Under the pieces are notes generated by a model that did not search any database, was not told where the DNA came from, and worked only from the letters and a program-made list of their open reading frames with translations. From an uncultured Sulfurospirillum sp. (GTDB lineage Bacteria > Campylobacterota > Campylobacteria > Campylobacterales > Sulfurospirillaceae), in contig CAYTVI010000005.1 of assembly GCA_964441765.1 (NCBI GenBank), positions 1 through 50,222 on the forward strand: DNA of 50,222 bases. Reading direction: 5' to 3'. Positions 1-50,222 of the stretch are shown piece after piece (position 1 is the stretch's first letter; each line of letters opens with the position of its first letter). Made by a program: the position numbers and the translations under genes.

Positions 1-232
1 TAACCTTAGGAAGATTAATATAGGTAAATGCCGTTTCAATTTCAGCACCACCGCCCATCAAAGCCATGTTAGCAGGGTTATAATAACTTGCATCTGCCCC
101 ATTGGCACTTGCAACGTACGCTGCGCTTAATGCTGTTGAGTTTAATGATTGCTCAGGGATTCGATAACCTGAAGCTAAAAGCGTTGCCGCACTGAGGCTT
201 AAAAGTGTTGCCACTTTGATTGTATTCTTCAT
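1..232 (-). CDS. OmpP1/FadL-family outer membrane transporter, N-terminal part (runs off window edge)
   Basis: Manual translation from ATG at 232: MKNTIKVATLLSLSAATLLASGYRIPEQSLNSTALSAAYVASANGADASYYNPANM; signal peptide plus GY..EQS and A.DAS.YYNPA motifs typical of FadL. Not in ORF track. Confidence 0.85.
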   Translation of the reverse strand, partial: MKNTIKVATLLSLSAATLLASGYRIPEQSLNSTALSAAYVASANGADASYYNPANMALMGGGAEIETAFTYINLPKV

Positions 233-255
233 TCCAAATGTCCTTGTTTCAAAGT

Positions 256-1098
256 TTATTTTTCAAGACTGTATAACAACGCAATTTCTTGCGCCCATAG
301 ACTATCGTCAACGGTTTCAAGCACCAAAGGTATATCATCAAAGCGCACATCGTTCATCATCAAACGAAACGGTTCAAGCCCTAATTTTCCTCTGCCCAAA
401 GAGTCGTGTCTATCGACACGTTTGCCCAAATCAGGCTTAGAATCATTGAGGTGCATCCCCTTAAGATACTTAAATCCAACGATTGTATCAAATTTTTCAA
501 ATGTTTGCTTATAACTTTGCTCGTCCCTAATGTCATAACCTGATGTAAAAAGGTGACACGTATCGATGCAAACCCCGACACGTTCCTTATCGATGCTATT
601 CTCCATAAGAAAGCTTAAGTGTTCCATTTTGTAACCTAAGTTGCTTCCTTGCCCTGCCGTATTCTCCACAACAAGTGTGACATTTTGCGTTTGCCGTAAA
701 ACTTCATTCATCGAATCACTAATGGTACGTAAGCACTCTTCTTCACTGAATTGTTTAAGATGGCTTCCCGGGTGAAAATTAAGCTTGTCTAGCCCTAAAA
801 GTTCACAACGCCTTACCTCATCGATAAAAGCATTTAAAGATTTAGCACGTTGTTCTACGTCTGGATGCCCTAAATTGATCAAATAACTATCATGCGGCAA
901 AACATGTTTAGGTAAAATCTCTGCTTTTTCAAGTTCTTTTTTAAACCGTGTTATCTCTTCTTGGACAAGGGGCTTAGCCTCCCATTGGCGTTGATTTTTA
1001 GTAAATAGAGCAAATGCTTTTGCCCCAATTTTTGTAGCATTAATAGGGGCATTAAATACGCCACCACTCGCACTTACATGCGCTCCAATAAATTTCAT
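256..1098 (-). CDS. nfo: Endonuclease IV (AP endonuclease)
   Basis: [39 protein letters not shown] motifs; start moved to MKFIG (1098) after a GAGGA RBS. Confidence 0.96.
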
Positions 1099-1112
1099 CT
1101 TCTTCCTCATTT

Positions 1113-1595
1113 TTAGGGTAATGGTCTTAAGCGTATCAAAATACCATTTTTACTATCTTTAAAATAACGCATATCTCCCTCAACACGATACTCTATTTGT
1201 GCCGTTGGCAGATCAATCTTTTGAGCAAATCCTGTGAGGTGTGTTATCGTGTTTTTTCCCTCATATAAAGCTCTTTTATCAACGATATCTTCCATGAATG
1301 TGGCATAATGTTCTGTCCCAAAAAAACGCCTATTAAAATCTTCTTTTTCAAAGCATGTTCCATCAAGGCAGATGGTATCATTGATTTCCAAATTGAATAA
1401 AACAGAGCCTGCATTAAAAATTTGAAGTTGCGTATAACCCTTGCCTTGATTTAGAAATCCTGTATCGGACAGTGCCATTTGAGGTGTTTTAATTGTAATT
1501 AAGTAAGGCTGTGACAGAGTAATTGGCTGCTTAACACTGCATCCACTAAAAAGTATCAAAGTGATAAAAATCATTACATGTAAAAAATTTTTCAT
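1113..1595 (-). CDS. Hypothetical lipoprotein
   Basis: Signal peptide with lipobox FSGC; overlaps the upstream Fur-family gene by 4 nt. Confidence 0.75.
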
Positions 1596-1963
1596 GACTT
1601 ACACTCTTTACAAGTACCTTTTAAAACGATACTTTTGACCTCTGCATCCACAGGCCCTAAGTCGACATCCATGCAAGTGATTTGATGACAGGCTTCACAG
1701 ATAAAATGTGCATGTGTAGAGGTTGAAAGCTCAAAGTACCATTTGCGATCATCTGATTCAAATTTATGCACAATCCCTAGTTCTTCAAACTTGGCAACAT
1801 TACGATAAAACGTTGCTTTATCCATTACTTGTTCCATCTGCCCTTTTATCTGCTCATAACTCATAGGCGCTTTAGCTATTTTTAAAACGTCCAAAATCGC
1901 ACTTCGTGCCTCGGTTTTTTTAAGTCCATGATGCGCAAAAAGAGTATTTAAAAGTTCTGGCAT
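1592..1963 (-). CDS. Fur-family metalloregulator (Zur-like by context)
   Basis: GLKKTEAR..IL, ATFYRN, HAHFICEAC and C-terminal CKEC; divergent from metal ABC genes. Confidence 0.85.
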   Translation of the reverse strand: MPELLNTLFAHHGLKKTEARSAILDVLKIAKAPMSYEQIKGQMEQVMDKATFYRNVAKFEELGIVHKFESDDRKWYFELSTSTHAHFICEACHQITCMDVDLGPVDAEVKSIVLKGTCKECKS

Positions 1964-1985
1964 TCTTTCCTCTATCTTAGGTAAA

Positions 1986-2006
1986 TTTCATACAAAGTGT
2001 ATGAAA
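1986..2006. promoter_or_regulatory. 9-3-9 inverted repeat, candidate operator between the Fur-family gene and znuC
   Basis: TTTCATACA-aag-TGTATGAAA, perfect arms, in a divergent intergenic region. Confidence 0.45.
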
Positions 2007-2047
2007 GTAAGGCAATGGTATCCAAAGTTTTATTAAACTCCTTTTCA

Positions 2048-2056
2048 TGCTATAAT
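2048..2056 (+). promoter_or_regulatory. Extended -10 promoter of the znuCB-like operon (probably leaderless)
   Basis: TGcTATAAT ending 7 nt before ATG 2064; no SD sequence. Confidence 0.65.
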
Positions 2057-2063
2057 TTACTTC

Positions 2064-2831
2064 ATGAAAAATGACCTAGAAATTAAAAATGCTTCGTTTT
2101 ACTATGACAACACACTTATCCTTGATACTATCTCGTTTGAATATTCAAAACGTGATTTTCTCGCCATTATTGGACCCAATGGGGGTGGGAAAAGTACCTT
2201 ACTTAAGATGATGATTGGTCTGCTTGAACCTAGTGCTGGAAGTATTACACTCTTTGGAGAAAAACCTTTACATGTAAGCCATCGTATCGCTTATGTTCCA
2301 CAAGATACCTTAGCTAATAAAGACTTTCCGATAAAAGTGTTGGATGTCGTTTTAATGGGAAGACTCTCTCAATCAAAAGCCTTTTCAACCTACTCAAAAG
2401 AAGATAAAGCGATTGCCCGTGCGATGCTTGAAAAAGTAGGTATGCTCTCTTATGAAAATCAAAAAATACACGCCCTCTCAGGTGGTCAACGTCAAAGGGT
2501 TTTTGTCGCTCGTGCTCTGGCAAGTGAAGCGGAAATTCTCTTTTTAGATGAACCAACTGCGAGCATTGACACCGCAGGGCAAATTGAGATTTTTAAACTC
2601 TTAAAACAGCTTAATGAGCATGTTGGCATCGTCATTATTAGCCATGATGTCAATGTCGCTTTAAACTATGCTACCAAAGTCGTTCACGTTAACAAAACCC
2701 TCTATCTTCACGATGTTCCAAAACAAGAATCTTTCAAGTTCTTTGATTCACCAAGTGAGCATCTTTGCCCTATAGAGCTCATCAGCGCAACACGCTGCAC
2801 CCATATTCATCCTAAAGAGGCAAAATGCTAG
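2064..2831 (+). CDS. znuC: Zn/Mn ABC transporter ATP-binding protein
   Basis: GPNGGGKST, YVPQ, LSGGQRQR, LDEPT, SHD; His/Cys-rich tail. Confidence 0.85.
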   Translation: MKNDLEIKNASFYYDNTLILDTISFEYSKRDFLAIIGPNGGGKSTLLKMMIGLLEPSAGSITLFGEKPLHVSHRIAYVPQDTLANKDFPIKVLDVVLMGRLSQSKAFSTYSKEDKAIARAMLEKVGMLSYENQKIHALSGGQRQRVFVARALASEAEILFLDEPTASIDTAGQIEIFKLLKQLNEHVGIVIISHDVNVALNYATKVVHVNKTLYLHDVPKQESFKFFDSPSEHLCPIELISATRCTHIHPKEAKC

Positions 2832-3634
2832 ACGTTCTTCAATACGAATTTATGCAAAATGCCCTTGTTACATCGCTTATTGTTAGCCTGATATGCGGTA
2901 TTATTGGTACACTTATCGTGATTAACCGTATGGTTTTTATCGCTGGGGGCATTGCTCATGGCTCTTATGGTGGTATCGGACTTGCGCTTTATTTTGGTAT
3001 CGCTCCGATGCTCGGTGCTTCTGTTTTTGCTCTTTTTTTAGGACTTATTATTGCTATGATTACGCATCAAAACAGTACACGATTGGACTCTTTAATTGGA
3101 GTATTGTGGGCGTTTGGAATGGCATTAGGCATTATTATGAGCGATTTGACGCCTGGGTACAATGTCGATTTGATGAGTTATCTTTTTGGGGCTATTTTAT
3201 CGGTTTCACTTGAAGACATGATAGGCATGAGTGGGGTTTTACTCTTAACTATTGTCTTTACTGTACTCTTTTACAAACAACTTTTAGCCATGAGTTTTGA
3301 TGCGCAGTTTGCCAAACTTCGAGGGGTCAATGTAACCCTTCTTTACTTTGCATTGGTTGCACTCATCGCTTTAGGTGTGGTGATTATCATCCGTGCCGTT
3401 GGGCTTATTTTGGTGATTGCACTACTTACTATTCCACCCTATATTGCTGAAAAATTGACGAACTCTATGGGCGCAATGATGGCACTTTCATCATTGCTTT
3501 CTGCACTTTTTTGTTTTGTTGGGCTTAGCATTTCCTATGCGTTTGATGTCAGCAGTGGTGCTAGCATCATCTTGGTAGCCACCACGACTTTCTTCATACA
3601 ATTTTTAATTGGACATTTTTTTCATCGCTCGTGA
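2825..3634 (+). CDS. znuB: Zn/Mn ABC transporter permease (ABC-3 family)
   Basis: FMQNAL, IAHGSYGG, LMSYLFG, VGLILVIALL; multi-TM. Confidence 0.85.
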   Translation: MLDVLQYEFMQNALVTSLIVSLICGIIGTLIVINRMVFIAGGIAHGSYGGIGLALYFGIAPMLGASVFALFLGLIIAMITHQNSTRLDSLIGVLWAFGMALGIIMSDLTPGYNVDLMSYLFGAILSVSLEDMIGMSGVLLLTIVFTVLFYKQLLAMSFDAQFAKLRGVNVTLLYFALVALIALGVVIIIRAVGLILVIALLTIPPYIAEKLTNSMGAMMALSSLLSALFCFVGLSISYAFDVSSGASIILVATTTFFIQFLIGHFFHRS

Positions 3635-4533
3635 TGTGAATGTTTGCGCTTAAAAAACCATAGTGCGATGTAAGAACCTACTTCTGCTAGTAACATTCCG
3701 CTCAAAATCAGCCCTGCACCAAAGAGTTGTACGATGCTTAGCAACTCATCTGCAAAAAAGTATCCAAAAATACCAGCACTCACTGGCTCCATCGTAAAAA
3801 TAATGGCTGTTTTTGCCGCTGTTGTAAAACGCTGCATGGCTGTTTGTACCCAAAAAGCAAAAATGGTCGCAAATAGCACCGTAATCACAATCGCATTAAT
3901 CAATAATTCATCCACTTTTGCAGGCATAATCGTTCCTTCCATCGCCCATCCACCCAGTGCTGAACAAAAAGCAACGGTAAAAAATTGAACACACACCAAT
4001 AAAAAGATATTATGTCTTTTGGAAAGATGGTCGGTAAAAACAATGTGCAACGCAAACATCATCGCACAGATAAAAGCATAAAATTCTCCCAATGAAAAGC
4101 CTATTTCACTATTGAGAGTTAAATAATACAATCCAATAGCGGCAATAATTGCTCCTAGTACAGAATAGATAGACGCCTTATGCCTAAAAATAAGATACGA
4201 TGCGAAAGGGACAACGATAACGCTTAACCCTGTAATAAATCCGACAGTCGAAGAGTAGGTATAGGTCAACGCAAATGTTTGAAACGCATAACCTAAAAAC
4301 ATAAAAAGTCCAAGAACACCACCTGCTTTAAGAACTTCTTTGTCAAGAAATTTGAGATGTTTGTATGAAATCAACGTCATTAAAAGAGCGGCTAGAAAAA
4401 AACGCCAAAATAAAAAGGTGTAAACAGGTGTTTGCCCAACAGCATCTTGAACAATAAAAAATGTACTTCCCCATGCAACAGCCACTAAAAGCAATAAAAA
4501 ATCAGCGCCTATCTCTTTAAACTTATGATGCAT
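3622..4533 (-). CDS. DMT/EamA family transporter
   Basis: AWGSTF, two EamA repeats, FTMEPV; start likely MHHKFK (4533) after AAGGA. Confidence 0.9.
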   Translation of the reverse strand: MHHKFKEIGADFLLLLVAVAWGSTFFIVQDAVGQTPVYTFLFWRFFLAALLMTLISYKHLKFLDKEVLKAGGVLGLFMFLGYAFQTFALTYTYSSTVGFITGLSVIVVPFASYLIFRHKASIYSVLGAIIAAIGLYYLTLNSEIGFSLGEFYAFICAMMFALHIVFTDHLSKRHNIFLLVCVQFFTVAFCSALGGWAMEGTIMPAKVDELLINAIVITVLFATIFAFWVQTAMQRFTTAAKTAIIFTMEPVSAGIFGYFFADELLSIVQLFGAGLILSGMLLAEVGSYIALWFFKRKHSHHER

Positions 4534-4762
4534 CAAACCATTCCTTGCATTATGTATCTTCAAAATAAAAACGTGCATTTTAGCACAATGAAATCAGAAA
4601 ATATACTTTTAAAATAAAGAAAAATAACTACTTCTGTTTCCATAGAAAGATGTTTATCATCTCAAAACGTTCCATCCTGTAACGAAAGCTACTACAATCC
4701 CTTTATCCCTTGCTCTATCCTTAATGTTTTTTAAATTCCTTTATCTTACTTTTATATTCGAC

Positions 4763-4771
4763 TGCTACAAT
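4763..4771 (+). promoter_or_regulatory. Extended -10 of the amino acid ABC operon
   Basis: TGcTACAAT about 30 nt upstream of ATG 4803. Confidence 0.5.
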
Positions 4772-4802
4772 TATGGCTTACGTCATATTCTGAAAGGTTT
4801 TA

Positions 4803-5543
4803 ATGAGCCAACCCATCGTACGCATGGAAAATGTTGATAAGTATTATGGAGATTTTCATGTTTTAAAAAATATCAATTTCTCCGTCAGTGAAGGTGAAAT
4901 TGTTGTGATTTGTGGCCCAAGTGGCAGTGGTAAATCAACGCTTATTCGCTGTATTAACCGACTCGAAGAGATAGACAGCGGTGAAATTACCGTTGATGGC
5001 TACAATCTTTATTCAAAAAAAGTGGATATTAATCAAGTTCGTGCTGAAACTGGCATGGTTTTTCAGCACTTTAACCTCTTCCCACATCTTACGATTCTAG
5101 AAAACATAACCATTGCGCAACAAAAAGTTAAAAGAATGTCTAAGCATGATGCCAACGAAGCAGCACTAAAACTGCTTGAGCGTGTGGGGCTTGTCCACAA
5201 GGCAGAGGGCTATCCAAATGAGCTTAGTGGCGGACAAAAACAACGTGTTGCCATTGCTCGAACGCTTGCTATGAAACCTAAAATTATTTTATTTGATGAA
5301 CCTACTTCTGCCCTTGACCCGGAGATGATTGGTGGAGTTTTAGATGTTATGAGAGAACTTGCACACGAAAACTACACCATTATTTGTGTCACACATGAAA
5401 TGGGTTTTGCGAAGGAAGTATGTAACCGTGTTATCTTTATGGATGAGGGTTCCATCATTGAAGAAGCAACACCTGAAGAGTTTTTTGCTAACCCCAAAAC
5501 AACACGTGCACAGAAATTTTTACAAGAAGTATTAACGCATTAA
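4803..5543 (+). CDS. Polar amino acid ABC transporter ATP-binding protein (GlnQ-like)
   Basis: [47 protein letters not shown]. Confidence 0.95.
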
Positions 5544-5570
5544 AAAAACCAAACTTTATAAGGAGTCTGA

Positions 5571-6371
5571 ATGAAAAAGTTTTTAGCTGCATTACTTGTA
5601 ATGCTCGGCATCAATGCCATGGCTGATGATATCAACCTATGGCAAAAATCAACATTGAACAGTATTGTTCAAAAAGGTGTTTTAACCGTAGGATTAGAGC
5701 CTGGTTATATGCCTTTTGAGATGAAAGACAAACAAGGCAATATTATCGGCTTTGACGTTGATATGGCAAATGAGATGGCAAAAGCAATGGGTGTAAAACT
5801 CCAACTCGTCCCTACCGCTTGGGATGGCATTATTGCAGGCTTACTCACTGGTAAATATGACATTATCATGTCAGGTATGACCATTACGCAAGAGAGAAAT
5901 CTCAAAATCAACTTTGCAGACCCATACATCAGTGTTGGTCAAACCATTCTTGCACATAAAAAACATGCAGGTAAGAAATGGAGTGATTTGGATAAACCAG
6001 AATACACTATCGTTACAAAACTAGGTGTTACAGGTGAAATTGCAACCCGCAAAATGTTCAAAAAAGCAAAAATCAGAACGTTTGAAACTGAAGCTGACGC
6101 GGCACAAGAAGTTCTTAACGGTAATGCAGATGGCTTAGTGTATGACAAACCTTACAATGCTATCTTCTTCGCTGAAAAAGGCAAAGATAAGTTGGTTCAC
6201 ATGGATCAAGAACTTACCTATGAACCACTCGGTTGGGCGGTTAGAAAAGGTGATCCAGATTTTCTTAACTGGCTCAATAACTTCTTAAACCAAGCGAAAA
6301 ACGATGGTACTTACCAAAAAGTTTACGACAGATGGTTTAACGATACTGCATGGCAGAAAAAGGTACTCTAA
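5571..6371 (+). CDS. Polar amino acid ABC transporter substrate-binding protein
   Basis: Signal peptide; GFDVD, WDGIIAGL, SGMTIT.ER (SBP_bac_3). Confidence 0.93.
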   Translation: MKKFLAALLVMLGINAMADDINLWQKSTLNSIVQKGVLTVGLEPGYMPFEMKDKQGNIIGFDVDMANEMAKAMGVKLQLVPTAWDGIIAGLLTGKYDIIMSGMTITQERNLKINFADPYISVGQTILAHKKHAGKKWSDLDKPEYTIVTKLGVTGEIATRKMFKKAKIRTFETEADAAQEVLNGNADGLVYDKPYNAIFFAEKGKDKLVHMDQELTYEPLGWAVRKGDPDFLNWLNNFLNQAKNDGTYQKVYDRWFNDTAWQKKVL

Positions 6372-6374
6372 ATC

Positions 6375-7340
6375 GTGGCAAAAGAAAAACAACATCTTTT
6401 GCAAAATAAAGCATTTGGCCACGCTGTGGCCATTGCTTTTTATCTTGCAATAGGCTACTTACTCTTTACAGCAGCTTCCAATATGAATTATATTTGGAAG
6501 TGGACAAGCGTGCCAAAATACTTTGCCTATGAAAAAACAGATACACTCAATGCTCCTTTTGATGGAACCATTCAACTCAGTGGCACACGTCTTGTTTTAG
6601 AAGGACGTGATGATAGCAAAGAGATTGAAATTGACAAAGGTTTTTCTCTTTTGGTTAAACACGGTGATAGTGTTTATGAACACGATGCCATTGCTCAAAA
6701 AACGTATATGCAAATGGGACCTTTAGTTGAAGGCTTGATTGTTACCCTTCAAATTTCTGGGCTTTCTGCCATCTTAGCTTTTAGTATAGGCTTTTTACTC
6801 GCCCTTATGCGTATTTCAAGCTACCAATTTTTAAAAGATATTGCAACAGTTTATATTGCGATTATTAGAGGAACACCTCTTCTGGTGCAAATCTTTATTT
6901 TTTATTTTATCATCGCAACTATTTTTGAGCTAGAACGCTTTTTAGCAGGAGCAATATCATTAGGTCTCTTCTTTGGGGCTTATATTGCTGAGGTTTTACG
7001 TGGGGCTATTCAGTCTATCGATAAAGGACAATACGAAGCGGCTAAATCATTGGGCATGAATTATTTTCAAACCATGGTTTATATCGTTATGCCTCAAGCA
7101 CTCAAACGTTCATTACCAACACTAGTAGGTGAGATGATTGCACTTGTAAAAGACTCTTCACTGGTTTCTGTTATCTCTATTACAGACCTGACCAAAGTTG
7201 GTCGAGAAATCGTTGCCAACACCTTTTCGCCTTTTGAAACATGGCTGATTATTGCGGCTATGTATTTTGTGATAACTTTCTTACTCACAGCTCTTGGACA
7301 TAAAATTGAAATGAAGATGAAAAAACAAGGAGGGATGTAA
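6375..7340 (+). CDS. Polar amino acid ABC transporter permease (HisM family) with an extra periplasmic insert
   Basis: RGTPLLVQ, AYIAE..RG, GQYEAA.SLG, KDSSL; GTG start. Confidence 0.93.
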   Translation: MAKEKQHLLQNKAFGHAVAIAFYLAIGYLLFTAASNMNYIWKWTSVPKYFAYEKTDTLNAPFDGTIQLSGTRLVLEGRDDSKEIEIDKGFSLLVKHGDSVYEHDAIAQKTYMQMGPLVEGLIVTLQISGLSAILAFSIGFLLALMRISSYQFLKDIATVYIAIIRGTPLLVQIFIFYFIIATIFELERFLAGAISLGLFFGAYIAEVLRGAIQSIDKGQYEAAKSLGMNYFQTMVYIVMPQALKRSLPTLVGEMIALVKDSSLVSVISITDLTKVGREIVANTFSPFETWLIIAAMYFVITFLLTALGHKIEMKMKKQGGM

Positions 7341-7353
7341 AACATCTCTCCTT
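7327..7353. terminator. Hairpin between the convergent permease and PilZ genes
   Basis: AAGGAGGGATGT-aaa-ACATCTCTCCTT with a T run shortly after. Confidence 0.6.
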
Positions 7354-7359
7354 CCTTTT

Positions 7360-8499
7360 TTAGATGATGTACTCTTTAAGTTCGTCTTCAAGATTTTGAA
7401 TAATCTCTTTTTCTCTTTGATTGATATACTGTACAATCTTTTCACTCATCTGAATATCAGGAAATATACGCATACAATAGCGATAGCTATCTTTATACTG
7501 GATAATATTAATCACTTCAGCTTCTACCTCAATTTTATCAGCACTCTCTTTTTGCGCTGTGCTTAAATCAAAGCTAACAAATACTTTAGCCCCAGGGAAA
7601 ATACCATTGTTTTGGCTACTTAGAACTCCTAATCCATGCATCGATAAGTCATACAAGCGACCACTGGTTTCACAACCGCCAAATTGGTGAAGATACACCG
7701 TTGCTACGATATTAGGATGTACGCGAACGGACTCTCGTTGAAGAGCAGGCATGTTGAGAAGGTAGATAAAATTATTAAGTGTAACGGTGTTTGTTATAAA
7801 ATTACTGTAAACAATATCTGCTTTAATATGTTTAGAAAAATGATCATTTTTGATAATAAATGCTTGTCCATCAAGCTTCATGGCAATCTCTTGTAAGCGC
7901 TCCGTTTTAAACGTAACGCTTTCTCCTTCAATCGCAACAATATCTGCCTCACAACTAATCGGAACTCCTTGATAAAGGTTTAAAAACTGAACACGTTTAC
8001 CTTCATCTTTTATCTGCTGAAACGTTTCAATAATGGTATGTGAAACAACAGGAAGTTGGTTAAACTGAACATCAAACTCTCCAACAGAAGCGCTCAACTT
8101 TGTCGAAACTTCGCCTTCAATAATATTAATAAAACGACTGATGCAACTAATCAAAAGTTCAACCTGCGGAGCAATTCCTCTTTTTTTGGTAAAATCAATA
8201 TAATTTTCCATCAAATAAAACATACTCCGACTAATCAAAAACCCTATCATCACACCATCTTGGCGCATTTTGATTAAAAGGTCTTCTCTCACACCGTTAA
8301 TATTAATATCGCATTTGAAAAGATTGTGGTAGATAGATAAAGCGATTGCTTTAGCTTCATCTTTGCTGATAGCGCTGTCGTAGCTTAAACACAATGAAGA
8401 GAGATACTCAACATAAATGGGCTCAAATTCTTTCAAAAACGTTGCTGAGTTTTTAAAAAATTCTCCTTTTGCGAGTTGCCTATTTGCTTCGTTTTTCAT
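7360..8499 (-). CDS. PilZ-domain protein (putative c-di-GMP receptor)
   Basis: QRESVR (RxxxR) and DLSMHG (DxSxxG) in the C-terminal domain; start uncertain (8499 ATG or 8511 TTG). Confidence 0.8.
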   Translation of the reverse strand: MKNEANRQLAKGEFFKNSATFLKEFEPIYVEYLSSLCLSYDSAISKDEAKAIALSIYHNLFKCDININGVREDLLIKMRQDGVMIGFLISRSMFYLMENYIDFTKKRGIAPQVELLISCISRFINIIEGEVSTKLSASVGEFDVQFNQLPVVSHTIIETFQQIKDEGKRVQFLNLYQGVPISCEADIVAIEGESVTFKTERLQEIAMKLDGQAFIIKNDHFSKHIKADIVYSNFITNTVTLNNFIYLLNMPALQRESVRVHPNIVATVYLHQFGGCETSGRLYDLSMHGLGVLSSQNNGIFPGAKVFVSFDLSTAQKESADKIEVEAEVINIIQYKDSYRYCMRIFPDIQMSEKIVQYINQREKEIIQNLEDELKEYII

Positions 8500-8534
8500 G
8501 GTATGTTCCAAACTTCAAGTTTTGTTAGATTATA

Positions 8535-9383
8535 TCATGTTTTTATCAAGAGATTTGAAAGATCTAGGATTACTTCTGTTCCTTTATCTTTGGCTGAGTT
8601 TATACTCAAAGAGACTTTAAAATGGTCGCAATATGCCTTGACTAAACTGAGTCCTATCCCATATCCCTCTTGTGTTGCATCGGCTTGAAAATAGCGATTA
8701 AAAATTAAAAACAGTTCTGCTTCTCCAATGCCAATGCCTTCATCTTTCACCACCAAAGCATTCCCTCGTTGTATAATTGTAATAGGATTATGGTCACGAT
8801 TGTATTTAATCGCATTATTTAACAGATTTGAAATCACCTTCATAAATCCTCGTTTATCTGCTAAAATTTTTACATGTAATACTTCACATGAGATAAGCGT
8901 TGAAGAGGCAATATCTTCATAGTTTTGCAGTACAGAATGAATAGCTTCATCGAGAAAAAATGCTTCTTTGACATTAGCTTTTCTCTCTTTCTTAATGTAA
9001 TAATCCACCTCTTGATACAAAGCATATAAATCATCACTCGCTAAACTGATACGCTCTAAACGCTTCTGTTTTTTTTCATCTTTTTCGTGTGCACGAAGTA
9101 GTTGGAGATTGGCTTTAATAACAGAGAGAGGAATATTGAGTTCATGCAGTGTGTCTTTCAGTAACGCATCTAAAAAACGATTGGTCTGGAAGCTAGAAGC
9201 TAAGAGAAATGTGATGGACATATAAGATACAACAAAAACCCCTAATCCCCAAGCTAAAAAAAGCCATATATTTATTTCATTCGAGTTACTCAAAAGCGCA
9301 ACAAGAATAGTGCCTGAAAGAATGATAACCGCACTTAGTGCAACCACACTGGTAATAAAAAAGAGTTTTTCATTACGCTTCAA
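8535..9383 (-). CDS. Sensor histidine kinase, two adjacent TM helices, no periplasmic domain
   Basis: HELNIP H-box, NLLNNAIKY, DEGIG, GYGIGL; probable TTG start at 9383 overlapping the regulator's end. Confidence 0.9.
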   Translation of the reverse strand: MKRNEKLFFITSVVALSAVIILSGTILVALLSNSNEINIWLFLAWGLGVFVVSYMSITFLLASSFQTNRFLDALLKDTLHELNIPLSVIKANLQLLRAHEKDEKKQKRLERISLASDDLYALYQEVDYYIKKERKANVKEAFFLDEAIHSVLQNYEDIASSTLISCEVLHVKILADKRGFMKVISNLLNNAIKYNRDHNPITIIQRGNALVVKDEGIGIGEAELFLIFNRYFQADATQEGYGIGLSLVKAYCDHFKVSLSINSAKDKGTEVILDLSNLLIKT

Positions 9384-10038
9384 AACGATACCCAATGCCT
9401 CGAATATTGACAATACGCTCTTTCCCAAAAATCTTTTTAAGATTATTGATATAGACCCGTAAAGAGCCTTCATTTGCCTCTTTATCGCAACTCCAAAGCT
9501 TCTCGTAAATCATCTCTTTGGTCACAACGTGACCTCTACTTTGCACCAAAAGCTCTAAGAGTTCGATATCTTTGAGATGCATATCTAATTCTGTCTCATT
9601 TTGAAAAAGGCGTTTTCGTGCTGTGTTGAGCTTAAATTCCTCATCGATAATAAGCCACGTATCGATACTTCCTTTGGTGCGTGATAGAAGTGCGTTAATG
9701 CGCCAAATCACCTCTTCTAAATCAAAAGGCTTTTTAATATAATCATCTGCCCCTAAGGCAAATCCTTCTTTGAGGCTTTCTTTGTCGCTCAATGAAGTCA
9801 AAAAAATCGTTGGTGTGTCATCTTTGGCATCTCGAAGTGCCTTTAAAATATCAAAACCACTCATATCAGGTAATTTGACATCCAATAAGTAGAGGTCAAA
9901 CTTCTCTTCATAACAGAGCTTTAAAGCCTCATTGGCACGCATAGCAACTTTACATGTAAAACCATACGCATCTAAAATATCTTCTAAGGTTTGCACCAAC
10001 AAAGCATTGTCTTCTACGATGAGAATTTTATAAGACAC
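9373..10038 (-). CDS. OmpR-family response regulator (DccR-like)
   Basis: [37 protein letters not shown]; GTG start after GGAG. Confidence 0.92.
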
Positions 10039-11035
10039 GCCCAATACTCCATACTAACGTTTCATTTGCAAACATTGGGACAACATCACCGTAAGCGTGT
10101 GTTACTACAAACGGTTTTTTTTCTAACACAACTTCTTTATATGGGGGTTTGTAGCTATAAATTGCTTGTGCATTGTTACTCACAAACGCTTGTAACGAAG
10201 CTAATGCGTTATGTTTTTCAAATAACTCTACCAATGCTTGTAAAGCAATCGGAGCCGTAAACACACCTGCAGCACACCCACAGCACTCTTTTTTATGAAT
10301 CGGATGTGGCGCTGAGTCAGAGCCAAACATCACTTTGGGATGCGCTTTTAAACTTACATGTAAAAGTGCATCACGGTCTTCATACCGCTTAGCAATGGGC
10401 TTACAAAACAGATGTGGTTGAAGCATGCCTCCTGCGACATCATCAAGCGTTATCAAAAGATGGTGCAAGGTTATCGTTGCGTATAAATTTTCGTACTTTT
10501 CTAAAAGTGCAACGCTCTCTTTAGTGGTGATGTGCTCCATGACAATTTTGAGCTTTGGAAAAGCCTGCGCCAAGCTTTCATAGATAGAGCCAAACTCTTT
10601 TTCTCTGTCCATCACAAAACCATTGGTTTCACCGTGCACACAAAGTACGAGTCCCAAATCACTCATAGCTTCAAGTACAGGTCTCAAAACCTCAATATCC
10701 ATGCTTGCCACACCGCCTTCCGAATTGGTCGTAATGCCTGAGGGATAAAGTTTGAGTGCTCTTACATGTAAAGAGGCTTTTTCTAAAAACTCACGCGTAT
10801 AATCAGCGCGAAAAAAAAGCGTCATAAGTGGGTCAAACACGTTATTGCCAATGGCATTGATGATACGCTCTTTATACGCAACCACCGCTTCAATTGTTGT
10901 AATGGGTGGTACTAAGTTTGGCATAATAATTCCACCTGAAAAGGTGTGTGCACTAAGAGGTGCTACCGTTTTTAGCATGGCTTCATCTCGTAGGTGGATA
11001 TGCATATCAAGAGGGGAAAGAAGTGTATGAGTCAT
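10028..11035 (-). CDS. pyrC: Dihydroorotase (class II)
   Basis: DMHIHLR, MPNL.PP, KLYP.G.TTNS, EHITT, FCKP, GSDSAPH. Confidence 0.96.
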
Positions 11036-11102
11036 CACAGAAACCTTTTTTGATTTAATTATACGATAAAATTGCATAAGCAAACCGAAAAAAGGTGAAA
11101 AA

Positions 11103-12122
11103 ATGGAATACCGCTACATTGGAAAAAGTGGCTTACGTGTCACGCCGATTTGTATGGGGACGATGAGTTTTGGTAGTTGGAGCGATAAAGCAGAATCGTT
11201 TAAGATTTTAGACACGGCGTATGAGCGAGGGATTAATTTTTACGATACCGCTGAATTGTATCCAGTACCTCCTAGAAGCGATTATGCGGGTTTAACGGAG
11301 GAGATTTTAGGGCAATGGCTCCAAACCAAACCAAGGGAGAGCATCATTTTAGCCTCAAAAGTCGCAGGAGCCGCAAACGGTTGGTTTGTGCCACCCATTC
11401 GTCATGGCTTAACGGCGATTGATCGCTTTCATATCCAAAGAGCTGTTGAGGGAAGTTTGAAACGACTTAAAACGGATTATATCGACCTTTACCAAGTGCA
11501 CTGGCCCGATTCCATCATTCCTAAAGAAGAGTCGATGCGAGCCTTAGATGAGCTCGTTAAAAGTGGAAAAGTGCGTTACATCGGCACGTCCAATGATACG
11601 GCCTATAGTCTTACTAAATCCAACACCATCGCACAGTATGAAAAATTGGCTCGCTTTGAGTCAATTCAAAACAATTTTTCACTGCTCAATCCACGCTTTT
11701 TAGATGAGCTTTCCACCGTGTGTAAAACAGAAAAAATATCACTCCTGCCCTACTCTCCTATTGGCGGAGGTGTTTTGAGTGGCAAATACAACCAAGCCTT
11801 TATCGACCCAAAAAGCCGTTTTGGAGAGTATCTTCACGCAAAAGAGTCTCGCCAAAAAGCGATGTACCACCGCTTTGTCAATGACAAAACGCTTAAAGCA
11901 ACGGCTAAATACCTAGAGATTGCTAAACAATATGACATGCATCCCGTTACGCTTGCGGTGAGTTGGAGCATGCATTTTGATTTTGTTGCCTCAACGATTA
12001 TTGGAGCACGCTATGCGAACCAGCTTGAGGTGAGTTTTAAAGCATTGGAGATAAAACTAAGCGCTGAGATATTACGTGAAATAGAAACAGTACAAAAAGA
12101 GATTTTATATCCGATGGGCTAA
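11103..12122 (+). CDS. Aldo/keto reductase (Tas-like)
   Basis: [38 protein letters not shown]. Confidence 0.93.
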
Positions 12123-12124
12123 AA

Positions 12125-12154
12125 TTACATGTAAGGATTCTTCCTTACATGTAA
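12125..12154. terminator. Hairpin terminator built from two TTACATGTAA copies
   Basis: TTACATGTAAGGA-ttct-TCCTTACATGTAA, perfect 13-bp stem between convergent akr and amtB. Confidence 0.75.
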
Positions 12155-12161
12155 AAAGAGA

Positions 12162-13346
12162 TTAAACCTTAGATTTGATAAATTCAGGGTAACCTTCAAG
12201 CCCGCACTCTTCAAGGTCAAGTCCCACATACTCATGTTCTTCGTCACTTCTAAGACCAACGACCTTTTTGATAATCACAAAGGCAACATAAGAAAGAGGG
12301 AAAACAAAAAGGGCTGTAATAGCAATGCCTTTAAGCTGAGTCAAAAGTGAAAAATCTGCAAAAAGCGCTACGGCGATTGTTCCCCAAATACCATTGACTA
12401 AATGCACAGAAAGGGCACCCACAGGATCATCTATCTTAAACTTATCAAACAAAGGAACGGCAAGTACAACCAATGCCCCACCAATAGCACCAATCACGAT
12501 AGGCTGCCAAAGCCCCACTACATCAGCACCTGCTGTAATAGCGACCAATCCGCCCAATGCACCGTTTAAAATCATCGTGATATCAAGCTTTTTATACTGA
12601 AAATAGACAATAAACGCAGCGATAATCGCACCTGCTAGACCTGCTGTATTGGTATTGACAATAATCAATCCCACCAAATCAGCCGCTTCTGTACTCGTAG
12701 CAATATGAAAGGCACTCCCACCATTAAACCCAAACCAACCTATCCAAAGAAGCATCGCACCTAGGGTAACGAGCGGAATATTTGAAGCAGGAATCGGTCT
12801 TACATGTCCTTCTTTGGTGTATTTACCTCGACGCGCACCTAACACCAAAATGCCTGCCAACAGTGCCCAGCCACCCACCGAGTGAATAACGGTCGAACCA
12901 GCCAAATCATGCACCTCTTTTAAAAATCCACCACCCCAAATGGCATTGCCAACGATGGGATAAATCACCCCGCTCATCAAAATAGCAAAAATCATAAACG
13001 GAACGATACGAATGCGCTCACTCACCCCTCCACTCATGATAGAAACCGTTTTACCCACAAATGCCATTTGAAAGAAAAAATAAGCATAAGGACTATAACC
13101 CTCAACGCTTACACCTTCTAAAAAAAAGCCTGAGCCTCCAAACATCACATTGTATCCCCACAATGTAAAGATAAAAGAGGTGATGGCATAAAGCATGACA
13201 TTGCCTGTTAAAACGGCAACGACGTTTTTGGTTCGTACAAGTCCAGCTTCTAGCATTGCAAAACCTGGAACCATGAGAATAATCAAAACGGAGGCAAAAA
13301 GTAAGAAGAGTGTGTCAATGACATAGTGTAAATGAGCAGCGTCCAT
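12162..13346 (-). CDS. amtB: Ammonium transporter
   Basis: FFFQMAF, DLAGSTVIH, LWIGWFGFNGGS, NGALGGLVAIT, DDPVGALSVH. Confidence 0.96.
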   Translation of the reverse strand: MDAAHLHYVIDTLFLLFASVLIILMVPGFAMLEAGLVRTKNVVAVLTGNVMLYAITSFIFTLWGYNVMFGGSGFFLEGVSVEGYSPYAYFFFQMAFVGKTVSIMSGGVSERIRIVPFMIFAILMSGVIYPIVGNAIWGGGFLKEVHDLAGSTVIHSVGGWALLAGILVLGARRGKYTKEGHVRPIPASNIPLVTLGAMLLWIGWFGFNGGSAFHIATSTEAADLVGLIIVNTNTAGLAGAIIAAFIVYFQYKKLDITMILNGALGGLVAITAGADVVGLWQPIVIGAIGGALVVLAVPLFDKFKIDDPVGALSVHLVNGIWGTIAVALFADFSLLTQLKGIAITALFVFPLSYVAFVIIKKVVGLRSDEEHEYVGLDLEECGLEGYPEFIKSKV

Positions 13347-13404
13347 TACATGTAACCTTATTGTAAGATGATGTTGATGGATTATTCTACAAAAAAGAGG
13401 AGAG

Positions 13405-13433
13405 GTTTGGTGATTAAAAAATAATCACCAAAC
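13405..13433 (-). terminator. Hairpin after the PII gene
   Basis: GTTTGGTGATTA-aaaaa-TAATCACCAAAC, perfect 12-bp stem. Confidence 0.6.
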
Positions 13434-13440
13434 TTAAAGT

Positions 13441-13788
<348 letters not shown>

Positions 13789-13824
13789 TCATTTTATTTC
13801 AAATTTCGGCTATTGTATCTTAAA

Positions 13825-14346
13825 TTATTTTAAATATGCTTTGAGAATTAATTGTTGTTTTTGTGGCTTACTGCGCATATCCACTTCGCTATTTTCGATT
13901 TTACGCACCACATTCATGCCCTCAACAACCTCACCGAAAATCGTATGTCTCCCATTGAGGTGCGGGGTGGGAACGGTGGTGATAAAGAACTGACTTCCAT
14001 TGGTATTAGGCCCTGCATTTGCCATAGCTAAAAGCCCTGCTCTATCAAAAACGACATTGGGTTTGAACTCATCTTCAAACGATCTTCCAAAGATAGACTG
14101 ACCGCCTCGACCCGTACCACTAGGGTCTCCACCTTGAATCATAAACCCTCGAATAACACGGTGAAAAGAGACGCCGTCATAGTATCCTTTTTGAACCAAT
14201 CCTACAAAATTTTCACATGCTTTTGGCGCAATTTCAGGTTTTAATGCAAAAACAATTTTTCCCTCCGTTGTCTCAAACACAACGTGATTACTCGCTAAAA
14301 GAGCACTTGCACTAAGCAGTAGTGCTACTATCCATCGTTTTATCAT
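13825..14346 (-). CDS. Cyclophilin-type peptidyl-prolyl isomerase, exported
   Basis: [31 protein letters not shown]; signal peptide. Confidence 0.95.
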
Positions 14347-14348
14347 GA

Positions 14349-15008
14349 TTACTCTTCTCCTATCAATTTAGTATTTCTAAAACGATACTGTTTGTTTTTG
14401 ATTTTTTCCAAGATGCCAACTTTGATGAGCTGTTGAAACATATGTACCACTGTTGGTTTACTCACACCAATGCTATCAATGATATCTTGATACGAGCCGT
14501 TAAAAACCTTGTTTTCATCCAAATGGTTGATAATATATTTTAAAATCTCAATTTTCTTACCACCGATGAGTGCCGCAAGACCTTCAACGATGAAAGAGCA
14601 TCCTTGCATCTCTTTATTGTGCATTTTAGGGAGCATAACAGTGTAAATATTACTAATTAAATCTCGTACATTGATAGGCTTCATAATAAACCCATCCACC
14701 TTTAACGAAATTGCATCCATCAAATACTCTGTTTCCGTAAAAGCAGTTGTAATAATGGCTGGAATCTTACGATTGTGTTCATTGCGAAGCTTTTTAAGCA
14801 TATCGATTCCATTCATACCTGGCATCAAAATATCTGTTACGATGATATCTATCTCTTTTTCAAGTGCTAATCGTAACCCCTCTTCTCCATTAGAAGCCAA
14901 GTGTACTTCTTTGACAAAATCTCTTAAAATCATCTGCGTTTGGTCACGAACAGATTTTTCATCTTCAACATATAAAACAACACACTCTCGTAGACTGTTA
15001 AAATCCAT
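14349..15008 (-). CDS. Response regulator: REC plus C-terminal winged-HTH (RepL-like)
   Basis: VLYVEDE, TDILMP, KP; C-terminal [20 protein letters not shown]. Confidence 0.85.
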
Positions 15009-15037
15009 CTCTTTTTCCCTCCATTCTTGTTTTTTAC

Positions 15038-16657
15038 TTATTTTTCGTTTTCACCCTGAGATGTTTGGATAGGCACTAAAATCGTTATCATGGCACAACG
15101 TTCACACATTTCGCCGTTTTGAAAAACATAACTTACGTTGGTACCACTGATGGTTCCTTGCATCTGTTTTTCAATAATTTGCTGTGACATATAAAGTCCT
15201 ATGCCTGTACCTGAGGATTTATGTTTGGTGGTAAAATAAGGTTCAAACATCCTATCTCTCACCGTATCACTAATCCCACCACCATTGTCGATCACACTAA
15301 TCATTGCATTGCCAGCTTGGTTACTAATCACCACTTCAATACACTTTGATGCAGGCTGACTCTCTTCAAGTGCATCTTTGGCATTGGAAAAAAGATTCAT
15401 AATGACTTGAGAAAATTCATTCGGATATCCTGTGATGTGAATATCTGACGCGCAATTAAGATACATCTCAATGCCTGCTTTCGCATAATACTCTTTAACC
15501 AATTGCATACTGTAAAGAACAGACTTCTTAAGGCTAAACTCTTCCGCAGTTTTATTGGGCTTGAAAAAATTACGGAAATCATCAATCGTACGAGACATTA
15601 AAGAAGCTAATGCAATACCCTCTTTTGCTTGTTGGTCAATAAACGCATCGCTTAATTCTAACCCAGCCATCCGCTTCATTTGAAAGCTTTGAATAATGAG
15701 TACCATTGCGTTTAGTGGTTGTCGCCACTGATGCGCAATGTTGCCTATCATTTCACCCATCGACGCTAGACGGGATTGTCTAAACATAATTTCATCTTTT
15801 TTACGACTCAGCTCCACTTCATGCGCAATGCGCTCTTCCAACCCACGATTTAACTCTTGTAATTCTTTAGTTTTAACATCTACCATATTGGCTAATCGTG
15901 TATGTAAAAGACGAATATTTTGAAGCAATACGATGGCTAAAAGTGCCGCAAAGGCAATCGTTCCTATGGTTACGACAACAATCCACTCAAAGGTATTGTC
16001 ATACACCACTTCCGTCTTTGCAAACCCCTCTTTTGCACTGTGAAAATTAAGATGAATTAAGCCTGTAATATCAATATTGATTGAGTAAACGCTGGGATAA
16101 AGCTCATCTTGAAGTGTTTCATACGCCTCAAAGGTTTGTGAGGTTTCAAAATAATTAAACATTTTATATAAAATACCATCAATGGTATGCATTTTTATCT
16201 CTATCTTATCGATAGAGCTACTCTCTTCTTTGGCTTGGACATCATTTTTAGCCCCTTCCTTGAAAAGTCCCCATGAACGTGCAAGCTTAATCAACCAATC
16301 ACTCTCATCAATACTCAAAGAGTTTTTATACTCTAAAAGTTCAATTTGACTTAATTCTTGTGCTAATTCGATAATCACCTTGCCATCTTGCGCACTAATA
16401 ATGCCCTTTTCAATATCTCGAATCGTATCTAAAATATTGACCGTATAAATATCTTTGAGATTTTCCAAACGAATCGTAGGAAGCATACGCTTGGTGTATA
16501 AAATATCAAAATTATTTTTAATACGATTGATACTCATATGAGCAAAACTACCAATAAAAAGCATCCCTGTCACCATAATTAAAAAGAGCAATGTTGTCTT
16601 TTTAGCAATGGTCATCTCATTGATACTTCCCATAAAATCAGCAAAGGGATTAGTCAT
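15038..16657 (-). CDS. Sensor histidine kinase with a periplasmic four-helix-bundle domain
   Basis: Two TMs; AHQWRQP, NAKDA, DNGGG, FEPYFTTK, GTGIGLY. Confidence 0.92.
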   Translation of the reverse strand: MTNPFADFMGSINEMTIAKKTTLLFLIMVTGMLFIGSFAHMSINRIKNNFDILYTKRMLPTIRLENLKDIYTVNILDTIRDIEKGIISAQDGKVIIELAQELSQIELLEYKNSLSIDESDWLIKLARSWGLFKEGAKNDVQAKEESSSIDKIEIKMHTIDGILYKMFNYFETSQTFEAYETLQDELYPSVYSINIDITGLIHLNFHSAKEGFAKTEVVYDNTFEWIVVVTIGTIAFAALLAIVLLQNIRLLHTRLANMVDVKTKELQELNRGLEERIAHEVELSRKKDEIMFRQSRLASMGEMIGNIAHQWRQPLNAMVLIIQSFQMKRMAGLELSDAFIDQQAKEGIALASLMSRTIDDFRNFFKPNKTAEEFSLKKSVLYSMQLVKEYYAKAGIEMYLNCASDIHITGYPNEFSQVIMNLFSNAKDALEESQPASKCIEVVISNQAGNAMISVIDNGGGISDTVRDRMFEPYFTTKHKSSGTGIGLYMSQQIIEKQMQGTISGTNVSYVFQNGEMCERCAMITILVPIQTSQGENEK

Positions 16658-17813
16658 CGCTCTTACCTACGGAGAAAAAATCATCATCAACATATTCACT
16701 CAAATGAACGCGATGCAAACATTTACATCGCTCATCTCTGTTTTTTGAAACCGCTTTTTCGTCCAAGCTTTTTGAAAAGCTGGCTAATTGTTTGATAAAT
16801 TCTTCTTTTGTAAATGAGGGACCAAGGGTTTTAAACACTTCAGCAATCATCCTTGCTGCGAAAAACCCTTCTAAAGAGACGTGGCTCAAAGCTTCTTTAG
16901 GATGGTATTTTTTCATAAGTTGCCTATAATGTTCTACCTCATCTACATCGGCTGTCCAAGGAGAAGGTACCACTTGCGCAAACGTAATGCCTTTACCATC
17001 CTCTGCAAGCATATCAATCAACTGACGAGGCTCAACAAATGAAAAGAGTCCAAAATGAACATTGCGGTCTATCTTTTCACTTTTTCGTGCACGCTTGATA
17101 AACTCGCCAACGGGCATGGTTGAGCCTATCATTAAAATGACCTCAGGGTAACATTGCTCTATCTCATAAAGTGCATTTCCCACGGAGAGCGTGTTGCGCT
17201 TATAGCTTCCTTCACAAGCAAGCGCTAAATTGCGACGTTCAAGCGAGCTCTTAACCCCTTTAAGACCGGCTCGCCCATACGCGTCATTTTGGTAAAAAAG
17301 AGCAATTTTTTTTAAATTTAACTCGTTAACATAGTAATTTATGAGCTTTTCAACCTCGTCCATATCACCCGCACGTGCATTTAAAACAAGGGGATTAGGG
17401 GGATTTCGTAAAAATTCCGCTCCTGTGTAAGCACCTACAAAAGGAATTCTTTTTTCTTGAGCAATCGGAAAAACAGCTTCAGCAACAGGCGTTCCGATAA
17501 CGCCAAAGAGAGCAAAAATTTTATCTTGTTCGATTAATTCTTTGACATTTTCAATCGCAATACGAGGCTCATAACGGTCATCTTTAGCAATAATGCGTAT
17601 CTTACGATCATACACACCCCCTTGCTCGTTCAAGTTAGCAAGGTAAAGATTTGCTCCCATTAAAAATTGATTACCTACACTGTTAAGTCCCCCACTAAAA
17701 GGACCGCTCATGCCTAATAAAATAGTATTGCTTTGAAATTTTTGATTGTAGATATAATAAGGCAAAGCGATGAGTGTTAAAAAGAAAAGGAGTATGGCTA
17801 TAAGAATCCGCAT
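16650..17813 (-). CDS. LivK/PBP1-type substrate-binding protein, no transporter adjacent
   Basis: LGMSGPFSG, GGV..RKI..DD.YEP, GTP, FYQND.YG; N-terminal anchor helix. Confidence 0.85.
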   Translation of the reverse strand: MRILIAILLFFLTLIALPYYIYNQKFQSNTILLGMSGPFSGGLNSVGNQFLMGANLYLANLNEQGGVYDRKIRIIAKDDRYEPRIAIENVKELIEQDKIFALFGVIGTPVAEAVFPIAQEKRIPFVGAYTGAEFLRNPPNPLVLNARAGDMDEVEKLINYYVNELNLKKIALFYQNDAYGRAGLKGVKSSLERRNLALACEGSYKRNTLSVGNALYEIEQCYPEVILMIGSTMPVGEFIKRARKSEKIDRNVHFGLFSFVEPRQLIDMLAEDGKGITFAQVVPSPWTADVDEVEHYRQLMKKYHPKEALSHVSLEGFFAARMIAEVFKTLGPSFTKEEFIKQLASFSKSLDEKAVSKNRDERCKCLHRVHLSEYVDDDFFSVGKSDD

Positions 17814-17936
17814 CTTGTAGTCTTTCGTGGTAATTTAGGGATATAATAGCACTACTTTTTTATAAAATGGCTTAATTTAGTTAAAAAATATTTACTTAAA
17901 TAGATATTTTCAAATAAATACGAAAAAGAGTTAAAA

Positions 17937-18578
17937 ATGCTTTGTAAAATATGTTTATCTCCTACAAAACTTTGGGAGAATAATCGCTTTACGCAACGTT
18001 ATATGCATTGTTCAGAGTGTCAGCTTATTGCACAAGAAGACGCGTGTAACGTAAGCGAAGAGCGTGAAAAACAACAATACGACCAGCACCATAATAGCCT
18101 TGAAAATGAAGGTTATGTGGCTATGTTTGAAACATTTTTGGATTTTTTCTGGAAAGAATTTACATGTAAAGATATTTCATGCCTAGATTTTGGCTCAGGA
18201 CCAACTCCTGTTTTAAGTACTTTATTACAACGACGCGGTGCTTGTGTTGATTGTTACGATAAATTCTACCAACCCCAAAGAGTTTTTGAAAACAAAGCGT
18301 ATGACCTTATTACTTCAACGGAAGTTTTTGAGCATTTAGACAATCCCGTAGAAACATTGAATGTGTTAGCACAACATCTAAAACCTCAAGGGTATATTGC
18401 ACTTATGACACTCTTTCACGATAATTCCGTCGAAAATTTTTGGACATGGTGGTACCGAAGAGATCCTACGCACATTACCTTTTACACACCAAAAACGATA
18501 ACAATTTTAGCAGATAGGTGTGGCTTAAACGTTATTAAAACGGATGAAAAAAGGATTATTTTATTGCAAAAACGGTAG
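17937..18578 (+). CDS. Class I SAM-dependent methyltransferase with an N-terminal CxxC...CxxC motif
   Basis: LDFGSGP, EVFEH, WWYRRDPTH. Confidence 0.85.
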   Translation: MLCKICLSPTKLWENNRFTQRYMHCSECQLIAQEDACNVSEEREKQQYDQHHNSLENEGYVAMFETFLDFFWKEFTCKDISCLDFGSGPTPVLSTLLQRRGACVDCYDKFYQPQRVFENKAYDLITSTEVFEHLDNPVETLNVLAQHLKPQGYIALMTLFHDNSVENFWTWWYRRDPTHITFYTPKTITILADRCGLNVIKTDEKRIILLQKR

Positions 18579-18598
18579 CACTTTTATGCTACCGTTTT
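18569..18598. terminator. Bidirectional terminator
   Basis: AAAACGGTAGCA-ctttta-TGCTACCGTTTT between convergent genes. Confidence 0.75.
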
Positions 18599-18605
18599 GG
18601 GTAAA

Positions 18606-18923
18606 TTATCGGTAATAGCGGTAACTATCATAGCGATCGTATCTGTGATGAGGGTGGTGATGTCGTCTTGGAGGATTATCGATAATAATCACTCTTTCTC
18701 TTACATACGGCTCTCTATAAATGACTGTCGGTCTTGGCTCATAATAGACAGGGCTTTCAACATAACGGGTTGGTTGTTGATTTGCTCCTAATAAATTTCC
18801 AAGTAATATAATAGCTCCAGCACCAAGAAGAGCACCTTGTTCTCTATCGCCCATGGCGTGAGCGCTTGTCGCGCCACTTAAAACCAAAAGGATTGAGATA
18901 AATACCATTTTTAACGTTTTCAT
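18606..18923 (-). CDS. Small exported protein with Tyr/Pro-rich and His/Arg-rich tail
   Basis: AAGGAG RBS; signal peptide ending AHA; glycine-zipper-like GALLGAGA; PVYY/HHH segments. Confidence 0.75.
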   Translation of the reverse strand: MKTLKMVFISILLVLSGATSAHAMGDREQGALLGAGAIILLGNLLGANQQPTRYVESPVYYEPRPTVIYREPYVRERVIIIDNPPRRHHHPHHRYDRYDSYRYYR

Positions 18924-18948
18924 GGGTTACTCCTTTTATTGATACCGC

Positions 18949-18981
18949 AGTATAAATAAAAATTGTGAACTCTTTGTGAAT
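18949..18981 (-). promoter_or_regulatory. DccR-type box plus -10 for the small exported protein
   Basis: Minus strand ATTCAC-aaagag-TTCACA; TATACT begins 10 nt after the second TTCAC. Confidence 0.6.
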
Positions 18982-18983
18982 TT

Positions 18984-20168
18984 TTAGTACCTTTGAATCC
19001 ACTTCCAATAAAATCCAAAAAAAAGAAACCCAATCCCAAGAAAACAGGTTATCATCCATAACGCAAAACCCATTTCAAACAAGGCACCTATCAAAAATGA
19101 ACACGCTGTGCTCATCCCCATAAACACCATATCATTATAAGCAATCACCCGTCCATAAAAAGCAGGTTCTGTTTCGTATTGAAGGAGCGTATAGGTATAT
19201 GACCACAGTGTTGTTGTAAACAAACCGCACAACATGATACCAATGAAACTCACATAAAAATCATACTGCAATAATCCCCACAGAATAATAGACAATCCTT
19301 GTGCGATAAAAATCCAAAAAAGTGTTTGAGGGTTTGTCCAACGGCTTAAAAAAAATTGCCCTAGTACAAGCGAAACAGCCCGTGAAGCATTGATAAATCC
19401 CATAACTAACGCAACAGAGAGAATTTCTTTGTAGTGATAATCCGCCAAAAGAGCAATTAAGGCATCGTAAGCGCTCAATCCCACACTCGCATGCAAAAGA
19501 ATTAAATGGACAATCTTCGGATGAGATTTGAGGTAATAGTATCCACTGCGTATCATCTCTAAAACAGCAGGAGCATTTTTGGTGGCAAGGGTGGGCACAT
19601 CAAGACCTAAGAGCAGATAAAAACCTATCGTATAAATGACCATGTCGGCAATAAAAGCACTTGTGGTTCCAAGGTGATGAATGTAAAATCCTGCAATTGC
19701 CATACCAAGCGCATAAGAGAGTGACCAGATAATAGAGTGAATTTCATTGGCGATTTTCAAATCATGGTCATCCAAAAGTTTAGGCAACAAAGACATCTCT
19801 GTTTGAAAATAGATACTTCCTGTTCCCATACGAATGAAAATCAAACCCAAAAGAGCCCATACAAAGTCAAGTGAATCGATAAAAATGAGAAAAAAGACCG
19901 TCACAATTTCAATCAATGTTAAAAAAAGCATAAATTTTTTCGTATCGACTTTATCAATAATCGCACCACTAAAAGGGGCTAGAAGCATCGAGGGTAAAAA
20001 CGTAAATGCCGCCGCAGAGCTTAACACCCAAACAGGTGCGTTTAATTCAATCAAAAGGGTGTAAATCGCCATATGGCTAAACCACGCTCCAAAATAGCAA
20101 ATCAGCTGAATGACGCTTAGTCTTCGAAGCGTTGGGTGGCTTTTTAACAATGTTACATATGCAGACAT
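18984..20168 (-). CDS. MFS transporter
   Basis: About 12 TMs; G.IIDK..KK motif A; GRV.A. Confidence 0.9.
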   Translation of the reverse strand: MSAYVTLLKSHPTLRRLSVIQLICYFGAWFSHMAIYTLLIELNAPVWVLSSAAAFTFLPSMLLAPFSGAIIDKVDTKKFMLFLTLIEIVTVFFLIFIDSLDFVWALLGLIFIRMGTGSIYFQTEMSLLPKLLDDHDLKIANEIHSIIWSLSYALGMAIAGFYIHHLGTTSAFIADMVIYTIGFYLLLGLDVPTLATKNAPAVLEMIRSGYYYLKSHPKIVHLILLHASVGLSAYDALIALLADYHYKEILSVALVMGFINASRAVSLVLGQFFLSRWTNPQTLFWIFIAQGLSIILWGLLQYDFYVSFIGIMLCGLFTTTLWSYTYTLLQYETEPAFYGRVIAYNDMVFMGMSTACSFLIGALFEMGFALWMITCFLGIGFLFFGFYWKWIQRY

Positions 20169-20274
20169 TCTCTCTCCGTTTCTTCGTAAAACGAAATTCT
20201 ACCTTTTTTAACTAAATACAAAATGGCATGAATATGTTACAATGAGGAAGTTATACGAGTAATAAGGAGACACA

Positions 20275-21966
20275 ATGAAAATATCAACGCGTATTCTCAT
20301 CACATTAGTTCTTTCATTGGCGATTTTGGGAAGCACCATTATTGGTATTTCATACGTTAATACGCTGAAAAATGAGAAAATGTTTTTAGAAGAGTATCAA
20401 AAAAGCTCTTACGCTTTTTATGAAAATGAACTCAAAACCATCATGAGTATCGCGCATCAAACCTCGATGGCGATTTATAAAACACAAAAGGAAAAAGGCA
20501 TTCCTGATGAGAAAATCAAAGAGGCTATTTTAGATAAGTTTGATGAATTGCGTTTTTTTGATGATAAAAGTGGCTATATCTTTGTTTATGAGATGGATGG
20601 AACCAATGTGCTCCTTCCAACCAACAAAGCCCTTAAGGGTAAAAACATGATTGATGTGAAAGACTCCAAAGGGAAATTTTTTCTCAAAGAGCTTCTTGAA
20701 GCCGCTAAGAAAGGGGGAGGGATTGTTGGTTATGAATTTCCGAAAGTCAAAGATGGTCAGCCTTTCTTAAAATTCTCCTATTCAATACCCTTTGCACCCT
20801 ATAATTGGATGATGGGCACAGGCATTTATGTTGACAATGTCGAAACGGAGGTTGCAAAACTTCGTGCTCAAATTCATAATAACACGGTGGCGCAGATGAC
20901 CACATTTGTCATTATGTCCTTTGTCTTAATTCTTTTAGGTATTGCGATTACCCTTGTGATGGTACGCAAAACCATTACCACGCCACTGAATAAACTCATT
21001 GCAAGAGCAGACAATCTCTCCAGCGGTGATGGAGATTTGACCCGTACCTTAGAAGTTGAAGGGCATGATGAAATAGCCCAAGCTAGCCAAAGCATTAACC
21101 GTTTTATTGAGAAAGTGCGCATTCTTATTAGTGAGGCTAAAAATCTTGCCAATGAGAACTCTTCTATCTCCAATGAACTCTCATCGACCTCTTTACATGT
21201 AGGACGCTCCGTTGAAACTTCGATGGAAATCGTAGGCGAGACAACATCAAAAGCCAATACCCTCAAGAGTGAGATGTCAGAAGGTATGAATGAGGCAAAA
21301 CATGGCAAAGAAGAACTTTTAAAAGCCAATAGCTATCTCAAAGAAGCGAACAATGCCATTTTAGCACTCACAAGTGATATTCAGCAAAGTGCTGCAACAG
21401 AAATTGAGCTTGCACATAAAATCCAACAACTCAGCTCAGACGCGGCTCAAGTCAAAGATATTTTGGTTGTTATTGGTGATATTGCCGACCAAACAAACCT
21501 TTTAGCCCTCAATGCAGCGATTGAAGCGGCACGTGCGGGAGAGCATGGACGAGGATTTGCGGTTGTGGCTGATGAAGTACGCAAACTAGCAGAGCGTACA
21601 CAAAAGAGTTTACAAGAGATTAACGCAACGATTAATGTTATCGTTCAAGCCATTGTCGATAGCTCTGAGCAGATGACTGCCAATTCTAAAAAAGTTGAAT
21701 CTTTAGCTACGACAGCAAGTGGTGTCGAATCAAAAATCAACAATATGTTCAACGTTATGGGAAATGCAACAAAAGTTTCAGACAATACGGCTGAGAATTA
21801 CCTCAAAACAGGTAAAGATATCGAATATATGATTGATGGCGTTAGTAAAATCAATGAGATTTCCAGCCAAAATGCACGAAGCGTTGAAGAGATAGCCAGT
21901 GCGGCTGAACACCTCAGTCGTATGACAGAAACCCTTAACCTCAAACTTTCTGAATTTAGAACCTGA
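20275..21966 (+). CDS. Methyl-accepting chemotaxis protein with Cache sensor domain
   Basis: GYIFVY, KDSKG, W..GTGIYVD; HAMP; [31 protein letters not shown]. Confidence 0.96.
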
Positions 21967-21978
21967 TAAGTCAGTATA

Positions 21979-22584
21979 ATGGGTGCTGAATTTTCGATTG
22001 TTTCGACAGCTATTTTATTGATGCTGGTGATTGATCCTTTTGGAAATGTCCCCGTCATCCTCTCTATTTTAAAAGATGTGGATTTAGAGCGCCGAAAGGG
22101 CATCATCGTTCGCGAGATGCTCTTTGGGCTTGCTATTTTAGTCTTATTTTTATTGGGAGGAGAAGGGTTTTTGAACCTTTTTCACCTTGAAACGGATGCT
22201 GTACGAATAGCTGGGGCTGTTATCTTTTTTGTCATTGGTATTAAACTCATTTTCCCTGGAAGTGAAGGGAGTAGTGGGCTTTATGGAACATCTAAAGAGC
22301 CTTTTATTGTTCCCATCGCGATGCCCTTAATTGCTGGCCCTTCCACACTTGCAACCCTTTTGGTTTTAAGCAAATCACACGCTTCTCATTTTGGAGGATT
22401 ATTGGTTGCTCTTTTACTCGCATGGTTTGCCTCCGCTATCATCATGTATCTCTCCCCGCTGTTGTACAAACTTTTACGTGAAAAAGGTCTTTTAGCTTTA
22501 GAAAAATTGATGGGAATGCTCCTTCTAATCATGTCCGTGCAAATGTTTGTTGATGGTATTCGAGGGCTTGTTCACTCCTTTTAA
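21979..22584 (+). CDS. MarC family membrane protein
   Basis: DPFGNVP, VPIAMPLIAGP, KLMGMLL. Confidence 0.92.
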   Translation: MGAEFSIVSTAILLMLVIDPFGNVPVILSILKDVDLERRKGIIVREMLFGLAILVLFLLGGEGFLNLFHLETDAVRIAGAVIFFVIGIKLIFPGSEGSSGLYGTSKEPFIVPIAMPLIAGPSTLATLLVLSKSHASHFGGLLVALLLAWFASAIIMYLSPLLYKLLREKGLLALEKLMGMLLLIMSVQMFVDGIRGLVHSF

Positions 22585-22601
22585 TTCTTTACATGTAAAA
22601 G

Positions 22602-23129
22602 CTAGTGAGCCATCTTTTTGTACACTTCTTTAAAGTGCTTCAGTTTAGGAGCAATGACAAACGAACAATACCCTTGATGAGGATTATTCTGAAAATAGTG
22701 CTGATGGTAGGCTTCTGCTTCGTAAAAATGAGGCAGGGGAAGAACCTCTGTAACAATAGGCTTCGTAAAGGCTTCTGAGGCTTTTTTTATTGAAGCTATC
22801 GCTATTTGTTTTTGCCTCTCATCATGGTAAAAAATTACTGAGCGGTACTGTGTACCTACATCATTCCCTTGGGCATTAAGTGTTGTAGGATCATGGATAA
22901 GCCAAAAGATTTTTAAAATTTCATCAAAAGAGATGATGGTCGTATCAAAAGTGATATGCACGACTTCCGCATGATGGGTCGTCCCACGACAGACTTGCTC
23001 ATACGTAGGATTTTCTACCTCACCTCCTGCATACCCACTGACAACCTCTATGACACCTTCTATTTGTGAAAAAATAGCTTCTAAACACCAAAAACATCCG
23101 CCACCTAATGTGATACTCTCATGCTTCAT
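22602..23129 (-). CDS. msrA: Peptide methionine sulfoxide reductase A
   Basis: GGGCFWC, GYAGG, HDPT, GTQYRS, AEAYHQ; start MKHES after AAGGAG. Confidence 0.96.
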   Translation of the reverse strand: MKHESITLGGGCFWCLEAIFSQIEGVIEVVSGYAGGEVENPTYEQVCRGTTHHAEVVHITFDTTIISFDEILKIFWLIHDPTTLNAQGNDVGTQYRSVIFYHDERQKQIAIASIKKASEAFTKPIVTEVLPLPHFYEAEAYHQHYFQNNPHQGYCSFVIAPKLKHFKEVYKKMAH

Positions 23130-23220
23130 ACGTTTCTCCTTGAAGAACTTTTTCATAATGTGATTGATTATAACACGTTACATGTAAATCACCCTTATGC
23201 CATTTTGAGTAATCAATTTA

Positions 23221-23229
23221 TGTTATAAT
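23221..23229 (+). promoter_or_regulatory. Extended -10 of the mla operon
   Basis: TGtTATAAT 24 nt before ATG 23254. Confidence 0.55.
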
Positions 23230-23253
23230 AAGTAAAAAATAGGTGTCTACACG

Positions 23254-24384
23254 ATGAAGAAAGCCTCCGCACTTCAGCTTTCACAACACAATAATGCTCT
23301 CACACTCCGCTTCGAGGGCGCATGGACAAAAGAGGCTGTTTCTTCTTTGGAAAAAAGTTTTTTGCACCTACCTCTACAATCTTCATTTTCCTATCAATTT
23401 GATTTTTCAGAGATTGAAGCGTTTGATACACATGGAATTATGCTTATTTTGCACTATCTTCATCGACTCAAAAGCCTATCAGCTTCCATCACGCTCCTTC
23501 ATAAAGATGAACATTTTCAAAAGCTTTTTGAAATTTGTGATACACATTTTCCCAAAGAAGAACTTCCGCATGAGCCCAAAAATGTTATTCTTGATTTTTT
23601 AGAAAATGTCGGAAAAACAATGGTTGAAGGCTATAAAACGCTCTCTTCTTTTTTTTCATTTACAGGAGAACTCACGCATCATGTGAGTGCTTCACTTCTT
23701 AACCCTTTTTCCATTCGCCTTCGTGCGATGCTCTATCATATCGAGCAAAGTGGAGCTGGGGCTATTCCAATTATTTTACTCACGTCATTTCTTATTGGTG
23801 TGGTTATTGCCTACCAAGGTGCCACTCAGCTTGAAAAATTTGGTGCCAATATTTTTATTGTGGAGATGGTGACTATCTCAGCGGTTCGAGAACTGGCTCC
23901 ACTTATTACAGCCATCGTTGTAGCAGGACGCAGTGCTTCTGCGTACACTGCACAAATTGGTGTCATGAAAATTACCGATGAAGTCGATGCGATGCGCTCT
24001 ATGGGATTTTCTCCTTGGGATTTTTTGGTTTTGCCTCGCCTTTTTGCACTCATGATTTCGTTGCCACTGTTAGTCTTTTTTGCCGACGTTGTCTCTGTTT
24101 TTGGAGGGATGGTTGTCGCCTCCTCAAGGCTAGATGTTAATTTTGTCGAGTTTATCGACCGCATCAAAGAGACTGTAGCACTCAAACACCTTATTATTGG
24201 GCTTGTAAAAGCACCTATTTTTGGAGCGATTATCGCAACCATTGGCTGTTTCCGTGGTTTTCAAATTGATAGCAGTACGGAGAGTGTCGGTAAGTTCACC
24301 ACTATTAGCGTGGTCAATGCTATTTTTTGGGTGATTGCTATGGATGCTATCATCTCTGTTTTACTAACGGAGCTTGGACTATGA
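23254..24384 (+). CDS. mlaE: MlaE-family permease with N-terminal STAS domain
   Basis: RELAPLITAI..AGR, EVDAM.SMG, LVLPR; N-terminal DFSEI..FDT.G. Confidence 0.88.
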   Translation: MKKASALQLSQHNNALTLRFEGAWTKEAVSSLEKSFLHLPLQSSFSYQFDFSEIEAFDTHGIMLILHYLHRLKSLSASITLLHKDEHFQKLFEICDTHFPKEELPHEPKNVILDFLENVGKTMVEGYKTLSSFFSFTGELTHHVSASLLNPFSIRLRAMLYHIEQSGAGAIPIILLTSFLIGVVIAYQGATQLEKFGANIFIVEMVTISAVRELAPLITAIVVAGRSASAYTAQIGVMKITDEVDAMRSMGFSPWDFLVLPRLFALMISLPLLVFFADVVSVFGGMVVASSRLDVNFVEFIDRIKETVALKHLIIGLVKAPIFGAIIATIGCFRGFQIDSSTESVGKFTTISVVNAIFWVIAMDAIISVLLTELGL

Positions 24385-25109
24385 ATCCACTGATTGAAGC
24401 ACGCGATATCATCACCCGTTTTGGCGAGCATGTAATCCATGATGGCGTTAATTTCAAGATTTATGAAAAAGAAATTTTTGGTCTTTTAGGGGGGAGCGGG
24501 AGCGGAAAAACGACTTTACTTCGCGAGATGATTTTATTGCAACGTGTCAGTGGCGGAAGTATGCATGTTTTGGGAGAAAATGTGGGTGAGCTCAATGCTA
24601 CAGGCAAACAGCTTTTGCGCCAAAAATGGGGTGTTCTTTTCCAATTTGGAGCACTGTTTACCTCTCTTACCATTCTTGAAAATGTGATGATCGCCATGCA
24701 AGAATACACCGATATCCCTTTTGAGCTCGCACAAGAATCAGCAATGATGAAACTTTCCATGGTTGGGCTCCCTCCAAAAGTTGCTACCATGTTCCCCTCA
24801 GAACTCAGCGGTGGAATGAAAAAGCGTGCAGGACTCGCACGTGCTTTAGCGCTTGATCCTAAATTGCTTTTTTTGGATGAGCCGACTTCTGGGCTTGATC
24901 CACACAGTGCACGCGCCTTTGATGAGTTAATCTTAGCACTTCGTGAAACATTAGGCATCACCGTCGTTATGGTAACACATGATAAAGATACAATTGCAAA
25001 CGTTTTAGACCGCTTTGTCATTCTTGGCAATAAAAAAGTACTCTTTGATGGTACAATGGATCTCTTAAAAGAGACAACCGATGAAACATTACAAAAATTT
25101 TTAAACTGA
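24381..25109 (+). CDS. mlaF: MlaF-family ABC ATPase
   Basis: GGSGSGKTT, LFQFGALF, ELSGGM.KR, DEPTSGLDP; ATG 24381 overlaps the mlaE stop. Confidence 0.88.
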   Translation: MNPLIEARDIITRFGEHVIHDGVNFKIYEKEIFGLLGGSGSGKTTLLREMILLQRVSGGSMHVLGENVGELNATGKQLLRQKWGVLFQFGALFTSLTILENVMIAMQEYTDIPFELAQESAMMKLSMVGLPPKVATMFPSELSGGMKKRAGLARALALDPKLLFLDEPTSGLDPHSARAFDELILALRETLGITVVMVTHDKDTIANVLDRFVILGNKKVLFDGTMDLLKETTDETLQKFLN

Positions 25110-25116
25110 GGCTTCT

Positions 25117-26100
25117 ATGGAAAATCGATTAAGTTATATTTTGGTCGGACTTTTTGTCTTTGTCTTGCTCATAGCCGGTGTTTTTTCAATTGTCTGGCTA
25201 GGAAATTATTCAGATAAAGGCAATTTTAAATTTTACAAAGTCGCCACCAAAGAGTCTGTTTCAGGACTCAATGACAAAGCGCCTGTCAAACTTCGAGGGG
25301 TACAAGTCGGTGAAGTCAGAGGCATTACGATTAACCCTCAAAATGCTGAAGAAGTTTTGGTCACCATTCGTGTTGAGGAGAGTGCTCCCATCAAAGAAGA
25401 CACGTATGCGTTAATTGAAGCACAAGGTATCACAGGACTTAGCTATATCCAACTTCAAGGTGGAACCAATGAAGCAAAAGAGCTGAAAACCGGTTCAAAA
25501 TCAGAAGAATATGGCATCATTCCCTCCCGTCCTTCAACCCTTTCTCGTCTAGATAAAACCATCACTTCCATCAGTGCTAAAGCGGAAAAGATTTTTGAAA
25601 GGGCAGAAGAAGTTATGAGTGAAAAAAATATTAAAAACCTTGAAGCGATTATCGAAAATAGCGCAAAAATAACCTCTTCGACCGCTAAAACACTTGAAAA
25701 TATTGAAGCCAATAATAAAGAAATTGCACAGATTTTAAAACAAGCCGTTGTCTTTGAAAAAGCGGCGATTGAAGCGGCAAATGGCGTAAAAGAGATGTCA
25801 CATTCCTTTCGTAACGCTGTTGATAGTACAGGAATTGAGATGATGAGTAAAGTCAAAGAGGCATCGCAAAGCGTTAAAACGGTCATGAGTGGCTTAGACG
25901 CTAAGATGCAACAAGGCACGTTTGACATTGATATTTTAGTCAAAGAAAATCTGATTCCTTTACAAAGTACTTTAGAAGAGTTACGCATTTTAACCATTGA
26001 AACCAAAGCACTGATTGACCACCTCAACGATAGCCCTAGTGATCTTTTCTTTAAGTCAGAAACGATCCACCCAGCCCCTAATGAAACAAGGAGACCTTAA
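25117..26100 (+). CDS. mlaD: MCE/MlaD family protein with long helical C-terminus
   Basis: N-terminal TM; VSGL...APV..RGV.VG.V; QGITG..YIQL. Confidence 0.88.
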   Translation: MENRLSYILVGLFVFVLLIAGVFSIVWLGNYSDKGNFKFYKVATKESVSGLNDKAPVKLRGVQVGEVRGITINPQNAEEVLVTIRVEESAPIKEDTYALIEAQGITGLSYIQLQGGTNEAKELKTGSKSEEYGIIPSRPSTLSRLDKTITSISAKAEKIFERAEEVMSEKNIKNLEAIIENSAKITSSTAKTLENIEANNKEIAQILKQAVVFEKAAIEAANGVKEMSHSFRNAVDSTGIEMMSKVKEASQSVKTVMSGLDAKMQQGTFDIDILVKENLIPLQSTLEELRILTIETKALIDHLNDSPSDLFFKSETIHPAPNETRRP

Positions 26101-26699
26101 TGAAACCATCATCTTTTATCACCTTTTTTGCACTGCTTTTTTTATCAGGTTGTAGTGTGAAAGAAAGTGCCATTAAACCTTATAATTACTCACTTGAACC
26201 TATGGTAAAGCTTGAACGCTTTAGCACGCCTAATAACGATGTTTTAAAAGTCGCCCGTGTTGATACAACAAGTGGTTTGAACAGCAGAGCGATTTTGTAC
26301 AAGAAAGAAGGCGCTATGCAACCGTATAAGTATGGTTTATGGAGTGAAACACCCCCTTTAAAACTACAACACCTATTCACAGAAGCCCTGCAAGATCAAA
26401 ATCATTTTGGCTCTGTCATCTCAGGAACTTCTATGGCATCCAATAACCTTGTCTTAGAACCTGTTCTTCAAAATTTTGAAGAGGTGTTTGGGGAAGATGG
26501 GCGCTCACATGTTTATGTTAGCCTGCGTTTCCGTTTGGTTGAGCTTAAAAGCGGTCAAGTCCTTGGCAGTGTCAAACTTTCATCCAAAAAAGAGGTTACA
26601 AATACTAACGGTGCTGTGGGTGCTGTTGAAGCCTTTAATGCTGCAACAGCAGAAGTGATTAAAAGCCTTGCAAAATGGGTCAATGAGGTACGAAAATAA
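26100..26699 (+). CDS. ABC transport auxiliary lipoprotein (PqiC-like)
   Basis: Lipobox LSGC; Y..W.E.P motif; last gene of the mla operon. Confidence 0.78.
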   Translation: MKPSSFITFFALLFLSGCSVKESAIKPYNYSLEPMVKLERFSTPNNDVLKVARVDTTSGLNSRAILYKKEGAMQPYKYGLWSETPPLKLQHLFTEALQDQNHFGSVISGTSMASNNLVLEPVLQNFEEVFGEDGRSHVYVSLRFRLVELKSGQVLGSVKLSSKKEVTNTNGAVGAVEAFNAATAEVIKSLAKWVNEVRK

Positions 26700-26702
26700 G
26701 CT

Positions 26703-27374
26703 ATGAAAAAGCGCCTTTTACTCCTCGAAGACGACACTAACCTTAGCGAAACGGTGTGTGAGTTTCTAGAATCCAAAGGCTATGAAGTGCTGGCTGTTTT
26801 TGATGGAGAAGAGGCAGAAGAGGCAATGTTTGAGCACCATTTTGACCTCTTTTTACTGGATGTCAATGTTCCCTCACTAAACGGATTTGACCTACTTTCC
26901 AAAGTACGTAAAGAAGGAAATACAACACCGGCTATTTTTCTTACATCCCTCAATGCCATTGAAAATGTGGAAGAAGGGTATGAGAGTGGATGCGATGATT
27001 ATGTGCGTAAACCTTTTGCGTTAAAAGAGCTTCTTTTTCGCATTGAGAGCATTTTAAAACGAGAGTTTTTTCACTCACCTAAAAGCACTCTTTCGCTTTC
27101 CGAAAGTGTTGTTTTTGATACGAATACAAACACTTTATTGGTTGATAACCAGCCTGTTCAATTGCAAAAGAAGGAAGCTATTTTGCTCAAACTTTTTTTA
27201 CAAAAACCCAATGAAATTATCACTCATGCGTTTATTATGTCGCATGTATGGGAATACGAAGAAGAGGGAAGTGACGATGCCTTGCGCACGTACATTAAAA
27301 ATTTACGCAAAATCATAGGGAAAGACCGCATTGTTAATCTTAAAAAACTGGGATACAAATTTACGAGCCAGTGA
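26703..27374 (+). CDS. OmpR-family response regulator (DccR-like)
   Basis: LLLEDD, LDVNVP, TPAIFLTSL, GCDDY.RKPF, LRTYIKNLRK. Confidence 0.92.
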   Translation: MKKRLLLLEDDTNLSETVCEFLESKGYEVLAVFDGEEAEEAMFEHHFDLFLLDVNVPSLNGFDLLSKVRKEGNTTPAIFLTSLNAIENVEEGYESGCDDYVRKPFALKELLFRIESILKREFFHSPKSTLSLSESVVFDTNTNTLLVDNQPVQLQKKEAILLKLFLQKPNEIITHAFIMSHVWEYEEEGSDDALRTYIKNLRKIIGKDRIVNLKKLGYKFTSQ

Positions 27375-28518
27375 GAAAAAGACTCTTTTGTCCTTTCTTG
27401 CCCTCTACGCTTTTTTAACACTGCTGATTTTGGTGTTTGTTGCTATGCTTTATTATGCTTCACAACGAGAGCTCTTATTGCAAAGCAAACGAGAGTATCT
27501 CTCTTCACTCACCAATGAGCAAATTGCTCTGTTAAAATCGTTACATGTAAATTTTGATAAAGACCAAACCTATCCACGAGATGAGCGTTTTAACTCAGCC
27601 ATTTACGATAGCAGTCTTAAAGAAATCTTCTCAACCCTCACCTCAAAAAATGTCAATCTTTACGAAGATATTTATCTTAAAAACGGTTTTCTCTATTTTG
27701 TGAAAGAGCTAGAATTTTACTATGTGGGCGCACGCTATATCGTTTTAGAAATCCCAGCACCTCTTGAATGGGAAGAGCGTGTTCATAAAAAACTCTTTCT
27801 TTATGGTGGCTTGATTTTTGGTGTGTTAGTGCTTATTGGTTATTTTTTGCTTGCGCTGCTCTTGCGCCCAATGCGTCAAGCTATCAGTTTGCTCGATGGT
27901 TTTATCAAAGACACCACGCATGAGCTAAATACTCCCATCAATGCCATCTTAACCAATATCGAAATGATTGATATTGAGGCACTTGAACCCTCCTTAGCAA
28001 AGAAAATAAAGCGTATCACCATCGCTTCTAAAACCATCTCAAATCTTTACGATGACCTCACCTACCTTGTCCTCTCCCACCGCGTGATGTCACAAAACGA
28101 AGAGGTGTGTTTAACATCACTCCTAGAAGAGCGATTAGAGTACTTTTCACTGCTCATTGAGTCTAAAAAACTTTCCTTAAGCACACACTATGAAGCAAAA
28201 CCTATCTTGTTGATTGACCGAAAAAAAATATCTAAAGTGATTGATAATATTCTCTCCAATGCTATCAAATACAATAAAATCGGTGGTCTCATTCGTATCG
28301 ACGTTCATGCGAAATCACTGAACATTAAAGACTCTGGTGTGGGTATTGAAGAGGCGAAGCTGGGATTGGTGTTTGAGCGTTATTCACGTTTTAATACCAG
28401 TGTGGGCGGCTTTGGTATCGGGCTTAATATCGTCGCACTAATCGCCAAAGAGTATGATTTACATGTAAATATTTCTTCACAACTCAACGAAGGCACGGAG
28501 GTCGTTATTTCATGGTAA
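27331..28518 (+). CDS. Sensor histidine kinase (DccS-like)
   Basis: Two TMs; DTTHELNTP, NILSNAIKY, DSGVG, GGFGIGL; TTG start uncertain. Confidence 0.9.
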   Translation: MLILKNWDTNLRASEKKTLLSFLALYAFLTLLILVFVAMLYYASQRELLLQSKREYLSSLTNEQIALLKSLHVNFDKDQTYPRDERFNSAIYDSSLKEIFSTLTSKNVNLYEDIYLKNGFLYFVKELEFYYVGARYIVLEIPAPLEWEERVHKKLFLYGGLIFGVLVLIGYFLLALLLRPMRQAISLLDGFIKDTTHELNTPINAILTNIEMIDIEALEPSLAKKIKRITIASKTISNLYDDLTYLVLSHRVMSQNEEVCLTSLLEERLEYFSLLIESKKLSLSTHYEAKPILLIDRKKISKVIDNILSNAIKYNKIGGLIRIDVHAKSLNIKDSGVGIEEAKLGLVFERYSRFNTSVGGFGIGLNIVALIAKEYDLHVNISSQLNEGTEVVISW

Positions 28519-28841
28519 AACTTCTATTGATTTTTGCTTTATCGATAAGCCTTCACGCCAAAACACTTTACGAATACAACTGTGTTTCATGCCATGAAGG
28601 CATGACAATCACACTCGATAAGTTCTTTTTTCGCTACTTACTTAAGTACAGTTCCGAAGAAAAGGTCAAACGTGCGATGATGGATTATTTAAAAGACCCT
28701 AAGGCTGAAAATTCTATTTTGGAGCCTTGGCTTATCAGCCGTATTGGCGTTAAAAAACGCACCACCCTCACAGATAAAGAACTGCAAAATGCTTTGCAAG
28801 AATATTGGGAAACGTACAAAGTTTTTGGAAAGATAAAATAA
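28512..28841 (+). CDS. Monoheme c-type cytochrome
   Basis: Signal peptide; CVSCH. Confidence 0.75.
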   Translation: MVKLLLIFALSISLHAKTLYEYNCVSCHEGMTITLDKFFFRYLLKYSSEEKVKRAMMDYLKDPKAENSILEPWLISRIGVKKRTTLTDKELQNALQEYWETYKVFGKIK

Positions 28842-28857
28842 AAAAGTTTCTTTTTTA

Positions 28858-28890
28858 TTTCACGATAGATTCACATTTTTTCATTATACT
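28858..28890 (+). promoter_or_regulatory. DccR-type box plus -10 for cytochrome c553
   Basis: TTTCAC-gataga-TTCACA; TATACT begins 10 nt after the second TTCAC. Confidence 0.6.
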
Positions 28891-28918
28891 TCTCTTATTA
28901 TTTTATTAAGGAGTTATT

Positions 28919-29215
28919 ATGAAAAAGGTATTTTTTTTAGCCAGTGTTATTTGGGCGACTTCAATATTTGCAGCCGATGGGGCGACTTTGTATAAGACAT
29001 GTGCCACCTGTCATGGCGCTAAAGGTGAAAAAGCAGCCCTCAATAAATCTCAAATCATTCAAGGCTGGAGCGCTAGTAAAACCACTGCCGCACTCAATGG
29101 TTACAAAGATGGCAGTTATGGTGGCCCACTTAAAGGTACTATGACTGGACAAGTGAAAAATCTTGATGCAGAAGCAATTAGCTCCCTAGCAAAATACATC
29201 GAAACACTCAAATAA
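28919..29215 (+). CDS. Cytochrome c553-like
   Basis: Signal peptide; CATCHG; YK.G.YGG..K..M axial Met; AAGGAG RBS. Confidence 0.92.
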   Translation: MKKVFFLASVIWATSIFAADGATLYKTCATCHGAKGEKAALNKSQIIQGWSASKTTAALNGYKDGSYGGPLKGTMTGQVKNLDAEAISSLAKYIETLK

Positions 29216-29222
29216 TTTCCAA

Positions 29223-29256
29223 AAGGAGCATCTTTTTTGCTCCTTCTTTTTTTTTT
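29223..29256 (+). terminator. Rho-independent terminator
   Basis: AAGGAGCA-tcttttt-TGCTCCTT plus long T run. Confidence 0.8.
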
Positions 29257-29324
29257 CTATTTTTCAGCACTTCTTAATATCCTTTGACTTATAGTAAACC
29301 CTACATTCCACACAGAGAAAACAT

Positions 29325-30590
29325 ATGGGTGATTATCTCAAAACGGCCACCATTTTGTATGTTGAAGACAATGAAGAAGTAAGGCTTGGCTATGCTAAAG
29401 CACTCAAGCGCTACGCTAAAGAACTCTATGTAGCCAATGATGGCTTTGAAGGCTTTGAACTTTTTCAAAAACACTCTCCTGATATTGTCATCTCCGATAT
29501 CAAAATGCCCCGTAAAAGTGGTATCGAGCTTGCACAAGCCATTAAAAAAATCAACCCAGACCAAGTGCTTATTTTTACCACCGCCTACAGTGAAGCAGAA
29601 TACACCCTACCTGCACTGGAGCTTCACATCGATGGGTATTTACTCAAACCTATCCATAAAAAAAATCTTCAAACCAAAATCAATCAACTCTCTAAACAAA
29701 TCAGCCTTCAAAAGCAGATGAAAGAACAGAGTTTATTATTAGAGCAAATTCTTAATTGCCAATCCAATGTTACGATTGTCACTGATTTTAAAACGATTAA
29801 ATTCGCCTCTCACTCTTTTTGGGAGATGCTTTATACCCAAGATTGGGAGAGTTTTTTTGAACGTTACAACGCTTTTTTAGACCTTTTTGTAGAACATCCT
29901 CATTATCTCTATGGAAAGAGTGTTGAAGAGTTTTTAAAGCGCTATGATGAGAGCCAAAGTGATATGAGGCTTGTTTCGATTATTACTTCCGAGGGGCCTA
30001 CGGCTTTTTATATTAACATTGACAACGTTGAGCATGTCGATGAGGAGCTTTTTATCATCACCCTTACCGACGTGACTTCTTTGCAAGCCTCACGACTGGA
30101 CGCTCAACACCATGCAAGTCACGATAGGCTCACAAAAGTCTTTAATCGCCATACCTTTGAAAACCATTTTGAGCGTGAGCTTTTACGGGTTAAGCGTTAT
30201 GAGAGACCTCTATGCGTGGCACTCATCGATATTGACCATTTCAAAAAATTTAACGATACTTTTGGACATTTAATTGGCGATGAAGTGCTCGTGATGCTCG
30301 CAAAAGAGATGATGCATTCCATCCGCAGTACGGATATTTTTGCACGCTGGGGTGGAGAAGAATTTGTGTTGATGATGAGCGAAACAGACATTCTCAAGGC
30401 AAAAAAAGTGGTTGAGATGTTGCGTTGTAAAATTGAAACACTCACACACCCTATTGCAGGAAATATCACGGTCAGCATTGGACTGACCAAAGCTTCAGAA
30501 GAAGATACCTACAAAACACTTTTTTCGCGTTGCGATGAGGCTTTGTATAAAGCAAAGATTTTTGGTCGCAATCGGGTTGAACTTTTGTGA
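29325..30590 (+). CDS. Response regulator diguanylate cyclase (REC-GGDEF)
   Basis: ILYVED, SDIKMP; DIDHFK..ND.FGH..GD, RSTD I-site, RWGGEEF. Confidence 0.93.
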   Translation: MGDYLKTATILYVEDNEEVRLGYAKALKRYAKELYVANDGFEGFELFQKHSPDIVISDIKMPRKSGIELAQAIKKINPDQVLIFTTAYSEAEYTLPALELHIDGYLLKPIHKKNLQTKINQLSKQISLQKQMKEQSLLLEQILNCQSNVTIVTDFKTIKFASHSFWEMLYTQDWESFFERYNAFLDLFVEHPHYLYGKSVEEFLKRYDESQSDMRLVSIITSEGPTAFYINIDNVEHVDEELFIITLTDVTSLQASRLDAQHHASHDRLTKVFNRHTFENHFERELLRVKRYERPLCVALIDIDHFKKFNDTFGHLIGDEVLVMLAKEMMHSIRSTDIFARWGGEEFVLMMSETDILKAKKVVEMLRCKIETLTHPIAGNITVSIGLTKASEEDTYKTLFSRCDEALYKAKIFGRNRVELL

Positions 30591-32545
30591 GAAAATGCTT
30601 TATTTGGCTGATAGTTCTTCTGGGTTTACATGTAAATCTTTACGGCGTTTCATTTAACGCTGAAGAGAGAAATTATTTAGACAAAAAATATGAAATCACA
30701 ATGTGTATTGACCCCGATTGGCTCCCGTTTGAAAAAGATAACAATAACGAACACATTGGTATGGTGGGTGATTATATGCGTCACATCTCCTCGTTACTTA
30801 AAACACCCATCGTTCTTATCTCCACGCAAAGCTGGGCACAATCTCTTGAATTTGCCAAGCAAAGAAAGTGCGACATTATCTCCTCTGCCATCGACACACC
30901 TGCACGCAGAGCCTTTCTTAATTTCACAGAACCTTCGTTGCAATACTCAGTTGCTATTGTAACGACGAATGATAAATCATTTGTCGACTCAATGGATACT
31001 ATTTCAGATAAAAAACTAGCGATTGTTAAAGGGTATGCTTTTGGTGAGCTTCTTCAAAACCGTTATCCTAAGCTACAATTTATCGAAGTAGACACACTAG
31101 AAGAAGGCTTTAATCTTGTACGCAAAGGCATTGTTTTTGGTTATATCGACCCACTTCCTGTTCTTGCCTATGCCGTTCAAAAAAACGCCTTTGAAAGCTT
31201 GAAAATCAATGGTAAATTTGATGAAAAATGGCACCTAAGTATTGGGGTGCGTAACGACGAGCCTCTTTTACTCTCAGTTTTTAATAAAGCAATTAAAGCC
31301 GTTGATGAACAGGTTAAAACAGAAATCATTAACCGTTGGATTAGTCGCACCTATGAGCAAAAGCCAAATTATACACTTGTTGTACAAGTTGGGCTGATTG
31401 CTTTAGCGCTTATTTTATTTATGGTTTACCGCTATCTTATCGTTTCACATTATAACACTCAGCTTAAAAAAGCAGTGAATAGCTTTGAAGTACTTGTTGA
31501 ATCAACCATTGAGGGGATTATCCTTTTTGATAAGACCATGCACTGCATTATGGTCAACCAAGCCGCTGTTGATATTTTTGGCTACAGTAAAAAAGAGTTT
31601 AAAGGCTTGCATTACAGTGCTTTAGTTCACGAAGATTTTCTTGAATCTGTGACCAGGCGATTTGATTCATCCCAACTCCCACCCCATGAAGTACTGAGCA
31701 TCAAAAAAGATGGCACATTTTTTACCGCTTATACCAGAGGAGTAAATAGCTATTGGAAAGGCGAAAAAGTTCGTATTAGTTTTGTTGTGGATATTACCGA
31801 GTATAAACAACTCCAAAGCAACCTTGAGCAACGCGTGCAAATGCACGTTCAAGAAATTGAGCAGAAAAATCAAATGTTAGGACAACAGCATAAGCTCGTA
31901 GCCATGGGAGAAATGATAGGCGCTATTTCACATCAATGGCGACAACCGCTCAATGCCCTTAGCATCAATATCCAAAATCTTGAAGATGACTACCAAGAGG
32001 GCTTGGTCGATGAAGAATTTATCGTCTCTTTTGTGACACACAATCATAATATTATTGAGTACATGAGCAAAACCATTGATGATTTTCGTAATTTCTTTCG
32101 TATCGATAAAGAAAAACAAAGCTTTAGTGTTCACAAAACCATCACCGAGACACTCCACCTTCAATCTGCTCAACTACGCAATTACTTTATCGACATCGAA
32201 CTTTTAGGAGAAGACTTCTCGCTTTATACCTTTAAAAGTGAGTTCCAACAAGTCTTGCTCAATCTTATTAGCAATGCACGAGATGCTATCATTGAGCGCA
32301 AACATCTCGATGGTAAGATTACCATGACAACATCAGCTTCTTGTGTTATGATTGAAGACAATGGCGGTGGTATAGATGAGAGTGTCTTAGAGCGAATTTT
32401 TGAGCCTTACTTTACCACAAAAGAGCAAGGCAAGGGCATTGGGCTAGGACTTTACATCTCAAAGATGATTGTGGAGCAACATATGGGTGGGACACTGCGT
32501 GTTCACAACAGTGCCCAAGGTGCTTGTTTTACTCTCTGTTTTTAA
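30587..32545 (+). CDS. Sensor histidine kinase (periplasmic-binding domain plus PAS)
   Basis: DPDWLPFE; TM; PAS (KKDGT.F); HQWRQP, NARDA, GIGLGLY. Confidence 0.92.
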   Translation: MRKCFIWLIVLLGLHVNLYGVSFNAEERNYLDKKYEITMCIDPDWLPFEKDNNNEHIGMVGDYMRHISSLLKTPIVLISTQSWAQSLEFAKQRKCDIISSAIDTPARRAFLNFTEPSLQYSVAIVTTNDKSFVDSMDTISDKKLAIVKGYAFGELLQNRYPKLQFIEVDTLEEGFNLVRKGIVFGYIDPLPVLAYAVQKNAFESLKINGKFDEKWHLSIGVRNDEPLLLSVFNKAIKAVDEQVKTEIINRWISRTYEQKPNYTLVVQVGLIALALILFMVYRYLIVSHYNTQLKKAVNSFEVLVESTIEGIILFDKTMHCIMVNQAAVDIFGYSKKEFKGLHYSALVHEDFLESVTRRFDSSQLPPHEVLSIKKDGTFFTAYTRGVNSYWKGEKVRISFVVDITEYKQLQSNLEQRVQMHVQEIEQKNQMLGQQHKLVAMGEMIGAISHQWRQPLNALSINIQNLEDDYQEGLVDEEFIVSFVTHNHNIIEYMSKTIDDFRNFFRIDKEKQSFSVHKTITETLHLQSAQLRNYFIDIELLGEDFSLYTFKSEFQQVLLNLISNARDAIIERKHLDGKITMTTSASCVMIEDNGGGIDESVLERIFEPYFTTKEQGKGIGLGLYISKMIVEQHMGGTLRVHNSAQGACFTLCF

Positions 32546-34694
32546 CCGCTTGCCTTTTTACATGTAAAATAAATTCTGTATAGCCATTGGCTTGATTGCG
32601 CCCATCAAACACTAAATCAAGTGCCGCTTGAAATGCAATACTCTTGTCAAAATCTGGCGCCATCGGCTTATAGTTTGCATCTTTGCTATTTTGAGCATCA
32701 ACGATAACCGCCATCTTTTCAAAAGCCACCCTCACCTCCTCACGTGTCACTAACCCATGATGGAGCCAGTTAGCGATGTGCTGACTCGAAATTCGAAGCG
32801 TTGCTCGATCTTCCATCAGCTCTATATTGTTGATATCAGGCACTTTTGAACACCCTATGCCTTGGTCAACCCAACGCACAACATAGCCTAAGATACTTTG
32901 GATGTTATTTTCAATCTCTTTTGTTTTTTGCACTTGTGTGAGTGTATATGTGAGTAAAGGCGGTGTTAATAAAGCTTCAAGCGAAGCTTTTTGGCGTCGC
33001 ATTAACGTCTCTTGAAGCGATACAACATCTACTTGATGGTAATGCAACGCATGCAATGTAGCGGCTGTTGGGGAAGGAACCCATGCCGTTGTCGCACCAG
33101 AGCGAGGATGAGCAATTTTAATCTCAACCATTTTTTTCATCGCATCTGGCATCGTCCACATCCCTTTACCAATTTGCGCTTTGCCTTTAAAGCCAAGTGC
33201 TAAACCTACATCCACATTTTGATCTTCATAGGCTTTAAGCCACTTTTGGGCTTTTATCTCTTCTTTTGGTACAACAGCACCTAATTCCATCACCGAATGA
33301 ATTTCATCGCCTGTTCGGTCTAAAAAGCCTGTATTGATAAAAAAGACACGCTCACGTGCGGCTAAAATACTCGCTTTAAGATTAGCGCTTGTGCGTCTTT
33401 CTTCATCCATAATCCCCATCTTAATCGTATAGCGAGGAAGCCCTAGCACATCTTCAACAGAACCAAAAAGCGTATTGACAAAGGCTATCTCTTCTGGACC
33501 GTGGCATTTTGGTTTTACGATGTAAACACTCCCTTGAACACTGTTGCGTAGACCATCGTTTTTGCGAAGATCATGCATTGCGCATAACGTGGTGACAAAC
33601 GCATCTAAAAATCCCTCAGGTATCTTTTCATTTTTACATGTAATGGCATCCGTGTACATATGAATGCCCACATTGCGTACAAGAAGCAATACCCTACCCT
33701 TTAAACTCATTGCTTTACCATCTGGTGTTAAAAACTTTTTATCAGGATTGAGGGTACGATCTATCGTTTTGCCTTTATTTTCAAAACAAATCGATAAATC
33801 CCCTTTCATCATTCCGTTCCAATTACGGTAAATTCTTATTTTATCTTCCGCATCGACTGCCGCAACAGAATCTTCACAATCTTGAATGGCGCTAAGTGCT
33901 GATTCAAGAATCACATCTTTAATACCTGCTTGATTGGTTTTCCCAATAAAGCTATCTTTATCAAGCTCTATTTCTACATGTAAACCATTGTTTTTTAAAA
34001 GCACGGAGCATAGTTTACTTGCTTCTTCTCTGTACCCAACCCATTGCGAAGGCTCTTTTAAACCTGTGATTTGTCCCGATGATAGCGTTAAGGCTAATGT
34101 TTGATTTTCAAGAGAAAAGGAAACAACTTGCGCATAAGATCCCTCTTGCAACGCAAATGTTTCATCTAAAAAAGCATACGTACGTTCAAACACTTTCTCA
34201 CCACGTTTGGGATTGTAACTGCCTTTCTTTTCAAAGGGAGCACCATCTTCTATCATATCGGTGCCATAAAGGACATCGAGTAAACTTCCCCACCGTGCAT
34301 TGGCGGCATTGAGTGCATAACGTGCGTTATCAGCAGGCACAACCAATTGAGGTGCGGCAATAAGAGCGATTTCTGGGTCTACATGTAACGTGTCAATCGA
34401 TGTTTGATTAGGTTCATCCACAAGATAACCAATAGAGCGTAAAAAAGCTTCATGTGTCTCAAAACAAAGCTCTTTACCACGATGCACTTTATACCATGCG
34501 TCTAATTGTTCTTGTAAATCATCACGTTTTTTTAAAAGGAGTTTGTTTTGCGGTGAAAGCGTTTGAAGGGTTTTTTCAAATCCATTCCAAAACTGTTCTA
34601 CACTCACGCCCGTTTGTGGAAGAACTTCGTTGGTTATAAAATCGTACAAACTTGCATGAATATCTAATGTGCCTACGCGTATTCGTTCTTGCAT
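32529..34694 (-). CDS. glcB: Malate synthase G
   Basis: PQLVVP..NARYALNAANARWGSL, DCEDSVAAVD, GIMDEERRT, INTGFLDRTGDE, GCSKVPDI, MEDRATLRISSQH; 721 aa. Confidence 0.97.
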   Translation of the reverse strand: MQERIRVGTLDIHASLYDFITNEVLPQTGVSVEQFWNGFEKTLQTLSPQNKLLLKKRDDLQEQLDAWYKVHRGKELCFETHEAFLRSIGYLVDEPNQTSIDTLHVDPEIALIAAPQLVVPADNARYALNAANARWGSLLDVLYGTDMIEDGAPFEKKGSYNPKRGEKVFERTYAFLDETFALQEGSYAQVVSFSLENQTLALTLSSGQITGLKEPSQWVGYREEASKLCSVLLKNNGLHVEIELDKDSFIGKTNQAGIKDVILESALSAIQDCEDSVAAVDAEDKIRIYRNWNGMMKGDLSICFENKGKTIDRTLNPDKKFLTPDGKAMSLKGRVLLLVRNVGIHMYTDAITCKNEKIPEGFLDAFVTTLCAMHDLRKNDGLRNSVQGSVYIVKPKCHGPEEIAFVNTLFGSVEDVLGLPRYTIKMGIMDEERRTSANLKASILAARERVFFINTGFLDRTGDEIHSVMELGAVVPKEEIKAQKWLKAYEDQNVDVGLALGFKGKAQIGKGMWTMPDAMKKMVEIKIAHPRSGATTAWVPSPTAATLHALHYHQVDVVSLQETLMRRQKASLEALLTPPLLTYTLTQVQKTKEIENNIQSILGYVVRWVDQGIGCSKVPDINNIELMEDRATLRISSQHIANWLHHGLVTREEVRVAFEKMAVIVDAQNSKDANYKPMAPDFDKSIAFQAALDLVFDGRNQANGYTEFILHVKRQAVKNRE

Positions 34695-34713
34695 TTCCTG
34701 CTCCTATATTTTT

Positions 34714-34746
34714 TAGACTTTTTGTATAATATACTAAAAAAGTCTA
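34714..34746. promoter_or_regulatory. Imperfect palindrome over the glcB promoter (candidate operator)
   Basis: TAGACTTTTT-GTATA-a-TATAC-ta-AAAAAGTCTA. Confidence 0.45.
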
Positions 34747-34813
34747 CCAAAAAAGTAGCATAGAGATATGATAAAAATCTAATTTTTTCTAAAAGTCTCT
34801 CTTTTTTTGATAC

Positions 34814-36442
34814 TTATGTTCTAAATTTACTCAATCCATTATTGAGTTCTTCTGTCAGTTTATAAACATGCTCTGCAGCACCAGCTATCTCTTCAACACT
34901 GCGAGCATTTTTACTACTTGTTTCATCAATGGTACGCATTTCTCGAATCACACCAATAATACTATCATTGATACTTTGAGAACTCTGCATCGAATCTTCC
35001 GTAGCATGTACAACATTGGACATCACATGTGTCACTTCAATGATGGAACCGCTAACCGCTTCTGCATGATGGGTCATCTCTTTAAAAGAAGCTGCATTTT
35101 TATTCATCTCTTCAGAACTTTGGATGATGGATTGGACTACCACATTAATGGTCGCATTAATCTCAACAAGTGACTTTTGCGTTCGCTCTGCCAATGTCCG
35201 AACTTCATCAGCTACAACCGCAAATCCACGTCCATTTTCTCCTGCGCGCGCCGCTTCAATCGCAGCATTAAGCGCCAATAAATTTGTCTGATCCGCAATA
35301 TCTGAAATCATACTAAGGACACTTTTAACTTGTTCCGTATCTTTACTTAGGTGATTGAGCTTATCGGCTAAATCTAACTCTTTTGCGCTGTTTTGCATAA
35401 TCGTATCACTTAAATCAAGGATTATTTTTTTAGCCTCTGCTAACTTTTGATTGGCAATTTCTATCTCTTGTCCTACTTTTTTCGTTGCATCATAGTTTTC
35501 TCTGACAATGCTATTAATTTTATTGGTTGTTGTCACTGCTTTTTGAACAATTGCTACCTCATCTTCCACGCGCTTCCCAATTTCTAAAGCTGTCGTGCTT
35601 AGCTCTCCTGAAACAGCAACGTTTTCACTACTGGCTGTTTTACCCATAGCTATCAACTGCTGTAAATTGTCTAAAAACATGTCAAAATTACGAGAAACTT
35701 CGCCTATTTCATCAGCTTCTTGAATACCAATGCGCTTTGTTAAATCACCATTGCCTTTAGCTAAGTCCAAAGAGATGACCTGAATTTTTGAAATCGAATG
35801 AAGCACGGAACGCACTAGAACAACAGCGCCAAGAAGAACCAATGCAACCAATAAAACTCCTGAAGCGACAATAGCAAAAATACTGATGTTGGCTCTACTT
35901 TTTGAACTATCCATAGCCTCATCAAGTTCTTGTTCTACAGAATGTCGAATGCGCTCTAATGTTTGACTCATCTCATCTTCAAGTCCATCAAGGGTATCGT
36001 CAAGCTTATTTAATGCTTCTGTGATATCATCACCTTTTAAGCCTTTGTCAATTGTTTGGACAAGATTTTGTGTAAAAAGTTTTTCAAGTGTTTCTTCTTG
36101 TTTTTGAAGCGTTAAGCTTAATTGCTTTTCGGATGGAGTATCGGAGAGTTTTTCCAATTGTGCTTGCAAGGTTTTGAGTTCTTTGAAAAAGTGAACCATC
36201 TCATTCATACGTTCTTTTGAAATAGCCTCTTTTTGATCCACGATAATATCCATCGCTAGAAGGGTTACTTGTGTAATCGTATGTTCATAACGCTGGATTT
36301 GAGAAAGCTGTTGATATCTCAGATTCGAGAGTTCACTTGAAGCAATCAAAGAACGAATGGTCATAGAAGCAAAAATATTGCTCGCAATAATAATCACAAG
36401 AAGCATTGAGGCGCCGTAAATTAACTTTTTCTTAATAGTCAT
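34814..36442 (-). CDS. Methyl-accepting chemotaxis protein with helical sensor domain
   Basis: Two TMs, [35 protein letters not shown]; start MTIKKK after GGAG. Confidence 0.95.
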
Positions 36443-36508
36443 CTTTATCACTCCTACAACAAAACGTTTGTAAGGTGATTGTATCACAAATTTAACACAA
36501 AAGAGTGA

Positions 36509-36871
36509 CTATAAAAATGCCTTAATTAAACATGCCCCCCAAACAACCACAAACAACACAATACTCAAAAACACAACCGCACTTCCTGCATCTTTTGCAC
36601 GACCAGCCATCTCGTGATATTCGAGTGTTACCAAGTCTGTCACGCGTTCTATAGCACTATTAATCGCTTCAGCTAAAGGCATTCCTAAAAGCGTTATAAA
36701 CATCAAAAGCTTATAAGAAAGTTCCAAAGGAATAAAAAAGATGACGGGTAAAAGGCATAAAACAATTATCATTTCTAAACGAAAAGAAGTTTCATTGGCA
36801 ATAATATCTTTTAATCCATTCAAGGCATAACGGGTATTTTTAAAAAAATGGTATTTAGGCTGATTTCTCAC
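36509..36871 (-). CDS. dgkA: Diacylglycerol kinase
   Basis: E.SFRLE, EAINSAIE...D, AKDAGSAVV. Confidence 0.93.
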   Translation of the reverse strand: MRNQPKYHFFKNTRYALNGLKDIIANETSFRLEMIIVLCLLPVIFFIPLELSYKLLMFITLLGMPLAEAINSAIERVTDLVTLEYHEMAGRAKDAGSAVVFLSIVLFVVVWGACLIKAFL

Positions 36872-38460
36872 TTATTTCCTTTTTTGGGAATTATATTTTT
36901 TGTTTTATCGTACAGACTTGTTTCTATCTCCATCAGACCTAAAATCGTATGAAAAAGATTGTCGTGGGAGTAGTCTAATGATGCTTTTTCTTTGAACTGT
37001 TCAAGATTGATTTTTTGCTTACTTTTTTCTCCAAGCCAGACAAAAGCGCCCACATGTGTCTGTTCTCGTGGTGCCATAAAATAGGGAATTCCATGCAGGT
37101 AAAGTCCTTTTTCGCCTAAAGATTCTCCATGGTCTGCCATGTATATCAATGCCGTTTCAAAACGCTCATCATTCTCTTTTAAAAATGCAATGGTTTTGGA
37201 GAGAAAATAGTCTGTGTACAAAATAGCATTATCATACGCATTGCCTATCTCTTCAGTAGTGCATTGTTCAACTTGGTTGGTTTGACACGTTGGGGTAAAA
37301 CGCTCATAGGCTTTGGGATAGCGCTTGTAGTAAGCAGGACCGTGATTGCCCATTTGATGCAACACAATCATCACATCTCCTTTTTGTGCATCGACATACG
37401 ATTGCAACCCTACTAACATTCCCTCATCACGACACTCTTCATCACAAAGCGTATTGGTTTTAGCGGTTCTAAAATCTTCATACGTCACACGTAATGCCAC
37501 ACCTTTGGAATCAGAGTTGTTATCGCGCCATAAAACACTCACCCCTGTATGCTTCAAAATGTCTAAAACATTTTCACTGTTCTTTGCCACTTTATCGCTG
37601 TAATTTTTACGCTCCAAATGTGAAAACATACAAGGAACCGATATTGCCGTTGAAGTTCCGCATGAAGAGATATTAGAAAGATTGATAATATCTTCTTTTT
37701 CTAACAAAGGATTGGTTTGACGCTCATAGCCATTGAGTGAAAAGCGGTTTGCGCGCGCTGCTTCACCCACAACAACAATGGTCAATTTACGAGTCTCAGG
37801 AGTTGATTTTACCAGCTTTGCATCTCTTCCTAAGGGTTGCAAGGTGTTGTCTCGCTTGTAAAATGTATCATGCACATATTTACCCGCGGAATAGAGATAA
37901 AAGGTAGGGTTCGTGTAAAAACGAAGAGGCTTATTTTCACGAAAAAATGATGTATAAAACTTACTAAAACTAAAAAGCATGATAACAATCATCAAAAGAC
38001 TTAGCACCACTCCTTTAAGCGTTGATGCGAGCTCTTGTCTAAATGTACCATAGCGTACCGGTAGCTTAAAGACGATAAAAGAAGGAATTACGCCCAATAA
38101 AAAAACATAAACAAAAAGCTTACTCGTTAAAAGGTCAAGCGATTCGTTCATATTGGTTTCAAGAGTGTTTTGAATCATCGTTTCATCAATAATCACATTG
38201 TACGTTTGCATAAAATAATTGGTAAACGAGGAGATGAGCAGTAAAAGTATCACAAAAGGTTTGAGTGTGTAGCGATTGGTTACCAACAAAAGAACAACGG
38301 TAATCACACAGAACAACACAACACCCAATGAAATAAGAAAACCTATATTTTCCCACGCAAGAGGATAAACAGTGGTTACTTTGATAAAAAATGTAAAATT
38401 ATCACAGCAAACAAAAAAAAGCGCTGTTGCTAAAATAAGTCCTAAACGTGAAAATATCAT
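36868..38460 (-). CDS. eptA: Lipid A phosphoethanolamine transferase (EptA/EptC family)
   Basis: VVGEAAR, SCGTSTA.SVPCMF, HQMGNHGP.Y, YDNAI.YTD, DHGESLGE. Confidence 0.92.
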   Translation of the reverse strand: MIFSRLGLILATALFFVCCDNFTFFIKVTTVYPLAWENIGFLISLGVVLFCVITVVLLLVTNRYTLKPFVILLLLISSFTNYFMQTYNVIIDETMIQNTLETNMNESLDLLTSKLFVYVFLLGVIPSFIVFKLPVRYGTFRQELASTLKGVVLSLLMIVIMLFSFSKFYTSFFRENKPLRFYTNPTFYLYSAGKYVHDTFYKRDNTLQPLGRDAKLVKSTPETRKLTIVVVGEAARANRFSLNGYERQTNPLLEKEDIINLSNISSCGTSTAISVPCMFSHLERKNYSDKVAKNSENVLDILKHTGVSVLWRDNNSDSKGVALRVTYEDFRTAKTNTLCDEECRDEGMLVGLQSYVDAQKGDVMIVLHQMGNHGPAYYKRYPKAYERFTPTCQTNQVEQCTTEEIGNAYDNAILYTDYFLSKTIAFLKENDERFETALIYMADHGESLGEKGLYLHGIPYFMAPREQTHVGAFVWLGEKSKQKINLEQFKEKASLDYSHDNLFHTILGLMEIETSLYDKTKNIIPKKGNK

Positions 38461-38588
38461 TAAGCTTCTTACCTTTTTGGTCAATAAAGTAACACACATT
38501 ATACCCTTTTACATGTAAAGCCTTTTTGAAGCGCTATTGAGTTTAGTTTTGGTTATAATATTTAACATATTTTCTTAAGGAGGAACGA

Positions 38589-39029
38589 ATGAAATTATTC
38601 GTAAACAGTGCCTTAATCGTTGCTGCATTAGCAGCTACAAGCGTGTTAAACGCTGCTGAATCAAAAGGTCTCAATGTTTTAATGACCTCAGGTGATGCTC
38701 AAACACAAATGATGGGGATGGTACTAGGAGGAAGCGTCCTCAACGAGCAAAAAAAAGTGCTCAATATTACACTGTGTGGACCTGCAGGTAATCTAGCCTT
38801 AAAAGACTTTACAGCACTTGATGTCAAAAAACCTGATGGAACTGTAGCTAATCCAAAAAGTGCTCTTCAAGGGCTTATAAAAGCAGGTGCTGTTGTGAAT
38901 GTTTGCCCACTCTTCTTACCCAATGCAAACAAAGATGCCAGCGCTTTAGTTGAAGGCATTACCGTAGCAAAACCTCCTTTGGTTGCAAAAGGGCTCACGG
39001 ATGGAGATTTTAGCAATATTAGTTTTTAA
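38589..39029 (+). CDS. Exported DsrE/DsrF-like protein
   Basis: Signal peptide; LCGPAG.LA and GA.V.VCPLFLPN; AAGGAGG RBS. Confidence 0.6.
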   Translation: MKLFVNSALIVAALAATSVLNAAESKGLNVLMTSGDAQTQMMGMVLGGSVLNEQKKVLNITLCGPAGNLALKDFTALDVKKPDGTVANPKSALQGLIKAGAVVNVCPLFLPNANKDASALVEGITVAKPPLVAKGLTDGDFSNISF

Positions 39030-39036
39030 TCTTTAC

Positions 39037-39064
39037 ATGTAAGCTTGGAAATCCAAGCTTACAT
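39037..39064. terminator. Hairpin terminator overlapping a TTACATGTAA copy
   Basis: ATGTAAGCTTGGA-aa-TCCAAGCTTACAT between convergent genes. Confidence 0.7.
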
Positions 39065-39067
39065 CTT

Positions 39068-39367
39068 TCAAATACACTGATTTTTTGCAATATACCACTT
39101 CACAATTGCCATCGTTGAGTAGTTCATTTCTCGTTGTGCATAAGGGATAGAATTGACTCGCATTTTAGAGCTAATAATGCCACATATCAGTGTTAAGAAA
39201 AGGAAGAAAGCTATCCCTATCCAGATATTATAGGCGTACCCTATCCATGCACCTAGACACAATGGAGCAAAGGTGAGTAAGCTATAGAGTGTAAACATCA
39301 ACATCTTACACCAAAATCCTTTGATTTTAGGAACAACTTCGATACTTGAAGGGGTAAACTCGTCCAT
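39068..39367 (-). CDS. Hypothetical membrane protein (2 TM)
   Basis: Two hydrophobic segments; tightly packed after yajQ. Confidence 0.7.
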   Translation of the reverse strand: MDEFTPSSIEVVPKIKGFWCKMLMFTLYSLLTFAPLCLGAWIGYAYNIWIGIAFFLFLTLICGIISSKMRVNSIPYAQREMNYSTMAIVKWYIAKNQCI

Positions 39368-39372
39368 AGTGC

Positions 39373-39870
39373 CTATTTTAAATTGGTAAAATTAACAGGG
39401 AAATCAAATTCACATTCACGAATCGCTTTAATCGCTTCTTGTAAATCATCTATCGATTTGCCCTCAACTCTCACAACATCTCCACGAATAGAGGCTTGCA
39501 CTTTGAGTTTCAAATCTTTAATCTCTTTGACAATTTTTTTAGCATCATCGCTTGAGATTGCATCTACAATGGAAACGGTCACTTTGATTTTAGAACCACC
39601 CGCTGGTTCGCGTTTGGTTTCTTTAAGAGCTTTGGACGATATTCCTCGTTTAATCGCTTCAGAAATCAACCCATCCACCATCGCATCTGCTTTAGAATCA
39701 GTCGTTGTTACCAAAGTAAAAGTTTTGGCTTTTTCATTGTGCTCAAACTCACACGTAATGCCTTTAAAATCCCATCGATTGGTAATGACTTTTTTTGCTT
39801 GCTCATAGGCATCTTTGAGCTTTTGCTTATCAATTTCTGCACTAATATCAAAACTGTGTTCTTTTGCCAT
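39373..39870 (-). CDS. yajQ: YajQ-family nucleotide/c-di-GMP-binding protein
   Basis: SFDIS, RWDFKG, KLKVQASI.GD.VRV.GK..DDLQ. Confidence 0.93.
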   Translation of the reverse strand: MAKEHSFDISAEIDKQKLKDAYEQAKKVITNRWDFKGITCEFEHNEKAKTFTLVTTTDSKADAMVDGLISEAIKRGISSKALKETKREPAGGSKIKVTVSIVDAISSDDAKKIVKEIKDLKLKVQASIRGDVVRVEGKSIDDLQEAIKAIRECEFDFPVNFTNLK

Positions 39871-39879
39871 AATTGCTCC

Positions 39880-40812
39880 TTATTGTCCAAGATAATCTTT
39901 AATATTTTCACCCACTAACCGAATTAACTCAGCTCTTGCTTCAACACTTGCCCATGCCGTGTGAGGGCTCATCGCTAATCGGTGTGGATACTTTACATGT
40001 AAAAGGGGGTTATTCTCTTCCATCGGCTCAACAGCGACCACATCAATCCCAGCATACAGACCTTGTACATCAATGGCGTGGGCTAAAGCATGCTCATCGA
40101 TAATTCCCCCACGACCCATATTAACAATCATCGCACCCGCTTTCATCCATGCAAGCTGTTGTGCTCCGATAAGCCCTTTGGTTTTATCATTAAGGGGTGC
40201 ATGTATCGATACGATATCGCATTTACGAAGCATTTCTTCTAATTCCAAACGTTCATACACAGCGTCACTGTTAGCACCACTTGTGGAATAGTAAAAGACC
40301 TGCGCTCCAAATGCTGTTGCTACTTTTGCAACTTCTTTACCAATATTTCCTAAACCAATAATTCCCCATTTCTTGCCCTTAATTTCAGTAATCGGACGGT
40401 CTAAATGCGTAAAAATTGGGCTCTTAACCCAAGCTCCTGATTTGACATAGGTATCATAATAAGCAGCTTGTCCTAACAAATACAACACTAACGTCAATGT
40501 TGCTTGTGTTACAGAAGCAGTGGAATAGCCCGCTACATTTTTAACACTTATTCCTTTTTCTTTGGCATAAACTAAGTCAATATTGTTCATCCCCGTCGCC
40601 GTCACACAAATAAGACCAAGATTTGGGCATGCGTCTATAACTTCTTTATCAATAAGCACTTTATTGGTCAAGATAATTTTTGCATCCCCAATATGTTCAA
40701 TACGTTCATGCAATGCCGTCGTATCAAATGCTTCAAAATGCCCAAACTGCTTAAAAACACTCAAATCCGCATCATTGCCAAGCGTTTTTGCATCAAGTAG
40801 TACAATCTTCAT
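39880..40812 (-). CDS. D-2-hydroxyacid dehydrogenase
   Basis: TNKV, ATG.NNID, GIIGLGNIG, HAPL, N.GRG, EP, PH.AW. Confidence 0.93.
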   Translation of the reverse strand: MKIVLLDAKTLGNDADLSVFKQFGHFEAFDTTALHERIEHIGDAKIILTNKVLIDKEVIDACPNLGLICVTATGMNNIDLVYAKEKGISVKNVAGYSTASVTQATLTLVLYLLGQAAYYDTYVKSGAWVKSPIFTHLDRPITEIKGKKWGIIGLGNIGKEVAKVATAFGAQVFYYSTSGANSDAVYERLELEEMLRKCDIVSIHAPLNDKTKGLIGAQQLAWMKAGAMIVNMGRGGIIDEHALAHAIDVQGLYAGIDVVAVEPMEENNPLLHVKYPHRLAMSPHTAWASVEARAELIRLVGENIKDYLGQ

Positions 40813-40813
40813 C

Positions 40814-41998
40814 TTAATCCTTTATCCTATGTCCAACAAATTTTGAGAAGTTTTCCATGATGAGCCCTCCTCGCCTAAAACCAAGACCACATCCCTCATA
40901 CGCAAAAAAGACACCTGCTTGGTACGACTCACCTTTAGCATCTTTTGGAAGCTCCGTGTATTCTTGATAAATGGCTTTAAAATTACCATACTCGCCATCA
41001 ACTTTCGCTAACACCGACATATCGTTATCGTAAATAATGGTGTTAGCCCCTTCTCGCCCAAAAGCCCTCTTCTCAACCTGTTTTTTACCTTTTAATGACT
41101 CAAACGAGGTTTCCAAAAGTAAAGGATGATTTGGGAAAAGATCCCATAAAATTTTCATGAAAGCCTTGCTTTGAAACAGTAGCGTATATGCAGGATTGAG
41201 GATAATCGCTTTTTGCTCACGAATGATTTCATCTAGTAAAAGCGCTAAATCACCCTCTTCTATCGCAATATTTTCCCACGGGATAAGCTTAAACCAAAAC
41301 TCAAAGTTTTCATCTCCTTTGAAAATACCTTCTTGTCCATGAAAACCGACCTCATCTACATAGGCAAAATCGGTATTAAACCCTGCTTCATTGGCTGCAA
41401 TTTGTAACAAGCGCGTTGTATTTTCATCTTCAATACTTCCTCTAATCGAAGAAAAAAGAATCTTCCAGCCATCATAGTATTTTTCAAAATCTGCTGTATC
41501 ACCACCTAAAACAACAAGGCGTTTAAAATTCTCTTTTAACGCTTCAAAAACCGTGTTGAACTGTTTGGCTTCATCCATACCATTGGCTTTAAGCATTGCC
41601 CATTGGATAATGGCTGTTTCATACAAAGAGGTGGGCGTATCGGCATTAAACTCTATCAGCTTAATTGGTTTACCATCAATGCCACCTGCAAAATCAAACC
41701 GTCCATACAAATGCCAATGCACATCATTTTCCCATGAGTTCTTAATCAATTCAACCAAATTAAACGGGATATTGAGTTCATGAAAGAGATTGTTATCAAT
41801 AACATATTGCCCGGCTTGGGCAAACATATCGTAAAGCTCGTTTGCCGCTTCATAATAGGCTTCTACTTCTTCATTGCTAACCAAAACCAACTCATCGGCA
41901 ACGTACGATGTGTTATCGTTATCGGTGTGCCAATAAAACCCAATAGATTCTAAAAATTCTTTGGTTAAAGGTTTAATTTTTTCTACATGTAACATCAT
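40814..41998 (-). CDS. Glutathionylspermidine synthase family (ATP-grasp) protein
   Basis: LYGRFDF, IEFNADTPTSL.E, FKL.PWE, GREGAN; start 41998 or 41995. Confidence 0.92.
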   Translation of the reverse strand: MMLHVEKIKPLTKEFLESIGFYWHTDNDNTSYVADELVLVSNEEVEAYYEAANELYDMFAQAGQYVIDNNLFHELNIPFNLVELIKNSWENDVHWHLYGRFDFAGGIDGKPIKLIEFNADTPTSLYETAIIQWAMLKANGMDEAKQFNTVFEALKENFKRLVVLGGDTADFEKYYDGWKILFSSIRGSIEDENTTRLLQIAANEAGFNTDFAYVDEVGFHGQEGIFKGDENFEFWFKLIPWENIAIEEGDLALLLDEIIREQKAIILNPAYTLLFQSKAFMKILWDLFPNHPLLLETSFESLKGKKQVEKRAFGREGANTIIYDNDMSVLAKVDGEYGNFKAIYQEYTELPKDAKGESYQAGVFFAYEGCGLGFRRGGLIMENFSKFVGHRIKD

Positions 41999-42627
41999 CA
42001 ACCTCCTGAACTAACAGGCGCACTTGATGGTGCTTTGGAAGCAGACGATGATGTTCCCGTATTGGAAGAACCAAAAAAACCACTGCTTTTAGAAGCACTA
42101 CTGGTTGCGCTTGTGCCAGCTGGTTTATTGAAACTACTTGTACTTCGACTATAGGCTTGAGGGCTTTTGTAGGTTGTAGCCCGTTGATTTTGATAATTTT
42201 GATTGTTGAAAAGTTTATTTCCGATCCAACTTCCTATCATCGCACCCGCAATACTAGAGAGTAAAATACCTCCTAATCCCATTTGTCCAGAACTTAAACT
42301 TGGATTCGTGAGTGCAGAGGTGTTATTATCAATTTTAGCAGCTTCATCTTTCACTAACTTATCAACCTCTTCTTGGCTTAAAATACGCTCTGTTCCATCA
42401 ACACTACGCACAATAATACGTGTCGTGGAACTTGGGTATTCTTCAGCTATTTTATACTCACCCGGTGCTACTTCATCAACAATAACCAAAGCACCTTGTG
42501 TTTTAGCAGCTTCTTTCAAAACATTTTCTTGATTATCTTTTTGTTCGCATCCTTGCATTGAAGCAATGACCATGACGCCAATACCACCTGCAATCATATA
42601 ATCTGAAATTTTACGTACGTATTTCAT
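41998..42627 (-). CDS. UPF0323 family lipoprotein
   Basis: Lipobox-like MQGC; YKI.EEYP; AM.GSWIGNKLF; Ser-rich SGFFG tail. Confidence 0.85.
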   Translation of the reverse strand: MKYVRKISDYMIAGGIGVMVIASMQGCEQKDNQENVLKEAAKTQGALVIVDEVAPGEYKIAEEYPSSTTRIIVRSVDGTERILSQEEVDKLVKDEAAKIDNNTSALTNPSLSSGQMGLGGILLSSIAGAMIGSWIGNKLFNNQNYQNQRATTYKSPQAYSRSTSSFNKPAGTSATSSASKSSGFFGSSNTGTSSSASKAPSSAPVSSGG

Positions 42628-42634
42628 AATGACT

Positions 42635-43351
42635 CTATTCTCCTAATATCTCTTTGAGTTTTTTACCTTTTTTGATGAATAATTTTCCATTTTTATCCAT
42701 AACATCATGAGCATATCCCACTTTTTTACCTAAGGTATCACTGATCTGTTGTTTTTCTTTTTTAGAAAATCCTTTTTCTTTAAGATAGCTTCTCAAATCT
42801 CGCCAATCGCTGTAAGATTGAAAAATATCCTCTTCTTTTTCATCATTTTCTTCTTCCAATACATCCGCTTCTTCAACATATTCATTTAAAGAAGAGTTGT
42901 TCTCTGGATAAGAATTTGTTTGGGGTTTAACGCAAGGTGCAGGAGAAGCTTCTGAAGAAGCAAATGCTATTTGCCTGTTAGCTAACGATAAGATTGTTTT
43001 GAGTTGTTCATCTCGCTCTTTATAAATTGCTTCGATTTTTTCTTTTGATTCAATCAAAAGTCTCTCTTTATCAGCAATTAAACGCTCTTTATCGGCCTCT
43101 AAACGCTCATTTTTAAGCTTTATCTCTTCTAACTGTGTTTTTAAAAGCTCTATATAAGCGCCATCTACATTCGTCTCGATTTTACGAGATGTGGCATGGG
43201 TTTCTTTGTGCGTATTTTTAGAAAAGAGAATGTACTTCACACCTTCTTCAACCACACACTGCAAGGTTCCTCTGCGTAATCGATTGTAAATTGCCTCTTT
43301 ACTAACGTTCATTAATTTGGCTGCTTCGATAACCGTAAGCTTTTTATCCAT
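42635..43351 (-). CDS. HTH plus coiled-coil DNA-binding protein
   Basis: N-terminal LTVIEAAKLMNVSKEAIYNRLRRG (MerR/Xis-type HTH); heptad region with tandem ADKERL; acidic linker; basic C-terminus. Confidence 0.75.
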   Translation of the reverse strand: MDKKLTVIEAAKLMNVSKEAIYNRLRRGTLQCVVEEGVKYILFSKNTHKETHATSRKIETNVDGAYIELLKTQLEEIKLKNERLEADKERLIADKERLLIESKEKIEAIYKERDEQLKTILSLANRQIAFASSEASPAPCVKPQTNSYPENNSSLNEYVEEADVLEEENDEKEEDIFQSYSDWRDLRSYLKEKGFSKKEKQQISDTLGKKVGYAHDVMDKNGKLFIKKGKKLKEILGE

Positions 43352-43452
43352 GCTGCGTCCTTTATGACTAACGATGAAGAGATTGAAGGTATTATGTTAT
43401 CACAGATTTAATTAGTTTTGTTTGAGGAAGGATTTGTGAGGAAAAATAAAGA

Positions 43453-43476
43453 AGCCAAGAAGCTAACTTCTTGGCT
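43453..43476 (-). terminator. rpsU terminator
   Basis: AGCCAAGAAG-ctaa-CTTCTTGGCT with T-rich tail on the minus strand. Confidence 0.8.
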
Positions 43477-43483
43477 GTGTGTG

Positions 43484-43696
43484 TTAGAGTCTTGACTCGT
43501 AACGGCGAAGCATATACAAACGTTTAAGCTGTTTTTTGCGAGCACTAATTTTATCTTTTTTGCGTTTTTCCGTTGCTGTTTCATAGAAACGTCTTGCACG
43601 CACTTCAGTGACAACTAGGTTACGATCAACTTGCTTTTTAAACTTGCGATACGCTTCGTCAAACGATTCATTGGGGTGTACTTTAATCCCTGGCAT
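43484..43696 (-). CDS. rpsU: 30S ribosomal protein S21
   Basis: [25 protein letters not shown]; 70 aa. Confidence 0.97.
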
Positions 43697-43812
43697 ACTC
43701 TATCCACCACCTTTCTGAATGAATTTAGGGTGGAAGTATAGCTAAACAGCTTTACATGTAAGCTTAAAAAAGATAGTTAGGAGAAAAATTGACGATAAAA
43801 TAATAATATATC

Positions 43813-43841
43813 TTGACTTTCTACGTCATTCAATGTATACT
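43813..43841 (+). promoter_or_regulatory. Sigma70-type promoter of the resolvase-like/ccoG operon
   Basis: TTGACT-17 nt-TATACT. Confidence 0.65.
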
Positions 43842-43875
43842 TTCGTCAAACAAATGATAAAAAGGTGACAATTTC

Positions 43876-44571
43876 ATGAATATTGTACTCTTAAAAAACC
43901 GTGTTGATGAGCCAAATATCACTGTTCAGCAAAAACAGATTATGAAATATGCGCACCATCACAATCTTAAAATCGATACCACAGAAATAGAAAACTCCAA
44001 CCCTTTGCTTGAGCTTGAAGAACGAAAAGAATTTAAAGGCTTTTTACGTTCTTTAGAAACGGGTGATCATCTTCTTATTTTTGATATAACAACATTTTCA
44101 GAATCTGTGGAAGAACTGGTCAAGGTATTTGAGTGTCTTCTCAAACGTTCCATTTCTGTCCATCTTGCTGAGTGTAATACGCTGATAGAAACCAATACAA
44201 AACCTCTTATCTTATTAGAACTTCTTTGTAAACAACGTGAACTTAATAAACAACTTGAAAAAGAAAAAGCACAAGGAAGACCAAAAGGAAGAATGTCTAA
44301 GTCTAAATTTGATATTTATAGGCCACGCGTGATTGAACTCTTAGAAGCAAAAACATCTGTCAGTGAAATCGCTAAAATTTTAGGTGTTAGTCGAACCTCA
44401 TTAAAAGATTATATTAATTCGCGAGGTCTTAAAGATTTAGTTAAAGCCAAAATATCTCTTTTGAAATCACCTAAAAAACATGCTATCTCAATTAAATCAA
44501 AACCTCCGAAAGAGTGCTCTTTAATCAAAGATATCGCTCTTCAACCACAAGGAAATTCGCATGCAATGTAG
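43876..44571 (+). CDS. Resolvase/serine-recombinase-like protein, catalytic motifs degenerate, with C-terminal HTH
   Basis: Q...I..YA, R.EF..L..GD.L resolvase-like pattern; GRPKG; SVSEIAKILGVSRTSL HTH. Confidence 0.7.
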   Translation: MNIVLLKNRVDEPNITVQQKQIMKYAHHHNLKIDTTEIENSNPLLELEERKEFKGFLRSLETGDHLLIFDITTFSESVEELVKVFECLLKRSISVHLAECNTLIETNTKPLILLELLCKQRELNKQLEKEKAQGRPKGRMSKSKFDIYRPRVIELLEAKTSVSEIAKILGVSRTSLKDYINSRGLKDLVKAKISLLKSPKKHAISIKSKPPKECSLIKDIALQPQGNSHAM

Positions 44572-45922
44572 TACAACCACTCCTATTTATTACCGTAAAA
44601 AACGCTATTTTACGTTTGGTATCATCACTCTTATTTCATTAATTCTCCCTTTTATTCGTATTGAAGGAAATCACTTTTTTTTACTGAGCTTTGATAAAAA
44701 ACAGTTGCATCTCTTGTTTACTACTTTTGATATGCAAGAGCTCTATTTGATGCCTTTTATTCTGATGCTTCTCTTTTTAGGCATCTTTTTTATGACTACT
44801 TTAGGAGGTCGTGTTTGGTGTGGGTGGTCCTGTCCTCAAACAATCTTCCGTGTCATTTATCGCGACCTTATTGAAACAGCACTTCTTGGTATTCATAAAA
44901 GTATTAAAAATAAACAAAAAGATGATAATGCAGGTAATTCGTTTAAAAAGATAATTGCTCTTCTTATTTGGTCACTCTTAGCTTTTGTTGCCGCATCTAA
45001 CTTTTTATGGTATTTCATACCTCCTGAAGATTTTTTCCAGTATCTCAAAGAACCTACCGAACACAGTGTCATGTATGGATTTTTACTCGGTGTTGCGCTC
45101 TTTTTAATTTACGATATTGTCTCCTTGAAAGAAAATTTTTGTGTCTATATTTGCCCTTATGCGCGTATTCAATCTGTTTTATTTGATGAAAATACCCTCC
45201 AAACAATTTATGATGAAAAACGTGGCGGTAAAATTTTTGATGCAAAAGGAACTAAACTTAGCTCTAAACCACCATTAGAAACAGATGATTGTACAGGATG
45301 CGAAGCCTGCGTCCGTATCTGCCCAACACACATTGATATTCGAAAAGGTATGCAATTAGAATGTATTAATTGTTTAGAATGTGCCGATGCTTGTACGCCG
45401 GTTATGGAAAAGTTAGGTAAGCCGTCTTTAATTACATGGACAAGTTCTAACGCTATTGAAAAAAATGCCACAACACAATATTTTCGATTTAGAACTATCG
45501 CTTACGGCGTAGCATTAACTTTAGCACTCATTGGTCTTTTTATCATGGGTAGCAAAAAAGAGTATATGCTCTTAAACATCAACCGTCCAAGTCAGCTTTA
45601 CAAAATCTTAGATGATGGTAAAACTGTTGAAAATGCTTATACCTTTTTATTCCAAAATACTGATACTAAAGACCATATGTATTATTTTGATATTTCACAC
45701 AACGATATCATCATTGATAAACCAAGTGAGCCTTTCTTGCTCAAAGCGGGTGAAAAAATGAAAAAAATCGTTCTTTTAACCTCTGTTCCTAAAGAGATTA
45801 AAGCAGAAGGCGAAGCTCTTCCCATTGAAATTAAAGCGTATGCAACAGATGAGAAAGAAAAAATTGTGATTACACGAAAAACTATCTTCATTTACCCTAA
45901 AAAAGCTGACTACTCACGCTAA
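44561..45922 (+). CDS. ccoG: cbb3 oxidase accessory protein CcoG/FixG
   Basis: GRVWCGWSCPQT, FCVYICPY, CTGCEACVRICP, CINCLECADAC. Confidence 0.95.
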   Translation: MQCSTTTPIYYRKKRYFTFGIITLISLILPFIRIEGNHFFLLSFDKKQLHLLFTTFDMQELYLMPFILMLLFLGIFFMTTLGGRVWCGWSCPQTIFRVIYRDLIETALLGIHKSIKNKQKDDNAGNSFKKIIALLIWSLLAFVAASNFLWYFIPPEDFFQYLKEPTEHSVMYGFLLGVALFLIYDIVSLKENFCVYICPYARIQSVLFDENTLQTIYDEKRGGKIFDAKGTKLSSKPPLETDDCTGCEACVRICPTHIDIRKGMQLECINCLECADACTPVMEKLGKPSLITWTSSNAIEKNATTQYFRFRTIAYGVALTLALIGLFIMGSKKEYMLLNINRPSQLYKILDDGKTVENAYTFLFQNTDTKDHMYYFDISHNDIIIDKPSEPFLLKAGEKMKKIVLLTSVPKEIKAEGEALPIEIKAYATDEKEKIVITRKTIFIYPKKADYSR

Positions 45923-45931
45923 ATACTTCAA

Positions 45932-45959
45932 TTAGGATAGAGATTTTTCTCTATCCTAA
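45932..45959 (+). terminator. Hairpin after ccoG
   Basis: TTAGGATAGAGA-tttt-TCTCTATCCTAA followed by CTTTT. Confidence 0.7.
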
Positions 45960-45976
45960 CTTTTACAGGAGACGCA

Positions 45977-46930
45977 ATGATACATTCAACACGTTTAGCA
46001 CATTTCCCTATTATGATGTTTGCGATCACAATGGGGCTTTCAGGGCTCACCATTGTTTATCAAAAAGCCACTTTATGGCTAGGGGTCCCCTCTTTTATCA
46101 GTATTGTTCTAACCATCCTTGTTACGCTTATTTTTTCTATAATTGCATCACTATATGTTCTTAAAATATTCTTCCATTTAGACGCTGTACGAAATGAATT
46201 TAACCATCCTATTCGTATTAATTTTTTTGCTGCTGTCTCAATTTCATTGCTACTTCTCTCTATTGTCTACCATGAAATTTCAATCACTTTTTCTTCTATT
46301 TTATGGTATATTGGCGCCAGTTTACAAACTTTTTTTACGTTTTACACTATCAATTTTTGGATTACAAAAAATATGGAAATCACACATTCAAATCCTGCAT
46401 GGTTTATTCCTATTGTGGGTAATGTGATTGTGCCTATTGGAGGCGAAAGCTTTGCTCCTTTAGCTATACTCATCTATTTTTTTGCGGTGGGTATCTTTTT
46501 TTGGATTGTTTTAATGCCTATTATCATCAATCGTATCATTTTCCATCATCAATTAGCGCAAAAGTTCATTCCTACTCTATTTATATTCATAGCACCACCA
46601 TCGGTCAGTGTTCTAAGCTATGTTAAGCTCACAGGAAACTTTGATTTTTTTGCTTCATTGCTTTACAGTATAGGGCTCTTTTTTACACTTCTATTGCTAT
46701 TTAGAATTAAAGATTTTATTAAACTTCCATTTTTTATATCGTGGTGGGCTTTTACATTTCCTCTAGCAGCTATGACTATTGCTTCACTGGTTGTATACCA
46801 TACAACGCACACTCTTTTTTATAGCTATATTGCGCATTTTTTGATTTTAGCAACAACACTTATTATTTTCATTGTGGGATATAAAACACTTTATCATATG
46901 ACTAAGAAAGAGATTTGTATAGCGGAGTAA
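45977..46930 (+). CDS. SLAC1/TehA (TDT) family anion transporter
   Basis: F...MGL.G, HP.R.NFF, NPAWFIP.VG, FI.IAPP, SWWAFTFPLAA. Confidence 0.9.
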   Translation: MIHSTRLAHFPIMMFAITMGLSGLTIVYQKATLWLGVPSFISIVLTILVTLIFSIIASLYVLKIFFHLDAVRNEFNHPIRINFFAAVSISLLLLSIVYHEISITFSSILWYIGASLQTFFTFYTINFWITKNMEITHSNPAWFIPIVGNVIVPIGGESFAPLAILIYFFAVGIFFWIVLMPIIINRIIFHHQLAQKFIPTLFIFIAPPSVSVLSYVKLTGNFDFFASLLYSIGLFFTLLLLFRIKDFIKLPFFISWWAFTFPLAAMTIASLVVYHTTHTLFYSYIAHFLILATTLIIFIVGYKTLYHMTKKEICIAE

Positions 46931-46943
46931 GAAGAAAGCTAAG

Positions 46944-46971
46944 TAGGAGATGGCTTATAAACCATCTCCTA
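46944..46971. terminator. Bidirectional terminator
   Basis: TAGGAGATGG-cttataaa-CCATCTCCTA between convergent TDT gene and rplT. Confidence 0.75.
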
Positions 46972-46985
46972 TTAAACTAAAAGTA

Positions 46986-47339
46986 TTAGAGGGCAGCTTT
47001 TGCTTGTTTTACAACAATTGCAAATGCTTCAGGGTCATTCATCGCCATATCTGCAAGAATTTTTCTATCTAAATCAATATTGGCTTTATTAAGAGCGTTA
47101 ATAAAACGTGAATAACTGATGTCGTTTAGTCTGCACGCTGCATTGATACGTGTGATCCAGAGTCTTCTAAAATCTCTTTTTTTCTGTCTTCTGTCTCTAA
47201 ATGCATAGACCATACTTCTTTCAAGTTGTTCTTTCGCTTTTCTAAAGTGTTTTCTTCTTCCACTAAAGAAACCTCTTGCCAACTTTAAAATCTTCTTGTG
47301 ACGTCTTCTTCTGACGATACCTGTTTTTACTCTTGCCAT
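46986..47339 (-). CDS. rplT: 50S ribosomal protein L20
   Basis: [33 protein letters not shown]; 117 aa; AAGGAG RBS. Confidence 0.98.
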
Positions 47340-47345
47340 GGTGTC

Positions 47346-47440
47346 TCCTTGACCAAATAAATCAATGTCGGTGTCCCGCACGGGAACTTGCCCTCACTCA
47401 GGAGGGGAACATTACATGTAGGGTGAATGACTCTTGTCAA
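47346..47440 (-). ncRNA. Candidate structured cis-RNA (L20 leader-like) between rpmI and rplT
   Basis: Nested pairings UUGAC/GUCAA, AAUGUU/GACAUU, CCCUC/GAGGG, UCCC/GGGA; outer stem abuts the rplT RBS. Confidence 0.4.
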
Positions 47441-47454
47441 AAACTCTTTTTAAA

Positions 47455-47649
47455 TTACGCTTTACAAAGCATTAATTTGACGGACTTCTCATCGCGTGCA
47501 TCAACAGTTTTAGCGACTTTCAAACCACGCATTCTTTTCGTTGGTTTTTTAGTAAGAATATGACTTCTAAAGGCAGCGCCTCTTTTAATCTTATTCTTTG
47601 CGCATCTAAAACGCTTGGCTGCACCGCGTACCGTTTTCATTTTCGGCAT
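47455..47649 (-). CDS. rpmI: 50S ribosomal protein L35
   Basis: MPKMKT.RGAAKRF, SHIL.KK; 64 aa. Confidence 0.97.
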
Positions 47650-47765
47650 GCTTACTCCTTGTGATTATTCCAAAATCCAAATGGGAAAACTCCCCTCTAG
47701 CTTTAGAAAACGCTTATAATAGCTTTTTTTTCCTTAGAGGGGATTAAAATGAGTATAAAATGAGG

Positions 47766-48281
47766 TTACTTTTTTGGAGTGACCAGCATATTGATGTATC
47801 GACCTTCAAGCTTAGGTGTTTTTTCTCTCTCTGCAATATCTTCCAACATTGGCCATAGTGTTTCTAATACTTGTTCACCAATCTCAGGGTTTGCCATCTC
47901 TCGCCCTTTGAGAAAAACTCTAAATTTAACATGCTTCCCTTCTTCAAGAAACTCTCTTGCATGTTTTACTTTATAGTTAATATCATTTTGAGCGATTTTG
48001 ACAGAGAGTTTAATCTCTTTAACCTCGATAATTTTCTGATTTTTGCGTGCTTCTTTAAGCTTTTTTTCCTGTTGATATTTGAACTTTCCATAGTTCATAA
48101 TCTTAGCCACAGGAGGGTTTGCATCTGGTGCAATCAGCACAAGATCTAGACCTAGTTCATCAGCTTTGGCTAAAGCCTCTTTTCGGGTGATAATGCCATA
48201 TTGTGTGCCATCATCTCCGATACATCTTACTTCTGCTGCTCTGATTTCATCATTAAGCATGACCTCTTTGTCTTTACTCAA
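47766..48281 (-). CDS. infC: Translation initiation factor IF-3
   Basis: N.EIRA.EVR, LDLV.I.P.A.PPV.KIM.YGK, KEIK, GRE; TTG start overlapping the thrS stop. Confidence 0.97.
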
Positions 48282-50095
48282 AAGTGTACCTCACTCAATT
48301 TCTCCTTTAGATTTTTTAGTAGTTCTACCTTGCTTACATTATACTGTGTTCTTTCGCGTCTGTCACGTACTGCAACACTTTGGTTTTCAACCTCTGCATC
48401 ACCAATCACTAAAATCATAGGAACTCTCATGGTTTCAGCATTGCGAATACGTTTATTAAGGCTCTCATTCTTAGAAGAAACCTCTGCATCAATTCCCTCG
48501 CCCATCAACTCATTTGCCAAGGCTTTAGCATACGCTAAATGAGCATCCGAGATAGGGATAATCACCGTTTGAATCGGTGCAATAAAGAATGGAAACTCAC
48601 CAGATGTGTGTTCAATTAAAATACCAATAAATCGCTCAAATGACCCCAAAATTGCTCTGTGCAACATAACAGGTCGCGCATGTTCATTGTTGGCATCAAC
48701 ATAAGAGATATCAAAACGCTCTGGTAAATTAAAATCGACTTGAATCGTTCCACATTGCCATTTACGTTTTAATGCATCCGTAATTTTGATATCAATTTTT
48801 GGACCATAAAACGCGCCACCACCTTCATCAATGCCATACTTAATGCCATTTTCATCGAGTGCTTTTTTAAGTCCTTCCGTTGCCGCAATCCAGTAGGCTT
48901 CATCACCAATGGACTTCTCAGGACGCGTTGAAATTTCCATTTCATACTTAAATCCAAAAGCATTCATGATAGAATCGACAAAACTTAAAATTTCTATAAC
49001 ATTTTCTTTAATTTGGTCTGGGGTACAGAAAATATGAGCATCATCTTGTGTAAATTCGCGCACACGGAACAAACCATGAAGAACACCACTTTTTTCATGA
49101 CGATGAACAACGCCGTATTCAAAAAATTTAAGTGGTAAATCACGATAGCTTCTGACTTCATTTTGGAACACTTTAATATGCCCTAAACAGTTCATCGGCT
49201 TAATACCATACTCAGCTTCATCAATAACGGTAAAATACATATTTTCACCATAATTTTGGTAATGCCCACTGATTTTCCATGCATCTGATTTTAGAAGTTC
49301 AGGTCCACGTACAGGCTGATAACCACGCTTTCGGTGTGCTTTAAATAAAAGTTGTTCTAACTTTGAACGCAATCTTCCGCCATTTGGCAACCAAATAGGA
49401 AGTCCCGCCCCTACTTCTTCATCAAAAGTAAAAAGTTTAAGTTCATTTCCAATTTTACGGTGGTCTCGCTTTTTAGCCTCTTCAATCATGGTCACATAAT
49501 CTTTAAGACTCTCTTTGTCTGCAAAAGCTATACCATAGATACGTGTCAGCATCTCTCGTTTTTCATCGCCACCAAGATAGGCACCTGCAACTTTAATCAG
49601 CTTGAAAAATCGAAGGTATTTAGTATTCGGTACATGAGGACCTCGACATAAATCTTCAAAGTCACCTTGTTTATAGATAGAGACTTCACCTTCAGGTATT
49701 CGAAGGAGTACTTCTTGTTTTAAGTCATCATTGGCAAAATGCTTAACAACCTCTGTTTTCGTTGTGCAGGTTTTTTCGATGGGGAGTTTAGCGTTCGCAA
49801 GTTCACTCATCTTTTGCTCAATTGCTTTTAAATCAGCATCACCAATTTTTACACCGACACGAAAATCATAGTAAAAGCCATCTTCAATCACAGGACCTAC
49901 GAAAAATTTTGCATCAGGATACAATGCTTTGATTGCCTGAGCCATTAAGTGTGCGCATGAGTGACGAATCACTTCAAGAGACTCTTTGGAATTGTTAAAC
50001 AAAAGTGTTTCGGGATAAGTGGAAGAAGAAGCTGTTGCAGTTTGTGTGTCGATGACTTGCCCGCCTACTTTATAGGCTATCACATCATTCATCAT
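48278..50095 (-). CDS. thrS: Threonyl-tRNA synthetase
   Basis: [52 protein letters not shown]; real start MMND at 50095 after AAGGA. Confidence 0.98.
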
Positions 50096-50145
50096 TATAA
50101 ATCCTTTACTTGTATGAACTCCCAAACCAACGGGAGAACAAAAAA

Positions 50146-50221
50146 TGGTGGCCACGAGAGGATTCGAACCTCCGACCACTACCATGTCAAGGTAGTGCTC
50201 TACCAACTGAGCTACGCGACC
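50146..50221 (-). tRNA. tRNA-Val(GAC)
   Basis: GGTCGCG-TAGCTCAGTTGGTAGAGCA-CTACC-TT-GAC-AT-GGTAG-TGGTCGGAGGTTCGAATCCTCT-CGTGGCC-ACCA; 76 nt with encoded CCA. Confidence 0.97.
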
Positions 50222-50222
50222 A

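Follow-up and report, generated by a model that had tools for sequence, protein, structure and literature searches.

The window analysed here is a 50,222-nt stretch (38.3% GC) of a Sulfurospirillum genome. Through it are scattered 21 copies of the palindrome TTACATGTAA, three of CTACATGTAA and two of TTACATGTAG, spanning 1574-47421 (Table 1). All 26 window copies of the octamer TACATGTA match YTACATGTAR, eight copies extend to the longer form TTTACATGTAAA, and ACATGT occurs seven more times. A recount thus bears out the first-pass annotation, which had reported 21 perfect and five variant copies, every octamer fitting YTACATGTAR, the eight extensions, about seven other ACATGT words and about 38% GC. 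Its estimate of 100-fold enrichment was too low: dinucleotide shuffles of the window give a mean of 0.06 copies, and none of 100 reaches 21. Ten of the 26 copies are not entirely genic (11 without a dubious 35-codon frame at 23121-23228), against 6.3% intergenic DNA, so that the intergenic bias first put at nine of 26 was about right.

The paired copies at 12125..12154 form a hairpin (folding z about -5 for either strand) that is likely a bidirectional terminator. A terminator scan made no call there, and the orthologous site in a motif-poor relative, G011, carries an unrelated GC-rich hairpin.

Table 1. Motif sites in the window (strand given as '.' throughout)
Feature	Position	Strand	Context
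TTACATGTAA	1574..1583	.	intergenic, 8 nt past stop of Fur/PerR-family gene
TTACATGTAA	2268..2277	.	metal ABC ATPase gene, L-H-V
TTACATGTAA	8870..8879	.	histidine kinase gene, L-H-V
TTTACATGTAAA	9950..9959	.	response regulator gene, F-T-C-K
TTACATGTAA	10354..10363	.	pyrC, L-H-V
TTACATGTAA	10762..10771	.	pyrC, L-H-V
TTACATGTAA pair	12125-12134 + 12145-12154	.	13-bp hairpin, convergent aldo-keto reductase/ammonium transporter gap
TTACATGTAA	13346..13355	.	overlaps ammonium transporter gene start
TTTACATGTAAA	18160..18169	.	gene without name, F-T-C-K
variant TTACATGTAG	21193..21202	.	chemoreceptor gene, L-H-V
TTTACATGTAAA	22589..22598	.	fills 17-nt convergent gap
TTACATGTAA	23178..23187	.	divergent msrA-mlaE gap, within dubious short frame
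TTACATGTAA	27541..27550	.	histidine kinase gene, L-H-V
TTTACATGTAAA	28459..28468	.	histidine kinase gene, L-H-V
TTTACATGTAAA	30626..30635	.	GGDEF regulator/kinase gap; in kinase frame if upstream GTG start used
TTTACATGTAAA	32558..32567	.	malate synthase G gene, L-H-V
TTACATGTAA	33634..33643	.	malate synthase G gene, I-T-C-K
variant CTACATGTAA	33974..33983	.	malate synthase G gene, L-H-V
variant CTACATGTAA	34379..34388	.	malate synthase G gene, L-H-V
TTTACATGTAAA	38509..38518	.	divergent intergenic gap
TTACATGTAA	39033..39042	.	convergent gap, 3 nt past stop
TTTACATGTAAA	39993..40002	.	2-hydroxyacid dehydrogenase gene, L-H-V
variant CTACATGTAA	41983..41992	.	glutathionylspermidine-synthase-like gene, L-H-V
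TTACATGTAA	43752..43761	.	divergent gap, upstream of rpsU
variant TTACATGTAG	47412..47421	.	between called rplT and infC frames

Abundance and form of the motif

The host genome (2.0 Mb; 113 contigs, 88% complete) holds 920 perfect copies of TTACATGTAA where an order-3 Markov model expects 2.5. Within genes there are 645, whereas 20 synonymous-codon shuffles average 52. The first-pass annotation had asked for such Markov and codon-aware comparisons and would have dropped its claim had there been no excess over the second; the excess is 12-fold. The motif is confirmed as a strongly over-represented genome-wide palindrome, as in the HIP class. It is a perfect palindrome in which both half-sites are needed and the outer letters are independent and symmetric, deviations clustering at these outer positions. 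Of the 1073 TACATGTA octamers in the genome, 1016 match YTACATGTAR. On each side the flank is AT-rich from +5 to +8. Copies lie about one per 2,000 letters, and in 498 of 500 shuffles they are spaced less evenly. The genome avoids GATC (0.19), and RAATTY words as a class are not enriched.

We found no description of the motif in this lineage in the literature searched, and none of a HIP-like palindrome in our look-ups. HIP1 (GCGATCGC) and the alternate HIPs are likewise palindromes in and between genes, conserved beyond codon constraint, with a central orphan methylase site and outer-position deviations; their function is unsettled, transformation being a leading candidate (PMC4390886, PMC5861425, PMC13756078, bioRxiv 2024.09.10.611283). 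Methylation of HIP1 provides a precedent for a methylated palindrome signal (bioRxiv 2024.09.10.611283). The present motif differs from HIP1 in being an AT-rich 10-12-mer of Campylobacterota, in having one m6A CATG methylase where cyanobacterial HIP1 has GATC and CGATCG enzymes, and in its strong intergenic bias, terminator-like pairs and repeated recent losses within one genus. HIP1 proper is rejected, as word and phylum differ, GATC is avoided and no C5 methylase was found in the host genome. HIP1 proper shows a periodicity of 10-90 kb.

Placement in genes, gaps and terminator-like pairs

Site density is 0.5 per kb across the genome, 1.7 in divergent gaps and 7.2 in convergent gaps. Motif pairs past stop codons form stem-loops, a trait of uptake sequences: 39 pairs lie no more than 37 bp apart, 29 of them at 20-29 bp (4.6 expected); 32 of the 39 are intergenic, 31 of those 32 no more than 60 nt past a stop, and 25 have additional stem base pairs. 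With 30% of copies intergenic and some pairs folding as hairpins, a transcription-factor operator, terminator element or REP-like mobile repeat might be considered. This reading is largely refuted, and we regard it as very improbable: 70% of copies are genic and spread evenly along genes, divergent promoter gaps are the motif-poorest intergenic class, and pairs number merely 39 in about 1,000 copies. In addition, the sequence shared around the motif ends about 2-3 bases out, and in G011 folding persists at five of seven orthologous 3' ends, none with a motif pair, one of them through a compensatory double change that abolishes both copies.

Within proteins, the motif uses permissive coding positions and enriches tripeptides, as DUS and USS do (L-H-V 5.6-fold, T-C-K 7.2-fold; reversed controls 0.7-0.8). 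The motif is absent over the longest distances in the ribosomal protein operon, a Mu-like prophage, a formate dehydrogenase region and a low-GC antiporter cluster. Unshared genes are motif-poor (four copies in 38.6 kb, three genomes), and motif density does not peak in the genes common to every genome compared. A 40-kb Sulfurospirillum plasmid has 14 octamers and only four perfect 10-mers. The likeness to the DUS of Neisseriaceae and the USS of Pasteurellaceae extends to a 10-mer present about 1,000 times, inverted terminator pairs, permissive protein positions with tripeptide enrichment and lineage variants around a fixed core, and perhaps to scarcity in acquired DNA (PMC3630211, PMC2817400, PMC1939737). 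By contrast, the uptake sequences of Neisseria and Haemophilus are non-palindromic and pilin-read, whereas this motif is a perfect palindrome linked to a methylase, and we found no co-varying pilin.

Conservation and lineage distribution

Conservation at orthologous sites surpasses codon constraint, as in the HIP class. In four genome pairs, 30/46, 26/36, 28/44 and 53/58 sites are retained against 2.8, 1.9, 3.0 and 6.7 expected, 8- to 14-fold over the codon-matched expectation; identity is 63% in the motif flanks and 77-79% over whole genes. Three of the four genera of the host family have the motif in abundance, and so does part of a second family of Campylobacterales; its outer letters are genus-specific around a single core. 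In 248 genomes of 24 other families at most nine copies were found.

Palindromic protein sites that organise chromosomes (matS/MatP, SBS/SlmA, NBS/Noc, ram/RacA) number in the tens and are either restricted to one chromosome sector or kept out of it. The present motif, with about 1,000 copies, has no sector bias: the complete chromosome of G017 carries 77 plus-strand GTTACATGTAAA in five bins of 14/20/17/12/14 (p 0.64). This even spread, obtained by the mapping that the first-pass annotation had suggested, removes the matS/ram reading.

A predicted CATG methylase and its co-distribution with the motif

The host genome has one D12-class methylase gene, G000:C32:3181-4161 (catalytic DPPY), 50% identical to a Neisseria lactamica gene that adjoins an IceA/NlaIII-family nuclease gene. 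No such nuclease, and no N6_N4 or C5 methylase, was found in the host genome. Judged by its sequence, the gene probably encodes a solitary M.NlaIII/M.HpyI-type CATG methylase, and the central CATG of the host motif is predicted to be adenine-methylated. In S. barnesii, M.Sba3II has no cognate nuclease listed and 99.1% of CATG is methylated (PMC4752239 tables S3, S4), so a methylase with 10-bp specificity is not supported. No solved structure matching the methylase was found, and no adjoining partner gene is common, as neighbours vary by lineage. Among full-length Campylobacterales homologues, an altered C-terminal loop is confined to motif-rich genomes; several motif-rich genomes have the ordinary loop, so the altered one is not required.

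Within the genus, all 14 genomes with the ancestral methylase copy have 376-534 motifs/Mb, and all ten genomes below 300 motifs/Mb, in three to five separate lineages, lack it, with clean empty sites in G011, G001 and G175. Density has dropped three to five times independently, always without the ancestral gene. In the second family, a homologue is present in 23/27 motif-rich and 7/64 motif-poor genomes. An orphan methylase generally accompanies the abundant motif, with exceptions, as in the HIP class, and this profile across Campylobacterales supports the earlier inference of a genome-wide cis-element tied to a CATG adenine methylase. The exceptions run both ways. No D12 methylase was found in G020, G150, G159 and G297 (340-934 perfect copies), and the entire locus is absent from both G020 and its sister, G002, yet these have 389 and 481 motifs/Mb; G068, G124, G063, G079, G324 and G356 hold few motifs despite a full-length homologue. 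The methylase alone does not suffice for motif abundance, nor is it strictly required, and it is rejected as the sole cause, and the motif-rich genomes without it argue against a strict need for methylation. No replacement word was found in 160, 120 and 87 kb of the motif-poor G011, G021 and G014, where the same octamer is still the top or near-top palindrome.

The methylase link also bears on Elhai's HIP model, in which a methyl-directed repair or mutation ratchet makes and restores the motif without selected function. Outer-position deviations as in HIP1 (PMC4390886) and the likewise enriched plasmid DNA fit this model. It is nevertheless improbable: the characterised methylase of the genus marks all CATG, yet enrichment is limited to the 10-bp context and other CATG is depleted (0.71); a search of the 88%-complete genome for signature peptides of MutL and MutS1 found neither and detected only MutS2; and even spacing is not predicted. 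Less probable still is a protective self-mark, with a defence system attacking DNA that lacks the motif or its methylation. The enzyme family does stem from restriction-modification, the prophage is depleted (three perfect copies in 26 kb), and only 3 of 154 motif sites remain in G011 against 10 expected, as if unused copies were costly. However, the host has no detected cognate nuclease, none of 23 viral loci with paired copies is motif-rich apart from a local repeat, and restriction selects against its own site, as happens to CATG where intact NlaIII-type pairs are encoded.

Competence genes and the search for a reader

ComEC, DprA, a secretin-ATPase cluster and a priA-linked pilin were found. 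The small part of the literature covered yielded no account of natural competence in Sulfurospirillum. ComEC is present in 46/46 genomes, motif-poor ones included, and competence loss as the cause of motif decay is rejected. The first-pass annotation had proposed a dedicated binder, methylase or uptake receptor; the methylase is linked as above, and a binder or uptake receptor was searched for and not found. None of the candidates tried, an MshQ-like tip protein and FimT/MshC-like, major and priA-linked pilins (the last aligned for eight genomes only), tracked the motif: they are hypervariable and present in motif-rich and motif-poor genomes alike, with no diagnostic feature seen.

In C. jejuni, methylated RAATTY selects transforming DNA and CtsM is the orphan methylase; the literature consulted does not name the receptor (PMC10046745, bioRxiv 2024.09.10.611283). 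C. jejuni belongs to the order of our host and has a comparable type II/IV pilus apparatus for competence that includes a priA-linked pilin; its signal, as predicted for ours, carries m6A in a palindrome methylated by an orphan enzyme. The pairing of a putative orphan m6A methylase acting on the signal with Cts-type competence genes appears to recur here. The difference is that the degenerate RAATTY 6-mer is itself the methylase site, whereas our word exceeds the site by six bases.

The retention of competence genes where the motif decayed would also suit a chromosome-wide site for an abundant dimeric cytoplasmic protein that organises the nucleoid or serves in replication, repair or recombination, with CATG methylation modulating its binding, an idea put forward for HIP1. 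We consider this unlikely, though a serious contender. The need for both half-sites, the symmetric independent outer letters and the AT-rich flanks are as for a DNA-bending dimer; spacing is even and sites are strongly conserved, and HIP1 is conserved and periodic (PMC5861425). Against it, close relatives that are still ordinary free-living genomes have a density 5- to 25-fold lower, the methylase is the only recognisable DNA-acting gene absent at a syntenic site within the 760 kb of G011 that could be compared (about 30%), and no origin-terminus gradient was found.

A possible methylation-linked signal for natural transformation

We put at about even the chance that TTACATGTAA is a methylation-linked self-DNA signal for natural transformation. 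This reading draws on abundance, even spread, conservation, terminator-like pairs, methylase co-distribution and competence genes; most uptake-sequence hallmarks would also be expected under any position-independent selection. The solitary M.NlaIII-type enzyme would methylate the adenine of the central CATG, and a putative, probably two-fold symmetric reader would prefer motif DNA in uptake or the step just after. Biased uptake or recombination would then bring motif-bearing alleles back to the chromosome, and through this molecular drive copies would accumulate wherever sequence is free, in variable protein segments, 3' gaps and terminator stems, and decay after loss of methylation or reading. 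Ubiquity, site retention and fading in most methylase-less lineages suggest a methylated 'self' tag. The methylase would give the mark only: its site is six bases shorter than the enriched word, so the 10-bp specificity would have to be set by a separate reader. Somewhat short of even, in our estimate, is the wider proposal of a further Campylobacterota uptake signal, combining a 10-12-bp palindrome, a methyl mark and a symmetric receptor, with CATG methylases repeatedly domesticated from restriction systems.

The reason for HIP1-type palindromes has been an open question for 30 years, and here one word unites the palindromic form and orphan methylase of HIPs with the terminator pairs, bent proteome and dialects of DUS. 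If the wider proposal is true, DUS/USS, RAATTY and HIP1 would come under one principle, highly iterated palindromes would be methylated uptake watermarks, and lineages that lost the system would be ready-made natural knock-outs. As there are harmless cultured bacteria and close sister genomes with or without the motif, function and reader are directly testable, and, should the motif be an uptake signal, a methylated copy added to DNA could open genetics in dechlorinating and sulfur-cycling Campylobacterota. Host DNA is present in other samples too (four metagenome runs).

Abundance and anatomy of the motif

The first-pass annotation had counted 21 perfect copies of a 10-bp palindrome that fits YTACATGTAR (logo form YTTACATGTAAR) in the window, together with five one-base variants and eight twelve-base extensions, and our recount returned the same numbers and coordinates; the shuffled window has an expectation of 0.06 perfect copies. 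The window encodes housekeeping and signalling functions that are usual for Campylobacterota. Its parent genome, G000 (2.0 Mb, 88% complete, with the window as contig C5), contains 920 perfect copies against 2.5 expected under an order-3 Markov model, at a density that is alike on nearly all contigs.

In G000, single changes at inner positions lie near background and those at outer positions are enriched; CTACATGTAA and GTACATGTAA, each taken with its reverse complement, occur 96 and 39 times, and CTACATGTAG 0 times. Words with one mismatch number 226 where 85 are expected, and those with two stand at 0.89-fold of expectation. Both halves of the motif are required, the two flanks vary independently of each other, and A or T predominates at positions +5 to +8, which together suggest a symmetric reader, i.e. 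a protein recognizing the motif.

Our own gene caller (2,052 genes, leaving 5.9% of G000 intergenic) places 645 perfect copies in genes, 273 in intergenic DNA and two as partial. Synonymous shuffles give 52 genic copies. The tripeptides L-H-V and T-C-K are enriched 5.6-fold and 7.2-fold, respectively, and 489 of the 559 L-H-V tripeptides are encoded by the motif. Copies are spaced more evenly than random (CV 0.867 versus 0.946 +/- 0.030, with 2 of 500 shuffles as even), and sector bias was absent on the complete chromosome of G017, where one 12-mer was sampled. We regard a chromosome-wide protein site as possible but doubtful.

Distribution across lineages

The motif is real, lineage-wide and apparently undescribed. 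Searches of mainly open-access literature found no description of the word in bacteria, and none of the listed papers in which TTACATGTAA occurs treats it, judging by title or opening of the abstract; it could still appear in supplementary tables of genome-wide surveys. The host very likely belongs to Sulfurospirillum, since named records of that genus share the octamer and methylase family of G000, and all 24 congeners sampled carry the motif (49-1,496 copies each). In a 300-genome sample of the order, counts are 49-1,496 in three genera of the family to which G000 belongs and 5-15 in the fourth; 6 of 26 genomes of a second family, f16 (perhaps Sulfurimonadaceae), have 32-589, and the remaining 248 genomes, from 24 families, have 0-9 each. 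When 91 f16 genomes were counted, 27 held 80-1,780 octamers and 64 held at most 61, the cut for rich genomes (at least 80 octamers and >2.5 times the reversed word) having been chosen after the counts were seen. Samples of 27-200 kb reveal genus dialects in the outer letters: position +2 is A in the own genus and mostly G in genera g61 and g86, while g87 has A then T.

Conservation, decay and hairpins

At orthologous genic sites, four genome comparisons retain the motif in 53/58, 28/44, 30/46 and 26/36 cases, where codon conservation predicts 6.7, 3.0, 2.8 and 1.9, and the retained copies sit in otherwise variable protein segments. The motif-poor genome G011 keeps 0 of 37 sites relative to G018 (5.3 expected) and 3 of 154 relative to G000 (10.0 expected). 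Since many of its orthologous sites are one or two changes away from the motif, its scarcity represents loss. Such loss and retention among relatives are unusually good natural experiments.

Intergenic density is 7.2 sites/kb in convergent gaps, 2.2 in co-directional and 1.7 in divergent ones. Close pairs number 39, with 32 in intergenic DNA, of which 31 lie within 60 nt after a stop codon. The pair in the window folds (z ~ -5) and was not called by a consensus terminator scan. Seven distinct 3' ends carry two copies in G000. In G011 all seven have lost the pair, five can nevertheless fold, and at one a compensatory double change has destroyed both copies. Because these ends fold without the pair, we infer that the hairpins are co-opted terminators and that something else maintains the word. 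That the motif is itself an operator, terminator or REP element seems to us scarcely credible.

The predicted CATG methylase

G000 encodes a single D12-class methylase, predicted to act on CATG, and no N6_N4 or C5 methylases were found there. The enzyme is 50% identical to the product of an N. lactamica gene adjoining an IceA/NlaIII-family nuclease, a family without a match in G000. CATG is strongly avoided at many loci with methylase-nuclease pairs; we consider it very unlikely that the motif is a defence mark. The S. barnesii methylome (PMC4752239) describes a solitary type II m6A CATG enzyme, with 99.1% of sites modified, which would be the orthologue of the G000 methylase.

The ancestral methylase copy is present in 14 of 26 congeners, at 376-534 motifs/Mb (from rounded genome sizes; in G008 the gene straddles a gap in the assembly). 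The 12 others have 19-481, with ten below 300. On a thrS tree, the drops in density map to three to five lineages, of which two belong to an unresolved node. One decayed clade has a different solitary methylase; it is most closely related to a nuclease-paired copy from that clade, suggesting re-recruitment. Within f16, 23/27 rich versus 7/64 poor genomes have a homologue (partial and distant hits counted), an association whose nominal p of 1e-11 is overstated because kin are not independent. Several genomes count against this link: no D12 enzyme was found in the rich genomes G020, G150, G159 and G297; the whole locus is absent from G020 and G002 (the G002 and G022 assemblies are incomplete), and six family members are poor in the motif despite a full-length homologue.

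Among methylase loci L002-L014, L121, L134, L136 and L372-L386, the solitary methylases of rich lineages are fast-evolving, and their C-terminal loop, retained by nuclease-paired relatives, has been replaced, though not in every rich genome. A 210-aa gene lacking a Pfam match precedes CATG methylases in nine IceA-less loci and probably encodes a second type of CATG nuclease. G000 strongly avoids GATC, GGCC, CCGG and GAATTC, with no matching methylase found in the assembly, and ATGCAT is almost absent from G021 (L099-L104).

Competence genes and possible function

G000 has competence genes, among them ComEC, DprA, a secretin-ATPase-platform cluster and minor pilins. A further pilin gene precedes priA, where C. 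jejuni has Cj0683 (PMC10046745). No competence gene or pilin examined told rich from poor genomes, and in a gene-loss screen of ~30% of G011 the methylase was the only recognisable DNA-acting gene missing; the reader was thus not identified among the genes examined. This fits a reader retained after loss of the mark and, equally, an unlinked cytoplasmic protein.

With about even confidence, and by analogy, we favour a methylation-linked signal in transformation, in which the methylated motif would mark self-DNA, because its anatomy agrees point by point with that of DUS/USS (PMC3630211, PMC2817400, PMC1939737), except for palindromy, and because the palindromic precedents RAATTY and HIP1 both affect transformation when methylated (PMC10046745, bioRxiv 2024.09.10.611283). 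A repair ratchet driving the word is unlikely; MutL and MutS1 signatures were not found in G000. The motif belongs to neither HIP1 (PMC4390886, PMC5861425, PMC13756078) nor DUS/USS, since a defining feature of each fails, and we file it as a HIP-class element that may, by analogy, work like an uptake sequence.

Other observations

At loci L117, L155-L184 and L349-L353, a FimT/MshC-like pilin and an MshQ-like tip protein show hypervariable, mosaic sequences, with alleles apparently common to different families; the tip protein has wholly different N-termini among congeners.

Coordinates of the methylase and of other features observed
Location	Position (strand)	Feature
G000:C32	3181-4161	D12-class methylase
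G000:C23	1-26141	Taken to be a Mu-like prophage (repressor, transposase, Gam-like, tail genes); five octamers in first 11.5 kb, none in last 14.6 kb
L313	1760-7200	AT-rich viral contig; eight motif copies within local TTTACAC/TGTAAA repeats; resembles an array of origin or operator type, unrelated to the motif system
L111 (plasmid NZ_CP059996.1)	1692-2732	CATG-methylase homologue, 3' end cut by IS21 element; four octamers within the gene, as two pairs ~39 bp apart
L069	2131-2763	210-aa gene
L085	9339-9980	210-aa gene
L117	4650-5384	One of the loci (with L155-L184 and L349-L353) for the hypervariable pilin and tip protein
Window	36868-38460 (-)	EptA-type phosphoethanolamine-lipid A transferase; 43-46% identical to MCR-family plasmid proteins, under every MCR cut-off
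Window	43876-44571 (+)	Serine recombinase-like gene, weak Mpi match; before ccoG, amid housekeeping genes
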